From Candidatus Berkelbacteria bacterium Licking1014_7 (GTDB lineage: Bacteria; Patescibacteriota; UBA1384; GWA2-35-9; CG2-30-39-44), in NCBI GenBank assembly GCA_007376535.1, contig VMGK01000001.1, positions 1 through 55,473 on the forward strand: 55,473 nucleotides of DNA. The letters are read 5' to 3'. Of the stretch, positions 1-55,473 are shown piece by piece. Made by a program: the position numbers and the translations under genes. Under the pieces are notes generated by a model. The model did not search any database. It was not told the origin of the DNA and worked only from the letters and a program-made list of their open reading frames with translations. How positions within the stretch are numbered: position 1 is the first letter of the stretch; every line of letters begins with the position of its first letter.

Positions 1-95
1 TTTGTTATTAACCCCTACAAAGAACAATATCAATCAACTTAAAAAAGTGACATTTCTACTTTGCACAAATGTGACATTTCTATTTTGATTTGACA
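1..95 (+). mobile_element. Right end of an insertion sequence (ISNCY/IS1202/IS21-like): last codons of a probable transposase plus terminal repeats
   Basis: Two direct repeats gtgacatttcta(c/t)tttg at 47-63 and 71-87, ending in ...tttgaca at 95 (TGTCA end on minus strand); open frame FVINPYKEQYQST* at 1-42. Confidence 0.6.
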
Positions 96-124
96 GCCAT
101 GCACTGATCCAATACATCGTGGAC

Positions 125-169
125 ACTGCGAAACCGTTTCCACCTACGGAGTGGAAACGGTTTCGCAGT
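125..169. repeat. REP-like palindrome
   Basis: actgcgaaaccgtttccac-N7-gtggaaacggtttcgcagt (19-bp arms); partial copy at 41654-41680. Confidence 0.8.
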
Positions 170-235
170 ATGGGGTAAACTCCGTCGAGGGAAGGCGACC
201 GACGGAGCGATCTCGTTTAAGACAAAAAAAATTCT

Positions 236-523
236 TTAATTTAAGACCGAGTCCATCCAAAAAATATATTTCATTATGCCAAATCCCAGAAAAATAATCA
301 GGATAACAATCAATAACCCCGCCAAAAGCAAAAGCATTATTGACCAATGTATATGCGACGAGACAGGATTCGCGTGCCACTTATAATACCACTTAAATTT
401 CATCCGCAAAAAATTATGGGCTTTAGTAGACCAATTCCAAGCAGAACGGGTTGTTTTCTGAATCCGAATAATCTTTTCATCTGATCGTTTTGAATTTTGT
501 ATTTTGGTCATCTTATTTTTCAT
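236..523 (-). CDS. Small membrane protein with HNxLR..WH..SSHIH motif before a TM helix (start probably 523 or 511, not 595)
   Basis: ORF track 236..595; its N-terminus is a translated heptamer repeat; C-terminal hydrophobic helix. Confidence 0.6.
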   Translation of the reverse strand: MKNKMTKIQNSKRSDEKIIRIQKTTRSAWNWSTKAHNFLRMKFKWYYKWHANPVSSHIHWSIMLLLLAGLLIVILIIFLGFGIMKYIFWMDSVLN

Positions 524-536
524 TTTTAATATGTGT

Positions 537-590
537 TTTTGACTTTTGACTTTTGACTTTTGACTTTTGACTTTTGACTTTTGACTTTTG
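537..590. repeat. Heptamer tandem repeat (ttttgac)x7.7
   Basis: Read directly from sequence. Confidence 0.95.
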
Positions 591-591
591 T

Positions 592-1767
592 TCACTCATA
601 TCTTAACGCCTGAAGCGGATTGAGGCGCGCCGCCCTTAAAGATGGATATATACCAGTAATAATCCCCACTAAAAGCGAAAAAACTATCACTCCTCCAACA
701 AAAGAAACGGGCAGACGAAAAATCGCCAAGCCCTCCTGACCAACGCTTTTTGCCAATAAATTAATCCCGACATTCACAAACAGGGATAAAATATAAGCCA
801 GAATAACGCCCATCACGCCGCCAGCCAATCCAATCATTCCCGACTCAAAAATAAATAATTTTTCTACTTCTTTGCGCCGCGCGCCCAGCGCCCGGATTAT
901 GCCAATTTCTCGTGTTCTTTCAAGTAAAGTAACTGTCATCGTGTTAAACATTCCGATTGCCGCCACTGCCAGCGCAATCAAACCAAAACTCGCCAGCACG
1001 ATTTGAATCACCTTAAAAACCCGATTGATTTCATTTAATTTTTCCATCAGCGAAGAAACCTCAAACCCCAAATCATTAACTTTTTTTTGCACAGCGGCAA
1101 CATCTGACACTGATTTGGCTTTAATTTTAATTCTTGAATAATCAATCGCGCTTACTGAAAAATCGCTATCTTGAATCTCAACTATCTGTGAAGGATTGTC
1201 AATCACACCCACAACTAAGCCCTTCATTTCATAACTATCCTTGCCATCGGACTGGTTTTGCAACATAAACAAAGATAACTGTATCTCTTTAGCGATGATA
1301 CTTTGCGGATCGCTGATATTAAAAAGTTTTAGCAATCCATTAGAAACGGTTATTTCATTCTTGGCTTTGGGTTTAACCCCGGCTAAAAATTTTGTTTGGT
1401 TCAATTCGTAATAATTGCTATCAACAATTTTTATCAATGTCTCTGTGTTCACTTCTGCATAAGCGCTTTGTCCCGGCAAACTGGTAGAGGCGGATATTTT
1501 TTCAACTTCGGGAAAATTAGAAATCCGCTGGACTACTTTGCTGTCAAGTTTAACCAAGTCAGGATTCCCTGAATAGACCTCTAAACTGGTGGTAGCCGAA
1601 GAAGTGGTTAGTTTTTTAATCGTTAGATCCTGCACTCCAAAACCAATTCCCACCAAAAAAATAATCGCGCCTATGCCGACGCCAACGCCAAGAATTGTCA
1701 AAAATGATCGCATTTTATTGCCGAGCAAATTTTGCAACGAAAGTAAAATTATATCTGATAATCTCAT
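592..1767 (-). CDS. ABC transporter permease, MacB/FtsX family
   Basis: RSFLTILGVGVG N-terminal TM, periplasmic domain, ERTREIGIIRALGA, ALRYE C-terminus. Confidence 0.93.
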   Translation of the reverse strand: MRLSDIILLSLQNLLGNKMRSFLTILGVGVGIGAIIFLVGIGFGVQDLTIKKLTTSSATTSLEVYSGNPDLVKLDSKVVQRISNFPEVEKISASTSLPGQSAYAEVNTETLIKIVDSNYYELNQTKFLAGVKPKAKNEITVSNGLLKLFNISDPQSIIAKEIQLSLFMLQNQSDGKDSYEMKGLVVGVIDNPSQIVEIQDSDFSVSAIDYSRIKIKAKSVSDVAAVQKKVNDLGFEVSSLMEKLNEINRVFKVIQIVLASFGLIALAVAAIGMFNTMTVTLLERTREIGIIRALGARRKEVEKLFIFESGMIGLAGGVMGVILAYILSLFVNVGINLLAKSVGQEGLAIFRLPVSFVGGVIVFSLLVGIITGIYPSLRAARLNPLQALRYE

Positions 1768-2447
1768 TTTACAATTTTCCCGTCTTGAATTTTTATTACT
1801 CTGCTGGCAAGGTGTAGATAGCCAGGATTATGAGTCACCAAGACAATCGTTCTTTTTGATTTTTTGTTTAAAACAACAATGAGTTTCATAACTTCTTTGG
1901 CTGATTTTGAGTCCAAATTTCCGGTCGGCTCGTCAACCAATAAAATCCAGGGCGCGTTGACAAGCGCTCGGGCAATCGCCACCCGCTGTTGCTGTCCGCC
2001 GGAGAGTTCCGAGGGAATCCTATTAAACATTTTTCCCAAGCCAAAATCAGTTAATAGTTTTTTGGCGCGGCTGATCCGACTAACTCTTGATTTTCCTTGC
2101 AACATTCTGGGCAAAGCCACATTTTGCAAAACAGATAAATTCTTGATTAAATTAAATTGCTGAAAGACCATCCCGATTTTGTTTCGGCGGTGAGATGTTA
2201 AACTGTCTTCGTTCATTTTACTCATTTTCTCGCCCCTAATTTTTATTTCTCCGCTGTCAAAAATTTCTAATCCTGCCAGGCAATGAAGCAAGGTTGATTT
2301 GCCGCAACCAGAAGGTCCCAGAATGATAATAAAATCACCAGCGTAAATCTTAAATGAAACGCCGCGCAACGCCCTAAATTCATTGGGTTGACCAATATCA
2401 TAGGTTTTTTCAATTTTAACAACTTCGATGATCGGATGTCGCTTCAT
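1764..2447 (-). CDS. ABC transporter ATP-binding protein, LolD/MacB type
   Basis: Walker A GPSGCGKS, signature LSGGQQQRV, Walker [13 protein letters not shown]-loop VTHN. Confidence 0.95.
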
Positions 2448-2535
2448 TGATTGCTATTTATTTTAAGATGTTAAGTCCAAGAACAGATGGTTATTACAAG
2501 AGGACGCAGCCCGAAAATTCTTTGTTTAGTAAAAT

Positions 2536-2663
2536 GAGGTATTGTTGATTTGAAGCCATCCGCAGCCGAGCGGGCACGGTGGTCGCCGCGGCGACCGAGC
2601 GAGGCGAGGACGAGCGAGGAGCCGTGCTGGGGCGACGAGCGTGCTGAAAATCAATTATACCTC
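2536..2663. mobile_element. MITE-like GC-rich intergenic element
   Basis: Imperfect TIRs gaggtattgttgattt...aaatcaattatacctc, internal palindrome ggtcgccgcggcgacc; ttattacaagagg repeated on both sides (2491, 2665). Confidence 0.55.
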
Positions 2664-2769
2664 TTTATTACAAGAGGGATTTTACGCAGCCCCGCCCTTT
2701 CAGAAGAAAGAGCGAGGCGCAGTAAAATCCCATTACAATTAGCGTAAAAAAGAACGCCAGTAGGATTCT

Positions 2770-5700
2770 TTATTTTTTCAATATCGCCGGGATAAAACTA
2801 AAAGTATCTTCCAACAATTTTACAATAATTTGCAAGGTTGACGCCTCTTTTTCAGGAGTCAATATGGTGTAATCCGCGCTTTGCGCCTGATTATTAAACT
2901 CATCGCTGGACGCGACTCTAAAACGATAAGTGGTTGAAGCGTCAAGATTTTTCAAAACCACCACATGCGACTGATTTAAGTTGATGTCTAACTGACTTTT
3001 TTGCGAAAAATCCCCAGAAGCAACTCCGATCCCGTAAAAGGCCTGCGAAGAAGCCGGTTCGTCGGTCTGCCAAGATATAATCGTTTGCACTCGCGCCCCT
3101 TCCCCTGATCCAATGGTAGAGACCTCTGACTTAACTTTGCTAATCTGGGGCGGATACACGTCTGACTTGGTAGTCAAGGAATAGGTCTCTGACACCGCAG
3201 TATTGCCATAAGTGTCAGTTGATTTTATTTGATAAGAATACTTGGTATTGGGAGTTAGCCCCTGAAGCGTAACACTATGATTTACCAACTGGTCAGACGA
3301 ACCCTGATCTTGGTTGGGCACTGTGGTCCCAAAACTTACCAGAGAAGTGGTCGGCACATTGGTTTTCCAACTCACCACCGCTGTGCGCGCCAAAACCTCG
3401 CCCAACTTTATTTCTGTTACTTTGGGCTGGGGCAAGGTGGAAAATTGGTACAAATCCGACTCAACCGCATTGCTGTCTTCATCCAATCCTGACAACTTAA
3501 AATAATATTTTGTGTCTTCTGCCAAATCTTTGAGACGGATGGTGTGCGTGGTGGTGGAACCAACTGATTGATCAGCCAGAGTTTCGGTAATATTTTTATC
3601 TTTGCCATATTTGAACATTGACGATGTTACGACATTGGTTGTCCAGCCCACAATCGCCGAATTCAAACTAATATCGTTCACTTCCACATCGGAAATTGCC
3701 CCCTCTGCTTTGGTGGTAAAGGTTTGATTAGACAAAATTCCAATATTTCCGCTGGTGTCTTTGGAGCGGATTTCGTAATAATAGGTGGTGGCGGGGGCGA
3801 GTCCTGATAGAGTTACTGAATGCGAGGTGACTGTATCGTCCTTGCCGATTTCAGAGCCGAGCGCTGAAAAGGTCCCATAGCGGATAATTGAGTTGGAAAC
3901 CTTATCAGTCAACCAAGTAATTGTGGCTGAACGGGCTTCCACTGAAACCTGAGGGCTGTCGCCGGCAATGGTCGGCGGAGTGATATCAATAAGCAATGGC
4001 TCAGTCGTAAAATCAGAGACCGACGAATAAGCCACATTGCCATAACTGTCTTGGGATTTTACCCGATAATAATATTTGGTCTGGGCGCTTAAACCAGACA
4101 AAACGACTGTGTGTTCGGTCTGGCTATCATCTGGTTTGCCTTGTGAAATAGACAAATCGTCCGCGCTCGCGCCAAATTCCACAAAAGAATTGGCGCTTAC
4201 ATTTGAATTCCAACTAATGCTCACTGTGGAAAGAGTGATATCTGACGATAGGGGCGTTTCAACCGATGGGGTGGTTAAAGTGGTAAACGATAAATTATTA
4301 TCATCAGGATAACTCAAAATCGTTTGATTGTTGTTGGAATCCTTGGAAATCACTTTAGCATAATAAACCTTGCCCGCGGTCAAACCCGTCAAACTTACCC
4401 GATGAGTGCGGTTGGACTGAGTGTCTTCAGTAGTTGATAAATTTAAATTATTTGCCGCAATTCCATAAAAGACCTGCGAAGTGGCTGGTTCGTCGGTCTG
4501 CCAAGAAACTATGGCGGTTGTTTCGGTAATTGAACCAACTGACGCCAGAGTAATCACCGGGGCGGTCTCATCGCCGGTGGTAGTGAAAGAAATTTCATCA
4601 GACCTCACACTGTTAGCCGAACTGTCTTTTGACTCCGCCAAACAATAATAAGTGGTGTTGCGGGTTAAATCAGTCAACGAGACAGTGTGATTATAATCCT
4701 TTTCTGATTGCAAGGTTGATTTTGTTCCTAAATCAAATCCAAACCCGCTGGTAATAGAACAAGAGACCTGGGTGGTGGACGCCTCGCCGGTCTTCCAAGT
4801 GATAACGGCTGAATTATTCAGTATATTGTTTGCCGTTGGTCCGGTCGTAATAGTCGGCGGAGTTGAATCCGAAGCAGTGTTAAAGGAGAAATAGGCGCCG
4901 CTGTTATTGTTAGTCGTCTGGTTAGCGTCAGTGTCCCGGGATTTGACTTGAAAATAATAGGTGGTGCTTTGGTCTAAACCGGTCAACGCCACTGAATGAG
5001 AAGTGACTGATTCGCTGCGGTTGCCACTGGTCTTCCAGGTTGCATCAGGCGCAGCCGTGGTTCCCCATTCAATTAAACTATCCGAGGCGGTTGAAGTAGT
5101 CCAGGTGATGGTGGCGCTGGTCTGCCCGGGCGTGCCGGCAGAAACCGCAGAAATGACTGGCGCGGACAAAGTGGCAAAAGTATAGCCGGCGCCGGAATTG
5201 TCGGCTGTGCCCTCATTGCCCCCGCTGTCCCGGGATTTAACCCGGAAATAATAGGTGGCGCCGGGCGTTAAACCCTTTAATGCAACCGAATGCGAAGTAA
5301 TTGATTCCGCGCTATTGCCGGCTGACGAACCGTAAGAATTGGTCGCGCCATAATCCACAATGGAATTAGAGACCTCGTTAGTTGTCCAAGTGATGGTGGC
5401 GGTTTTAGTGGTGATAGAGGAGGCGGAAGGAACATTGGTGATGGTCGGCGGGGTGATGTCAAGCGAAGCCGGCTGATTGCTGGTTTCCGCAGAAGTGGTC
5501 GGATTGGCGGCTAAGTCCGTAACTTTAATTTTGTAATAATAAGTGCTGGTGTTGACTAATCCATCGTCAAAATAATGGGAGTCAGTTTGACTGGTGATGG
5601 TAGCCGCATCGCTATAGACACCGGCATCCACTTTGCGCTGGACTGTGTAGGAAGAAAAGTCGCCGTCCGGATTGGTGTCCCAGTCCACAAAATGGCGATA

Positions 5701-8379
5701 AGGTCCAGAGCCGCCGGTTTTAGAAACATCAAAGACCTCTAAATTAGTCGGGACAGCCGGATTGGTGGTGTCAAAGATAATCGTATCCGACGAAGTGGCA
5801 GTATTGCCTTTAGTATCTTTGAGTCGTAAATAGACCGTCTTATTGCCGTCGTTGGCAGTTAAAGTCCATGCCTTGGAAGTAGTATATGTCTCATAGTCCG
5901 ACCAAGTGGAATTATCATTGGAAAACTGCATCTGCAAAGCAGTGTCGTCAGTGGCGGAAAGCGTTAATGTGACAGTTTGCGAATTGGTGATGGCAGCGCC
6001 GGAATTGATGGAAAAAGTGGAGATAACCGGGTTTTTGGTGTCTAAAATAAAGGTTGTTGATTCAGCCGTGTTGGTGCCGCCGACATTGCCATCATTGGCA
6101 GTAACCTTGATCTTCATTCCAGTAGTGTATTGATTATTATAATCGGTTTTTGCCGTCCAAGCGCCGGTGTGATTATTGCCCGGAGAAGCGCCGCTGGCTT
6201 TTGCCCCCTCGCCGGTGGTAGTTGTCGCTTCTTGATACGCAGAACCGTCCCAGTATTGAAATGAAATCGTGGCAGTGGCGTCATCTTCATCGGATAAAGT
6301 GTAACTGATATTGACCTCGCCAGTGGCGGCTTGAGACGCTGTCAATGAGGTAATTTGCGGTTTGGCATTGGTTAAAAATGAATAAGTCGGGGTTGACCAA
6401 TCACCCCATGCGTTAGCGCCAGCAGGCGCCTTGGAGGCAGTGCGCCAATAGTAAGTTGTCTTGGCAACAAGCGCTGACTGCACCGTATATGTCACCGAAG
6501 TTCCAGTAGCATAAGGAGTAGTATTGCTATTCGTCCAACCAGTGCCACTTGATGATTGATCAAATGTCTGAACATTGGCGGTAAAGCCGGAATCAGTGGC
6601 GATCTGGATTTTAACATTCATTGGATTGCTGGCAGCTTCAGTCGGAGTAATGATAAATGCCGGCGTGACAGAGGCGGATGAAGTTGAACCGGAAACCGCC
6701 ACCCCGTCTACTGAAACCGGAGTTGAGACCGCCTTGGCGTAGAGATAATTGGAGCCAATGCCACCAGCAACATTGCCGGTTCCCCCGCTGACTGTCCGTG
6801 TGCCGGTAAATGTATTGGCAGTGATGTAATAAACCGCTATCCTTCCTCCGCCGCCTCCTCCGCCAAAGCTGACACCGTTGCCACCAATGGCAGTGATAGT
6901 GCTGCCTGCGCCGGCAAAAGTGTTAGCAGTAAGATAGACACTCCCACCCGAAGCGCCACCACCATCAGAACTACTGCCGTTGCTGCCATTGGCGGTCATA
7001 TTGCCATTGATGGTAACTGTGCCCGAAGAGCCGTTAATGGTAATTGCTCCTCCACCAGCGGTGGAAGCCCCTGAACCTAAGTCAGTCGGCGTAACAGCGC
7101 TACCGTAAACGCTACCGGCAATTGCCACGCCAGCACACGAACCGCCCGCCGCGCCGCCCGCTCCTCCATAACCGCCACCACCGGTACAAACTGAGCCGTT
7201 ATACATACCTGCGCCAGGACCGGTTTCAGCCGCATAGCCCTGCCCATTGGCAGAAAAAGTAGACCCGCTGTATAAAGAGAAACTACCGCTTAAGTTAAGA
7301 GTCGGACCAATTCCACTCGGAGAGACACCGCTCCCCTTGGCTAAGACCGTGGCATTATTTGAGACGTCTCCGAGAGTAACATTGCGAAAACGATAGATTC
7401 CGTCGCTTGAAGCGGTCAGATCAGCATTTACTCCTCTGGCGCCGCTAAACTCAAATGTTTTATAAACATAGGCATCCTTGTTGGTAATGTCAACAAAAAT
7501 CACTGTTCCATTTGAGCCGCTTTGTCCATTCACTGAAGTACCGGCAGTAGTAACTGCGTTGGCAAATGAAAAAGTGTTGGAACTTGAATACCTGATAGAG
7601 ATCCTTCCTCCTCCACCTCCGCCACCGTAACTGACACCGTTACCGCCATTGGCAGTAATATTCCCCGTTCCAGCAATCGTTCCAGTAGTAATATATGCGC
7701 TCCCTCCCGAGCCGCCGCCAGCTTCGCCCGCTGCTCCATTCAGACCATTAGCAGAAATAGTCCCGCTAACGGTTGTTGTGCCCGAGGCAGTGATAATAAT
7801 CGCTCCTCCTCCAGCTACTCCTCCTCCAGAACCCAAGTTGGTAGGCGCAGTGTCGTTCGTTCCGTAAGTACCGCCCCCTAAAGCTAAGCCTGTGCAAGAA
7901 CCCAAACCATTGCCTCCGCTTCCGCCATATCCTCCTCCGCCAGTGCAAGCGCTTCCTCCTGAAATTCCCGCACCCGGTCCGGCAGAAGCTCCAAATCCGC
8001 CTCCGTTTCCATCAATCGCTCCGCCACTCGCCACATTGACAGTGGCAAAATTAAAGGTGACGCCGTAACCGGTAGCGCCGGAAATTTCTCCATTGACCGT
8101 GACGGTGCCGTTGACGGTCAAGGTACCAGTACCGGTGATGGTAAAACCGCCTGAATCATAAACTCCGCCGCCCACAGTCAATGTCACGCCGCTATTCACG
8201 GTTAAATTACCGATACTACTCGGCACATCCGCCGCGTTCGCCCAAGTAGTATTAGATGAAATCGTATAATCAGTGGCAAAGACCGATTTGGGCACAAACG
8301 TCAAAACCAATCCCGCCACTAACAAAATAGCGGTCAAGATGATGAATAGTTTGTGGTGCTTTTTGATAAAAGGTTTCAT
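2770..8379 (-). CDS. Large surface protein: signal/TM, two Gly-rich modules, many fibronectin type III-like repeats
   Basis: N-terminal hydrophobic helix ending VFA; GGGSGG/GGGGGRI motifs twice; about nine repeats of A-x-I-x-W-x-T...H-x-V-x-L-x-GL...T-x-YY...S-x-D-xx-GN. Confidence 0.88.
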   Translation of the reverse strand: MKPFIKKHHKLFIILTAILLVAGLVLTFVPKSVFATDYTISSNTTWANAADVPSSIGNLTVNSGVTLTVGGGVYDSGGFTITGTGTLTVNGTVTVNGEISGATGYGVTFNFATVNVASGGAIDGNGGGFGASAGPGAGISGGSACTGGGGYGGSGGNGLGSCTGLALGGGTYGTNDTAPTNLGSGGGVAGGGAIIITASGTTTVSGTISANGLNGAAGEAGGGSGGSAYITTGTIAGTGNITANGGNGVSYGGGGGGGRISIRYSSSNTFSFANAVTTAGTSVNGQSGSNGTVIFVDITNKDAYVYKTFEFSGARGVNADLTASSDGIYRFRNVTLGDVSNNATVLAKGSGVSPSGIGPTLNLSGSFSLYSGSTFSANGQGYAAETGPGAGMYNGSVCTGGGGYGGAGGAAGGSCAGVAIAGSVYGSAVTPTDLGSGASTAGGGAITINGSSGTVTINGNMTANGSNGSSSDGGGASGGSVYLTANTFAGAGSTITAIGGNGVSFGGGGGGGRIAVYYITANTFTGTRTVSGGTGNVAGGIGSNYLYAKAVSTPVSVDGVAVSGSTSSASVTPAFIITPTEAASNPMNVKIQIATDSGFTANVQTFDQSSSGTGWTNSNTTPYATGTSVTYTVQSALVAKTTYYWRTASKAPAGANAWGDWSTPTYSFLTNAKPQITSLTASQAATGEVNISYTLSDEDDATATISFQYWDGSAYQEATTTTGEGAKASGASPGNNHTGAWTAKTDYNNQYTTGMKIKVTANDGNVGGTNTAESTTFILDTKNPVISTFSINSGAAITNSQTVTLTLSATDDTALQMQFSNDNSTWSDYETYTTSKAWTLTANDGNKTVYLRLKDTKGNTATSSDTIIFDTTNPAVPTNLEVFDVSKTGGSGPYRHFVDWDTNPDGDFSSYTVQRKVDAGVYSDAATITSQTDSHYFDDGLVNTSTYYYKIKVTDLAANPTTSAETSNQPASLDITPPTITNVPSASSITTKTATITWTTNEVSNSIVDYGATNSYGSSAGNSAESITSHSVALKGLTPGATYYFRVKSRDSGGNEGTADNSGAGYTFATLSAPVISAVSAGTPGQTSATITWTTSTASDSLIEWGTTAAPDATWKTSGNRSESVTSHSVALTGLDQSTTYYFQVKSRDTDANQTTNNNSGAYFSFNTASDSTPPTITTGPTANNILNNSAVITWKTGEASTTQVSCSITSGFGFDLGTKSTLQSEKDYNHTVSLTDLTRNTTYYCLAESKDSSANSVRSDEISFTTTGDETAPVITLASVGSITETTAIVSWQTDEPATSQVFYGIAANNLNLSTTEDTQSNRTHRVSLTGLTAGKVYYAKVISKDSNNNQTILSYPDDNNLSFTTLTTPSVETPLSSDITLSTVSISWNSNVSANSFVEFGASADDLSISQGKPDDSQTEHTVVLSGLSAQTKYYYRVKSQDSYGNVAYSSVSDFTTEPLLIDITPPTIAGDSPQVSVEARSATITWLTDKVSNSIIRYGTFSALGSEIGKDDTVTSHSVTLSGLAPATTYYYEIRSKDTSGNIGILSNQTFTTKAEGAISDVEVNDISLNSAIVGWTTNVVTSSMFKYGKDKNITETLADQSVGSTTTHTIRLKDLAEDTKYYFKLSGLDEDSNAVESDLYQFSTLPQPKVTEIKLGEVLARTAVVSWKTNVPTTSLVSFGTTVPNQDQGSSDQLVNHSVTLQGLTPNTKYSYQIKSTDTYGNTAVSETYSLTTKSDVYPPQISKVKSEVSTIGSGEGARVQTIISWQTDEPASSQAFYGIGVASGDFSQKSQLDINLNQSHVVVLKNLDASTTYRFRVASSDEFNNQAQSADYTILTPEKEASTLQIIVKLLEDTFSFIPAILKK

Positions 8380-8443
8380 CTATTTTTAATCTCAAAACTT
8401 AAATGTTTTTTACTGAAATTTACAATTTACAATTCTCAATTTA

Positions 8444-8517
8444 CCCGCCTTCATTGCTTGATATTCCACTCGAATTATTCATTCGTGTTCCATTCAGGCA
8501 ATTATGGCGGGCAGGCA
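8444..8517. repeat. Dispersed hairpin repeat (cccgcc...ggcgggcagg); second copy 17108-17212
   Basis: Near-identical copies; the second carries a 31-bp insert. Confidence 0.85.
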
Positions 8518-8553
8518 TTGAATTTACAATGTTTCAATTTACAATTTAACAAA

Positions 8554-8913
8554 CTATTTCAAACTGTTGGTGATTTTTTGAAAAATCATCGTCAATTCTT
8601 GCGCTTCTTTCCAAAGTTGGGTAATTTTATCTTTTTTATCGGGTTCACATTTAGCCAGCATTCTTAACCAATGTTTTGATTCCTGAATTTCTTTTTTGCA
8701 AATAAATATTTTGGTTCTAAAATCTTTCTTGGAAGAGGCGGCATTAGCTTCCATGTAATTAGCGCCAACAGAAGTAGAAGATCTAATTAGTTGAGAAATA
8801 ATTGGCACTGAAATAATTGTCTGCTTTAAGGCGCGGCAGAAGACAATTACCTCCTCGCCAAATTTTGCCGTTCTTTCTTCAAGATTGTAGTTTGTGTTTG
8901 AAAATTGAGTCAT
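8554..8913 (-). CDS. Four helix bundle protein (23S rRNA IVS protein-like, TIGR02436-type)
   Basis: LEERT..F, QLIRSSTSVGANYMEA, SKKDF..K..ICKKE..ES..WL. Confidence 0.92.
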   Translation of the reverse strand: MTQFSNTNYNLEERTAKFGEEVIVFCRALKQTIISVPIISQLIRSSTSVGANYMEANAASSKKDFRTKIFICKKEIQESKHWLRMLAKCEPDKKDKITQLWKEAQELTMIFQKITNSLK

Positions 8914-8985
8914 TGTTTCATTGAAAATTGATTGAAAATTAGAAATTGGAATGTTTGAAAATTGATATTATAGTTTTGGATTTTG

Positions 8986-9570
8986 TCATTTTTTCAGTAT
9001 TTCCTCCAAATACTCTCCTGCTACTTTATTTTTGCTGTCTGAAGCAATCCTCTGTAAAAACGCCACCAAATCCTTTTTATTGACCCACTCTTGGGATTGA
9101 TAAAGATTGATTAAATTTTGATAAGCAGTTCTGAATTCAGGATTGAGTTCAATCGCTTTTTGATAATTCAATGTTGCTGACTGAAAATTCCCCATTTCCC
9201 GCCAAGCATTAGCCAAATAGTTATAATAAACAACGTTCTGCTCAAGACCCACTAATTTATCATAAATATTAATGACGTTTTCAAAATTTCTTAAATTAAA
9301 TTCTGCCAAACCCAGCAATTCTGAGTAGATTACATTTTCCGAGTCGCCCCTTACCACGGGATCTAATAAAATTTTTACCTGCTGATAATCTTGGTCTGCT
9401 TTTGCCTTTAACGCTTTGTGATAATTTTCTTCGGCTAACACCGAGCCCTTGGAAATAACCGACTCGCTATTTTTTGTTGGACGAAAAAATGATAATACCA
9501 CAATTAACGCGAGCACAAGAAGAAAAATAATTATTAAATAAAGAATTTTTCGCTTTCTGCTAATTTTCAT
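8986..9570 (-). CDS. Membrane-anchored tetratricopeptide repeat protein
   Basis: N-terminal TM; YYNYLANAWREMGNFQSA..NYQKAIELNP TPR pattern. Confidence 0.8.
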   Translation of the reverse strand: MKISRKRKILYLIIIFLLVLALIVVLSFFRPTKNSESVISKGSVLAEENYHKALKAKADQDYQQVKILLDPVVRGDSENVIYSELLGLAEFNLRNFENVINIYDKLVGLEQNVVYYNYLANAWREMGNFQSATLNYQKAIELNPEFRTAYQNLINLYQSQEWVNKKDLVAFLQRIASDSKNKVAGEYLEEILKK

Positions 9571-9592
9571 ATTTCCTCCTTAATTTTTGTCA

Positions 9593-10963
9593 TTAAAAAT
9601 ACTGAAATACTAATATTATATCAAAAACCACCAAAACAACAACTGCGGCAATACCCACTAAATTTGACCAAACATTATTAACAAATTTGCCTAAAATCTT
9701 CCGGCTGTTGCAAACCGCCAAAAGCGCGACTAACAGAAACGGCATTAGAAAACCGTTGAGCACTTGCGAATAGACCAACGCTTTAACTGGATTTATATTT
9801 GACAAAGCAATCGTCAAACCCACCAGCAGCGACGAGACAATCACCGCGTAAAAACTGCGGGCATGGCTTTGCTTTAATTCCAAATTGCCGTGCCAGTGCA
9901 TCGCGTCTTTGATCACATAGCCGGCGGTGGCAGCCAACACTGGCACCGCCAAAATTCCCGAACCAATTATTCCCAACCCGAAAAACAACATTGCCCAACT
10001 TCCGACGGCTGGCTCCAAAGCAATCGCCGCCTGCCCGGCGGTTTCCACCACCACCCCTTTGCCAAAAAATACCGCGGCTGAGGAAATAATAATAAAATAA
10101 AAAATCAAATGGGCAAATGTCATACCCAACCAAACTCCAGCCGCCTCTTTTTTTAGATCGCGAATTCCGCGATGCTCCTCAATTTCTTCGGTCGTCTGCC
10201 AAAAAATAAGATAAGGGGAAATTGTGGTGCCCAGCAAACCGACTGCCAGCATCCAGTAATTAAAATCATTTGAAAAAGTTGGCGTTATAGTGGCGCGCAA
10301 AATTTCTCCCCATTCAGGATTTGCCAAAATTCCCGACGCCACATAAAGCAAAAAAATCGGCGTGATTAAAAACAAATACCGTGAAATGATTTTATAGTTT
10401 TTTCTAATCAAAAAATACGCGATTAAAAAAGTAATCGCCGCCACAAACAGCGCGCTGGGAGCGCCGGACATAATCTCAAAGACCTCTGAAATCGCGGCTA
10501 AATCAGCGCCGATGGTAAGTATATTCGCCACTGCCACCATCATTGCCACTGCCAACGCCAATTTCAAACCATAATTTTTGCGAATAACAGAATTAAGACC
10601 CTGTTTAGTCACTACGCCAACCCGCGCCGACATTTCCTCCACCACACTGAGCATTGGCAGAGACAAAAGCATCAACCAAAGTTGCGAAAAACCAGTGGCG
10701 GCGCCAACTTGCGTGTAGGTGACAATTCCGGCCGGGTCATTGTCCGCCGCGCCAGTGATCGTGCCTGATTTTGCCAAACGAAAAAAATCGCGAATTGACC
10801 GTCTTTTTTTATACGCAGAAGATAAATGAAACAAACGAAACGATAAAGAATATTTAATGACTTTTTCAATATCTTTGACTAAAAATGGCTGGGCTGTCTT
10901 TTCAATTTTGTTTTTTGACGTTTTGTTTTTTGACGATAGCATATATTTTTTTCCAATTATCAA
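9593..10963 (-). CDS. Nramp-family divalent metal transporter
   Basis: GAADNDPAGIVTYTQVGA, GTTISPYL motifs, multiple TMs; true start uncertain (overlaps rsmA end). Confidence 0.88.
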   Translation of the reverse strand: MIIGKKYMLSSKNKTSKNKIEKTAQPFLVKDIEKVIKYSLSFRLFHLSSAYKKRRSIRDFFRLAKSGTITGAADNDPAGIVTYTQVGAATGFSQLWLMLLSLPMLSVVEEMSARVGVVTKQGLNSVIRKNYGLKLALAVAMMVAVANILTIGADLAAISEVFEIMSGAPSALFVAAITFLIAYFLIRKNYKIISRYLFLITPIFLLYVASGILANPEWGEILRATITPTFSNDFNYWMLAVGLLGTTISPYLIFWQTTEEIEEHRGIRDLKKEAAGVWLGMTFAHLIFYFIIISSAAVFFGKGVVVETAGQAAIALEPAVGSWAMLFFGLGIIGSGILAVPVLAATAGYVIKDAMHWHGNLELKQSHARSFYAVIVSSLLVGLTIALSNINPVKALVYSQVLNGFLMPFLLVALLAVCNSRKILGKFVNNVWSNLVGIAAVVVLVVFDIILVFQYF

Positions 10964-11750
10964 TCGCTAAGTCCTCTGCCCGGCTTAGAGGATTAATTTT
11001 TGCCTGTTCTAACATATTATAAATGATTTTTTTGTTTATTGCTAAACCGCTGGCTAAATTATTGACGATTTGCCTCCGTTTGGCGCTAAAACCAATTTTA
11101 ATAAATTTGAAAAATTTCTCTTGCTCCGCGCCCCATTTTGCTCTGGGAATAATTTTTATTATCGCGCTATCAACTTTGGGAACTGGATTAAAATTCTCCC
11201 GCCCAACTTCAATAACTTTTTGAACGTCGCCTGCCATCTGGACAAGTATGGTCAAAAGTCCCCGTTGAGAACTGCCCGGCTCGCTGATTAAACGATTTGC
11301 CACTTCTTTTTGAATGGTTAAAACAATTGTCTGGGGCGGATTTTTCTGGGTGATTAACCGTCGCAAAATAAACGATGTGATGTTGTAAGGTATATTCCCC
11401 ACCACTTTGTAATCTTTAATGTCTTCAAAATCAAAAAATCGCGCGTCCGCGGAAATAATTTTTACATTTTTAAATCTGCCAACCCGTTTTCTGAGTCGTT
11501 CTAAAAGTTCCCAATCCTTTTCTATGGCTAAAATTTTTGCCCTTGTTTGCGCCAAAAAAAAGGTCAAATTTCCTGTGCCCGCGCCAATTTCCACCACTGT
11601 GTCCATAGGTTTAATCTGCGCGCTCGCCACAAGTTTTTGCAAAATTTTTTCGCTGGCTAAAAAATTTTGCCCCCATTTTTTCTTTGGTCTAAACTTTTTC
11701 TTTGGTCCAAACCTTTTCTTAGGTCCAAACCTGTCATTTGACATATCCAT
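10902..11750 (-). CDS. rsmA: 16S rRNA m6,2A dimethyltransferase
   Basis: KKWGQNFL, VVEIGAGTG, VVGNIPYNIT, QKEVA, F.PVPKVDSA, RAEDL. Confidence 0.95.
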   Translation of the reverse strand: MDMSNDRFGPKKRFGPKKKFRPKKKWGQNFLASEKILQKLVASAQIKPMDTVVEIGAGTGNLTFFLAQTRAKILAIEKDWELLERLRKRVGRFKNVKIISADARFFDFEDIKDYKVVGNIPYNITSFILRRLITQKNPPQTIVLTIQKEVANRLISEPGSSQRGLLTILVQMAGDVQKVIEVGRENFNPVPKVDSAIIKIIPRAKWGAEQEKFFKFIKIGFSAKRRQIVNNLASGLAINKKIIYNMLEQAKINPLSRAEDLAIDNWKKIYAIVKKQNVKKQN

Positions 11751-11805
11751 ACCTGCAAACAGGTCTGACCTGTTTGCAGGTTCGAGTATGTCGAGTATAT
11801 CAAAT
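11736..11805. repeat. REP-like palindrome downstream of the Y1 transposase (degenerate copy)
   Basis: atttgacatatccatacctgcaaacaggtc-t-gacctgtttgcaggt...; matches 12515-12575. Confidence 0.85.
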
Positions 11806-11857
11806 CACAATTTACCAATTAAAACTAACATAAATTTTAACATTTTTGACACAATTT

Positions 11858-12484
11858 TTAATCAATTTTGACCGATTTTAGTATCTCTGAACGATGATAT
11901 TTTTGTCTCAAAAAACTCTCATACAAAGTTGGTAAAGATGTCTGTCGTTTTTTATAATCAAAATAGTCCAGTATAATTTTTGTATCCAACCACTTCTGTT
12001 TTCGCTCTCCGGTATAATTCATTAAACTAGAATATGGATAATATAACGGATTTATTCCTATGTGGCGAGGATTTGTGTGAATATATCTTGATGTGTGTAA
12101 CAACTGCTCATCACTTTCTATCAAAGCGGCTTTGTATACTCCTTGACATAGCGACCCGACGCGCGCATATTTCTGATTAAAATAGTTGACATATGTATCG
12201 GATAAAATTTTCATAAATTGAGATATACTTCTGGCTTGATTCTGCCAAATTAACAAATGAAAATGATTAGGCATCAAACAATAAACTAAAAGTTTAATTT
12301 CTTCAAAAAAGCAACTCTTCATTTCATCTTCTTCTGTTTGGGGCGTAAGCAATCGTTTAAGAATTGACAAGAAAAAAACATAATCTTGCTGACACAAAAA
12401 AATGTGCCGTTTTTCAACTCCGCGATTATAAATATGATAATACGAATTATCTAAATAATTTTTAATGACATTTCTACTAGGCAT
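11858..12484 (-). CDS. REP-associated tyrosine transposase (RAYT, IS200-like Y1 HUH)
   Basis: YYHIYNRG, YCLMPNHFHLL (HUH), YFNQKY.R.G.L.QG.YK, RYIH.NP, Y.YSS. Confidence 0.93.
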   Translation of the reverse strand: MPSRNVIKNYLDNSYYHIYNRGVEKRHIFLCQQDYVFFLSILKRLLTPQTEEDEMKSCFFEEIKLLVYCLMPNHFHLLIWQNQARSISQFMKILSDTYVNYFNQKYARVGSLCQGVYKAALIESDEQLLHTSRYIHTNPRHIGINPLYYPYSSLMNYTGERKQKWLDTKIILDYFDYKKRQTSLPTLYESFLRQKYHRSEILKSVKID

Positions 12485-12514
12485 TACAGATTAAATTTAA
12501 CATAACTTGACATA

Positions 12515-12575
12515 ATTTGACATATCCATACCTGCAAATAGGTCTGACCTATTTGCAGGTATGGATATGTCAAAT
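12515..12575. repeat. Perfect 61-bp REP-like palindrome upstream of the RAYT
   Basis: 30-bp arms around a single central T at 12545. Confidence 0.93.
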
Positions 12576-12615
12576 CTTCTGATAATTTTATAACAATCTT
12601 CTAAGAATCCAACAT

Positions 12616-13758
12616 CTAAAAATCCAACAAATCCAATAATTTTTTTTCTAAATTAGCAATATTTTGGTGCGCATTATAATGCTTTACAACCCATTTAACC
12701 GCTTTTTTTGACTGGTCTTTGTAATATTTTTTATCTTGTAAAAACTTTTGCAAAGCGCGGGCAATTTCGGAAGAATTTTTCTCTTTTACTAACGCGCACC
12801 CCTTACCATCGCTGATAAATTCTGGAATTGCGCCGGAGCGCGTGGAAATCACCGGCGTGGCGCAAGCCATTGATTGCAGATTAACCATTCCCACCTGCTC
12901 TTCCCAAACTTTGGTGGTAATTGACGGCGCCAGAGTAATAAACGTTTTTTGAAAATATTTTGCCAAATCGCTATTTTTTATTATTCCCAAAAATCGTGCG
13001 TTTTTCATCCTCTCAATTCGGGCTAAAATTTTTTTATCCTCGGGTTGTCCTGCCAACAATAGTTTTACTTGCGGATATTTTTTATTCACAATCTGAAAAG
13101 CGTCTAAAATCCACGGCACACCTTTGGCGCGACTGATTTTGCCCACGAAAAAAATTAGCGGATTTTGATATTTTTGCGCAATTGTCATCTGAGCGGGCTT
13201 AAATTCATTGGTGTCAATGCCCCAAGTTCCCCACATGGCTTTTTGCAATTTTTTTTCCGGCAGGGCAGCCCACAAAAGATTGCGCCGGGCGCCTTCATTC
13301 AGATAGAAAATTTTGTCCGCCCATTTTGAAAAAAATCCCACCCATTTTTTGAGCAACCATGTTTTAACCGGAGAAAATTTTTTCTCAATCGGACGATTTT
13401 CCAGCACTGGATAGACCAACTTTACTTTATGAAATAGACAATACCAAAAACTCACCAAAGTAATTTTTAATGCAATAGAATTTGTTGCCCACGCTTCCGA
13501 GGTTTGAATAATATCTGGCGCTGCGCTCGCTAACTTTTTATACAAATCAATCATGGTAGAAAATCGCTGCGCGGACGGATAACTAAAATCGCCTGGCTTC
13601 ATATCGTTGTAATTTGATTCAAAATAAAAATGAACGATGGTTATCTTTTGAAAATATTTCAGCGGCTGGTGTAAATCGCGACGAATACCAAAAGACAAAA
13701 TTGCCATTTTGGGCTTTTTTTGCCTCAAATCACCATTTGATTTTGAAAGTTTTTTCAT
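12616..13758 (-). CDS. Glycosyltransferase family 4
   Basis: FVGKISRAKG, PS....EEQVGMVNLQSMACATPVIST.SGAIPE. Confidence 0.88.
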   Translation of the reverse strand: MKKLSKSNGDLRQKKPKMAILSFGIRRDLHQPLKYFQKITIVHFYFESNYNDMKPGDFSYPSAQRFSTMIDLYKKLASAAPDIIQTSEAWATNSIALKITLVSFWYCLFHKVKLVYPVLENRPIEKKFSPVKTWLLKKWVGFFSKWADKIFYLNEGARRNLLWAALPEKKLQKAMWGTWGIDTNEFKPAQMTIAQKYQNPLIFFVGKISRAKGVPWILDAFQIVNKKYPQVKLLLAGQPEDKKILARIERMKNARFLGIIKNSDLAKYFQKTFITLAPSITTKVWEEQVGMVNLQSMACATPVISTRSGAIPEFISDGKGCALVKEKNSSEIARALQKFLQDKKYYKDQSKKAVKWVVKHYNAHQNIANLEKKLLDLLDF

Positions 13759-14842
13759 CTTTTTGATTTTTTTGATTGTTAGACCTATATACTTTTTCGT
13801 ATATTTCTAACGTCTCGCTGGCATTTCTTCTCCATGAAAATTTTTGCGCCTGCTGAAAACCTTTTATCATCATTGTTTGACGCAAATTGTGCCTTTGAAT
13901 TAAATTGCTAATCGCTTTCACCCACTCAATTTTGTCGTCTGGCGGCAATAAAATCCCGGCGTCTCCCACCACTTCAGGAATTGACGAAGCGTTTGACGCG
14001 ATCACCGGAATTCCGCATTTCATCGCCTCTAAGGGCGGCAAGCCAAACCCTTCGTAAATTGACGGAAACAAAAAACCAAAAGATGCTTGATACAATTGAA
14101 TTTTTTCCGCCTCGGTCAAATAGTCAGTGAAAATAATTGATTTTTGGAGCCCGAGTTTTTTTACCTGCTCAAAAAGTTCCTCAAAGTACCACCCTCTTTT
14201 TCCAGTGAAGACCAATTGATAGTTGGGGTATTTTCTGGCGATCGCAAAAAAAACATCAATTAAAAACGCTAAATTTTTACGCGGGTTTAAGGTGCCAACA
14301 TGCAAAAAATACGGCTGGGTGATGCCTAATCTTGCCGGCGGCATTTTTACGGATTTTGCTGGTTTATAATCCTCGCTTGCCGCCAAATAAACCACAGAGA
14401 TTTTTTCCTCAGGCACACCAATAATTTTTACCAAGTCCTTTTTCGTGTGCTCTGAAATGCACATAATATGATCTGCCTTGTGATAAGTAAACGGCATCCA
14501 ATGACCAAAAAATTGCCGTGAAAAAAAAGGAATATGCTCGGCAAATAAAACCGCAATCAAATCGTGAACTGTGGCAATCACTTTTCCGGGAAAAAGCAGT
14601 GGCAAAGAAAAACTGGGTTGATGAAAAATATCCACTTTTGCTTGGCGCGCCCGATAGGAAATGGAAAATTGATCCCAATAAAACCGGCCGGGCATGGAAA
14701 GGTCGCTTTCCTTTTTGGGCGCAAAATATACATATTCGTTTTTCCGGTCAATTTTTTTTAACTCTGCCACCAAATTTTCCACATAAAAACCAAAGCCGGT
14801 TTTTTGCCCCAATGTTGTTTGAATGTCAATACCGATTTTCAT
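13730..14842 (-). CDS. Glycosyltransferase family 4 (mannosyltransferase-like)
   Basis: TVHDL, VGTLNPRKN, FPSIYEGFGLPPLEAM..G.PVI.S..SSIPEV.GDA. Confidence 0.93.
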   Translation of the reverse strand: MKIGIDIQTTLGQKTGFGFYVENLVAELKKIDRKNEYVYFAPKKESDLSMPGRFYWDQFSISYRARQAKVDIFHQPSFSLPLLFPGKVIATVHDLIAVLFAEHIPFFSRQFFGHWMPFTYHKADHIMCISEHTKKDLVKIIGVPEEKISVVYLAASEDYKPAKSVKMPPARLGITQPYFLHVGTLNPRKNLAFLIDVFFAIARKYPNYQLVFTGKRGWYFEELFEQVKKLGLQKSIIFTDYLTEAEKIQLYQASFGFLFPSIYEGFGLPPLEAMKCGIPVIASNASSIPEVVGDAGILLPPDDKIEWVKAISNLIQRHNLRQTMMIKGFQQAQKFSWRRNASETLEIYEKVYRSNNQKNQKDEKTFKIKW

Positions 14843-14851
14843 TTATTGTTG

Positions 14852-16300
14852 TTAGTTTTTAAATTGAACCAACATCTCTTTACCAATTCCCCGAATCAAC
14901 CACATCACTGACAAATATACCAGCGCGCCGATGGCAACCGCAATAAAAACATTTGAATCAATTAAATGATTAATTGCCAGCGCCATAACCAAAGACGAAA
15001 ATAACGCTTTTAAGAATCTGGTAATATGGGGCAAAGTATTGAAAGTTCGTTTAGCCAACCAAACAATCGTAATCAAAACCAATGTCTCGGTAACAATCGT
15101 GGTAAAAGCCGCGGCAACATAACTGTATTTTGGAATAAAAATAACATTGAGCACAATATTTACCAGCACAAAAAGCACGCTGGGCAAAATCAATTTTTTC
15201 TGGTAGCCGCCCGCCACCAAAAGTTGGGAAAAAGATTGCGCCAGAGCGCTCGCAAGAGCGGCGAAAATTAAAATTTTAAGTGTAACCGCAGAATTAGCCA
15301 ATATTCCGCCAAAATAAACAAAGCCAGTGTGCAGATATTCGTCGCCGGCAATCAATCGGACGATCGGAGTTGCCAATATAAAAATTCCCACCACCATCGG
15401 CACGGTGGCGATCGCCAAAAAATCAAACGATTTTTGCACCGCTGTTTTTAGACGGTCATCATGCTTGGCAATATAGCGAGAATAAACCGGCAAGACCGAC
15501 GAAATAAAAATTGCCGGCATCATTAACATCACTTCCAAAATTTTATAACTTGGTCCGTAAATTCCGACATGCTCTGGACCCTTCATCCAAGAAAGCATTA
15601 ACGCGTCCACCCGAAAATACACAAAATGGAGAATTATCGCTATCCCCATTGGCAGCGCTTTGACCATCAAATTTTTCCACATTTTAAGATCAAAAGCAAA
15701 ACTAATTTTAACATATTTTTGAGCCAGCCAATACGCCATTAGAAAATTCGCAAGAGAGCCGATAAGATACGCCAACATCACGAAAATCAAACCTTTTCCC
15801 AAATAGAAAAACCACAACACCACGGCCAATGTTATCGCGCGACTCACGATATCGCTTATAACCGCTTTGTCCATCCGGTAATTTACCTGAAAAACCGCGG
15901 TAATCGTATTTTGCAATGTCTGCCAAAAAAATCCCAACGCGCCAATCATAATCGCATATTTTGTAAGTTGATCATAAGACGGAATTGCCAGAGCGATTAA
16001 AATACCAAGTCCGTAAAATAAAAACGCGCCGCAAGCGCGTATCCCCAAAACATTTGAAGTTATTTTTTGAGAATTTTTGGGATCAATTGACAACTCGCGC
16101 ACTAAAATATAGAAAAAACCTAAATCCGCAAAAATTCCAAAAAAACCAATATAAGCCAGTACAGTCGTATAACGACCAAAATTTCCCACGCCCAGCTGGC
16201 GGGTAAGCACTCCGACAGTAACCAACGAAATTCCCACCAAAATTACTCTGCCCACCATTTGCGCGGCAGTATTGTAAGCCACTTTTTTAGTATAGGTCAT
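14852..16300 (-). CDS. Polysaccharide flippase (Wzx/MOP family)
   Basis: Many TM helices, LTRQLG...FG.Y, D.LMLS......VGIY; adjacent to GTs. Confidence 0.88.
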   Translation of the reverse strand: MTYTKKVAYNTAAQMVGRVILVGISLVTVGVLTRQLGVGNFGRYTTVLAYIGFFGIFADLGFFYILVRELSIDPKNSQKITSNVLGIRACGAFLFYGLGILIALAIPSYDQLTKYAIMIGALGFFWQTLQNTITAVFQVNYRMDKAVISDIVSRAITLAVVLWFFYLGKGLIFVMLAYLIGSLANFLMAYWLAQKYVKISFAFDLKMWKNLMVKALPMGIAIILHFVYFRVDALMLSWMKGPEHVGIYGPSYKILEVMLMMPAIFISSVLPVYSRYIAKHDDRLKTAVQKSFDFLAIATVPMVVGIFILATPIVRLIAGDEYLHTGFVYFGGILANSAVTLKILIFAALASALAQSFSQLLVAGGYQKKLILPSVLFVLVNIVLNVIFIPKYSYVAAAFTTIVTETLVLITIVWLAKRTFNTLPHITRFLKALFSSLVMALAINHLIDSNVFIAVAIGALVYLSVMWLIRGIGKEMLVQFKN

Positions 16301-16417
16301 AGATGAAGTTTAGCAGAAAACCCTTGACAGGGCAAATCTAAATAGACCGGCTGTGGAATAACTTTTCGTAGCGAAAGTTAAATAAGAATTAAGAAATTTT
16401 ACGGGGCAAGTAAATAA

Positions 16418-16535
16418 ATGTCAAAATCCAAATTGTTCCAAATGCCAAATGAATACCAAAATCCAAAATCTTAATGTCAAAAAATTTGGACTTTGACTTT
16501 GATTTGGTCTTTGGATTTTGGACTTTGACATTGTA
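16418..16535. repeat. Gene-less four-helix-bundle-type arm pair (A/C-rich left arm, T/G-rich right arm)
   Basis: 16422-16483 matches 45104-45165 at 58/62 nt. Confidence 0.7.
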
Positions 16536-16627
16536 TAATTTAGGATTTGACAGGATATTGTAAGAGATTGAATGCAAGTGGGAGATTTGTGTCTTGAATT
16601 TTGAGATAATTTTGCATTTTTAGATGT

Positions 16628-16700
16628 CCCGTCGTCGTTCAATCTCTTGCAGAAACCTAATTATATGTTACTGCAAATAGATTTCACTTTGACGGGCAGG
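16628..16700 (-). repeat. Dispersed hairpin repeat; homologue at 33784-33929 with a nested insert
   Basis: Shared tttgcagtaacatataattaggtttctg(c/t)aagagattgaa core in opposite orientation. Confidence 0.8.
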
Positions 16701-16861
16701 CATTTTGAGATTTGAGATTTGAGATGTATTTAGAGTAATAGGTAGAAAAGGTTGTTGCGCAGTGGGTCTACTATCTTAATTTTTTCTACACAAAAACCTT
16801 TGATCTTAACTCTTAACATTAAGATTGAGATCATAAGAAATTGAAAACCGAACGCTTTCCT

Positions 16862-17059
16862 CTATTTCTCTGGTTTTGCCAAACCGCCAGAAATCATCAA
16901 CACACCTGATAAACCAACCAAAGTATAGACGATGCGAAGCAGAACCGGTATTCCACCTAAAATTGCTCCCACCAAATCCCACTGAAAAATTCCAATCAGC
17001 CCCCAGTTGAGCGCGCCGATAATCACCAACACCAAAGCTACCTTTTTTAAAACTTCCAT
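16862..17059 (-). CDS. DUF378-family small membrane protein
   Basis: LVIIGALNWGLIG.F..DLV..I.G.....RIVY.LVGLSG; SD aggaggtg upstream. Confidence 0.9.
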   Translation of the reverse strand: MEVLKKVALVLVIIGALNWGLIGIFQWDLVGAILGGIPVLLRIVYTLVGLSGVLMISGGLAKPEK

Positions 17060-17094
17060 TTACACTCACCTCCTGACTATGTATATTTAATAAT

Positions 17095-17512
17095 AATTTT
17101 CAATTTTCCCGCCTTCATTGCTTGATATTCCACTCGAATTACCTGCCCCTCGTAGTTAATAACGAAGTGGGGTTCATTCGTGTTCCATTCAGGCAATTAC
17201 GGCGGGCAGGCAATCAATTTTCAATGACACAATTTTCAGACATTCCATATCAATTTTTAATTTTCAATTTCTAATTTTCAATCAATTTTCAATGACACAA
17301 TTTTCAGACATTCCTGTTTGTTACATTGAAACATTGTAAATTCAATGAAACGAGCCTACTCGTCCACGCGCTCCTCGCTCGTTGAAATAATTTTGAATTT
17401 TAGATTAGATTTTGAATTTTGAATTGTGATTTTGCCTGCCCGCTAATCGCCTGAGCGATAGCGATGGCGGGCGGGAGATTTGAGATTTTAATTTTGAGAT
17501 TTGAATTTCGGG
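17095..17512. repeat. Composite repeat-rich intergenic region (heptamer-like arms, 35-bp direct repeat, CCTGCCC hairpins)
   Basis: aatcaattttcaatgacacaattttcagacattcc twice (about 17212 and 17280); matches the upstream arm of the 8554-8913 gene. Confidence 0.7.
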
Positions 17513-17513
17513 A

Positions 17514-18251
17514 CTAATCTAACAAATATATTATACCAACTCCCAGCAAAATTAGCAAAAAATGCCGGTAAAAATGGCTGGGCTGGGCTTTTTTGTGCAA
17601 TTCGGGAATTAAATCAGTCAAAGCAATATAGATAAAACTGGCGCTGGCAAACGCCATTACGAACGGCAAAGTATTTTCCAGCGGACGCAAGATAAAATAT
17701 GTTAAAATGCCAGCCGGAAGCGAAACAATACCTGACAAAATATTAAGAAAAATTGCCCGCTTTTTTTCATAGCCGGAATGAAGCAAAATCCCCAAATCCC
17801 CGATTTCTTGGGCAATTTCGTGAATTATCACGGAAAAACCCACCGAAATTCCCAGCGGCGCGGACACCAAAAAACTGCCAGCCACAATTACGCCGTCAAC
17901 AAAATTGTGAAAACCGTCGCCAATCAAAATCATTGTTCCGGAAGTATTGTGATTGTTTTGCGCGCAATCTTTATTATGACAATGGTGCCAAATAATTATT
18001 TTTTCCAGCAAAATAAAAAATAAAATGCCTGAAAGTACAATCGGCAAAATAATTTCCGACTGGACCCGTTCTAACGAATGCGGCAAAAGATCTAAAAAAA
18101 CATTGGCTAAAAGCGCGCCCGCGGCAAATGAAATCAAATAATGCGCCAATTTATCAAGTCGTTTTTGCCCAAAACTAATCAGTAGCGCGCTCAAAATTAT
18201 CGCGCCCACACTTCCCAAGACCGTAAAAATTATGATGTAAAACAGAATCAT
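17514..18251 (-). CDS. ZIP-family zinc/metal transporter
   Basis: SFAAGALL...FLDLLPH, WHHCH, GDGFHNFVDG, HEIAQEIGD, DLIPELH. Confidence 0.93.
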   Translation of the reverse strand: MILFYIIIFTVLGSVGAIILSALLISFGQKRLDKLAHYLISFAAGALLANVFLDLLPHSLERVQSEIILPIVLSGILFFILLEKIIIWHHCHNKDCAQNNHNTSGTMILIGDGFHNFVDGVIVAGSFLVSAPLGISVGFSVIIHEIAQEIGDLGILLHSGYEKKRAIFLNILSGIVSLPAGILTYFILRPLENTLPFVMAFASASFIYIALTDLIPELHKKAQPSHFYRHFLLILLGVGIIYLLD

Positions 18252-18267
18252 AAAAAAGTTTACGGAT

Positions 18268-18579
18268 TTATTCTTTCTTTCCCCTCACCAACCAAGTCAA
18301 ACCCGCGCCCAATAATAACAAACTGGCCGCGCCAGTATAGTCCTCCAGCATCTGTATTTTTCGGCTGTCCTTGGTTTCCTCTTCGGTGCAGGTTGTTTTT
18401 TTATCGTCAACACTCACCGATTTGCACACGGAATATTCTGGCAAAGGATATTGATCAAACACCACTGTCTTAAAAATTGCCTTAAAAAGCATCACCGCGC
18501 CAGTCACAAAAAACACCACCACCAAAATTTTTGGCAGCCAAATGATCCATTCTCCCCATTTATTTTTTGCTATTTCCAT
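18268..18579 (-). CDS. Hypothetical two-TM membrane protein
   Basis: Two hydrophobic helices around a Cys-pair loop; SD aaaggag. Confidence 0.7.
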   Translation of the reverse strand: MEIAKNKWGEWIIWLPKILVVVFFVTGAVMLFKAIFKTVVFDQYPLPEYSVCKSVSVDDKKTTCTEEETKDSRKIQMLEDYTGAASLLLLGAGLTWLVRGKKE

Positions 18580-18616
18580 TTTTCTCCTTTCTTTTTAATT
18601 TTTTACATTAAAACCA

Positions 18617-20053
18617 TCATCTCACAAATTCACTCTGATTTCCAGTGAAGGTCCAGGGACCGGAGCCACAACTGGCGCTGGATTGTTTCTCAATTTTGAG
18701 CGCTGTGGAGAAAGTAAGCTGTAAAATAATCGTAAAATTTCCTTCTACCCATCCCTGACCGTCTAACTGGTAGCAGTAGATATTGCCGTCTGAACGGACA
18801 TCGTCAAAATCCCGATTTACCAAACCTGAACCGGAAGGATAAAATTCAAATGGCTTGGCAGGCAGACCGCTCGCGCTCATAGAGGTGCCGACTGAAAAAA
18901 CCGCCTTGTTCGGATAGATATTATTATGCACCAATGCCAAATGCGGATCTTCGCCAGAAACTTTGGTTGTGCCTTTAACCAGCCAAATTCCCTGGGCTGT
19001 CTCGGCTGCATCTTGATCAATACTGCCGCAAACTGGTTCAGTCGTCCTTTTTGGATCACCATCATAATCGCCAAACCGTCCCATTAAAGTCGTTTTTAAA
19101 TTTCCTGAATAATAATCTATTGGACAGACGGTATGCACGCTGTTTTGACGAGCTGATGGGTTAATAAAATTTAGAGTTGTGCGTGTGTCATAGGCGCCCA
19201 TATCTAATGCATTTTGACCGGGATTGCCGCCAGCAGTGCCGATTTGGTCGCCGGCGCTGACTGAAACACTTACATTTTTCCCATAATTGCGGTAGGTGCT
19301 ACCGCCGGTTGTATAGGTGCTATCCCAGCCGTACGGCGCCACTAAAACATTTTGTAAGGTCTGAGACAAACTTGAAATATGTAAAAAATAAACTTCCAGT
19401 TCAGAACAGGGCTTAAAAGAGATGCTATAATCGGTATACCCTTGGCCAACATGCTCGCTGGCAGAAATCTTAGTCACGGTCGCATTACCCGGCGCGTAAA
19501 CAGCAGATTTTTGATTGGGATTAGTCAGATAAAAATAAATATGGTCAGTGGGAAAAGTATGACCGGAAGGATTGAGATTACCCAAAGGCACCAGACCAGT
19601 AAAGTTAGACGAGTCGAGGGGCGAGTGGGAGAAAAACGAATAGTTTGCACCGCAAGATGACAAAACGTTATCAGACGACTGATCAGCACTCTCGCCTGAA
19701 TCTTGGCCTGAATCTTGGCTAGAGGAATTAGAACTCGCACCAGATGAATCGCCCGACGATTGGCTGGCGCCGGAACTGCCGGAATTTTTCACAGTCGCTT
19801 TTTGTCCGGCTTTTTGTCCATCAGATCCGCCATTAGTACTTTCCGCTGGAAAATTGGTGTTAAAACCTTCGGGAAAAATAGGTGTTTCTGCCTCTGGCGC
19901 GGTTGGCTGGACCAAATTAACTTGGCGATTATCGCTAATTTGTTTAACCGCCACAAGACCTGTTGTTCCAACAGCGCTAACACCAAAAACAATTAGACCA
20001 ATTTTTACCCATTGATAAGCAAATAATTTTGTAAGAAAAATTTTAGAAATCAT
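18617..20053 (-). CDS. Membrane-anchored exported protein with Ser-rich linker and possible M23-like domain
   Basis: N-terminal TM, SSG/SSQ linker, GHTFPTDHIYF...VYAPG segment, several Cys. Confidence 0.65.
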   Translation of the reverse strand: MISKIFLTKLFAYQWVKIGLIVFGVSAVGTTGLVAVKQISDNRQVNLVQPTAPEAETPIFPEGFNTNFPAESTNGGSDGQKAGQKATVKNSGSSGASQSSGDSSGASSNSSSQDSGQDSGESADQSSDNVLSSCGANYSFFSHSPLDSSNFTGLVPLGNLNPSGHTFPTDHIYFYLTNPNQKSAVYAPGNATVTKISASEHVGQGYTDYSISFKPCSELEVYFLHISSLSQTLQNVLVAPYGWDSTYTTGGSTYRNYGKNVSVSVSAGDQIGTAGGNPGQNALDMGAYDTRTTLNFINPSARQNSVHTVCPIDYYSGNLKTTLMGRFGDYDGDPKRTTEPVCGSIDQDAAETAQGIWLVKGTTKVSGEDPHLALVHNNIYPNKAVFSVGTSMSASGLPAKPFEFYPSGSGLVNRDFDDVRSDGNIYCYQLDGQGWVEGNFTIILQLTFSTALKIEKQSSASCGSGPWTFTGNQSEFVR

Positions 20054-20085
20054 TTTGTATTAGATTGTATTAGACATCACCCGAC

Positions 20086-20583
20086 TTATGATTGCTGGCA
20101 TAACCCCGCTAGCGCCTGGCCAAACTGACGGCTGGAATCTGGTCCATCCGCAGTGACAATATGGCCGTCTGTCACCACTGGTTCATTCTGCCAGAGCGCC
20201 CCAGATTTCAAAAGCGTCTCTTTCATTCCCTGCCAACTGGTGGCTTTTTTGCCAACTAAAATTCCCCCGTTGGCTAAAATTCCGGGCGCGGCGCAAATAG
20301 CGCCTACGATTTTATCAGCATCAAAAAATTTACGCGCCAGCGCCTTAGATTCTTGGTTATTCACTAATGGCACGGTTCCCGGTCCGCCAATAAACGCCAC
20401 CCCAATATAGTCATGAACATCAACCGCGCTAACCAATTTTTCTGCCTGAACTTCTGCGCCGTCCGCACCCATGATTATCCCGGTTTTGAGCGAAGCAATT
20501 TCACAAAAAATTCCCTTGCCTTGTAAAATATCCCGTGGTGTCAACAGTTCTTCATCTTTAAAACCCTGCGGCGGCACTACCAA
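20086..20583 (-). CDS. DJ-1/PfpI family protein
   Basis: F.DEE...P, FIGGPG, GAICAAPGILA..GIL.GKKAT, VV.DG.IVTADGP. Confidence 0.92.
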   Translation of the reverse strand: MVVPPQGFKDEELLTPRDILQGKGIFCEIASLKTGIIMGADGAEVQAEKLVSAVDVHDYIGVAFIGGPGTVPLVNNQESKALARKFFDADKIVGAICAAPGILANGGILVGKKATSWQGMKETLLKSGALWQNEPVVTDGHIVTADGPDSSRQFGQALAGLCQQS

Positions 20584-20729
20584 TAAAAATTTAGTTATTT
20601 TGATTTTTTCCTTTCCTTCGACTCATTGCATTCGCTCAGAGCATTCGCCTCGTCACTTGGATATGTTTTTTGACGAACAATATGCCAAAAACAAGAATGG
20701 CCTGCCGTGAGCGAGCGAAGCGAGTCGAA

Positions 20730-20796
<67 letters not shown>

Positions 20797-20819
<23 letters not shown>

Positions 20820-21222
20820 ACAATTGGTTTATCATTTTTTGTAATTTTAGAAAATCATTCTTGTGTGTATATCTTAATTTAAATGTTCCCATAGGATTTG
20901 GCTTGAATTTCCCTGTCTTTTGTTTTAAACAGATGCTTTTTTGAAATTGAGAGATTGGAATATTCGAAATATTTGACCATTGCTTGATTAAATTATGTTC
21001 ATTTAAATCTGGATAAAAAAATAGTTGCCCCCTGATTCTACTCCAATCAGCACAAATAATTTTTTCTAAGAAAAGACTAAAAGATTTAATAATGAAAGGA
21101 TTGGAATTTGTAATTTCAATCGAGTATATATAACCATTTTCTCGACGAAAATCACGACGCATCTTTGTTCCTTCGCATACATATAATGAAGATCCTAATA
21201 TAGTTAATTCTTTGTCCGTCAT
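20797..21222 (-). CDS. LAGLIDADG-like homing-endonuclease-related protein overlapping the tRNA 5' end
   Basis: LGSSLYVCEGTK...IEITNSNP.IIK.F..FL...WS.....P..QF.K pattern; stop codon lies inside tRNA-Ser. Confidence 0.55.
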
Positions 21223-21556
21223 ATAACGCTATTATAGCGCGTTTTATGTCGAATATACAAACATTTTTCAAAGTTACTATGCGACCCCACCACTCAACCC
21301 CTTACCCAACAAACAATAAAGGATCTTTAAACCGCTCCGCCAGTGGCGGATTCAAACATTCCACATCAATTCTCATTGCTTGCCCTATTATAACTTTTCT
21401 GCTACAACTAAATCAAGAGACAGATTTTTAACTCCTGCCTGCCGCAGGCAAACAAATTAAAAATTTCTTAATTGCCTGCCCCGTAATTCGCCTCAGGCGG
21501 GTGTTCGAGGTAATTTACATTCTTATTTCTTCATTCTTAATTTTAATTTAACTTCC

Positions 21557-23194
21557 ATGACTGACCTCGATCTCATCAAACAAAAAATAGATCTGATTGA
21601 CTTTATCGGACAATATTTAGAATTAAAAAAAGCCGGCGCCAACTACAAAGCCCTTTGTCCGTTTCACAGCGAAAAAACCCCTTCTTTTATGGTTTCAGCA
21701 GAAAAACAAATTTGGCGATGTTTTGGCTGTAACATTGGTGGCGACGCCATCACTTTTTTGATGAAATATGAAAACTTGGAATTTTATGACGCGTTAAAAA
21801 TTTTAGCGCAGAAAACCGGCGTGGCGCTTAAAACAAAATCAGGCGAAAGTTCATTGGCGCAAAAACCAGACGGGAAAATCAAACTTTATAAAATTAATGA
21901 ACTCGCCAGCCGCGCCTTCCACCAAATTTTGCTCAAACATTCTTCAGCCAAAATCGCGCGCGATTATCTTAAAAAACGCGGTCTAACAGATCAAACCATT
22001 CAAAATTTTCAACTCGGCTTTGCCCCGAAAAATCGCGCCTGGCTCACCAAACTTTTAATCCAACGGGGTTTTACTGATTCGGAAATTGCCACTGCCGGCG
22101 CCCCGCAAAAATTTTTCAATCGCATTATTTTCCCCATTACCGACATTCTGGGCAACACGGTCGGCTTTACCGGACGGGCGCTCACTAACAAAATGATGCC
22201 CAAATATCTCAACACACAGGAGACAGCGATTTTCTACAAATCAAAAATTCTCTACGGCTACCATGAAGCGCGCCAAGCGATCAAAGAAAAAAAGGTGGCG
22301 ATTTTAGTCGAGGGACAAATGGATGTGATTATGAGCCACCAAGCCGGAGTAAAAAACATTATTGCCTCTTCTGGCACCGCGTTGACCACTGAACATCTCA
22401 AAATTCTCTCCCGCATCGCGCCCAATATCATTTTAGCCTTTGACGCGGACCAAGCCGGCAAAAAAGCCAGCCGACAAGTATTGGCGCTGAGCCAAAATTT
22501 TGATTTTAATATCAAACTTATCCGCTACCCCAAGGGCGTCAAAGATCCGGGCGAGTTATCAAAAAATCCGGAAAATTGGCGCAAAATCCTGAAAAACAGC
22601 CGCTATTTTGTTGAATGGCTTTTGGAGACCAACTTAGAAAAAATTAAAGGCGACCCGACCATCGCGCAAAAAAAAGAAATCTTTCGCCAAATTTTGCCTG
22701 AACTCAAAATTATCCAAAACCCGATTGAAAAAAATCACTGGATTCACTTTCTATCAATTAAACTCCAAATACCAGAGGAGACAATCGCTTTGGCGCTGGA
22801 AAAATTAGCCGCACAGCCCTTGAGACGCGCTCAATCGCAAATTAAAACCCCAAGCGAAACAACCACAAAATCAGCCAGTAGTATTGATCTTTTAACCGGC
22901 ATTTTTCTAAAAATTCCCCGCCTCGCCAAAAAATACCCGGCGCTTTACAACAAACTTATTCAGGGCTATAATAAAGAGGGTTTAGCCCAATTAGAATTTT
23001 TGGTTGAAAAAAATTACGAGGGATTTGCCGACGACGACTTGGAAAAAGAAGCGGAAAGTTTAATCAGCCGACTAAAAATCAAGAAGCAAGAAAAGATAAA
23101 GTCCGACTTTGCCAATCAAATCGCCGCAGCGGAAAATCAGGGCGATCGTAAATTAGTCAAAAATCTGCTCAAAAAATTGCAGAAGAAATTGTGA
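21557..23194 (+). CDS. dnaG: DNA primase
   Basis: CHC2 zinc finger CPFHSEKTPSF..CFGC, RIIFPI, GFTGR, PKYLN, VEGQMDV, FDADQAG, KDP. Confidence 0.96.
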   Translation: MTDLDLIKQKIDLIDFIGQYLELKKAGANYKALCPFHSEKTPSFMVSAEKQIWRCFGCNIGGDAITFLMKYENLEFYDALKILAQKTGVALKTKSGESSLAQKPDGKIKLYKINELASRAFHQILLKHSSAKIARDYLKKRGLTDQTIQNFQLGFAPKNRAWLTKLLIQRGFTDSEIATAGAPQKFFNRIIFPITDILGNTVGFTGRALTNKMMPKYLNTQETAIFYKSKILYGYHEARQAIKEKKVAILVEGQMDVIMSHQAGVKNIIASSGTALTTEHLKILSRIAPNIILAFDADQAGKKASRQVLALSQNFDFNIKLIRYPKGVKDPGELSKNPENWRKILKNSRYFVEWLLETNLEKIKGDPTIAQKKEIFRQILPELKIIQNPIEKNHWIHFLSIKLQIPEETIALALEKLAAQPLRRAQSQIKTPSETTTKSASSIDLLTGIFLKIPRLAKKYPALYNKLIQGYNKEGLAQLEFLVEKNYEGFADDDLEKEAESLISRLKIKKQEKIKSDFANQIAAAENQGDRKLVKNLLKKLQKKL

Positions 23195-23202
23195 GCCCAA
23201 TG

Positions 23203-23237
23203 TGATGAATGATGAATGATGAATGATGAATGATGAA
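23203..23237. repeat. Heptamer tandem repeat (tgatgaa)x5
   Basis: Read directly, between dnaG and rpoD. Confidence 0.9.
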
Positions 23238-23363
23238 CTTCAAATCAAATTTAAATAATAAAATGCACGACTTAGGCAAAATTACCTTATGTTATATTTT
23301 CTTGGAATTTTAGTCATTGGGATTTGATTAGAAATTAGGAATTAAAAATTAGAAATTAATTTT

Positions 23364-24455
23364 ATGTTGTCTCCCCAAAATTTTAAAAATGTCCGCGTGC
23401 CGGAGACGGCGCGCCAATTAGTGGAAAAAGGCAAGAAAATCGGTTTTGTCACCTTTCGGGAAATTCTGCAAGTCGTGCCCAAACCCTACCAAAATACCGC
23501 TTTGGCGGACGCGATTTATGACGAACTTTTGGATCAGGGTATTGATGTGCGCGAAGGGACAAAACTTTTTCAAGATCAGACCCAGGAAGAATTAGACGCT
23601 GAACTTAAAGATCTGGATTTGTCAAATATCGCAGACGACTCAGTGCGTATGTATCTGCGCGAAATCGGCAGAATTCCGCTGATTACCGGAGAGCAAGAAG
23701 TGGCATTGTCAAAAAGAATTGAACATCGCGACCTTTTGGCAAAAAAACAATTAGCCGAAGCCAACCTCCGTTTAGTTGTCTCAATCGCCAAAAAGTATAT
23801 TGGACGCGGATTAACGTTTTTAGACCTGATTCAAGAAGGAAACACCGGACTGCTGAGAGCGGTGGAAAAATTTGACTATAAACGGGGCTATAAATTTTCC
23901 ACTTACGCCACTTGGTGGATTAGACAAGCCATCACCCGAGCCATCGCTGATCAGGCGCGCACCATTCGTATTCCGGTGCATATGATTGAAACCATCAATA
24001 AACTCATTCGCACCCAAAGACAATTAGTGCAGGATTTGGGACGAGAGCCCACGCCAGAAGAAATCGCCAATGAAATGCAACTGCCCAAAAATAAAGTTGA
24101 ACACATTATTAAAATTTCCCAAGAGACCGTCTCGCTTGAATCGCCAGTCGGCGAAGAGGACGACTCGCGCTTGGGCGATTTTATTGAAGATAAAATTTCT
24201 CTCTCCCCCCAAGAAGTGGCGATCTACCAACTGCTCAAAGGTCATATTTCCGAATATCTGCATCTTTTGAATGCCCGCGAGCAAAAAATTTTGAAAATGC
24301 GTTTTGGCTTAGAAAATTATCGCACCCATACTTTGGAAGAAGTGGGAGTGGAATTTGGCGTCACGCGCGAAAGAATTCGCCAGATTGAAGCCAAAGCGTT
24401 AGAGCGGCTCAAAGACCATGTTGAAAGCAAAAAGTTGAAGGATTATCTTAAGTAA
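23364..24455 (+). CDS. rpoD: Primary RNA polymerase sigma factor
   Basis: [73 protein letters not shown]. Confidence 0.97.
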
Positions 24456-24507
24456 TTTCTAATTAATAAACCCTAAGTCCTAAATCTTAAACTCTAAACA
24501 ATATTCA

Positions 24508-24879
24508 ATGGCTCAAATACAAAACTCTAAACATTATGACCTAGAGGATAGGACTTATAAATTTGCCAAAGAGTGCCGTGATTTATCATTGAAAATCTCA
24601 AAAAATTTTGCCTCACTTGAATACGCAAGACAATTAATTAGATCTTCAAGCTCAACTGCTGCAAACTACATTGAAGCAAACGAAGCTATCAGCAGAAAGG
24701 ATTTTGTTCATCGGATTAAAATTTGCCGCAAGGAAGCAAGAGAATCAAAATTATGGCTAAATTTAATATCTATTAAGCCTGATAGCGGTTTTACCTCAAA
24801 GCAAAATGGTCTTGTACAGGAATCCATTGAATTACAAAAAATATTCGGCGCAATTATTGAAAAATGCAAAAAGGACTAA
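24508..24879 (+). CDS. Four helix bundle protein
   Basis: YDLEDRT..F, QLIRSSSSTAANYIEA.EA.S.KDF...IKICRKEARES..WL. Confidence 0.92.
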   Translation: MAQIQNSKHYDLEDRTYKFAKECRDLSLKISKNFASLEYARQLIRSSSSTAANYIEANEAISRKDFVHRIKICRKEARESKLWLNLISIKPDSGFTSKQNGLVQESIELQKIFGAIIEKCKKD

Positions 24880-25010
24880 TACTTTAGTTTAAATTTTTGA
24901 ATTTATTATTTGTTTAGAACTTAGGATTTAGGGTTTAAAACTTGAGCAGTTGTTGGTGCTTAATTAGGAATTAGAAATTAGGTTAATTAGTAATTTAAAC
25001 TGATAAAGGC

Positions 25011-25039
25011 TTGACTTTATCAGTTTTTTATGGTATATT
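25011..25039 (+). promoter_or_regulatory. Sigma70-type promoter
   Basis: TTGACT-N17-TATATT with TG extended -10. Confidence 0.65.
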
Positions 25040-25219
25040 TGGTTCTTATCTCTTGCCTCATATTTGAGGCACCTGAAGTCCCTTGACAATCAGGGTTTAT
25101 CCTCCGAAGCCTGTAGGTGAAGGACGGATTGAGCCGCGAGGTTCCCCTGTTTCAGTTTTGCTCCTTGGCAAATCCCAAACGCCAAGTTGAGCCCAGCTCG
25201 CAACTTTAGGAGGTGTAAA

Positions 25220-26269
25220 ATGCGAGAAGTGTTCCGTTTACCGTTTGTTGTTTCGCTGGCGCTTTGCGCCTGCTCGTCAGTTTCGGCTGGCGAACGAAGC
25301 GAACTAAGGGTCGACATCTCCCTCTGTCCTTACGAGGTTTACAAGGGAGAAAAGTCACCTGATAATCGGGTACGCTACTACAAAGTAGCGGGGCGACAGG
25401 AGCCCGTCTTTTGGGATCCTGTTTTCCCAATTGTAGTAGGCGACTTCGTTGAAGTTCGGGTATTGCCCGACAAAACGGAGCGTGAGTTGGCGATCGTCGA
25501 TATAGCTCTTGATGAAGGAGCCATCAGGCGATTCCGCCCAACCCCTGTCGTCAACCCCGTGGTGGACGCTCCACCATGGGAAATCACTTTCTCAACCGCT
25601 GGCCTAAAAGAGGGTTGGCACAAGGTTGGTGTTTTCTGCCAGCAACGTAGCAACAACGCGTTGCGAGCAAGTGCGCCTATGAAATTCCTTCTTGTCCGGA
25701 CACTAGAGGACAAGGCAAGCGTCGCGCGTATCGCGGTGCTGGAAAAACTCGCCAGCGAGCTCGTTCGGCAAAGTGCCGAGCAAAAGACCGCCTATGGGGT
25801 GGAAACAGCTCGGCTGGCTGACGAGCAGGCCGCAAAAGTGGCGCGATGGCAGGAAGCCAGCGCCCTCGCCGAGCCCATTGCGGTCGGCGAAGAGGTCGCT
25901 ACCACTCTCCAACCCGGGGAAGGTGGCTGGCGGCTCGAAGGGGCATTTACGGCAGGCGGAGGGGTTTCGTACTCCAGCCCGCCAGCGGAACTTCGCACGG
26001 GAATCCCAACCGCCCCCCGGCGAAAGGTCACTCTCCAAAGCATCGGGGAGTTGACGATTTTGACTCCGGGACGCCAGACGGTGCGTGTTGACTACGAGGT
26101 AGCGGACGGTCGCAAGCTGTCCAAAACCTTTGTGGTCAACCGGAAGCTGACGCTTCAGGGCGTCAGCGTTCCCCTAACCGTCACCGCAACTCTCGGGAAT
26201 GTTCGGGTGACCCGAGAGTTGATTCTCCAGAACCCGATCGCGGTCATAGACTTCAAGGAGGTGAAATAA
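25220..26269 (+). CDS. GC-rich exported hypothetical protein
   Basis: SD aggaggtg before ATG 25220; signal-like [13 protein letters not shown]; overlaps next start (taatg). Confidence 0.75.
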
Positions 26270-27336
26270 TGACCGTAACAATCCTCGTTCTGTCCTTAGT
26301 CGCTCTCGCCCCGATCTTTGGGGCAGAGCTCCCACTTTCGACCACGATCGAAAACCTCGCGAAGCACGATCTGATCGTGTACAGCGAGACTTCGACTGCC
26401 GGGGAGCAGGTTAATTGGGTTAAGCCGGGTCAAGCCGGCAACCTGCTTTTTCGCGACTCTCGGGGAGTGTTGCGAGTGCGCGAGTGCGGAAACCGGATCC
26501 GCACCATCCGCATCGATGAGCACCGCGCGCCCGGACCTAAGGAAATTCCAGGTCCCCAGGGACCGCGCGGGCAAAAGGGCAAGCCCGGCCCGCGCGGGAA
26601 CGAAGGTCCGCAAGGACCCGAGGGCCCAATCGGCCTTCCCGGAGAACCCGGTGCGCAAGGCGTGCCCGGAACACCGGCAGACATTGGGCCGATGTTGACC
26701 GCGATTGCCCAGCTCATCGAGCTGGAAAAGTCGCGATCGCATGAGGGGATCATTCCGGGGGTGTACGCCGTACGCGACACCCCCCAGGCGCCGAAGTATA
26801 CCTACGAGTCGCGAAAATGGTGGGAAGCTGTCCTGCCTTCCGCGATATCGGGGTACTTCTTCAGCCGGGGTATGAGAAACCTCCGCCCCAGCCAAACCCA
26901 GATCGCCCAAACCCAAACGGGTGGCGGCGCCAAGATCGGTGACTCCACGCTCAGAGTCACAATTGGCGCCGTCACCGCCGGTGGCGCGACCATCGCTCCC
27001 GGAGCGGTGGTCGCCGAAGGCGGCGCCGGAGGTCTCGGTGGCGAAGGCGGGCTCGGCGGTGCCGGAGGTGCCGGAGGGCTTGGCGGCTTGGGCGGTCAGG
27101 GCGGCAATGCCGCTCCAGTGACCGTAACCGCCACTGGCGGCGCGGGTGGACTTGGCGGCACAGGAGGCGCAGGCGGTAACGCCGCTCCCGTGACCGTAAC
27201 CGCCACCGGCGGTGCCGGTTACGGCGCCGCTGCCGCTGCCGCAGCCGTAGCCGCGGCAGCGGTCACCCCGACCTCCGGGGCGGCAGCTAACAACGGCAGT
27301 TCCGCCTCCGCTGGCGGAGCTGCCGGTCCTAAGTAA
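26269..27336 (+). CDS. GC-rich exported collagen-like / Gly-Ala-rich protein
   Basis: Signal peptide; about 14 consecutive G-X-Y triplets ([15 protein letters not shown]...GTP); GGxGGx tail; SD aaggaggtg. Confidence 0.8.
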
Positions 27337-27555
27337 CCCCTCTGGCAGGGCGCCTTAGCCGCCCTGCCTGTACCACTGTTCACTAAGGGCGACCCGCAAG
27401 GGTCGCCCTTACCCATATCCAAAACCAAAACTGCCCAATGCAGCACCCAAGCCCAAAAAGCACACTTACGAAGTGTACTTTTTTACAGGTTCAGCAAAGT
27501 TCCGCGCTTCATCTCGAGAGACACGAGTCAGGGCTACCGTTCACTCGCCCCTCAC

Positions 27556-27583
27556 CAGACCCTTGGTGGGGGGCGCTTTTTTT
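27556..27583 (+). terminator. Intrinsic terminator
   Basis: cgcccctcacca...tggtgggggcg followed by T-run. Confidence 0.7.
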
Positions 27584-27746
27584 ATTCAAACCCATTTTTG
27601 CAAGCCCGACGGGCTTGCAAAAATATCCAAAATTACCTTCCTTTTAACCAAACAATCTCGGACTTTTTTCTAAAATTGTAATGTTTTTAAGGATCTTTTG
27701 AATTTTTTTTGGGGGAAACTTCTTTAGTTTTTTTACTGCGCGCCTG

Positions 27747-27944
27747 TCAATTTTTACCTGATAGTCCATCTTTTAGGCCTTCAAAACCGACAAAATCTCG
27801 TTTAGATGATTTTATTTTTTGGGACAAAATACGACTATCAACCAAATCTTCTAGATCATCAAGATTGAGAGCACAGATAACCGCCTCTATCTTTTTAAGC
27901 CTGGCGTCAACCTCTCTAATTGTAGGATGTGTTCTGATTCTCAT
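27747..27944 (-). CDS. Small hypothetical protein
   Basis: 65-aa ORF with ATG directly after a TATAAT-like box; no recognised motif. Confidence 0.35.
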   Translation of the reverse strand: MRIRTHPTIREVDARLKKIEAVICALNLDDLEDLVDSRILSQKIKSSKRDFVGFEGLKDGLSGKN

Positions 27945-28064
27945 AATTATATTTTACCAAACCTTGGGATGTATTTCAAATCCTATAGCTAAATTTCCCA
28001 ATACTTCCGCCATAAATTCTAATTGCGCATTACTCAATTTTGCAAATTTTCTCATAACAACCAT

Positions 28065-28466
28065 TTAGAAATCTATCAATTCTGCAACAAAATCAAAAAC
28101 TCTCCGAGCATTATTGTACGCCTGCTTGGCTTGCTTCAGGGTAATTTCAGATTGTTTTATTCCGGGATACCGCGACCCGACATAATAATCAGTTAGGACA
28201 AAAATTTCTTTTTTAACCAGCGTAATGTCCGACCCCGTTTTATTCGCCAGTTGATAAAGTTTCGTTAAATCGTGTTCTTTGGGGTATGAATTGGCACTAT
28301 AAAGCAACAACGCTTTTAATATTTTCTCTACTGCTTGCTGGCAATGAAAACCGGCAGCCCAGCCCGGCGCCTTTGCCGTCAATATTGCTTCAGCGGCAAT
28401 TAAATCGCCTTCTGCTTTTGCAATCCATTCTTTAATTTCTTCCTGATAATGATGGGTTTTTCTCAT
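28065..28466 (-). CDS. HEPN domain protein (partner of MNT)
   Basis: W..KA..DL..A, FHCQQAVEK.LKA.L, HDL..L, RYP. Confidence 0.9.
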   Translation of the reverse strand: MRKTHHYQEEIKEWIAKAEGDLIAAEAILTAKAPGWAAGFHCQQAVEKILKALLLYSANSYPKEHDLTKLYQLANKTGSDITLVKKEIFVLTDYYVGSRYPGIKQSEITLKQAKQAYNNARRVFDFVAELIDF

Positions 28467-28770
28467 ATAATGTTTTACCTTTTGATAAAACTGTTTCTAT
28501 AAAATAATTTGGAGTTTGTAATTCTTGTGGCGTATAAACCATAATGTCAACTCCCCGCGAAGGGTAGTTGACAATTTTCTTTCTAACCGTGGTCATTCTG
28601 TCAAAAAATTTCTCTCTGGTATTTTTAATAATAAAAAGATCGTAATCGCTATTTTTGTTAGGCTTTCCCATAGTAAAAGAACCGAATAAAATAATCTTTT
28701 CGGGCTTATATCCTTTGACAATTTGATCGGTAATAGATTTGAGTTCTGGATTGACTTTGGGTGATTTCAT
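28432..28770 (-). CDS. Minimal nucleotidyltransferase (MNT)
   Basis: PEKIILFGS...G....SDYDLFII, VDIMVYTP.E, G..LYE. Confidence 0.9.
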   Translation of the reverse strand: MKSPKVNPELKSITDQIVKGYKPEKIILFGSFTMGKPNKNSDYDLFIIKNTREKFFDRMTTVRKKIVNYPSRGVDIMVYTPQELQTPNYFIETVLSKGKTLYEKNPSLSGRN

Positions 28771-28844
28771 ACTCTCACTATATCAAATCCTTGACTTTTG
28801 GTCAAGCAAAATTAATGTTTATGTCCGTTTCGGGTCTAAGGTAT

Positions 28845-28872
28845 TGACTTTTTCGACCGTATATGTTATAAT
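28845..28872 (+). promoter_or_regulatory. Sigma70-type promoter, divergent from MNT-HEPN
   Basis: TTGACT-N16-TATAAT with TG extended -10. Confidence 0.7.
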
Positions 28873-29130
28873 GCAACTCTTGACAATAAATAATCACTAA
28901 TCAAATCTCGAATTTAGTCACGAATAATCGCGAATAGTAAAAAGGATTTAGACGAATGGGTTGCGTTAAAGCAAGACATTCGTTTGAATCTTGACAATTG
29001 GTTTTTTTCCAACGGGCAGCTGCGCCCGATAAGCAGCGCCTTCAAGTGGAAATCGGCTATAAGCCAATCCCTTGGAGAAGAAAAGTCGGTAGGATTGAGA
29101 GCTCCTGCCGCCGCCACTGGAGGTGTCGTT

Positions 29131-29787
29131 ATGAAAACGCTCTCCGCCGCCTTCGTGGCGGCGGCATTTTCCCTCCTCCTTTCCGCGCCCTTGTGGGCGC
29201 AGGGACAGGAGTCGCCAGCAGACGAGGGCGAGGGTATTACGGAGGGCACGCCCGTGCCCGACCCAGACGCCCCAACCCTTCGGACCGTCGTCGACGAGGC
29301 ACAGCGCCTTGTAAACGACGCGATGAAGGGGGTTGTCCGGTCGGACAACCCACGACTGGCGGAGATTGAGCAACAGCTTCGGCTGTTGCAAAATCCGCCC
29401 AAGCCGTCTCGCCCGACCCGCCCCACAACCCGCGGGTCCCGACCCACGCCCAACGCCCCCGCCCCCAGTTCCCCCCAGTCCATCAACGGGCACATCGGGG
29501 ATCCTGGGCACGGCACGACCGAGCACCTCGTTTTAGAGGTGTGGGGCGTGTGCAGGCAACTGCGCGCGCTCCATGGAGGCGCTAAGGAAAGCAAGAACGA
29601 GCTCCTTGCGATCCGAAACCGCCTTGACCGAGTCGACCAGGCGCTCAAGAAGTTTGACGAGCGCCTGACTACCGAACAAGAGGAACGGCAAAGTGATGAT
29701 ACCACACTTGTCGTCCTCTTCCTGCTCCTCTTTGGAGCAGGAATGTTCTTCATCGGCATCACCCACACCCACCAACAAGGAGACTGA
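29131..29787 (+). CDS. GC-rich exported/membrane protein: signal peptide, Pro-rich linker, coiled coil, C-terminal TM
   Basis: SD ggaggtg before ATG 29131; MKTLSAAFVAAAFSLLLSAPLWA signal; LVVLFLLLFGAGMFFIGI. Confidence 0.78.
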   Translation: MKTLSAAFVAAAFSLLLSAPLWAQGQESPADEGEGITEGTPVPDPDAPTLRTVVDEAQRLVNDAMKGVVRSDNPRLAEIEQQLRLLQNPPKPSRPTRPTTRGSRPTPNAPAPSSPQSINGHIGDPGHGTTEHLVLEVWGVCRQLRALHGGAKESKNELLAIRNRLDRVDQALKKFDERLTTEQEERQSDDTTLVVLFLLLFGAGMFFIGITHTHQQGD

Positions 29788-29793
29788 AACAAC

Positions 29794-30408
29794 ATGGACA
29801 CAACCCTCGTCGTTATTCTCGTCGTCGCCTGCCTGTTGGCAGGCGCCGGGATCGGAGCATGGCTTGTATCGCTCCGTCCCCAGCCCGCGCCCCAACCCAA
29901 CAACGCAAACGCCCTCACCCCGACCGTCGGCGACCGGCTCGTCGCCGAGGCAGCCGGAACCAAAGCGGTCCGGCTTGCCCATGGCGCCCCCGCCCCGCCC
30001 AACGCGGGGGGGGAGTCCCTGGTAGAAGGCGGACTGTTCCGCCTCCTCCCCGGAGGAGGGTTTGAATGGCAGGAGTACAAACCTGCCAGGATCGAAGTCG
30101 AGTCCGCGGGCGAGCGGATCGATCGGCTGGAGCGAGACTTTCTCGCTACCCAGCCCCAACCCACCCCCGAGACCCAAGCCCCCGCCTCGACCGTCGTTAC
30201 GGTCGAGACAGCAGGCGCTCAAGCGGACTCCGCGTCCGCTTCGCTCGCCGAACAGACCGCCGCCATTGTGGCGGCGGTCAAGGAAGTGTTGGCCGCCGCC
30301 AACCCGGCGAGCACTACGCCCGCCCCCGCCACCGAACCCGCGCCGCCCCCACTCCTGACCATCGTCCCGGCTGGCACCGAGCCGGCCGAGGGTCCCGCGC
30401 CCACCTGA
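29794..30408 (+). CDS. GC-rich membrane-anchored Pro/Ala-rich protein
   Basis: SD aaggag; N-terminal TM; low-complexity tail. Confidence 0.75.
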   Translation: MDTTLVVILVVACLLAGAGIGAWLVSLRPQPAPQPNNANALTPTVGDRLVAEAAGTKAVRLAHGAPAPPNAGGESLVEGGLFRLLPGGGFEWQEYKPARIEVESAGERIDRLERDFLATQPQPTPETQAPASTVVTVETAGAQADSASASLAEQTAAIVAAVKEVLAAANPASTTPAPATEPAPPPLLTIVPAGTEPAEGPAPT

Positions 30409-30413
30409 CCAAT

Positions 30414-30464
30414 GAGCCCTGCTCGTCGTATGCCTAGCATACTGACGGGTGGGGCTTTTCTTTT
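30414..30464 (+). terminator. Intrinsic terminator
   Basis: gagccc..cgtc.gtatgc-cta-gcatac.gacg..gggct followed by ttttctttt. Confidence 0.7.
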
Positions 30465-30489
30465 ATCTAAAATCAAATATAATGAAAAT

Positions 30490-31191
30490 ATGTTTACAGA
30501 CCAAACTGAATTAGATCACTGGAAAAAAGAATTTTTCCGAGAACAAATAACTGCTAACACACATCACCCATTAATCACAGAATTTAACCAGTGCTACAAA
30601 GAGGATAACAACGACACGCGACTGATAGAACTATGCGCTGAGATAGTAGATTATGATACTAGCTGGAAATCAAAATCAGGCAGAATAGCTGAAACCCAGA
30701 TAGTTGGCGTAATGAAAAAATTGAGCTTACCAGGCGTATTGATAGAAAGCGCGCCTATATCGCTTGATATGCCAAACGGTTCCAGCAAAGTGGATATGGT
30801 AATGGTTTTTGGTAGTGGTAATTTTTGGTTGCCAATCCAGTTTATGGAAAGCCGTAAACATCTTAGTAAAGAAGGCAGGGGTGATATAATTAAAAAATAT
30901 CGCTATTGCGTAGAGCATAAAATTAACCCCATTAAAAGATACAAAAACAAGCCAATGTTTGGCGGAAAAAATTTGCCGATAGCATTGGGCAATGTGGAGC
31001 AAAACACTCTTGTCAATGATAATGCCAATGCAATTGGCGCTGAATTTGTTCGATCTTTAATTTTTAGCATAGACCCAAGCGCAAGAAATAAAATCCTTTA
31101 TGTTGGTCCAGACGAAACAAAAAAGCTCGAAGCATATCGCCTCGAGCTACTGAAAATGCTAGCCGATATTCAAACAGCTAAACATTCTTGA
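30490..31191 (+). CDS. Hypothetical protein (start likely ATG 30490)
   Basis: AT-rich ORF after TATAAT; D....SKVD.......PIQ segment weakly resembles PD-(D/E)XK-like folds. Confidence 0.6.
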   Translation: MFTDQTELDHWKKEFFREQITANTHHPLITEFNQCYKEDNNDTRLIELCAEIVDYDTSWKSKSGRIAETQIVGVMKKLSLPGVLIESAPISLDMPNGSSKVDMVMVFGSGNFWLPIQFMESRKHLSKEGRGDIIKKYRYCVEHKINPIKRYKNKPMFGGKNLPIALGNVEQNTLVNDNANAIGAEFVRSLIFSIDPSARNKILYVGPDETKKLEAYRLELLKMLADIQTAKHS

Positions 31192-31439
31192 ATGGATTTG
31201 ATTGATTGGAGACTCTTTTTTTGGTCGTCGGTTATCAAACCAATGTCTATCTCTAGCAAACAAATAGCCATGCGCAAATAATGCTGGAGGTTTTTTTTGT
31301 GTACTTCTGATATTTTTTCATAATCCCCTAGGTTGATACCAAGCGCTTCACAAATAACCTCGGGAGTATAGTAACCAGTATGGCACAGAGCTTCTTTGTT
31401 TTCCAAGATACCAACCTCCCTTGACGCGTTCGGTCTCAA
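31170..31439 (-). CDS. Hypothetical protein
   Basis: 89-aa ORF co-oriented with the upstream gene. Confidence 0.4.
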   Translation of the reverse strand: MRPNASREVGILENKEALCHTGYYTPEVICEALGINLGDYEKISEVHKKNLQHYLRMAICLLEIDIGLITDDQKKSLQSIKSIQECLAV

Positions 31440-31463
31440 TTGTATACTAAAAACAAAATAAAA

Positions 31464-33224
31464 TCAACTGTATAATATCAAAAAGCATAATAATTTTATA
31501 TTGCCTTCGTTTGTATCGTCGGAAATCGTAATTTTACGTTCTTTGTTAGTATCCGTCGTATCATAGTATTCTACACTGGTTATTCCGCCTTTATCGTTAA
31601 AATTAGAACTTTCGATAATTATGCTCTCTTTGAAATCATCAGGGTAATGTTTGTTAAATATTACCCAATATTCTTTCATATCGCCATCTTTTTTAGCGTT
31701 GAGGCGCGCCCTAGGCTGTATTTTGTTTTGTATTTCTAGCCAATTAGTTTTTGGCGACTCGCCAGCGTCGCTATCAGCCCCACTTTGACCACCAACAATA
31801 CTACGGGCTAGATCTAACAAACCAGGTATCTTGCTCTTATCACCACTTTCGGCGATTTCTTGAGCTTTTGTTAACACATTCTGCACCTTTTCGGCGATTG
31901 ATAGCTCGCTTGATACTGGCGGTTCGCTTGGCGTTTGATTTGTGGTTCCCTCTGGCGTGGACGCAACGGGTTGTTCCGATCTTTCAGAATTGGCTTCGCT
32001 TTCTGCTGGCGCACTGGCTTGCCCTAAACTTGCCCTACTGGTTGCGCTTTCTGCTACCGCTGGCGTTTCTGTCTGAGCTGATTTTTCGCTCTTTATGTAA
32101 TCAGGCGCGAGATTAACTATACTTCCAAACCCTGCTCCCGCCACCATACCCCATAACTGCCCCATCAAGTATTGGGTGGCTTGAGATGTTGTTTTTGACT
32201 TAATAAGCGCGCCTACGAGCTTACCCGGAATCTCCAGCTTATGCCCATATTTTTCACCTATTTTTTCAACGGTTAAACTATTTTGTAACCATGCCTGAAT
32301 ATGCTCTGCTTTTGGGTTTAAATGTTTTATTTTTTCAGCAAAATATTTCGCCAGATATTCTCTGTCATTCATATTTTTATATAACGAATAAAAAGCGTCA
32401 CCCACCTTTTTGACCACATGCCTCACCCCATCTCCGTCCAAATCCAAGCTCACTCCCTTACTGGCAATCGCTTTAGCCACTTCTGGTATCTTTCTGGCTA
32501 TTTCCCAATTACCGGCCAAAAATCCGCCTGCCCCTGCCATAACTTCCTCTAGTCCGTTAAATAGCTTTTGAGATCTCTGGTAATCAATGGCCAAGTTCCA
32601 ACGATTTCGACGCTCCTCTCGCGATTGAAGTTCGCCAATAATGCCATCAATAATCACGTTAGGGTTGCTCTTATCTTCCTCGCTTTCGCCAATATATTCT
32701 TGAATTATCTGATAATAATCCCCAATATCGCGAGCGATTGCCTCCCTTCTTTTCTTTTCAAACGGATGCCTAGCTAATTCTGCCAATATCCTTCCGCCAC
32801 CACTTCCTGCCCAAGTAAACAAAAATGCCATTCCTTTCACTCCAATCGGCACCATTCCCCAGCCACCTGTCAGGGTTATGCCGATTGCCGCGCCAACCGT
32901 CATCCCAGCGCCAGTCCACAGCATTTTATTACGAAATTTTACTAATTTTTTATTTACTTGCGACTGCAACTCCACATTTGGAACGCCTGCTTCTGTATTT
33001 AGTTTGGCGCAGAGTTGGCTCTCGAGATAATTATCTAGACTCTCTGCCCCGGTTTCACCGATCTTCAAAGTCTCAAAAACGATTTGCTTGGTTTTTTCGG
33101 TTTGATCAAGCTCCGTATTAACTATAATTTCCGTAATCTTCTGTCTAGCTTGCTCATTTTTCTCTTCTACTGTTGGCTCTGGGACTGATTCTTGCTCCGA
33201 ACTAGACCTTCTAAACCACAACAT
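31464..33224 (-). CDS. Hypothetical membrane protein with Gly-rich TM hairpins and Ser/Glu-rich linker
   Basis: 586 aa; TGAGMTVGAAIG..GGWG TM region; DLDGDG motif. Confidence 0.7.
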   Translation of the reverse strand: MLWFRRSSSEQESVPEPTVEEKNEQARQKITEIIVNTELDQTEKTKQIVFETLKIGETGAESLDNYLESQLCAKLNTEAGVPNVELQSQVNKKLVKFRNKMLWTGAGMTVGAAIGITLTGGWGMVPIGVKGMAFLFTWAGSGGGRILAELARHPFEKKRREAIARDIGDYYQIIQEYIGESEEDKSNPNVIIDGIIGELQSREERRNRWNLAIDYQRSQKLFNGLEEVMAGAGGFLAGNWEIARKIPEVAKAIASKGVSLDLDGDGVRHVVKKVGDAFYSLYKNMNDREYLAKYFAEKIKHLNPKAEHIQAWLQNSLTVEKIGEKYGHKLEIPGKLVGALIKSKTTSQATQYLMGQLWGMVAGAGFGSIVNLAPDYIKSEKSAQTETPAVAESATSRASLGQASAPAESEANSERSEQPVASTPEGTTNQTPSEPPVSSELSIAEKVQNVLTKAQEIAESGDKSKIPGLLDLARSIVGGQSGADSDAGESPKTNWLEIQNKIQPRARLNAKKDGDMKEYWVIFNKHYPDDFKESIIIESSNFNDKGGITSVEYYDTTDTNKERKITISDDTNEGNIKLLCFLILYS

Positions 33225-33226
33225 AT

Positions 33227-33730
33227 TTATTGCTTATTTTGAGATTGTTTTAGGGCTTCTTGAGTAATGCCCGCCATTTCTATTTTGTAAATCATCGCCT
33301 CTTGAAGGAAAAACTTTTTAACATCTATTTTTCTAGCGATTAAAAATTGGTCTATTTGAGCTTGGTCGCCTGCTTCTAAAACCCTTTTCCATTCATCTAG
33401 ATCCTGCTCGGGCATTGTTTCGAAAACTCTCTGCATCGCGCGATTTTTTATCGTCGCCATCATTTTCTGATATAATACTTGTTTTTTCTCCTCTGGCATA
33501 TTTTTGGCACCCATTAGCTCCAAGATGTCTTTATTCAAAATATCCTCGGTGGAAATTTCGTCGGCAGGAGGAATAGAGGCGTTAACTTGGCTTGAGGTTG
33601 GCTGGGTTTGGGCTTGGCTTTGTCCGTCGGTCAAGGCGCCACCAGCGCTAGCGCCAGCTAGATTATTTTGATCCTGCCCAACAGCTGGGGCAGCTGTGTC
33701 CTGATTGTTGGCTAAATTTTGCGTGTTCAT
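33227..33730 (-). CDS. DUF5663-like CPR protein with Gln-rich N-terminus
   Basis: DILELMGAKNMPEEKK..LY.KM..TI..R pattern. Confidence 0.65.
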   Translation of the reverse strand: MNTQNLANNQDTAAPAVGQDQNNLAGASAGGALTDGQSQAQTQPTSSQVNASIPPADEISTEDILNKDILELMGAKNMPEEKKQVLYQKMMATIKNRAMQRVFETMPEQDLDEWKRVLEAGDQAQIDQFLIARKIDVKKFFLQEAMIYKIEMAGITQEALKQSQNKQ

Positions 33731-33952
33731 AATTTTCTCCCGCTCCTGAATTGCGTTTCAAAGCAGAAAGCAAGTTCAGGAAGTCCGCCAAAATGAAATC
33801 TACCGTGCCCGCCAAAGTGAAATCTAATTTGAGAAGAGAAATAATCATCTACTTCTCAAAGAGATTGGACGACGGCGGGTTTGCAGTAACATATAATTAG
33901 GTTTCTGTAAGAGATTGAATGACGGCGGATTAAATTTTTACTTTACTTTTAA

Positions 33953-34342
33953 TTATTTTAACTTATTTTTAACTTTTTTAATAATTTTCTCCGCAATGGC
34001 TAATGCTTTTTCCGCGTCTTTTTTGGTATGAAATTCAAAATAAGCATCTGGATATCGGGTTTCAAAATAACAACCAGACAACCATTTAATGCTTCTAATA
34101 TCAATATTGATTTTTTCTCCGTTTTTGCGCAGAAGACTCAGCAATTGAGCTAGATCGTGTGTTTTGGTGAATTTTATTTCTTTGTGTGTTAGCCAACCCT
34201 TAAAATATTTTTCAACCGCTTGCTGGCTATGAAAGCAAGCATTATTAAATAATTTCGTTTGCGTCAAATAACCAGCGGATTTTAAATCTTCCTCGGCAAA
34301 TAATATCCATTCTTTAACGAATTGTTGTTTTGTTTTTTTCAT
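33953..34342 (-). CDS. HEPN domain protein
   Basis: W...AEEDL.SA, ACFHSQQAVEKYFKG, KTHDL..L, ETRYP. Confidence 0.9.
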   Translation of the reverse strand: MKKTKQQFVKEWILFAEEDLKSAGYLTQTKLFNNACFHSQQAVEKYFKGWLTHKEIKFTKTHDLAQLLSLLRKNGEKINIDIRSIKWLSGCYFETRYPDAYFEFHTKKDAEKALAIAEKIIKKVKNKLK

Positions 34343-34667
34343 AAATAGTTTGACCTTCATCTAATGCTTCGCGTAAAAAAAACATCCATTTAGGCACATC
34401 TGAGACCTCTTCTGGTGAATAAACGCGAGGTTCTATTCCGTAAATATCTCGTAGTTTAACAAGCACTTGGTAGACCCTTTGATGCGGACGCACTTTATCC
34501 ACTCCTTTTTTAATAATCAAAAGATCTATGTCGCTATCCTCGTTAAAATCGCCGTGGGCGACCGAGCCGTAGAGAATGATTTTTTCCGGATCGTAGTATT
34601 TGGCGAGGCGTGCCACCGCTTTTTTTATCTTGGCGTCAAATTGTTTTTTAAGGGCTGACCTAGTCAT
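34314..34667 (-). CDS. Minimal nucleotidyltransferase (MNT)
   Basis: PEKIILYGSVAHG...EDSDIDLLII, VYSPEE, EG..IYE. Confidence 0.9.
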   Translation of the reverse strand: MTRSALKKQFDAKIKKAVARLAKYYDPEKIILYGSVAHGDFNEDSDIDLLIIKKGVDKVRPHQRVYQVLVKLRDIYGIEPRVYSPEEVSDVPKWMFFLREALDEGQTIYEKNKTTIR

Positions 34668-34742
34668 ATTTTATAATTTAATTATGCAATTATTTATCTG
34701 TGTTATTTGCGTATCCGTATATGATTTTATTATATAAATTGC

Positions 34743-34771
34743 TTGACTTTTTGTCAATTGTGTGGTATGAT
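34743..34771 (+). promoter_or_regulatory. Sigma70-type promoter overlapping a divergent -35 (ttgac-N6-gtcaa)
   Basis: TTGACT-N17-TATGAT with TG extension. Confidence 0.6.
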
Positions 34772-34837
34772 TGCAATCTAAAAGTTTAAATCTCAAATTG
34801 CCTCATCGGCAATCGCCGTAGAGGCGATCTCAAAATT

Positions 34838-34936
34838 AAGGAACAGATAATTGGTTTTATTCCAGCGCTGTCATTCCTGAGTCGAATGAAATTTACTATC
34901 AGGAATCCATGCAATCAAGCCAGATATTTGTTTCTT
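34838..34936. repeat. About 98-bp hairpin repeat; second copy 37192-37289
   Basis: Ends gaacagata...tatttgtttc; inner gtcattcc(t/c)ga...tc(a/g)ggaatcc. Confidence 0.85.
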
Positions 34937-34967
34937 GTAATTCTAGCCCCCGAAGGAGGAAGGAAAG

Positions 34968-35306
34968 ATGCAGAAGACCCAGACCATCGAAAACCCCCAG
35001 ACCAACTGGGAAGGGTGGGTCGCTTACCTCGCCAGCGCGATCAACGCGCTGGTAGAGGAAAATGAGGGGCGATTCTCCGCCATCGAGGCGGAGAACAGCG
35101 AGCTCCGCGAAGAGATCGCGGAGCTGAAAGGACGCCCCGAGCTCACGAAGGAGGCGCACGATCGCCTCCACCGCGAGCACTCCCGCGAGATGCGGGAGAA
35201 AAGGGAGACAGAGGAAAGCGCCCCCACCCACCCCGCCTCCGACCCAGCCCTGCCTCAGCCCAGCACGGCGATCGAGGCGCCCCCCCTCCCTGAATACCTG
35301 CAGTAA
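34968..35306 (+). CDS. GC-rich coiled-coil orphan ending in LPEYLQ
   Basis: SD aaggagg; heptads IEAENSELREEIAELK; terminator 35330-35376. Confidence 0.75.
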   Translation: MQKTQTIENPQTNWEGWVAYLASAINALVEENEGRFSAIEAENSELREEIAELKGRPELTKEAHDRLHREHSREMREKRETEESAPTHPASDPALPQPSTAIEAPPLPEYLQ

Positions 35307-35329
35307 GGAGGGACTGTTCGCGCCAACTT

Positions 35330-35376
35330 GCGCCAGTTATGTGTCTCGCACACACATAGCTGGCGCGTTTTTTTTT
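35330..35376 (+). terminator. Intrinsic terminator
   Basis: gcgccagttatgtgt...acacatagctggcgc followed by T9. Confidence 0.75.
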
Positions 35377-35455
35377 AAAATTATATACCGCTGTTTTTTA
35401 TCAAAAAACCCGCGTCCCATTTCTGGTAGCGGGTAATAAAACAAAACATCACACA

Positions 35456-36847
35456 TTAAGAATCCAAGCCCAACATTGTTGTTGGCTGAAAATAGTTAAC
35501 CCCCAAAGAATCAAGGAATCGCCCAAGCGCGCCTTGTTTCCCTATGGGCACATGGTATGGAATTACAAATTCTGGTTTAGCAAGCTGGAGCAACAACTTA
35601 ATATCTAGCTGGCTTCCGTGCCCAGAATTATGGATATTTGCCTGCGCAAACACATTCTCCGGCGGATTTGTCCCTAAGGCGCGATAGGTGCTAGGTGAAA
35701 CCACCGCATAGCCCTCCGAGCAGATAGCAGACAAACGACGCACCATTTCAACGACTGGCGCTTCGTTGCCGGGTATGATCTCACTAGACAGAATAATAGA
35801 AGCTTCCTTATGAAGGCGTAATCGCTGGCTTTCACCCAGCGAAGCTAATGTCAACACTGCGTATGGCTCGGCTTGCGATCCTGTGCAGGCAATCAGTTCA
35901 GATCCAAACCCCAAATACTCTCCATCAAACAGCTCAAGAGATTCTCCAATCCCCCAAACCGTTTCCATGGCAGTGCCTTTGGGATGAAACGAACCAATAC
36001 CCAGATCGCGCGCCTTTTTACCAATCATTTGCCAACGCTCAAGATTGGAAGCAAAACCAGATACGATAATCTGCTTCGCTCCTTTTACAAGCAAACGACC
36101 CAACACTTTGCCAACAGTGCTAACCGTCTCGTCCTCTGATTGGGTATAACCAGGGCGATCGCAGTAAAGCATATCAGCAATCACAATATCAAACGGTCTC
36201 TCAGCGCACAGCACATCAACCATCACCTGCGCCATTTGAGAGCCACCGTAATTCTCCTGCAATCGAAAATCACTCATAAACAGCACCTTAAACCACTTGT
36301 CACCCGAAAGCTTAACCTTAATGATAAAGCTCTTAGTCCCGGGGATAGAGTGAGGCACTGTAAAGCTAGTTACCTTAACAAGGTTGCTCAAACTCACGCT
36401 CGAGCACAACCCTTCAAGCTTGGCTATCTGGGGAAACTCTTGCTCGTTATACTCAAACATCGCCTCTGTCATTTTCTCACCAAATGGTGATAGATGAAGT
36501 ATCGGCAAATTATCGTCCCCAACTACTTCGCGCGCCATAGCGTAAAACTCTGGCAACGCTCCTGCATGGTCAAGGTGGCTATGGGTAATAAACAGATGCT
36601 TGATTTTGTGGAGAATATCCTTGAGCGAGTCAAGGTAATGACTACTCGATTTTGATACATGGGCTTCTTGGTCGACGATTGCGTCTTCTGCCCCTAAACT
36701 ACCGGGGGCTTTTCCGCAATCAATCTCGATCCAAAAATCCTCTTGCTTAAAATGAATCGGAAAACAATTGCGCCCAACTTCACGCAAACCTCCAAGGCAA
36801 GAAATACTCAAACAAGGATTGCTAAAAAGTCTATGATGCTTATGCAC
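35456..36847 (-). CDS. RNase J-like MBL/beta-CASP nuclease (no C-terminal domain)
   Basis: LGGLREVGRN, IDCG, THSHLDHAGALP, HSIP, FASNLER, TGSQAEP, IPGNE, HNSGH, IPYH; SD aagggagg before GTG 36847. Confidence 0.85.
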   Translation of the reverse strand: MHKHHRLFSNPCLSISCLGGLREVGRNCFPIHFKQEDFWIEIDCGKAPGSLGAEDAIVDQEAHVSKSSSHYLDSLKDILHKIKHLFITHSHLDHAGALPEFYAMAREVVGDDNLPILHLSPFGEKMTEAMFEYNEQEFPQIAKLEGLCSSVSLSNLVKVTSFTVPHSIPGTKSFIIKVKLSGDKWFKVLFMSDFRLQENYGGSQMAQVMVDVLCAERPFDIVIADMLYCDRPGYTQSEDETVSTVGKVLGRLLVKGAKQIIVSGFASNLERWQMIGKKARDLGIGSFHPKGTAMETVWGIGESLELFDGEYLGFGSELIACTGSQAEPYAVLTLASLGESQRLRLHKEASIILSSEIIPGNEAPVVEMVRRLSAICSEGYAVVSPSTYRALGTNPPENVFAQANIHNSGHGSQLDIKLLLQLAKPEFVIPYHVPIGKQGALGRFLDSLGVNYFQPTTMLGLDS

Positions 36848-36915
36848 TTTGGTTCCTCCCTTTTTTCGCAAGTTGTCAAAGATCAGTATTAAACTGAAAT
36901 AAGAAAGCTTGTTAA

Positions 36916-37076
36916 GAGCTTGTCTGATAACTGCTCTTGAAGCGAAAATGAAATTATTTTAGGCGAAAAAGGAAAATTATGAGGAAAGGTAGCTAATGCT
37001 ACCTTGACGACTAATTTTCATTTTAGAGCCAAAATTAATCATTTGTAGCTATCAGATGTAGTTATTAGACAAGCTC
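36916..37076. mobile_element. MITE, copy 1
   Basis: TIRs gagcttgtctgataact...agttattagacaagctc flanked by TAA on both sides. Confidence 0.85.
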
Positions 37077-37143
37077 TAAAGCCCTTTATATTTTAGTTTA
37101 AATTTTGAATAATTTTGAGATTGTAATAAATATACCATATCCC

Positions 37144-37172
37144 TTGACAAATGTCAATATCTATGATATAAT
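37144..37172 (+). promoter_or_regulatory. Consensus sigma70 promoter, back-to-back with the RNase J-like promoter
   Basis: TTGACA-N17-TATAAT with TG; ttgacaaatgtcaa dyad. Confidence 0.75.
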
Positions 37173-37290
37173 CCTAACTTAAAGTAAAAACAGAAACAGA
37201 TACTTGGTTTTATTCCATCGCCGTCATTCCCGAATCGAATAAAATTCGCTATCGGGAATCCATATAATCAAGCTAACTATTTGTTTCTTA

Positions 37291-37451
37291 GAGCCTGTCT
37301 AATAACTGCTCTTGAAGCGAGAATAAGATTATTTTAGGCGAAAAAGATAAATTATGAGGAAAGGTAGCTAAAGCTACATTGACGAGTAATTCATCTTTTG
37401 TAGCCAAAATAAGCTATTTACAGCTATCAGATGTAGTTATTAGACAGGCTC
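37291..37451. mobile_element. MITE, copy 2
   Basis: TIRs gagcctgtctaataact...agttattagacaggctc; colinear with copy 1. Confidence 0.85.
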
Positions 37452-37518
37452 TTGCACATTGACAACTTGACAGCAAAACGCTTCGCAAAATCTGCCAAAA
37501 CCAAAGGAGGAAAATCCA

Positions 37519-38211
37519 ATGGCAGACGAATCCACAGGTACCGCAGAAGCCATCCCAGAGGGTGGTGAGGACACAAAGGTCGAGGTCGAGGACGTTGGCG
37601 AAAGCCAGACGCCCGAGACCGAGACAGACAACGAGCAGGGCGGGAAGACCGAAGAGGTCGTTGACCCTATGCCCACAGCCCTCGCCGACCTCGCGGACGA
37701 AGCGCTCCGCGCGCTCATCCACGAGATCGCATCAGATGTCGCCCTTGAAGCCCTTACGGGCTTTGGGGAAGACATAGACAAGACAACCAAGCGGATGGAT
37801 GAGGCGCGTCAAGCGCTACTCATTGAAATCCGCACCGGACGCGAGGCGTCCGAAGCCGAGGTTGTGGCTGGCGCTGCCAGCATCGTTGACAACCTCGGCA
37901 AAAGCGTTGCCCGGACCCAGTCTAGCGTGCCCGAACTCCGGGCAGAGCTGGTAAGGTCCGAGCAGGGGCTGCGCCGGGAGATCGAGGAGCTCCGAGAGGG
38001 AATGAAGTACCTCAACGACGAGCTCCAGCTCTGGAAGGGAACGGCGCAAAATCTGGCGCGGATCCTCGAAGCCCGCAAGGTGCTTCAGGAACTCCAGCCC
38101 CAGCCTGCCCCGACCCCAACCAAGACGTCCGCAAGCCCGGTATCCGCCCCGACCCAGCCCGAACCCCGGTCCGCACCCGACCTGCCCGACTTCTTACGGG
38201 ATGTGAGGTGA
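37519..38211 (+). CDS. GC-rich acidic/coiled-coil orphan ending DLPDFLRDVR
   Basis: SD aaaggagg; coiled coil LRREIEELREGM..LNDEL; Pro-rich linker. Confidence 0.78.
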   Translation: MADESTGTAEAIPEGGEDTKVEVEDVGESQTPETETDNEQGGKTEEVVDPMPTALADLADEALRALIHEIASDVALEALTGFGEDIDKTTKRMDEARQALLIEIRTGREASEAEVVAGAASIVDNLGKSVARTQSSVPELRAELVRSEQGLRREIEELREGMKYLNDELQLWKGTAQNLARILEARKVLQELQPQPAPTPTKTSASPVSAPTQPEPRSAPDLPDFLRDVR

Positions 38212-38217
38212 GCCCCA

Positions 38218-38889
38218 GTGGCAAACCCCACATTCTTTGAAAGGATCGGCTTTGGGGAGGTGATAAGGGAGCAAAAGCAGAGAGAGGTTGAAAACGAGCT
38301 TTACGCTCGCAAGATTCAACCCCACCCTACTGCCCGTGCGCCCCAGCCCCCTCCCCAACAAACCAAACCAGTTCGCCTGCGAGGATCAGCGGAGAAAGTT
38401 TTCCGCGAGGTCTTCAAAAGCGAACCCGGCTGGAGAGGCAAACCTAACCCCAAAACCCTTCCGCTGGACATTTTGTTCGGACCAGTTCCGAGCAACCGTT
38501 ATAGCGCGAGAAATGGGGAAGGGCGTTCCCCTCGTCCTCAGGCAACTGAGGGTGTGGTGGAGTTTCGCAACTGGATCCCCGGTCACCGGGGAAAAGTTGT
38601 GATTCATCGCGAACAGCTTTCTGGCGAAGAGTACGCAAGTGCTCTTGCCGAAGCTAAAGCGATCTGGGCTTGCCCAGAGCTCCATCACAAGTACGAGGGT
38701 AAGCTGGTGTCACATCGGCAACCAGCCCCAGCACCGCCAACTTTGCCCGAATGGCTTCGCATTTCTGCGTCGGCTATCCAGCCGGCAATAGAAGCAACAT
38801 CGCAGCCACAAAGGCTAACCTCCCAGATCTTGGAGCTATGCCCAAAGCTCCTTGATTTTCGACTCGCAATGGGCAGAAAAGGTTCCTGA
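38218..38889 (+). CDS. Orphan protein (internal TLPEWLR)
   Basis: GTG start after gaggtga SD; in operon. Confidence 0.6.
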   Translation: MANPTFFERIGFGEVIREQKQREVENELYARKIQPHPTARAPQPPPQQTKPVRLRGSAEKVFREVFKSEPGWRGKPNPKTLPLDILFGPVPSNRYSARNGEGRSPRPQATEGVVEFRNWIPGHRGKVVIHREQLSGEEYASALAEAKAIWACPELHHKYEGKLVSHRQPAPAPPTLPEWLRISASAIQPAIEATSQPQRLTSQILELCPKLLDFRLAMGRKGS

Positions 38890-38941
38890 TTACCCTTGTT
38901 CCCAAAATCAGAATCCATTCCCCGAGGAGGGAAAACAGACC

Positions 38942-39727
38942 ATGAACCCCGTAATCACCGCCTTTCAGGCGGTCGTAAAGTACCTCTTCGCCCAAGGTGA
39001 AGAGGCGATCAGCCAGACCATCGAACTGGCAAAGAGCCAGTTCGATGCCATCACCAGCGCGCTTGCCCAAAAGACCGGGCAGGAGCTGGCGAATGTCGCT
39101 AGCGCGCTCCAAGCAATGGTCGAAGTGGAATACACCTCGATCGGGGCGTTTTGCCAAGCGGTCGAGGCAAAGATTCTGGCGAGCGCGGGAGCAACCATCC
39201 CCGCCTTCCTCGCCACCGCCCCGACCCCGACCCAAACCCCCCAGCCCAGTGCCCCCCCCACTCCGGACCAGATCACCACTGTCAAGGCGTTGGTCCGCGC
39301 CGGCGCGGACGCTGACGAAGCGTTTCGCGTCGTCTTGGGGCGGAACCAGGACGGCACCGAATGGGTGCCAACTGGCAAGCCCGGCGAGTGGGCGAAAGCC
39401 CGCCAGCTCGCCTATGGGATGACGATCATCTTGTCGATGAAGGAGGAGGAGCCCGAGGCGCTAAAATGGCTCCACCACTTTCACGACAAGACCAAGGAGG
39501 CTATCCTGCACACTGCCAAAGAGGCAGAATCGGTGCAGGACTGGCGGGAACGTCTCGTTCGGCAGTACGCGGGCGCTGTTCGCGCCCGCAAAGCGAATGA
39601 GACCGTAGTCGCGATCGGAGCGCAGTGGGGGTTCGACATCGACCTCCACACCATCGCCGACAAAGGGGAAGAAGGAGCGGAGGAAAACGGCACCACCACA
39701 GTGCCAGACTTCCTCCGTCGCTCCTAG
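38942..39727 (+). CDS. GC-rich helical orphan ending VPDFLRRS
   Basis: SD gaggagg before ATG 38942. Confidence 0.75.
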   Translation: MNPVITAFQAVVKYLFAQGEEAISQTIELAKSQFDAITSALAQKTGQELANVASALQAMVEVEYTSIGAFCQAVEAKILASAGATIPAFLATAPTPTQTPQPSAPPTPDQITTVKALVRAGADADEAFRVVLGRNQDGTEWVPTGKPGEWAKARQLAYGMTIILSMKEEEPEALKWLHHFHDKTKEAILHTAKEAESVQDWRERLVRQYAGAVRARKANETVVAIGAQWGFDIDLHTIADKGEEGAEENGTTTVPDFLRRS

Positions 39728-40023
39728 CCCCCGCCCCGACCACCCCCGAAAGGAGTTTTACTCCCCAGCCAGTGAGCTGATTACTGGCTGGGGAGACATC
39801 CAAAATCAGCCCCTGCCTGCTTGGGTTAAAGCAGAGATCATGATGAAAGGAGGTGTCGCGCGATGCGGCGCCACCTGACCATCTAGCCCGCCGCCCACGC
39901 AAGGGCAGGCGGGCGACCCCACAACCCACCCCCCGGGGAGAGCCCACCCGGGGGAATCCCCGTCCGTCCCCGCCAGCAATTGCTGGCGGAGGTTTTCTTT
40001 TGCAAAAATATAGTCCTTTAACC

Positions 40024-40052
40024 TTGACAAACGGATAAAAATATGGTACAAT
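40024..40052 (+). promoter_or_regulatory. Sigma70-type promoter
   Basis: TTGACA-N17-TACAAT with TG extension. Confidence 0.65.
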
Positions 40053-40093
40053 TCAAATGTCTCAAAATCAAGAAGAAAGGTTGATGATTCGAA

Positions 40094-40546
40094 ATGTCCG
40101 AAGAGAAAGTTCGTTTTGTCCCGGCGCTCGTCGAGGCGGAGATTACCCGCCTCGGAGTGCACGATTACGGCTACGGAGACGTAGCCGTAATCGTAGAAGG
40201 GTCCCCCGATTTCCCCGACCCTGAGGTCGGGGACCAGCTGTACCTCCTTGACGGGGTAGTAATACCCGTCAAGGAATCGGGGATGCAGGTTGGGGATCGC
40301 GCCGTCATCGGCGTGATACCCAACAAAAATCCCGACGCGCCCCAGCGATTCGTCGGGATCTTCCTCCAGCGGGAGGAACTGGAGGAACCTGCTACCGCCA
40401 CCCCTGCAACCCGGCGCCTCGCCATCGAGGTTGAGGCGCCGACAGAACTCCTGCGGGACGCCAGCCGCTGGCTGGCAGACGCGCTGGCGGAGTTCGGCGA
40501 GAAGTTTCCGGAGGCGACCGCAAACCTCCGGATCCTGCCCGCCTAG
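40094..40546 (+). CDS. GC-rich orphan (beta-rich N-domain, small C-domain)
   Basis: 150-aa ORF between promoter and terminator 40579-40614. Confidence 0.7.
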   Translation: MSEEKVRFVPALVEAEITRLGVHDYGYGDVAVIVEGSPDFPDPEVGDQLYLLDGVVIPVKESGMQVGDRAVIGVIPNKNPDAPQRFVGIFLQREELEEPATATPATRRLAIEVEAPTELLRDASRWLADALAEFGEKFPEATANLRILPA

Positions 40547-40806
40547 CCCTGCCCCCGCCCGCGACCAGATCTGTCTGTGCCCGCCCGTCCCTTTGGACGA
40601 GGCGGGCTTTTTTTATAGAAAAAAAGCTAATCAGACGCGAATTAAATCGCGAATAATCACGAAATCGCTAATCAAATCTCTAATTTGAGCACTAATAATC
40701 GCGAATACAAGTTTAAGAGATTGCCACTCCCGCCAGCTGGCGGAATCGCAACGACAAAAATGGCAATCGCAATGACAAAAGGTTAAAAATCTGCTACAAT
40801 TAATAT

Positions 40807-41034
40807 ATGAAACCAAACCAAAAATTTATCTGGGACTATGACGCCCAGTCGCTTGATCTAAAAAATCCGCAGGTTTTAAAATGGTATCTCGCGCGCAAAG
40901 TTAATTTTGGCGATTGGCAGTCAATTGACCATAATTTACTTAAAAAATATCTATCCCAACTTGATATTGACCCAACCTTAAAAAAAATGCTTAAAAAATA
41001 TTATGCTTACCAAGCCACAAAAACTCGCTCTTAA
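40807..41034 (+). CDS. Small putative antitoxin (DUF6922-like)
   Basis: FIWDYD...LDL.....W...R.VNFGD; overlaps the AbiEii-like gene. Confidence 0.65.
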   Translation: MKPNQKFIWDYDAQSLDLKNPQVLKWYLARKVNFGDWQSIDHNLLKKYLSQLDIDPTLKKMLKKYYAYQATKTRS

Positions 41035-41638
41035 AATAATTTTTGACTCTAATCTGGCTAAAATCAGCGCTTGGGGCGGCGGGACCGCGCTATCAGAAGT
41101 GTATTTGCATCATCGTCGATCTAGCGATATAGATATAATTCTGTCTCAAATGCCACCATTAAGCGATCTAACTTTATTAGTTAAACAAATAAAATCTGCG
41201 CTCAGGGCAGGCAAGGTTATCTCTTATTCTAAAATGAATCGTTTTCAATATGTGTTTATTAGCGCAAAAACACAATTGAAACTTGAATTTGTTTTTTATC
41301 CTTTTGTAAAATTGAGCAGAATTAAACGGTGGGGAAATGTACGGGTGGAATCGCTTTTTGATATGGCTGCGTCTAAAACCTTGGCGAGTTATCAACGCCA
41401 TGAGCCAAAAGACACGGTAGATATGTATTTTTTGCTAAAAGATAAATTCCCCCTTGCCAAGTTGGTTAAGGGGGTTGAGAAAAAATTCGGCGAGACAATT
41501 GACGCGGCCCATTTGCTGGCAAAATTGACTGATAATTTAGAAAAGTGCCTGGCAATAAAACCGTTGCTGTATAAAAAATTTGATAAAAAAACCGTTGAAA
41601 AATTCTTTCAGCAAGAATTTAATCAATTAAAGTTCTAA
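41003..41638 (+). CDS. AbiEii/AbiGii-like nucleotidyltransferase
   Basis: GGGTALSEVYLHHRRSSDID; K..A..QR...KD..D.YF. Confidence 0.85.
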   Translation: MLTKPQKLALKIIFDSNLAKISAWGGGTALSEVYLHHRRSSDIDIILSQMPPLSDLTLLVKQIKSALRAGKVISYSKMNRFQYVFISAKTQLKLEFVFYPFVKLSRIKRWGNVRVESLFDMAASKTLASYQRHEPKDTVDMYFLLKDKFPLAKLVKGVEKKFGETIDAAHLLAKLTDNLEKCLAIKPLLYKKFDKKTVEKFFQQEFNQLKF

Positions 41639-41735
41639 AACTCGCCAGTCGCTGAAACCGTTTCCACCCCGTAGGTGAAAATAGAATTAGAGCAATTAGA
41701 AATTTTTGTGCTATAATACAACAAAAGGAGGAAAG

Positions 41736-44408
41736 TTGGGCTTTTTATCTTGGTATTATCCAACCGGGATTTTGCAGGTGGGAAAAATTTTTATATTTGC
41801 TCTGCGCTGGGAAATTGAGACCTTCTCAATTTTTGAACTGGCGCGCACGCTTTTTTCGCCCTGGCGCCGCGACATAATCTACGCGGTCCATCCCACCTTG
41901 CAACAACTATTTCAAATCTTTGCTCTGAATCTGGCCTCGCGATTTTTTGGACTGATTATCAGGTTGGTTACTTTAATCGCCGGTTTGTTGATTGTGGTCA
42001 TTTCGTTGATCTTTTTCATCCTGCTTTTTGCGGCGCTGGCATTTTTACCCCTCAGTTTGCCGCTCATCTTAGTGTCAAGCGCGCTTTTGTTTTTTTACCA
42101 TCCATTTTCGCCTTTTGCCTATCTGGCACTGTTGATCTTTATTATTTTAGCCCATATAATTTTTGAACTTTATCAAAAACCATATCTTAAAAATCCGCCT
42201 TTGCCTGAATCGTTAGTGGAAGCAATTGTCAAACTTCACCGCTCCGAATCAATCAATTTGGCGCCGTTTCTTGACTTTGAAGCCAAACAAATTTTTCTTA
42301 AGAGCCCGAATCTGAGCGAACTGAGAAAAAGGTTGATAGAGAGCCAAAAGGCGCGCTTTATTTTTTCCCGCGCCGCTATCAATCCATTAACATTGCCGGA
42401 AAATCATCACATTTCTGCCACGGCTGAGCAATTTTTGCTTTTTGCCGGAGAGCAGGCCGTGCTGGAAAAACACCAGCGGATTGAGGAAGGCGACCTGATT
42501 CTGGCGCTGGCGCATTTTGATCCCACTCTTACCCATATTTTAGCCAGTCAAAATCTTGACCAAAAAGACCTGGCGCAGATCGTTTATTGGCAAACCCATC
42601 TGTGGAAAATCTATTATCCGGTCTCGGTCTTTATCCAACCCGCAAATTTTCAAACCACCGGCGGTATCGCTAAAAACTGGGCGTCTGGTTACACGCCCGT
42701 CTTAGATGAATTTTCCAGCGATATTACTGAAATGGTTGTAAGCAAAAAGTTGGATTATATTTATCTGGCACACCGAACAAATACCGAACAGATTGAGACC
42801 GTACTGAGTCGGAGCGGAAAACACAATGTCATTTTGGTTGGTCCTCCGGGCATTGGCAAACAAACCACAGTGATGGGCTTGGCGCGAAAAATTTTAATCG
42901 GCAAAACCCTACCGCAAATAGCGCACAAACGAGTTGTTAGAGTTGACCTGAACACCGCGCTTTCCGCTTCGTCAGGGCAAGAAGTTGAGCAACGACTGAT
43001 CAGAATTTTGTCAGAAGTCAGCCGCGCCGGCAATGTAATTTTGTATATTGAAGATATCGAGCGGCTCTTTGAAAATCGCAATCTGGCGTTAGGCGCGATT
43101 AACGCTACCCAAATTCTTTTGCCTTTTTTAAATTCAACCCGAATGCAACTGATTGCCACCACCACTAATCAAAGTTATAATTCCTTCATCATCAATCAAC
43201 CCGGGCTGAGCGAGGCGTTTGAAAAAATTGATATTAAAGAACCAAATATGAGCCAATCGCTCCGTATCGCCGAAGAGGTCGCGCCCCAAATTGAAGTTAA
43301 AACCAATACTTTCTTTCTTTATGGCGCGCTCAAAGAAATTGTCAACCAAGCCGACCGCTTGTTTGCGAGCCGCCGTTTTCCGCAAAAAGCCATTGATTTG
43401 ACTGACGAAATCGCCAGTTTTGCCTCCAAAAATAATCTAAAAATTATTACTCCGCAAATCGTTGATCAATATATTTCAACCAAAACAAATGTGCCGATTG
43501 CCGAGGCAAACGCCCAGCAAAAACAAACCTTACTTAATTTAGAAACCAAACTTCACAACAATATGGTCAATCAAGAGCAGGCGGTCAAAGCAGTCGCAGA
43601 CGCCTTGCGCCGATCTTTTGCCGGCGTAGCCAGCCAGGGCAAACCTATGGGGAATTTTCTATTTATCGGTCCGACTGGGGTGGGCAAGACCCAGCTGGCG
43701 CGCTCGCTCGCTGAGGTCTTTTTCGGCTCGCAAAAACAGATTTTACGATTAGATATGAGCGAATTTCAGCAAACCGAAGATATCTACCGACTAATAGGCG
43801 AACAAAAGGCGAACATACCCGGCATTTTAACCGCGCGCATTCGGGAAAAACCTTTTACCTTACTGCTTTTAGACGAAATTGAAAAAGCCCACCCCAACAT
43901 CTTAAATCTCTTTTTGCAAATTTTAGACGAAGGGCAAATTACCGACACTTTTGGCGAAAAAGCCTATTTTAAGAACGCTCTGATCATCGCCACTTCCAAC
44001 GCCGGCTCGAATTTTATTCGCCAGGAATTAGAAAAAAACGCGCCGATGGAACAAATTTCTCCCAAACTTCTGGATTACATTCAAAACCAAAAAATTTTTA
44101 CGCCTGAATTCTTAAACCGCTTTGACGCGATCATCGCTTTTCGCTCGCTCAAAATTGAAGAATTAGAACAAGTGATGGAAATAAAAATCAGAAAATTAAA
44201 TCACCAACTGAAAAATAAAGTGATGGTTAATCTTTCCGGCCAGGCAATCAAAAAACTTGCCATATTAGGTCAAGATCCGGAATTTGGCGCCCGGGCATTA
44301 GAAAGAGTGTTGCAAGATAAAGTTGAAAACTTAGTTGCCAACGCCATACTTAACAATCAAGTTGCAGCCAACCAAACTTTTGTAATCAGCGAAAAGATGA
44401 TAAAATAG
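41736..44408 (+). CDS. Membrane-anchored ClpA/ClpB-like double AAA+ ATPase
   Basis: N-terminal TMs; GPPGIGK/LYIED; GPTGVGKT, LDMSEFQ, LLLDEIEKAHP, PEFLNRFD, FGARAL; SD aaaggagg before TTG 41736. Confidence 0.88.
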   Translation: MGFLSWYYPTGILQVGKIFIFALRWEIETFSIFELARTLFSPWRRDIIYAVHPTLQQLFQIFALNLASRFFGLIIRLVTLIAGLLIVVISLIFFILLFAALAFLPLSLPLILVSSALLFFYHPFSPFAYLALLIFIILAHIIFELYQKPYLKNPPLPESLVEAIVKLHRSESINLAPFLDFEAKQIFLKSPNLSELRKRLIESQKARFIFSRAAINPLTLPENHHISATAEQFLLFAGEQAVLEKHQRIEEGDLILALAHFDPTLTHILASQNLDQKDLAQIVYWQTHLWKIYYPVSVFIQPANFQTTGGIAKNWASGYTPVLDEFSSDITEMVVSKKLDYIYLAHRTNTEQIETVLSRSGKHNVILVGPPGIGKQTTVMGLARKILIGKTLPQIAHKRVVRVDLNTALSASSGQEVEQRLIRILSEVSRAGNVILYIEDIERLFENRNLALGAINATQILLPFLNSTRMQLIATTTNQSYNSFIINQPGLSEAFEKIDIKEPNMSQSLRIAEEVAPQIEVKTNTFFLYGALKEIVNQADRLFASRRFPQKAIDLTDEIASFASKNNLKIITPQIVDQYISTKTNVPIAEANAQQKQTLLNLETKLHNNMVNQEQAVKAVADALRRSFAGVASQGKPMGNFLFIGPTGVGKTQLARSLAEVFFGSQKQILRLDMSEFQQTEDIYRLIGEQKANIPGILTARIREKPFTLLLLDEIEKAHPNILNLFLQILDEGQITDTFGEKAYFKNALIIATSNAGSNFIRQELEKNAPMEQISPKLLDYIQNQKIFTPEFLNRFDAIIAFRSLKIEELEQVMEIKIRKLNHQLKNKVMVNLSGQAIKKLAILGQDPEFGARALERVLQDKVENLVANAILNNQVAANQTFVISEKMIK

Positions 44409-44688
44409 AATCAAGCCAAGCAGGCTTGACAATTTCTAATTTTTAATTTCTAATTTCTAAACAAATCTAAATGACCAAACTCCAAATCTAAAAAATTGTT
44501 TAGAATTTAGGATTTAGAGTTTAGGGTTTATCGGTAAGGAGGGTTGTGCCCCAGTATAAGGTGCCACAAAATATAGATTTGGCTGACCCCATAAAATTGC
44601 TTTCTGAAAAAGGGACTGCGTCCTCTAATTTCAAAAGCGCAATTTACGGGGCGAGACCTTGCCGCAAATTAACCCAGAGGAGTTCGTA

Positions 44689-45090
44689 ATGCCTCAGTAT
44701 AAAGTGCCACAAAATATAGATTTGGCTGATAAAATTGTTGGACCGCTTACCTTATTGCAGTTTGCCTATCTTTTGGTGGGCGGAATGATTGCCTTTGGAA
44801 TTTTCAAAACCGGCAATTTAATAATTTTTATTTTAATCGGCGCGCCGATTGCCTTGCTTTCTCTGGCGCTGGCTTTTGTCAAAGTGCAAAATATGCCTTT
44901 TGGAAATTTTTTATTGAATATGATTTGGTTCACTCTTTCGCCCAAAGCGCGCGTCTGGCGCCATTCCCAATCCAGCCAACCAACTCAAATAAAAACAGAC
45001 GATCAAAAAAATGCCAGCCAGCAAGTTGTGGAAAGAAAAATCCTGAATAAAAAAAACCTCTTTGAAATCAGCAAGAAATTGGACAGATAA
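44689..45090 (+). CDS. PrgI-family membrane protein (VirB3-like)
   Basis: MPQYKVPQNID..DKIVGPLTL.QF.YL, two TMs, P..RVW. Confidence 0.85.
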   Translation: MPQYKVPQNIDLADKIVGPLTLLQFAYLLVGGMIAFGIFKTGNLIIFILIGAPIALLSLALAFVKVQNMPFGNFLLNMIWFTLSPKARVWRHSQSSQPTQIKTDDQKNASQQVVERKILNKKNLFEISKKLDR

Positions 45091-45130
45091 TAGAAAACAA
45101 TGACAAAATCCAAATTGTTCCAAATGACAA

Positions 45131-45496
45131 ATGAATACTAAAATCCAAAATCCTAATGACAAAAAGTATGATTTGGAAGAAAGAACCGCCAAGTTTGCCG
45201 AAGAAGTTTTAGTTTTCCTTAAAACCATCGAAGAAACAACCATAAATAAGCCGATCATCAGTCAGCTTGTCAGAGCGGTTACTAGTATTGCGGCTAATTA
45301 TTGCGAAGCTGATGGAGCTGAGTCGAAAAAGGACTTTAAGCACAAGATAGCAATTTGCAAGAAAGAATCTAAAGAAACAAAATTATGGTTAAGAATGCTG
45401 GCAAAAGTCAATCCCGAAATACAAGAGAAATACCGCAAATTCTGGCAAGAAGCTCAAGAATTAACCTTGATTTTTTCAGCGATTTTTAAAAAATAA
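45131..45496 (+). CDS. Four helix bundle protein
   Basis: YDLEERTAKF, QLVRA.TSIAANYCEA..AESKKDF.HK..ICKKE.KET..WL. Confidence 0.92.
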   Translation: MNTKIQNPNDKKYDLEERTAKFAEEVLVFLKTIEETTINKPIISQLVRAVTSIAANYCEADGAESKKDFKHKIAICKKESKETKLWLRMLAKVNPEIQEKYRKFWQEAQELTLIFSAIFKK

Positions 45497-45586
45497 TTTG
45501 ACATTTCGTCATTTGTCTGCCAGCTGGCAGATTAGGATTTGATTTGAAATTTGACATTTGAGCTTTGAAATTCATAATTTATTATT

Positions 45587-46603
45587 ATGCCCACAACTGC
45601 CTCAACTCAACAATCTGTGCCAATCGCGCAAATCAGAAAGTCCGTCGCGATTTTGAAAAGCGGAGGAATCCGGGCGATTTTAAGAATCACGCCGGTTAAC
45701 TTTGCTTTGAAAAGCCAACAGGATCAAGAGGTCTTGGTGGGACAATATCAAAATTTTTTAAATTCGCTTGATTTTCCAGTGCAACTATTGGTTCAATCCA
45801 GAAAAATAGATGTCTATCCCTACCTTAAAGGTCTGGCGGATTTTAGTCAAAACATCTCGTCTGACCTGCTAAGAATTCAAATTATTGACTATATAAATTT
45901 TGTGCAAAAACTCACTGAGTTGGCAAATGTGATGGAAAAAATATTTTTTTGCGTGGTGCCGTACGAACCAAACCCAACGGAAAATCCCAGTTTTTTAAAG
46001 AAAATTTTTTCCAGCCGACCCAAAATTTCCATCAACAAAACCCAATTTGATAAATATCAGAGCGAATTAGAACAGAGAGTAAAAGTAATTGCGTCCGGGC
46101 TCGAAGCCATGGGACTGGAAGTAAAACGGCTTGACACTCAAGAAATTATTGAAGAACTCTACAATATCTACAATCCAGGAGAAGCGCACGAGGAACGGTT
46201 GGGTAAAATGGCAAAAATCGACGCGCCGATCATACATTCCAAGATGAAAAAACCAGCGCCCAATACCCTTTCTAAACCAGTTAGTAATCTGGCGCACAAA
46301 CTTAATCCACCATCTTCGCAACTAACAACAGTCAATCAACCGACAGCCGAAAAACCAAGCCAGCCGCAACCAGCCGAAAAATCTCAACTCCAAAAACCAT
46401 CAGCCACTATTGACTCTCAGCCAGCCATCGCCAGCCCACAATCACCAATCCAACCAGCGACAGAAACCAAACCGACCAACGAAACCATTCCCCAAACCGC
46501 TGATATTCCTTCTTCCGAACCAGCCCAAATTGCTCCGGATCAAAAAACGATTGATCCGCAAGTCGCGCTTGACGCCGAAGCGATACTGAAAAACCTGCAA
46601 TAA
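45587..46603 (+). CDS. T4SS-associated TraC/VirB4-N-like protein with P/Q-rich tail
   Basis: STQ..VPI..IR, NF.LKS..QE.....YQ.FLNSL.FP.Q...QSRK; sits between prgI and virB4. Confidence 0.7.
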   Translation: MPTTASTQQSVPIAQIRKSVAILKSGGIRAILRITPVNFALKSQQDQEVLVGQYQNFLNSLDFPVQLLVQSRKIDVYPYLKGLADFSQNISSDLLRIQIIDYINFVQKLTELANVMEKIFFCVVPYEPNPTENPSFLKKIFSSRPKISINKTQFDKYQSELEQRVKVIASGLEAMGLEVKRLDTQEIIEELYNIYNPGEAHEERLGKMAKIDAPIIHSKMKKPAPNTLSKPVSNLAHKLNPPSSQLTTVNQPTAEKPSQPQPAEKSQLQKPSATIDSQPAIASPQSPIQPATETKPTNETIPQTADIPSSEPAQIAPDQKTIDPQVALDAEAILKNLQ

Positions 46604-46683
46604 AGAAACAAATAAGAGATAAAAATGAAGAATTAAGAATTGAAATAGTAAATCAAAAATTTCTTAATTTTAATTTGAAAATT

Positions 46684-48498
46684 ATGCTTTTCAAAAAACC
46701 ACAATCAGATCCGGCAAAAAAACCGATGTCAGTTGCCGACACCAATCCTCAAGCGCCCGGCGAAATCCAGGCAGGCGCCACCACTTTTATTGATATTGTG
46801 GCGCCCGCCGCCTTTGTCAATACTGCCAACTATGTCCAACTCAACAATTATTTTATCAAAACATTTTTTGTCTATACCTATCCTCGCTACCTCAACACCA
46901 ACTGGCTTTCGCCGCTTATCAACCTTGACGCCACTATGGATATTTCAATGCATATTTATCCGGTTTCAACTCCTGACCTGATGCGCCAGTTAAAAAGACG
47001 GCAAACCAATCTTGAATCCTCACTATCCATTAACCGCGAAAAAGGCATGGTGCGCGATCCTGAATTAGAAACCGCTATCTCTGACATTGACGCGCTGCGC
47101 GACACTCTGCAAAAAGGCGAGTCAAAAATTTTCCATTACTCGCTTTACTTCACGCTTTACAGCCGCACCAAAGACGAACTTGAAACCCTATCAAATCAAT
47201 TAGAATCAACCTTGGGCGGATTGCTCATTTACACCAAACAGACCTATTTGCAAATGGAACAGGGCTTTAACGCCAGTTTGCCGCTTCATCTGGACGAATT
47301 GCAAATTCTAAGAAACCTTGACACTGCCTCGCTCTCAACCACTTTCCCGTTTAACAGCGCCACCCTTACTTCCAGTCATGGAATTTTATACGGCTTAAAC
47401 CGCCACAATAATTCGTTGATTCTTTTTGACCGCTTTGACCTGGAAAATGCCAACTCAACTATTTTTGCCTCCTCTGGTTCGGGAAAAAGTTTTTTGGCGA
47501 AACTTGAGGTTATCAGATATTTGATGTTAGGAACCGATGTGATAGTCGTTGACCCGGAAAACGAATACAAAAATTTGGCCGAGGCGCTGGGTGGATCATT
47601 TATTAGCATTTCGCTTAATTCTGACAAAAGGATTAACCCGTTTGATCTGCCAACCATCACCGCAGGCGAAACCGCCGAAACCGTGCTACGTTCGAATGTA
47701 TCAATGCTCACCGGACTGATTGGTCTAATGACCGGCGGACTTACTCCAGACGAATCCAATATCTTAGACAAAGCGCTCTTTGAGGTCTATTCGCTCAAAG
47801 ACATTACCACCGACCCCAATTCGTTTAAAAATCCGGCGCCCACCCTCACTGATTTGGAGCAGGTCCTGCAAAATATCACCGGCGCGGAAAATCTGATTAA
47901 ACGACTGCAAAAATACCTTACTGGCTCGTACGCCGGGCTTTTTACCAAACCAACTAATTTTAATCTTGAAAATGGCTTGGTGGTTTTTTCAATTCGGGAT
48001 TTGGAAGAAGGACTGCGACCAATTGCCATGTACACAATTTTGTCTTATATCTGGGCAAAAATCAGAAAGACGCTCCGTCGTCGGCTTTTGGTGATTGACG
48101 AGGCGTGGGTAATGATGCAACACGAAGACAGCGCCAAATTCGTCCATATGCTGGCTAAACGGGCGCGCAAATATTATCTCGGTCTCACGATTATTTCCCA
48201 AGATGTGGAGGATTTCTTGAATTCGCCGCAAGGCAGATCAGTGCTTAATAATTCTGCCATGCAAATTCTTTTGAAACAATCCACCGCGGCGATTGAAAAA
48301 ATTAAAGAGGTCTTTAATTTGACTGAATCAGAAAAATTTCTGCTTTTGGAATCAGATGTGGGCGAAGGATTATTTTTCGCCGGCAAAAATCATGTGGCAG
48401 TCAAAATTATCGCTTCTTACACTGAGGAACAAATCATCACCACTGATCCGCGCCAACTTTTGGAGGCGCAACAAGGTCAAAACAGCGCTCAAGGATAA
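46684..48498 (+). CDS. virB4: VirB4-like type IV secretion ATPase
   Basis: YGLNRHNNSLILFDRF, Walker A ASSGSGKS, DPENEY, INPFD, Walker B VIDEAW, RARKY, SQDVEDF, GEGLF. Confidence 0.88.
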   Translation: MLFKKPQSDPAKKPMSVADTNPQAPGEIQAGATTFIDIVAPAAFVNTANYVQLNNYFIKTFFVYTYPRYLNTNWLSPLINLDATMDISMHIYPVSTPDLMRQLKRRQTNLESSLSINREKGMVRDPELETAISDIDALRDTLQKGESKIFHYSLYFTLYSRTKDELETLSNQLESTLGGLLIYTKQTYLQMEQGFNASLPLHLDELQILRNLDTASLSTTFPFNSATLTSSHGILYGLNRHNNSLILFDRFDLENANSTIFASSGSGKSFLAKLEVIRYLMLGTDVIVVDPENEYKNLAEALGGSFISISLNSDKRINPFDLPTITAGETAETVLRSNVSMLTGLIGLMTGGLTPDESNILDKALFEVYSLKDITTDPNSFKNPAPTLTDLEQVLQNITGAENLIKRLQKYLTGSYAGLFTKPTNFNLENGLVVFSIRDLEEGLRPIAMYTILSYIWAKIRKTLRRRLLVIDEAWVMMQHEDSAKFVHMLAKRARKYYLGLTIISQDVEDFLNSPQGRSVLNNSAMQILLKQSTAAIEKIKEVFNLTESEKFLLLESDVGEGLFFAGKNHVAVKIIASYTEEQIITTDPRQLLEAQQGQNSAQG

Positions 48499-48500
48499 AG

Positions 48501-48660
48501 AACCCATTGCAAATCTCTCCAATCTACTACAATATGCCACATTTGGCTACAAAATACTCATCGTTCGTCATCGTCCGCCTTGGCGGATGCTTCCTCAAAG
48601 AATCCTCCCCGCGCTTTGGCGGGTCGGCATTCTTTATTAAATTAAAATTAGTAATGGGCT
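48501..48660. mobile_element. MITE-like element
   Basis: Imperfect TIRs aacccattgc...gtaatgggct; internal tccgccttggcgga hairpin. Confidence 0.45.
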
Positions 48661-48686
48661 GCGCCCTCTTGTAATAAATATAAAAT

Positions 48687-50525
48687 ATGCTGTCTTTTGG
48701 CTCGGACAAAAAAAGTAAATCGTCATTTGGAATTCCTATTGCCGGCTGCGCAATCATCGGCATTATTATTTTATTTCTAAGCGCTTTGGGACTGATTTTC
48801 GGGGGATTGGGGGGGGAGGGTCCAGAGATAAGCGGAGAAATAAAATGTGAAAATATTCCAGAACCGCAACTAATAATATTAACCAAAGCGTCACAAAAAT
48901 GGCAAGTAAAGGTTGAGTTACTGGCAGCGATCGGACAAAAGGAAAGCTCGTTTATTACCGGAGATATCAACCGGAACTGGAATACAGAAGTTAACCAACA
49001 AGGATCTGAAGATCACAAAGGACCTTTTCAATTTGCTGATACCACCTGGCAATCGCAAATAGACACCGCCCACAAACCGCCCCATAGTTCTCTCCTTGAC
49101 GCTGGCGGAGATAGTTACGAGCAGGATTCAACGGGAGCGCCTGACGGAGACGAAAACATCTTTAGTCCCTGGGACAGCGCTTATGGCGCCGCTTTTATGT
49201 TTGCCATGAACGACGTCGATGGCAACATCACTCCCGACACCACAGTAGGACTTAAAAAAATAAAAGACGCTGTCTCAAAATTCCGCAAAGGCGCTGGCTG
49301 GGACGAAGGGGGAAAAGACGATCCGGTTGTAGTTAAATATGTGGACGATGTTTTGCAATTATATTCTCAATATAAATGCACCTACGGCGACTACGGCGAC
49401 GGCGATTTTACCAATCCAGCCTACACCGATTGCCAGAACAAAATTATCAATCGAGCGGTTTTTTATTACAATGACAGCCAACGAAACTCTTCCAAATATG
49501 AATATAATCAAAACAAAAGAACCCAACATCAACCCAATAATAATCCCAAATATTTTGACTGCTCCAGTTTAGTTTCAAAAATCTATCAAGAAGCAGCATT
49601 GTTTCGTAATCAATATGCCACTACTGGATCAATCAGAGATAACCCTTCTAACTATAAACTTAAAAAAAATTCCTTTGATGATCGTTTGGCAGGCGACATT
49701 ATCGTCCATTACTCAAGCCGATCAAATACCGGCCGGCATACCGGTATTTATGTTGGTAAAAATAAATATATTCACATTCCCGGCACAGGAAGAAAAATCA
49801 GCCTCTCCCGCATTCCTGCTGAAAATGCGATTATTGGTTTTTACCGCTCTGAAAAATGCCCAGCATCAAAACCCCAACCAACCAGCAGCACAACCAATTT
49901 TTCCGGCAGAACAGTTGTCATCGACCCCGGACACGGCACCGCTTCAAATAAAAGAGCCAATGAAGATATTCCAAACTGGCAGGTCTCATTAAAATTACAA
50001 TCCGCCTTACAAAACAAAGGGTTTAAGGTTTATTTAACGCATGCTGGCCCTATCAAAAGAGAAAAATTGGGCAACAATGAAGTTGAAGATAATATTACCA
50101 GAGCCAAACGAGCCAATGCCAAAAATCCCCTTTTAACTATTTCTATCCATGGAGACCAGCCCAATGGAGTGGCGCTGATATATTATCCTTATGATCCAAT
50201 CAATAATATCGCAAAATCCAGCAAAATGGCCGCGGAAACTGTTTGGTCTAATTATAAAAACATTCCGCCCATTTCTGAAAGCAAAAAGAAAGGGGCAAAA
50301 AGCGAAGATAGTTTTGACAACCCAACCACGCAAGAAAACAAAAAAGAACACGGTCGAGCGGTTTTAACAAAATCCCTCTACATTGATCATCCAATCATTA
50401 CAATTGAAATGATAAATTTAGACACACAAGGAATAAATTGGATCTCGCAAGAACAGAATCAGCAAAAAATCGCCCAAGCCATTGCCAACGGAATAGAACA
50501 ATACTATCAAAACAATGTTAAGTAG
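48687..50525 (+). CDS. Membrane-anchored triple peptidoglycan hydrolase: lytic transglycosylase-like + NlpC/P60 + amidase_3
   Basis: LAAIGQKESSF..GPFQF..TW; FDCSSLV...GDII...HTGIYVG..YIH; VVIDPGHG...E...ISIHGD...IEM. Confidence 0.85.
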   Translation: MLSFGSDKKSKSSFGIPIAGCAIIGIIILFLSALGLIFGGLGGEGPEISGEIKCENIPEPQLIILTKASQKWQVKVELLAAIGQKESSFITGDINRNWNTEVNQQGSEDHKGPFQFADTTWQSQIDTAHKPPHSSLLDAGGDSYEQDSTGAPDGDENIFSPWDSAYGAAFMFAMNDVDGNITPDTTVGLKKIKDAVSKFRKGAGWDEGGKDDPVVVKYVDDVLQLYSQYKCTYGDYGDGDFTNPAYTDCQNKIINRAVFYYNDSQRNSSKYEYNQNKRTQHQPNNNPKYFDCSSLVSKIYQEAALFRNQYATTGSIRDNPSNYKLKKNSFDDRLAGDIIVHYSSRSNTGRHTGIYVGKNKYIHIPGTGRKISLSRIPAENAIIGFYRSEKCPASKPQPTSSTTNFSGRTVVIDPGHGTASNKRANEDIPNWQVSLKLQSALQNKGFKVYLTHAGPIKREKLGNNEVEDNITRAKRANAKNPLLTISIHGDQPNGVALIYYPYDPINNIAKSSKMAAETVWSNYKNIPPISESKKKGAKSEDSFDNPTTQENKKEHGRAVLTKSLYIDHPIITIEMINLDTQGINWISQEQNQQKIAQAIANGIEQYYQNNVK

Positions 50526-50567
50526 ACATGTCGGTCGTCAGATCGCCATAATTTCTGCGCAAAAAAA

Positions 50568-50594
50568 CGCGACAGAGAAAGTTTCTCTGTCGCG
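50568..50594. terminator. Hairpin between convergent genes
   Basis: cgcgacagagaaa-g-tttctctgtcgcg preceded by A-run. Confidence 0.6.
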
Positions 50595-50614
50595 ATAGAT
50601 CGCGATAGATCGCG

Positions 50615-51625
50615 CTATTGCAAAACATATAATCCGAGATGTTCGCCGCCGAACATCATCACCAAATACAGTTTGTTGTCAAACCATTCCATTGAACAAA
50701 CATAACCAGAAAATGTTGTTTTCTTCAGGGTTTTGCCGGTTTGAATATCTACCCTATACAAAACAGTATCGTTGTGGTCGCCCGGAACAGCCGCAAACAA
50801 ACAATCACCTTTGATGGCAACCTGAAATACATTGCCCGCGCTGCTAAAACTTAATGGCACTCGTTTGTTGGTGTTAATATTATACAAAAAATCAGGATGC
50901 TTCTCGCTTGTAACTAACAAAATATGATTGTTTTTGCTAATGGGTCGGGCTTCACTGAATCCACCAATCTGGTCGTATCTTTTGCTTTTCCCGCTTTGTA
51001 AATCAATTTCAACCAAATTGGTTGTTTCACCCGTCTCCGAAGTCCCATGATAATAAAAACAACGATTACCGGCTAAAAAGCATGTGATGCAAACTGCCGA
51101 AAAATCCTTCTCCAATTTGCGAACTTTATTATTATGCCGTAAGTCGATAGTTCCTAAAAACCCCGTTTGAATGTTTTCATCATAATAATACCCCATCAAA
51201 ACGCCCAAACCAACCCAATTCACATCTTGCCACCATTTGTTTAAGACCTTATATTCCTGGGTGTCTAAATTCAGGTAACCAATTCTGCTTTGATATATTC
51301 TCGTACCACCAATTTCTTCGTAATCATTGTTATCGTTCGCGGAAAAAATCAAACCCGACTTGTAGAGAGCAGAAAATGTTATATAGTGAAAATCTTCAAA
51401 TCTTGCCACAACCTCAATTTTGCCCGACCTTAAATCATAACTTTGGATAACATCAGTATTATTCCTATCCACAAATAACATTAATCCACGGTCAACATCA
51501 AAGCGGGCGTCTCTGAGATTACCCCTGAAGAAAACTGGCTTAATATCATTGGAGAAAACCGCAGTGGCTCCCAACTGATTGATTATCACAAGAAAAATCC
51601 CAGCCAAGGTTTTACACATCGCCAT
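50615..51625 (-). CDS. Exported beta-propeller-like hypothetical protein
   Basis: SD aaggagg; signal-like N-terminus; repeated (Y/I)DL.SGK/TG motifs. Confidence 0.6.
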   Translation of the reverse strand: MAMCKTLAGIFLVIINQLGATAVFSNDIKPVFFRGNLRDARFDVDRGLMLFVDRNNTDVIQSYDLRSGKIEVVARFEDFHYITFSALYKSGLIFSANDNNDYEEIGGTRIYQSRIGYLNLDTQEYKVLNKWWQDVNWVGLGVLMGYYYDENIQTGFLGTIDLRHNNKVRKLEKDFSAVCITCFLAGNRCFYYHGTSETGETTNLVEIDLQSGKSKRYDQIGGFSEARPISKNNHILLVTSEKHPDFLYNINTNKRVPLSFSSAGNVFQVAIKGDCLFAAVPGDHNDTVLYRVDIQTGKTLKKTTFSGYVCSMEWFDNKLYLVMMFGGEHLGLYVLQ

Positions 51626-51680
51626 CCTCCTTGTCAATGTACATTTTCAATATTATAATAATTTGTTATAATAAAGTCAA

Positions 51681-52721
51681 ATGAATAAAGTAAAAATTAT
51701 TATAGTGGCTTTAATCGCTGTTTTATTGATGGCGTTAATAGCGCTGGCTGTTTTTTGGCTGCGCGCCAAAAAATCCCAACCCCAAACACCCAATGACATT
51801 GTTGACGTGTTGCCAAATTTATCCGATAGCGCAAAAAAAATTTTTGACGAACAAATTAATTCATACTGTATAGACAATAGTCAAAACACTTTTTATTTCT
51901 CAACTAACGGAGAACCAGCCAAAATCCAAAAATTAGCCCTTGACAACCCGGCCGGCGGACAGGCGGAAACCATCTTTGTTTCCGATAAAATTAACTACGT
52001 ATCTAATTTGCAATGCAGCCGGAATTTTCTTTTGTTTGAGGCGCAGGATCTTGGATCGCCCGAACAAATCGGCGACAATGTAATTTACCCAAGCAAAAGT
52101 TATTATCTAAGCATTTTAAGCCCGCAACCAAGAAAATTTAACGACAGCATTGAAAATAAAAAAATTTTAGACCAAGATCAAGCGGTTTTTCATTATCTTG
52201 ATGAGAAAAATAATTATTTGGGAAAAATAAATTTTGCCACAGGCGAAACCCAAAAAATAATTGACACTGAATTTGATTTTATTGAACTGCTGCCGGTAGC
52301 CAATCAATTGTTTTTTTATTCAGTACCCAGCGAAGCTGGCTCTTTCACTCACATTTACCGAGTTGACGAAAAACAGCCAGCCGCCTCTCAAATTGATCAA
52401 TTCGATGATTTGGTCTCTGCCGCAGTCGTAGATTCTGACCATTTATTATTGGTTAGATCTAACACATCTTCGCTTTACCAAATATCTAATCAAAAATTTA
52501 CCGATATCAATAATCATACCTGCCAGATTGCTAAAAAATACAACGATTGGCTATATTGCGTTGATCAACCAACCGAAAAATTTACCCTTGCGCAAATCAA
52601 TCTTAGCGACCAGCAAACCAATCAATATCAATTTAACAAACAAATTTTAAGTATAGGCATCATCGGTGATAATATCTATATCGTCGCGATAGACGGTCTC
52701 TATTTGTTTAATAATAATTAG
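51681..52721 (+). CDS. Membrane-anchored beta-rich (propeller-like) protein
   Basis: N-terminal TM; IN..TGE, IYIVAIDGLY patterns. Confidence 0.65.
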   Translation: MNKVKIIIVALIAVLLMALIALAVFWLRAKKSQPQTPNDIVDVLPNLSDSAKKIFDEQINSYCIDNSQNTFYFSTNGEPAKIQKLALDNPAGGQAETIFVSDKINYVSNLQCSRNFLLFEAQDLGSPEQIGDNVIYPSKSYYLSILSPQPRKFNDSIENKKILDQDQAVFHYLDEKNNYLGKINFATGETQKIIDTEFDFIELLPVANQLFFYSVPSEAGSFTHIYRVDEKQPAASQIDQFDDLVSAAVVDSDHLLLVRSNTSSLYQISNQKFTDINNHTCQIAKKYNDWLYCVDQPTEKFTLAQINLSDQQTNQYQFNKQILSIGIIGDNIYIVAIDGLYLFNNN

Positions 52722-52929
52722 TCAGTCCTAACCGAATAATATGTGTTGGTCTTAAACGCACAGGTTTGGATTTTCGCTATAATTTTTTCTGTCATTGCGA
52801 CTCCCACTCAAGCGCAAGATTGCTCGTAATTAGAGAAAAATCAGAAAATTAGAGAGAAATCAAAGAAATCAGTCAAAGAAATCAGGGCCTGAGGAAATTA
52901 GGGCCAGGCCCTGCAAATCTTCCCTGCAA

Positions 52930-53148
52930 ATCTTTAACATTTTAGTGCGACCGCATCAGTTTGTTAAAGATTTTTTATCTAAGATTTGAACCAGCAGCAC
53001 AAAAAATAAGAACAAATATCAGGAGTGGTAAGGATGAAGAGATCTAATCATCTTTAACATTTTAGTGCGACCGCATTGAATTGTTAAAGATTTTTTGTCT
53101 AAGATTTGAGACAGCAATGCAAAAATAAGAACAAATATCAGGAGTGGT
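52930..53148 (+). repeat. Tandem pair of about 100-bp repeats (52930-53029, 53050-53148)
   Basis: atctttaacattttagtgcgaccgcat...tgttaaagat...aagaacaaatatcaggagtggt twice, 120-bp period. Confidence 0.9.
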
Positions 53149-53247
53149 TTTGTCTGTCATTGCGAGAAGTTCTGCGAATGCAGGACGACGAAGCAATCTC
53201 TACACAATCTCTGCTTTTCACACGCACCTGAACAAGGAGGAAGGGAA

Positions 53248-54315
53248 ATGAGAATCCTGAGAATGCATAGAATGATTAACCCTGATAGCGCGGCAAGACC
53301 CTTACCGTCAGATGTTCGCGCAAAAGAGGATATCGGTCAGGTGATTCCGCTTCGCAGACGTAGTTTCTGGTCAACTGAAATTCATTTTTCCACTATTTTG
53401 AAAATGGCTGCGCCTGTTGTGGCTGTGATGCTTTCAGCCATATTCATCCCAATGCTTTTCGGTTGGCTTCCAGTGTTTGGTAGATCAATGGAACCGACTT
53501 TACCGCTAGTTGGCGGATATGTTCATGTTGATCGGAAATGCAACCCGCACCGATTGAAAATCAACGATATTGTTTTACTGAAAGGTAAAACGCTTGGCTA
53601 CTCAGTCAAGCGCGTTAGCAAAATCGATACCAAGCAAGGTCTTTATGTTCTGGGTGACAACATCAATCAATCACTGGATTCTTCTTTTGGCGCTGACAAT
53701 TCTGAAACAATTAAAGATACCTATATTCCGTTTTCAGAATTTGTTGGTCGCGCCACAGATATTTGGTCGCCCCACCGGGCGTGGCGGGTGCGGACAGCCG
53801 AGGGAAAGTTTAAGAACTGGCTGGAACTTCAGTATATCGCAGATCAGATCAAAAAGGTTGATCCACCTTGGGTTGTAGTGGAAACAAACAATGGGGTTAA
53901 AGTGTACCAAACTCCAAATAGGCAATGTTTTGTAAAGGCAAGCGGGGAGTGGCGCTTTAGTTCTCTTGAAAATCAGATTTTAGTTTTAGGTGCTAAGCAA
54001 AAGGCAGCTCGAACTGAAATTGATCTCATAACGAAAGAAACGAAAACATATATAGCTCCAACCCTTCTTACCACAACCACTGTTAGGGCTGTGGTAAAAA
54101 GAAACGAGAAAGGTTTGATACAGCAATCTTTCTTAGTTCCTTTTGAACTTTCAAAGAAATTCAAGGTAAGGTATAAAGAATATGAATATATAGTGCAGGG
54201 TTTTGGGTTGCCATCTATTCCTGAATTTGGAGGCAAACCGGGAACTCAATTCTGTCTGCTTCCACCAATCCAAATATCTTGCAACACTCTGGAGATGGAA
54301 ATCAGCCCATTGTGA
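53248..54315 (+). CDS. S26/S24 signal-peptidase-like protein with C-terminal extension
   Basis: TM then GRSMEPTL (Ser), VKRV (Lys), VLGDN...SLDS; SD aaggagg; terminator 54320-54354. Confidence 0.78.
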   Translation: MRILRMHRMINPDSAARPLPSDVRAKEDIGQVIPLRRRSFWSTEIHFSTILKMAAPVVAVMLSAIFIPMLFGWLPVFGRSMEPTLPLVGGYVHVDRKCNPHRLKINDIVLLKGKTLGYSVKRVSKIDTKQGLYVLGDNINQSLDSSFGADNSETIKDTYIPFSEFVGRATDIWSPHRAWRVRTAEGKFKNWLELQYIADQIKKVDPPWVVVETNNGVKVYQTPNRQCFVKASGEWRFSSLENQILVLGAKQKAARTEIDLITKETKTYIAPTLLTTTTVRAVVKRNEKGLIQQSFLVPFELSKKFKVRYKEYEYIVQGFGLPSIPEFGGKPGTQFCLLPPIQISCNTLEMEISPL

Positions 54316-54385
54316 TTCTAGGCAACCGTTATGCAACGGTTGCCTTTTTCTTTTATTTAATTTGTAAAATGTTATAATTAAATTA

Positions 54386-55473
54386 ATGCAAAAAATTCAT
54401 AATAGATTAAGAACCAAATTGGATTTTTACCATAATTGGCACAATTATAAGTATAGTAGCCATATTCATTTTTTTATTTTAATTATTTTTTTGGCAATAA
54501 TTTTTATGATTATTTTTCTAAAGTTTGAGGGCTTAATAGGTAAAAAAAATAATAATAAAATTTCCGCGTCAGAAAATTCAAAAGCATTAACAGCACAAGC
54601 CGATTGGCAGGCGGGAACTTATGATATGGGCGCAGATTTAATTAATGCTCCAGGAGATATGAAACTTTTTGACGAAGCTGAAGTGGATCCGTCGGTTGGC
54701 TCTTGGACTACGGACGGCGCTGGTAGCTTATCCAGTTTATATGATGGTAATACCGTGACGGGTATAAGTTTAGCCGGCGGCAATTATATACTGCGAGATT
54801 TTGGACAAACCGTCAGCAATATCACTAAATACAGAATATACTTCACCGGTGGACCTGGGGGGACAGTGTTTCCGGGTTTGTGCGGCAAGCCCAAAACGCC
54901 ATTAGCATTTTCTTGTGGCGATCTTGATGGAGATGGAATAGAATGGCTTAACTATGCTACTTTCGGAAACACGAATATGGAACCAGGTGTTTGGAATGAT
55001 AAACTTATCGGACCTTCTGGCCACTCAAAATTGCGTTTAGTGGCTGATGAAAGCTATACTATCACAGAATATGAATTTTATTTTCAGCCCCTCACCGCCA
55101 CCCATACCACCGCTTCCACCCAAATCGGAGATGTTTCCGCTGACCCGGGCAGATATGTTGTGCAATATCAAGGTTTTGATGCCACAGAAACCGAGCCAGC
55201 CAATACAACGATTGATTATCGTGTTCAATTAGTTAATTCCAGCGGTGCTTCTACCAGTGGCTGGACTGCTTGGGCTTCGGGCGATGTTGCCGATCTTACT
55301 ACTACTTATCCCAGCCAGCTCACTCTCACCCAAACCAAACTAGACGCTGGCGAAACCTATCTCCAAGTTCAATCAAAACTCACTTCCACTGATGGAGTTA
55401 GTACTCCTACTCTTTCCGACTACACGGTCAATTATCACACCAACAAAGCGCCGAGCGCTCCAAGCGCGTTGTA
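54386..55473 (+). CDS. Exported surface protein, partial (runs off the window; absent from the ORF track)
   Basis: Hand-translated, open from ATG 54386 to the end: MQKIHNRLRTKLDFYHNWHNYKYSSHIHFFILIIFL...QADWQAG...YLQVQSKLTSTDGVSTPTLSDYTVNY. Confidence 0.82.
   Translation, partial: MQKIHNRLRTKLDFYHNWHNYKYSSHIHFFILIIFLAIIFMIIFLKFEGLIGKKNNNKISASENSKALTAQADWQAGTYDMGADLINAPGDMKLFDEAEVDPSVGSWTTDGAGSLSSLYDGNTVTGISLAGGNYILRDFGQTVSNITKYRIYFTGGPGGTVFPGLCGKPKTPLAFSCGDLDGDGIEWLNYATFGNTNMEPGVWNDKLIGPSGHSKLRLVADESYTITEYEFYFQPLTATHTTASTQIGDVSADPGRYVVQYQGFDATETEPANTTIDYRVQLVNSSGASTSGWTAWASGDVADLTTTYPSQLTLTQTKLDAGETYLQVQSKLTSTDGVSTPTLSDYTVNYHTNKAPSAPSAL

Follow-up and report, generated by a model that had tools for sequence, protein, structure and literature searches.

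The window, i.e., the whole analysed stretch of 55,473 nt from Candidatus Berkelbacteria bacterium Licking1014_7, carries three intact genes of the PF05635/TIGR02436 family, which bears the name "ribosomal-RNA intervening-sequence protein". Gene A (8554-8913, minus strand) encodes 119 aa, gene B (24508-24879, plus strand) 123 aa and gene C (45131-45496, plus strand) 121 aa. All three products exceed the curated cut-offs of both profiles, with E values of 4e-14, 1e-10 and 1e-14 for Pfam PF05635 (53.1, 41.9 and 55.1 bits, cut-off 33.8) and of 1e-20, 3e-16 and 2e-21 for TIGR02436 (73.7, 59.7 and 76.6 bits, cut-off 24). The paralogues share 59% (A-C), 43% (A-B) and 44% (B-C) identity, each has the orientation of its neighbour genes, and gene B lies directly 3' of rpoD. 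All are located between protein genes and not inside a 23S rRNA helix, the classical location of an intervening sequence (IVS). As the preliminary description had proposed, no transposase is encoded inside the unit, whose sole ORF is the four-helix-bundle protein without a match to any transposase family, and the identity of an autonomous transposon was rejected because the long form lacks such a gene. PADLOC returned no match for the three proteins, and tRNA-Ser was the only Rfam match at the gathering threshold.

The model of protein C, predicted from the single sequence with a mean pLDDT of 78, has helices at residues 15-34, 40-61, 66-91 and 95-120, residues 1-12 encoded by the arm (see below) are predicted to be disordered, and the other four structure models reached a pLDDT of 46-58. 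The predicted fold is a four-helix bundle like that of the solved S23-family proteins. It also resembles Avd, with TM scores of 0.54-0.60 to 4dwl and 8ube, and a relationship of PF05635 to Avd is stated in the available text of PMC10053308, which describes the family as Avd-like. The genes could thus be Avd subunits of diversity-generating retroelements (DGRs), or partners of a reverse transcriptase that copies hairpin RNA into DNA, and of the 15 related genomes that encode a reverse transcriptase, 14 indeed also have PF05635, with weak matches beside reverse transcriptase genes in several relatives by coordinate comparison. We regard this explanation as highly improbable, as the best structure matches of the model were the S23-family proteins 2rld (E 8e-5) and 2gsc and not Avd, 2rld being matched in sequence as well (E 1e-10). 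The genome's only reverse transcriptase (RVT_1) is encoded on contig C22, which has no PF05635 match, and half of the 26 genomes that show no reverse transcriptase match have the family nonetheless (13 genomes, one of them with 17 PF05635 matches). Neither a reverse transcriptase nor a template/variable repeat pair was seen in the window beside the hairpin-wrapped copies, and the identity of an Avd adjoining a DGR was rejected.

Each gene fills a loop from its start codon to its stop codon between a 5' arm and a complementary 3' arm. The cassettes thereby have the classical feature of a 23S IVS, i.e., terminal inverted repeats forming a stem with an ORF in the loop. Each arm is an array of degenerate heptamers, the 5' one extending over the start codon and the 3' one adjoining the stop codon. 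The 5' arm of element A (8914-8965, minus strand) is a CAATTTT-type array with a period of 7 that belongs to a multi-copy family, and its pairing extends into the first codons, to about 8888. The 3' arm of A starts at the stop codon with an inner part (8516-8556) and ends with an outer part (8405-8444) that pairs with the outer 5' arm; nested between them on the same strand is a GC-rich hairpin repeat with the end tag GGGCAGGC (8445-8516). In element B, the 5' arm of TAAAYYC heptamers (24467-24507, plus strand) is followed by arm-like sequence through codons 1-12, to 24543, and the 3' arm occupies 24910-24937, the arm complementarity being 82-85%. The 5' arm of element C (45099-45165, plus strand) consists of CCAAAAT/CAAATGN heptamers and contains the ATG at 45131 with codons 1-12, and its 3' arm (45497-45580) begins right behind the TAA. 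This 3' arm of C also harbors a nested 16-nt palindrome (45516-45531) and a promoter-like site (45551-45578) ahead of the next gene.

A period of 7 scored best for each of the ten arms and empty hairpins analysed from the window and for 15 of 16 from the genome, compared with 29 of 500 random 60-nt windows. Minimum free energy (MFE) folds of the whole elements (506-591 nt) retain the pairing of 5' and 3' arms in A (8948-8888 with 8556-8423), B (24467-24545 with 24796-24937) and C (45087-45160 with 45508-45588), with 33, 29 and 50 long-range pairs, respectively. In 150 random genome windows of 520 nt, the median was 11 such pairs, with at least 25 in 29 windows and at least 40 in three. The profile matches and these folds confirm the earlier placement of three paralogues between complementary arms, co-oriented with their neighbours. 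Testing just the 90-nt flanks for duplex formation gave significance in only two cases, B (z -3.5) and a contig C8 copy (z -4.4); the test misses A (z -0.6) and C (z -0.3), since their 5' arms run into the coding region, and was therefore replaced by the whole-element folds and a controlled inverted-repeat score. Of 719 genes ranked by this score, the first 35 include six of the eight scorable PF05635 genes of the genome (hypergeometric P 2e-7); the other two, on contigs C3 and C27, are without arms. The median score at 29 loci of related genomes was 30, as compared to 15 (maximum 24) in 102 shifted controls, and a score of at least 26 was reached by 16/29 loci and 0/102 controls (Mann-Whitney P 2e-12). 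The distance from the stop codon to the beginning of the 3' arm lies between -12 and +9 nt at 22 of these 29 loci. Covariation over six C-type copies gave one compensatory change in 16 predicted pairs, in an alignment that is unreliable because the heptamers slip register.

The arms also occur without genes. The gene-less C-type hairpin at 16417-16535 (plus strand) keeps the ATG and about 12 codons and then continues with the 3' arm. Near-identity of 16422-16483 to 45104-45165, start codon included, had been reported before, and we find it to span 67 nt at 92.5% (16417-16483 and 45099-45165). The A-type copy at 17236-17350 (plus strand) is partial, with its left arm partly duplicated and its outer right arm missing; the claimed match of 17248-17302 to the reverse complement of about 8905-8968 is real, but shorter, with 97.3% over 37 nt (17265-17301 against 8912-8948). 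As a control for low complexity, 100 dinucleotide-shuffled queries were run per arm. The top real matches of the C arms (94 and 76 bits) and of the A arms (78 and 62 bits) exceeded the shuffled maxima of 38 and 34 bits in both cases. The best real matches of the B arms (44 bits) were not over the shuffled-query maximum (34-44 bits), 1 and 0 matches lying above, and the 28 nt at 93% that 44496-44523 shares with 24910-24937 are thus explained by low complexity. A gene-less counterpart, suggested previously for each paralogue, is consequently confirmed for A and C but not for B, and the hairpin at 44432-44530 (plus strand), once taken for that of B, belongs to an AATTTCT-heptamer family. The empty forms 16405-16545 (z -4.8) and 44425-44535 (z -3.2) fold into single long hairpins whose stability was reached by none of 200 dinucleotide shuffles. 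The partial A-type copy folds with a z of -0.8 (34/200 shuffles at least as stable), and complete A-type empties on other contigs gave z of -4.2 and -3.9 (0/200).

As judged by alignment, the short forms of A and C have the same two ends as the long form but nothing of what lies between them, a relation not supported for B. Left and right ends of the C forms are 92.5% (67 nt) and 93-95% (38-50 nt) identical, and the values for the A forms are 97% (37 nt) and 95-100% (23-39 nt). The gene-less A-type copies lack a block of about 8596-8893 or longer and, as a second A-only block, the nested GC-rich hairpin. On contigs C7 and C11, the junction of the empty C-type copies is '...gacaaa TAA tttgacat...', the counterpart of '...gacaaa [about 330 nt of gene] TAA tttgacat...' in element C, and one A-type empty copy retains ATGACTCAATTTTC. 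A half-deleted copy on contig C21 stops after about 33 codons and continues with its 3' arm. Since the empties share the arms of the filled forms and keep the ATG, some of them also the TAA, the gene-less A and C hairpins look like internal-deletion derivatives that arose by loss of the gene body. The gene-less forms are multi-copy, in support of the derivatives postulated earlier, with copies of 92-100% identity at unrelated loci on many contigs. When the flanks of ten C-type copies were viewed by eye, no constant target-site duplication was recognised, the boundaries being blurred by neighbouring repeats, and no fixed terminal motif was established for the elements. In two copy-rich relatives, the within-genome paralogue pairs (114 pairs) are at most 65% identical, i.e., the paralogues are old, and nothing points to the gene-carrying form having been copied recently; recent movement is seen for the gene-less forms only.

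The gene-less hairpins also reside in ribosomal RNA. The single 23S rRNA gene found in the assembly (3405 nt) contains six gene-less hairpin inserts of 85-136 nt, near E. coli positions 173, 546, 1163-1184, 1709, 1871 and 2129-2155. Two of these are classic IVS sites: the one near 546, which we take to be the helix 25 site, and the one at 1163-1184, which matches the helix 45 site. Helix 45 is named as an IVS site in the available text of PMC4990558. Five of the six inserts share arm segments of 23-49 nt at 88-100% identity with intergenic copies on 10-18 other contigs, and two inserts at different, non-homologous 23S sites have 63-68 identical nt in common. The AATTTCT family occurs in three of the inserts, and the hairpin at 44432-44530 matches one with 97% identity over 34 nt. 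Thus, the rRNA inserts, the intergenic hairpins and the cassette arms belong to the same repeat families, which is new, and the presence of gene-less copies within the rRNA gene suggests that such heptamer hairpins are the source of ribosomal intervening sequences. Among 30 related genomes with a located 23S gene, none of about 190 PF05635 matches lies inside it; filled forms are therefore not seen in rRNA here. Counts of G.U versus C.A mismatches in the six inserts (14 versus 10) gave no strand signal.

Comparison of genomes bears on whether gene and arms move as a unit, as the preliminary description had supposed. Between cassette B and that of G004, a genome of the same order, the arms are 71-78% identical (5' arm 74-78%, 3' arm 71%), the gene body 60% and the outside flanks 27-43%, and the neighbours of the B-type cassette differ between G000 and G004. 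The site 3' of rpoD is occupied by a four-helix-bundle gene in two of 12 genomes, whose proteins are 31% identical and of unrelated subfamilies, so that the loci of these genes vary within the lineage. Relatives of C with 54-71% identity were found in Patescibacteria, Planctomycetota, Gammaproteobacteria, Thermodesulfobacteriota, Bacteroidota, Omnitrophota and others, and C shares less with A and B, its paralogues in the genome (59% and 44%), than with genes of other phyla (up to 71%). Among 75 C relatives, 62 have an inverted-repeat score of at least 26, and flanks resembling the arms of C itself were present in 31/75 (5') and 25/75 (3'), as opposed to 1/29 and 1/29 for other subfamilies. The latter comparison replaced a mismatched-locus control, which was not a null because C-subfamily arms from different genomes are mutually complementary. 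By these sequence comparisons, gene and arms are shown to be inherited together, in different neighbourhoods across genomes and many phyla, and the unit has changed place between genomes. When metagenomes were scanned for close strains by means of the neighbour gene 14855-16300, the best match had 39% identity.

Alternatively, the arms could be a cis-acting RNA structure of an ordinary chromosomal gene, acting on message stability or on translation by burying the start codon, in which case nothing would be mobile and the gene-less hairpins would be decayed genes together with unrelated heptamer repeats kept alike by gene conversion. Such a role would fit the arms overlapping the start codon, with no room for a separate ribosome-binding region in the loop, the close spacing of the 3' arm to the stop codon, the age of the paralogues, and the purifying selection on the gene that is indicated by the codon-position identities between B and its G004 counterpart (63/76/41%, the third position being 41%). 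We consider it rather improbable, as it conflicts with the near-identical gene-less copies at unrelated loci and at two non-homologous 23S sites, with the affinity of C to genes of other phyla, with the changed neighbours of the B-type cassette and with the sparse occupation of the rpoD site by unrelated subfamilies.

Another possibility is that the hairpins are independent repeats of the REP/REPIN or MITE type moved in trans by Y1 or other transposases, that the genes landed in or were captured by their loops, and that the empties are simply unoccupied hairpins. Filled copies are far fewer than empties, and the genome spacers are put together, mosaic-like, from repeats nested in one another. 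Of the five Y1_Tnp genes present, the four scored among the 719 genes all have strong flanking inverted repeats, and a 60-nt palindrome family found on nine contigs stands on either side of the Y1_Tnp gene in the window (11858-12484). Of 22 genomes that have Y1_Tnp, 19 also have PF05635, as do 8 of the 19 genomes that lack it (Fisher P 0.007, for related genomes that are not independent). However, the gene family occurs in eight genomes that have no Y1_Tnp match, and the palindromes flanking the Y1 gene (11740-11792 and 12515-12575) are a family of their own, unrelated to the heptamer arms, for which reason the REPIN/RAYT identity was rejected. For an insertion into A, B or C, the gene body would have had to come without its start and stop codons, since the first is contributed by an arm and the second directly adjoins one. 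The half-deleted copy on contig C21 and the consistent linkage of gene subfamily and arm type across genomes and phyla also speak against capture, which we judge unlikely, if worth keeping in mind.

With transposon/MITE pairs and REPIN/RAYT systems, the elements share a long gene-carrying form accompanied by many short, internally deleted, hairpin-forming derivatives with the same ends, as well as nesting and the presence of palindrome-flanked RAYT-like Y1 genes in the genome. They differ in that the gene of the long form encodes a 120-aa four-helix bundle without a known catalytic role and in that the arms vary between cassettes of one genome. Counterparts of another kind are the ORF-bearing 23S IVSs of Coxiella burnetii (helix 45) and Leptospira, which, according to the available text of PMC4990558, have a PF05635 ORF in the loop of a stem formed by terminal inverted repeats, no transposase, and expression supplied by the host transcript. 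The Coxiella IVS is described there with a 28-bp stem, an S23p ORF, GACAGAT heptamer repeats just upstream of the ORF and excision by RNase III, and a pentamer is reported for a Xanthomonas family protein. In contrast, elements A, B and C have arms that are 40-80-nt heptamer arrays laid over the start codon, they reside between protein-coding genes, and they belong to dispersed families with many gene-less copies; cleavage by RNase III, demonstrated for Coxiella, would apply to them by analogy. The six rRNA inserts of 85-136 nt resemble the short ORF-less 23S IVSs of Salmonella and others and the many short non-intron insertions in CPR rRNA at known IVS sites, some with 23S_rRNA_IVP ORFs, that are described in the available text of PMC11270868. 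Their tie to intergenic hairpins and cassette arms is absent from that text, the supplements of which may describe rRNA insertion sites more closely, and our literature searches turned up no account of PF05635 genes lying within heptamer hairpins anywhere but in rRNA.

The best explanation, towards which we lean, is that these are intervening-sequence-type cassettes residing outside rRNA. The unit would be transcribed by the host as part of its own transcripts, the arms would zip into a stem of 40-50 bp, and this would be cut by RNase III as in known 23S intervening sequences, leaving the host RNA usable and freeing the loop as a message for the four-helix-bundle protein. An RNase III gene is present in the genome (C29:10716-11105), and the gene-less small forms occupy both spacers and the 23S rRNA gene. 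As arm sequence is tied to gene subfamily over long evolutionary distances, we infer recognition of the heptamer arms by the protein encoded between them; the linkage could also be due to plain common descent. One candidate for copying at the DNA level is the Y1 (IS200/RAYT-like) transposases, which could act in trans on hairpin DNA. A bolder proposal, which we offer as speculation with a low chance of being right, is that the protein is the element's own factor, small and ring-shaped, recognising the arms of its own subfamily. Gene and arms would then constitute a new kind of transposase-less mobile element spreading between phyla, rRNA intervening sequences would merely be its visible landing sites, and its non-autonomous offspring would include many of the gene-less heptamer hairpins in bacterial spacers.

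That 23S rRNA can contain intervening sequences has been known since about 1990, and to our knowledge there is no accepted explanation for their origin or for the role of their small ORF. Here, one 0.8-Mb genome holds all states side by side, i.e., filled cassettes, a half-deleted copy, many gene-less hairpins and six of them in the only rRNA operon found, which provides a concrete route for the origin of rRNA intervening sequences: a cassette would lose its gene, and the small hairpin would spread wherever a transcript tolerates a removable stem. The model predicts RNase III cuts at the arms in mRNAs and binding of the protein to its own heptamers, and it could explain some of the heptamer-repeat hairpins in bacterial spacers. 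Genome-wide, an ungapped hairpin finder, which misses imperfect arms, detected 46 hairpins and none in the block-shuffled genome; in the window it detected the 12515-12575 palindrome only. A local-fold survey of 331 kb of the 806 kb, run without a shuffled control, gave 93 low-GC single hairpins, which a polarity criterion that was too strict divided into 5 AC>GT, 2 GT>AC and 86 mixed. In the window, a half-element consisting of an AATTTCT-family 5' arm lies upstream of rpoD (23309-23357, minus strand).

The genome (806 kb in 41 contigs, with the window as contig C33) has ten PF05635 matches, among them one on contig C2 that is broken and one on contig C21 that ends after ~33 codons and passes directly into its 3' arm. 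The genes of elements A (8554-8913, minus strand), B (24508-24879, plus strand) and C (45131-45496, plus strand) all exceeded the cut-offs of Pfam PF05635 and NCBIfam TIGR02436 in profile searches. By sequence, protein C matched 2rld, an S23-family protein of solved structure (E 1e-10), and its single-sequence structure model has four helices, with 2rld and 2gsc as the best structural matches and the DGR Avd chains lower in the list. Disorder is predicted for its residues 1-12, exactly the stretch that the 5' arm encodes.

Complementary arms enclose each of the three genes, and the minimum free energy folds of the whole elements (506-591 nt) retain the long-range arm pairing. Under a stricter span rule, A, B and C keep 33, 29 and 50 long-range pairs, compared with a median of 11 in 150 random 520-nt windows (at least 25 in 29/150, at least 40 in 3/150). 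The flanking inverted-repeat score placed six of the eight scorable family genes within the top 35 of 719 genes (P 2e-7); the other two, divergent copies on contigs C3 and C27, lack arms. Arrays of degenerate 7-base units make up the arms, period 7 being the best self-similarity in 15 of 16 arm or hairpin sequences versus 29/500 random windows. In all three elements the coding sequence starts within the 5' arm, which covers the ATG and the first 7-12 codons, and the 3' arm starts at or just past the stop codon, thus the loop contains the gene alone.

The arms harbor smaller repeats as well. A GC-rich hairpin of the type tagged GGGCAGGC (8445-8516) is nested within the 3' arm of A and is missing from the empty A-type copies. 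Several families of GC-rich hairpins, all ending in GGGCAGGC, occur here, at 16640-16700, at 17095-17210 and genome-wide, frequently one inside another or inside heptamer arms; some of the 154 genome-wide motif matches are chance matches in genes. A 16-nt palindrome of the CYGCCAGCTGGCRG type (45516-45531; also on contigs C16, C21, C1 and C3) forms a tiny insertion within arms as well as within other repeats, and is missing in the sister copies on contigs C7, C11 and C24. The heptamer TTGACAT resembles a -35 box, and the region's best promoter-like site (45551-45578; TTGACA, 16-nt spacer, CATAAT; 11/12) lies inside the 3' arm of C, 9 nt upstream of the ATG of the next gene (45587).

The preliminary description paired each filled element, i.e., a hairpin with the gene in its loop, with a gene-less form and named low complexity as a possible source of the similarity. 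With 100 dinucleotide-shuffled queries per arm as control, the best matches of the C arms reached 94 and 76 bits versus 38 and 34 for shuffled queries, and those of the A arms 78 and 62 versus 38 and 34, far above the shuffled maxima, while the B arms did not rise above the same control. The pairing therefore holds for A and C but was not confirmed for 44432-44530 with 24910-24930, the third pair. Copies of the C-arm family are present on at least eight other contigs, and the A arms belong to a separate, likewise multi-contig family. On folding, each gene-less copy gives one long hairpin (z -3.2 to -4.8; 0/200 shuffles equally stable), except for a partial copy of the A type (17236-17350; z -0.8).

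Alignment with the empty copies delimits the gene-only block to ~45165/45174-45495 in C and ~8596-8893 in A. The ATG is retained in the empty copies, and those on contigs C7 and C11 also keep the TAA directly 5' of the 3' arm ('gacaaa TAA tttgacat'). A gene body lacking start and stop could have been dropped into a pre-existing hairpin, but the codons kept at the junctions, together with the truncated copy on contig C21, read most simply as derivation of the empty copies from the filled element by loss of the gene body. The first ~55 nt of the PrgI-family gene (MPQYKVPQNIDLAD...) are present twice, ~140 nt apart by eye (44546-44600 and 44689-44743), with the extra copy directly past the gene-less hairpin 44432-44530, an arrangement that points to a local duplication connected with repeat insertion.

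Gene-less copies with the arms of filled elements are thus multi-copy, and they also occupy the rRNA gene. The only 23S rRNA gene found (contig C6, 16256-19660, 3405 nt) contains six inserts of 85-136 nt, located by alignment to an E. coli 23S gene after E. coli positions ~173, 546, 1163-1184, 1709, 1871 and 2129-2155, which at 69% identity are good to some tens of bases. The insert at ~546 lies at the classic helix 25 site. All six are A/C-rich and then G/T-rich with period 7, and five share segments of 23-49 nt (88-100% identical) with copies on 10-18 other contigs, their partners in the window including 44431-44464, 23309-23357 and 16700-16722. The inserts near 1871 and 2129 have 63-68 identical bases in common, though their rRNA sites are unrelated. 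Judged from these common segments, the gene-less hairpins of spacers and the short rRNA intervening sequences are one population. Outside their heptamer arms, three inserts carry an additional G+C-rich clamp (GTGCTTCGCAYRG ... CYSTGCGGAGC), which is missing from the intergenic copies inspected. The insert at 1163-1184 is at the classic helix 45 site, a helix named in PMC4990558. As far as its available text goes, a survey of CPR 23S genes describes numerous short insertions without an ORF at recognized intervening-sequence sites and some rRNA insertions with 23S_rRNA_IVP ORFs, but does not connect them to dispersed intergenic families, to which the inserts are tied here (PMC11270868).

Arms and gene form a unit that has been relocated and is widespread. 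PF05635 is present in 27 of 41 genomes of the same class, this one included, with up to 17 matches in one 0.8-Mb genome, and no match lay inside a 23S gene in the 30 genomes with a located 23S gene. At 29 loci of related genomes the median inverted-repeat score was 30, compared with 15 (maximum 24) for shifted controls, and scores of at least 26 occurred at 16/29 loci versus 0/102 controls (P 2e-12); at 22 of the 29 loci the 3' arm starts -12 to +9 nt from the stop codon. In two copy-rich genomes, arms accompany most of the strong matches and differ in sequence from copy to copy; the nearest gene pairs are just 59-65% identical, and gene and flank similarity correlate weakly (rho 0.23-0.25). 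The best relative of B, a reciprocal best match (60% over 118 aa), is a cassette of genome G004 from the same order, whose downstream neighbor has its ortholog on contig C4 of this genome, not next to B. Between the two, the arms are 71-78%, the gene body 60% and the DNA just beyond the arms 27-43% identical, with 63/76/41% identity by codon position in the gene. A four-helix-bundle gene lies 3' of rpoD in two of 12 genomes (this one and G007), and since the two proteins are only 31% identical, the site was probably occupied twice.

The closest relatives of C come from many phyla and are 54-71% identical to it, nearer than its own paralogues (59% and 44%); they derive from metagenome bins, in which single assignments may be wrong, although several of the contigs are longer than 200 kb. 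Arms scoring at least 26 were found at 62/75 of their loci, and period 7 in 38 of the 54 arms tested. Flanks like C's own arms accompany 31/75 (5') and 25/75 (3') of these relatives, compared with 1/29 and 1/29 in other subfamilies.

We propose that the unit is transcribed together with its host gene; for B, no terminator-like site was detected ahead of the one at 24997-25026. The arms would pair into a 40-50-bp stem, and the stem-loop could be excised by RNase III, which this genome encodes, by analogy with the Coxiella element, for which PMC4990558 gives such removal as the demonstrated mechanism. Predicted removal by RNase III would account for the toleration of such hairpins within operons, the only rRNA operon found among them. 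The arm sequence, beyond mere complementarity, is retained with the gene subfamily, and we therefore think that the four-helix-bundle protein may recognize its own heptamers, although common descent could also produce this pairing. A reverse transcriptase is unlikely as the DNA-copying agent, as the single one of this genome lies on another contig and none occurs in 13 genomes that have the PF05635 family. Candidate helpers in trans are five Y1 (IS200/RAYT-like) genes, which have palindromes of their own on either side; no tie between them and the heptamer arms was found in this genome. One is a 208-aa ORF (11858-12484, minus strand; Y1_Tnp, IS200-like transposase family, E 2.5e-8) between copies of a ~60-nt near-perfect palindrome (11740-11792 and 12515-12575) present on nine contigs, and the locus (11740-12575) is laid out like a RAYT with REPIN-like repeats.

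The cassettes would work like ORF-bearing rRNA intervening sequences but lie outside rRNA and so lack the defining location, while the gene-less copies in the 23S gene fit classical short intervening sequences. Literature searches turned up no description of PF05635 genes enclosed in hairpins outside rRNA, nor of their gene-less families. New here are the series of filled, truncated and empty forms with exact junctions, the link of six rRNA inserts to intergenic families, and a measured case of arms more conserved than the enclosed gene.

Beyond element B, a hairpin resembling a terminator (24997-25026) and a strong promoter-like site (25011-25039; TTGACT, 17-nt spacer, TATATT, with TG) overlap, followed by G+C-rich sequence with no long ORF on the plus strand. 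The region 24997-25190 gave no Rfam match at the gathering threshold and may be a small RNA. Directly after B begins a stretch of ~15 kb (25187-40600) with a G+C content of 0.43-0.64 versus ~0.40 for the genome, possibly a foreign island or the result of an assembly join. Many of its ORFs have no family match; the others include two HEPN/nucleotidyltransferase pairs (28068-28770 and 33956-34667) and one for a collagen-repeat protein, and an AbiEii-like gene (41003-41635) lies past it.

Follow-up and report, generated by a model that had tools for sequence, protein, structure and literature searches.

Four co-located GC-rich genes in a 55,473-nucleotide stretch of the genome of Candidatus Berkelbacteria bacterium Licking1014_7 (the window, analysed at its full length) encode otherwise unrelated proteins that carry the same short peptide, hydrophobic-Pro-acidic-aromatic-Leu-Arg/Gln, in three cases at the extreme C-terminus. 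We interpret this peptide as a shared docking element on flexible tethers, most likely a copy of the FtsZ C-terminal peptide that would reach anchors of the FtsA or SepF type, and place the probability of this reading at roughly 0.4. The genome is low in GC and its gene content looks like that of Patescibacteria (CPR), and the motif genes lie in promoter-leader-ORF-terminator cassettes of foreign composition.

A short peptide shared by four cassette genes

An earlier, sequence-only reading had described four orphan genes sharing [LV]P[DE][FYW]L[RQ] behind Pro/Thr/Glu-rich linkers. ORF translation and regex searches reproduced all of the motif sequences and coordinates it quoted, together with the linkers and an internal TIPAFL in the gene starting at 38942 (Table 1). 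In a six-frame translation of the whole window the motif matches exactly four times, each time in frame inside one of the four GC-rich plus-strand genes, and the looser pattern [LVI]P[DEA][FYW]L[RQK] also gives four matches, at the same sites. Block shuffles preserving local composition gave a mean of 0.057 matches and a maximum of 1, with four or more in none of 300; the observation of a shared, non-random motif is confirmed. Three copies end 0-3 residues before the C-terminus; the chance of at least three of four falling within 3 residues under random placement is 3.8e-5.

Table 1. Coordinates of the motif genes, their cassette elements and the type IV locus in the window.
Feature	Position	Strand	Remarks
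Sigma-70-type promoter, cassette I3	34743..34771	+	TTGACT-17-TATGAT, TG-extended; 10/12 consensus matches
105-nt hairpin leader, copy 1, between promoter and 112-aa gene	34836..34940	+	fold z = -5.4; 85% identity with copy 2
Gene I3_112, 112 aa	34968..35306	+	ORF; GGAGG Shine-Dalgarno; GC3 0.83
Motif copy LPEYLQ, final six residues of I3_112 (...APPLPEYLQ)	35286..35303	+	stop codon next
Intrinsic terminator, cassette I3	35329..35377	+	16-pair stem, then T-run
Consensus promoter, cassette I4	37144..37172	+	TTGACA-17-TATAAT, TG-extended; 12/12 matches
105-nt hairpin leader, copy 2	37189..37293	+	fold z = -4.7
Gene I4_230, tail ...APDLPDFLRDVR before stop	37519..38211	+	ORF and Shine-Dalgarno
Motif copy DLPDFLR, 3 residues before I4_230 stop (end DLPDFLRDVR, 38179-38211)	38179..38199	+	closest FtsZ look-alike
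Gene I4_223, internal ...PAPPTLPEWLR...	38218..38889	+	ORF
Motif copy LPEWLR, internal, 42 residues before I4_223 stop	38743..38760	+	regex
Gene I4_261, tail ...TTVPDFLRRS before stop	38942..39727	+	ORF; start backed by Shine-Dalgarno and homologue P0009
Internal TIPAFL of I4_261	39194..39211	+	IPAFL = E. coli FtsZ tail residues
Motif copy VPDFLR, 2 residues before I4_261 stop (VPDFLRRS, 39701-39727)	39701..39718	+	regex
Separate promoter for last gene of island I4	40024..40052	+	11/12 matches
Gene I4_150, GC-rich orphan of island I4 without motif	40094..40546	+	ORF
Terminator-like GC hairpin and T-run closing island I4	40580..40616	+	read from sequence, repeat family D7; not called by terminator scan
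PrgI, type IV locus	44659..45090		
VirB4, CD1110 family, type IV locus	46675..48498		378 bits (cut-off 325)

A reduced-alphabet test without a predefined motif returned 'lpdflk' as the top shared 6-mer, present in four of the nine GC-island proteins. Shuffles reached four proteins in 5 of 1000 trials with all nine proteins and in 0 of 1000 with the five proteins of the cluster, figures that carry a small bias from the K/R/Q grouping having been picked after the motif was known. Pro, an aromatic residue two positions on, Leu and then Arg or Gln occur in 4/4 copies, as does an acidic residue directly after Pro, a position where FtsZ does not require one. The codons at the four DNA sites differ and their flanks are unrelated, which rules out a DNA repeat as the source and shows that it is the peptide that is shared. 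All-against-all BLASTP of the nine island proteins found nothing below E = 0.03, the best match being linker plus motif itself, so the four proteins are indeed otherwise unrelated. They likewise remain orphans: no known family was found for them, and their relatives are limited to one lineage, 62-74% identical.

Two of the transcription units with motif genes carry the same 105-nt leader, of which a covariance model found only two copies in the window and for which no Rfam family was found. The final codons of I4_230 (its 'DVR' end) double as the Shine-Dalgarno sequence of the next gene.

Carrier proteins and conservation of their tails

The motif follows linkers of 14-26 residues, on proteins of different layout. 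In I3_112 a middle region that is helical or coiled-coil leads into a Pro-rich linker and, at the C-terminus, the motif; the Pfam matches of this protein were to coiled-coil families, all sub-threshold, with no other family, and no homologue of 61-196 aa was found. I4_230 consists of an acidic disordered N-terminus, a long helical region, a Pro/Thr linker and the tail, and its Atlas model resembles coiled-coil proteins at low confidence (pLDDT 0.63). I4_223 is basic and partly disordered, with a second conserved peptide at its C-terminus besides the internal motif. In I4_261 a helical N-domain ending in TIPAFLA is followed by a Pro/Thr linker, a globular-looking domain, an acidic linker and the tail. 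None of the motif carriers gave a match to a tubulin/FtsZ domain.

Conservation could be followed in one related lineage per protein, with I3_112 contributing none. For I4_230 there are five clusters of homologues, about 71% identical to it; its tail is identical at 11/11 positions in P0002-P0005 against 13/26 in the linker, and at 10/11 against 8/26 in P0006, where a deletion of 15-16 linker residues leaves the tail intact. The sole relative of I4_261 among 1.84 billion representatives, P0009, begins at the same residue and keeps 8/8 tail positions compared with 8/14 in the acidic linker, as well as 7/7 at the internal TIPAFL site. P0008, the one homologue of I4_223 (62% identity), has LPMWLR for LPEWLR, retaining 5/6 residues against 6/14 and 6/22 in the flanks, with Met at the acidic position of the motif. 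The tails are thus conserved in these few homologues beside drifting linkers, as the sequence-only reading required of them. By itself, an identical stretch of 8-11 residues at 72-74% overall identity would be only mildly surprising.

Comparison with FtsZ tails

FtsZ has a C-terminal tail made up of a disordered linker, a conserved peptide (CTC or CTP, D-[I/V]-P-x-F-L-[R/K]) and a short variable stretch, and this tail is bound by FtsA, ZipA, SepF, MinC, SlmA, ZapD, ClpX, Glp and ARC6/ZipN. Against D[IV]PxFL[RKQ], a pattern built from FtsZ tails alone (E. coli, a C. glutamicum peptide and a cyanobacterial peptide), DLPDFLR and TVPDFLR agree at 5/6 defined positions, and LPEYLQ and LPEWLR at 3/6 by manual count. 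Three window sites agree with this pattern at 5/6 positions or better, two of them being C-termini of motif genes; within the final 10 placements of 80 ORFs about 0.007 matches would be expected (P = 2.4e-5). Across the six-frame window the pattern is weakly enriched (3 against 0.96 expected, with 8% of shuffles reaching 3). When the 45-residue tails were compared by BLASTP with the 49-residue tail of E. coli FtsZ, the motifs aligned in register, with single-comparison E values of 0.013 and 3e-4.

The cyanobacterial FtsZ C-terminal peptide, LDIPDFLRKRTPPRN, has the core PDFLR, identical in two window tails (PMC7714070), and an IPDFL core is described as kept in cyanobacterial FtsZ and plant FtsZ2 (PMC11285052). 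The ...YLQ terminus of I3_112 parallels ...FLQ in C. glutamicum. In one account, the conserved peptide comprises 8 residues, of which D, P and F are conserved, and a variable tail of 1-10 residues comes after it (PMC9939409); the window genes also have a flexible linker, a 6-8-residue peptide and 0-3 trailing residues. The FtsZ tails in that account are 68-104 residues long, and the window linkers seem short against them (PMC9939409). Mimicry of the FtsZ tail, as first proposed, therefore stands in part: the layout and the PDFLR and IPAFL identities agree with it, whereas close likeness is confined to two of the four copies, one copy has the Asp that is reported as fully conserved in FtsZ, two have Tyr or Trp in place of Phe, one is internal, P0008 has its Met, and the carriers are not FtsZ.

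Like the foreign-looking motif genes, those for the prophage and toxin division inhibitors Kil, SulA, MciZ, DicB, CbtA and T7 gp0.4 are foreign or mobile; the products of the latter act on the Z-ring, binding the globular domain of FtsZ or MinC/ZipA. To our knowledge, none of these acts by displaying an FtsZ-like tail. A precedent for unrelated division-related proteins docking on a single hub through one short terminal motif is the GpsB motif (S/T/N)-R-x-x-R-(R/K), reported as common to penicillin-binding protein mini-domains, S. aureus FtsZ and PBP4 (PMC11062636); its sequence differs, however, and is absent from the window proteins, and the GpsB hub is known whereas the window hub is putative. 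Fragments of the FtsZ C-terminus (E. coli residues 354-383) inhibit E. coli in vivo, and the free tail fragment is described as interfering with growth and division, with a predicted seat on FtsA subdomain 2B (PMC11831152). The window tails might act by the same titration mechanism, although the fragments are laboratory pieces of FtsZ and the window peptide sits on natural, unrelated carriers. The FtsZ, FtsA and SepF of this organism are absent from the window.

Candidate receptors and competing explanations

An amphipathic turn starting at a Pro serves as a generic binder of hydrophobic grooves, and the tail could dock on another common hub unrelated to FtsZ anchors, its FtsZ likeness being convergence on a Pro-capped amphipathic turn. 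Candidates for such a hub are a chaperone, an AAA+ unfoldase or a cassette protein, for instance the product of 40094-40546 (150 aa). This product, for which no family and no PDB relative by sequence were found, may be a partner encoded by the cluster, and 2 kb downstream there is a gene for a membrane-anchored ClpB-like AAA+ protein. Enrichment, position and conservation back a functional shared peptide without naming its receptor; the poor FtsZ fit of two copies, the motif's own acidic position, and co-located genes with a leader common to two transcription units, as in parts of one system, also favour a different hub. On the other side, five further short bacterial motifs (clamp-binding, SSB tail, HbYX, GpsB-binding and LPXTG) are absent from the five cluster proteins, the two best copies come within one position of real FtsZ tails, and PDFLR is five consecutive residues of a cyanobacterial FtsZ peptide. 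We regard docking on such a hub as rather unlikely, though the likeliest of the alternatives.

Type IV substrates are often recognised via unstructured C-termini, and the tail might serve as an export or recruitment signal for the adjoining Gram-positive-type type IV secretion system instead of as a ligand of division proteins. The T4SS-like locus that had been noted about 5 kb away is present: it starts 4.9 kb after 39727 and includes PrgI, VirB4 and a cell-wall hydrolase. Like type IV substrate signals, the window tails are unstructured C-terminal elements, carried by proteins that are unrelated apart from the motif and are encoded near a type IV locus. Signals of this kind are charge- or composition-based and are not known to contain a sharply conserved hexapeptide, whereas the window has a conserved hexapeptide with internal copies (one motif copy and the related TIPAFL), and no type IV coupling protein was found in the window. 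In the Saccharibacterium TM7x, type IV system and effector genes are reported to shift expression on host contact (PMC10768705), which would suit an export role; we nevertheless judge this role improbable.

The carriers might also be peripheral membrane proteins without a protein receptor, held by the tail as a weak membrane-targeting amphipathic peptide. Cyanobacterial and algal FtsZ C-terminal motifs are described as binding membrane as well as protein (PMC11285052), and the aromatic-Leu-Arg core would offer a hydrophobic and a basic side. A six-residue stretch that contains an acidic residue, and often has more of them around it, would however make a very short, weak amphipathic element, and the net charge is -23 for I4_230 and -11 for I3_112. 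We give membrane targeting little credence.

There is a similarly slim chance that the shared word arose by compositional coincidence, or is left over as a neutral remnant, and has no common function. The motif was defined post hoc by the earlier reader, Pro, Leu, Glu, Asp and Arg abound in the proteins, the conservation comes from one lineage, and the nine-protein shuffles occasionally reach four proteins; but neither the window nor the cluster shuffles ever reproduce the motif count, the terminal placement is improbable by chance, and the tails are invariant beside linkers about 50% identical. That the GC-rich ORFs come from a chimeric assembly, or are open frames arising by chance, is very improbable: GC-rich DNA does give long open frames in several frames and the homologues sit on short contigs of 1.2-4 kb, but the four separate GC-rich islands in the window would need eight chimeric junctions, each begins with a near-consensus AT-rich promoter, leader and GGAGG site and ends in a terminator, GC3 peaks in the called frame for most genes, and the genes predicted for independent homologues use the same frame, with gaps against them mostly in or near the linkers.

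Under the preferred reading, docking through a copied FtsZ peptide, the four genes would be real, horizontally acquired and, by prediction, strongly expressed, and their products mostly coiled-coil or disordered carriers whose sole common feature is a short linear docking motif at the tip of a flexible Pro/Thr/Glu-rich tether. The peptide would mimic the FtsZ 'grappling hook' and fill the pocket that receives this hook on an FtsZ anchor or regulator, most likely FtsA within the cell itself, or SepF should the proteins reach a SepF-dependent host; the SepF pocket is described as holding FtsZ D436, P438 and F440 (PMC7118173). The isolated E. coli tail peptide dwells on FtsA for about 90 ms, which makes multivalency important (PMC9098913), and coiled-coil carriers might display at least two tails together, giving an avidity that a single weak tail would lack. 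Once docked, the carriers could gather at the membrane or the division site, or could compete with FtsZ filaments for anchors. From the sequences we infer the receptor, the oligomerisation of the carriers and the effect on division; if this reading is true, the motif proteins might plug into or disturb cell division.

A shared short motif in four island genes

Six-frame translation of the 55,473 bases gave exactly four matches to [LV]P[DE][FYW]L[RQ], all in frame in four genes of the GC-rich islands I3 and I4: I3_112 (LPEYLQ), I4_230 (DLPDFLR), I4_223 (LPEWLR), and I4_261 (VPDFLR). A looser version of the motif returned the same four matches in the same genes. The sequence-only reading had these strings and their coordinates right throughout, and the motif is enriched over chance, with 0.057 matches expected in block shuffles and four reached in 0 of 300. 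Because the motif was defined post hoc, an unsupervised word test was run as well; the most widely shared reduced-alphabet 6-mer was this motif, present in four of nine island proteins. After shuffling, a word common to four proteins arose in 5 of 1000 trials when all nine were used; it arose in 0 of 1000 when the set was the cluster of five, namely the four carriers and I4_150, which lacks the motif. The broader pattern P.[FYW][LIM][RKQ] has nine matches in 289 frames of at least 60 aa, four of them the motif sites and the remaining five internal (three in frames not called genes).

Between motif and stop lie 0, 3, and 2 residues in three copies and 42 in the fourth; under random placement, the chance of three copies lying so near the C-terminus is 3.8e-5. 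A DNA repeat as the source of the motif was ruled out, as the four sites differ in codons and flanks. Paralogy was likewise ruled out: the best pairwise match (E = 0.033) consists of linker and motif, in agreement with the earlier description of the proteins as otherwise dissimilar. The motif of these genes is genuine, statistically well supported, and out of the ordinary. Coincidence is hardly probable as the origin of the shared word.

Resemblance to the FtsZ C-terminal peptide

[quoted passage not shown] One account (PMC9939409) places it after a disordered linker and before 1–10 variable residues, with a conserved Pro at its core and an Asp two residues before this Pro that is called fully conserved. 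The E. coli FtsZ tail ends in ...DYLDIPAFLRKQAD before the stop. A cyanobacterial peptide is LDIPDFLRKRTPPRN (PMC7714070), plant FtsZ2 keeps the core IPDFL (PMC11285052), and D436, P438, and F440 of C. glutamicum FtsZ (DDLDVPSFLQ) are the conserved SepF-contacting residues (PMC7118173).

The core Pro is present in all four copies and in TIPAFL, an internal FtsZ-like peptide of I4_261 (39194-39211). The Asp two before it occurs in one of four copies (DLPDFLR), the others having Pro or Thr, and the Phe two after it is Phe in two copies, Tyr in one, and Trp in one. Leu follows in all four, and then Arg in three and Gln in one, the latter as in the ...FLQ of C. glutamicum FtsZ. Like the FtsZ peptide, every copy is preceded by a linker, here 14–26 Pro/Thr/Glu-rich residues judged disordered from composition, and three copies have the short end (at most about 10 residues) seen in FtsZ. 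The acidic residue after the Pro is the window motif's own signature.

A pattern built from the E. coli, C. glutamicum, and cyanobacterial FtsZ tails only, D[IV]PxFL[RKQ], scores 5/6 for DLPDFLR and TVPDFLR and 3/6 for PLPEYLQ and TLPEWLR. The proposed likeness to FtsZ thus stands for the first two, which are strong look-alikes, and needs softening for LPEYLQ and LPEWLR, which are looser variants. At a score of at least 5/6 this pattern has three matches in the six-frame window against 0.96 expected, and 8% of shuffles gave as many; two of the three fall at the C-terminal ends of neighboring genuine genes, for which ~0.007 are expected. In BLASTP comparisons of the 45-residue tails with the E. 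coli FtsZ tail, motif aligned to motif. The Pro, Leu, basic residue, linker, and terminal position are as in the FtsZ-peptide class, the Asp is lacking from three of four copies, and the Phe position is ambiguous.

Outside the tails, the five proteins gave no Pfam, NCBIfam, or PHROG match to a tubulin/FtsZ GTPase domain, and FtsZ paralogs were ruled out on this ground. Searches of Pfam, PHROGs, NCBIfam, and PADLOC yielded sub-threshold coiled-coil-type matches only. A sequence search of the PDB found no match at E <= 0.01 to any of the five, and with a 22-position profile built from the four tails 0 PDB chains matched, even with E allowed up to 10. By tblastn (E up to 1), I4_261 and I4_230 had no match in phages, nor had I4_261 and I4_223 in plasmids. 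The ESM Atlas offered no usable match for I4_261 and, for I4_230, feature matches of at most 0.83 (noise level), with generic coiled coils as structural neighbors. The Atlas model of I4_230 (pLDDT 0.63), the sub-threshold coiled-coil matches of I3_112, and composition profiles suggest that the carriers are helical or coiled-coil proteins with disordered parts.

Homologs from other datasets bear on the conservation of the tails. I4_230 has five homolog clusters (P0002–P0006) at ~71% identity, counted as one lineage because they are nearly identical to each other; I4_223 has one homolog (P0008, 62% identity). For I4_261, a search of 1.84 billion representatives turned up a single relative (P0009, 73–74%), and for I3_112 the searched length range contained no homolog. 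With P0002, P0008, and P0009 as references, the I4_230 tail is identical at 11/11 positions (10/11 in P0006) and its linker at 13/26. For I4_261, the tail (8/8) and the internal TIPAFLA (7/7) are fully retained, compared with 8/14 for the acidic and 12/18 for the Pro/Thr linker. The I4_223 motif changes from LPEWLR to LPMWLR (5/6), with flanks identical at 6/14 and 6/22 positions. In P0006, the linker is shorter by 15–16 residues and the tail intact. Retention of the tail in homologs, on which the sequence-only reading had made its proposal depend, was therefore found, in a single independent lineage.

The last codons of I4_230 (Asp-Val-Arg-stop) double as a ribosome-binding site, GAGGTGA, for I4_223, which starts with GTG (38200-38224), so part of the tail conservation may be a nucleotide-level constraint. 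I4_223 itself ends in a further conserved peptide, ILE.CP.LLDFRL.MG.KGS (38827-38886), identical at 16/20 positions in the homolog vs. 6/22 for the preceding 22 residues; its LLDFRL loosely echoes the shared motif.

GC-rich cassettes and their setting

The motif finding belongs to two of four islands of 55–70% GC in a window of ~40% GC, and every island ORF lies on the + strand (table). Downstream of the near-consensus island promoters come a long AT-rich leader and then a GGAGG-type ribosome-binding site. Terminator-like hairpins and T-runs lie 3' of I1, I3, and I4; at the 3' end of I2, the only such feature seen was a T-rich word (30451-30471) that belongs to repeat family D7. GC at codon positions 1, 2, and 3 is 0.64–0.75, 0.41–0.62, and 0.53–0.83 in island ORFs and 0.50–0.56, 0.31–0.39, and 0.46 in three host genes, and independently predicted homologs from other datasets align with the island proteins full-length and in the same frame. 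On the strength of the promoters, leaders, ribosome-binding sites, terminators, codon-position GC, and same-frame homologs, we treat the island ORFs as real genes of foreign composition under host-type expression signals. An artefact, such as an assembly chimera with the eight false junctions it would require, is a very remote explanation of the GC-rich ORFs.

Features of the window around the motif-bearing genes
Feature	Position	Strand	Remarks
Island I1	25187-27336	+	cassette 25011-27585
Island I2	28984-30408	+	cassette 28844-30471
Island I3	34968-35306	+	cassette 34743-35377
Island I4	37519-40546	+	cassette 37144-40616
I3_112	34968-35306	+	LPEYLQ
I4_230	37519-38211	+	DLPDFLR
I4_223	38218-38889	+	LPEWLR
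I4_261	38942-39727	+	VPDFLR
I4_150	40094-40546	+	no motif
Sigma-70 promoter, I1	25011-25039		match 10/12
Sigma-70 promoter, I2	28844-28872		match 11/12
Sigma-70 promoter, I3	34743-34771		match 10/12
Sigma-70 promoter, I4	37144-37172		match 12/12
Promoter of last I4 gene (I4_150)	40024-40052		match 11/12
105-nt hairpin leader, two copies	34836-34940, 37189-37293		between promoter and start codon of both motif-bearing units
163-nt repeat	36915-37077, 37290-37452		86% identical; copies bracket promoter and leader of I4
45-nt AT-rich repeat	28892-28936, 40621-40707		one copy 5' of I2; two in tandem 3' of I4
GC-rich segment, ~300 bp	39728-40023		between I4_261 and next promoter
Small ORF	40807-41034		upstream of AbiEii-type toxin gene; no family match
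AbiEii-type toxin gene	41003-41638		directly 3' of I4
ClpB/ClpC-like double-AAA+ protein	41706-44408		odd hydrophobic N-terminal region of ~170 residues, multi-spanning in appearance
PrgI	44659-45090		Gram-positive-type type IV secretion locus
338-aa ORF	45587-46603		matches N-terminal part of VirB4-type ATPases
VirB4, CD1110 family (607-aa ORF)	46675-48498		378 bits vs. cut-off 325
NlpC/P60-amidase hydrolase	48687-50525		type IV secretion locus
HEPN/nucleotidyltransferase pairs, two, paralogous	28065-28770, 33953-34667		DNA identity 71-79%, spacing ~5.88 kb
23S-rRNA-IVP gene	8554-8913	-	four-helix-bundle family
23S-rRNA-IVP gene	24508-24879	+	four-helix-bundle family
23S-rRNA-IVP gene	45131-45496	+	four-helix-bundle family
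1869-aa protein	2770-8379	-	at least 9 Pur_ac_phosph_N/fibronectin-III-type repeats; local GC up to 57%

The two copies of the 105-nt leader share 85% identity, fold with z of -5.4 and -4.7, and include one compensatory pair; a covariance model found these two copies and no others, and no Rfam family was found for the leaders. The element may be a shared regulatory RNA. The leaders of I1 and I2 were unconvincing in their similarity to each other or to the I3/I4 leader. The 163-nt repeat folds into a long and almost perfect hairpin (-70.4 kcal/mol, z = -10.3) and resembles either a miniature inverted-repeat element or a structured RNA, and the 45-nt repeat could be a recombination or regulatory site. 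The GC-rich segment before the last promoter, which has no convincing + strand ORF, may represent a long 3' UTR or the remains of a gene. The cassettes of I1 and I2 encode signal-peptide or transmembrane proteins; one of them, 355 aa long, combines GGAGG-type glycine repeats with a Gly-X-Y stretch of collagen type (Pfam Collagen, 3.5e-8).

Each HEPN/nucleotidyltransferase pair lies immediately 5' of a GC-rich cassette. These pairs and the AbiEii-type gene, with the small ORF taken as its antitoxin, place the cassettes in a toxin-antitoxin-rich variable region. Background genes include DnaG, RpoD, KsgA, RNase J, Nramp and ZIP transporters, glycosyltransferases, and a DUF5663 protein, a content that is presumably typical of Patescibacteria (CPR). 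The 23S-rRNA-IVP family is the one to which the Avd accessory proteins belong, which serve diversity-generating retroelements; the window showed no reverse transcriptase. As far as two scans show, there is no close genome among 185,579 species representatives: scanning with the I4_261 alignment yielded 289 pattern matches, none of them confirmed, and scanning with the neighboring RNase J yielded 25, one of which passed tblastn confirmation, a Ralstonia contig match (57 residues, 34% identical) discarded as spurious.

Proposed docking by the tails and its possible meaning

The reading we favor, at a probability of roughly 0.4, is that the carriers would dock on FtsZ anchors through their putative FtsZ-tail-like peptides. 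The isolated E. coli peptide has a residence of only ~90 ms on FtsA (PMC9098913), so useful binding would need multivalency; carriers that pair coiled coils with flexible tethers could provide it. FtsZ C-terminal fragments inhibit E. coli in vivo, with FtsA subdomain 2B as the predicted seat (PMC11831152), which makes titration plausible. The nearest conceptual precedent is the GpsB recognition motif, by which one short motif docks unrelated proteins to a single division hub (PMC11062636). The window contains none of the organism's own FtsZ, FtsA, or SepF. In the cultivated Saccharibacterium TM7x, ftsA and ftsZ are present, the host has sepF, and the epibiont inhibits division of its host (PMC10768705); both an action in the own cell and one in the host are therefore conceivable.

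Docking of the tails on a different hub is a possible, if doubtful, alternative. Patterns for other terminal docking motifs (beta-clamp QL[SD]LF, SSB ...[IL]PF at the C-terminus, HbYX, GpsB-binding, and LPXTG) gave 0 matches each in the five proteins.

That the tail is instead a secretion signal appears improbable. The motif proteins are linked to type IV secretion by proximity to the PrgI/VirB4 locus only, and the window has no coupling protein. VirB4 itself is seemingly split: the 338-aa ORF corresponds to positions 103-284 of NCBIfam VirB4_plasma and the 607-aa ORF to the remainder. Direct binding of the tail to the membrane is likewise improbable.

Mimicry of FtsZ by the tails is an attractive and testable, though unproven, reading. 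A more elaborate form of it is rather unlikely: co-regulated foreign GC-rich carriers of an ultrasmall epibiont, putatively delivered by the type IV system, would dock on SepF or FtsA of a GC-rich host and stall or re-shape its division. In the titles and abstract openings of the literature covered, we found no report of natural proteins borrowing the FtsZ peptide, which is weak evidence of absence. Should the more elaborate form be true, no natural family of FtsZ-tail mimics would precede this one, and the tails would offer a molecular way into the block that such epibionts impose on the division of their hosts. If the tails bind FtsA or SepF, they would show that a core hub of the bacterial cytoskeleton can be mimicked through a motif. 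They would also supply a simple sequence signature by which to find further division modulators and, in a Patescibacteria-like bacterium, a testable path toward the interference with host division that has long been observed. Even with another receptor, they would provide a clean bacterial case in which a single short docking motif sits on several unrelated proteins, all acquired horizontally.
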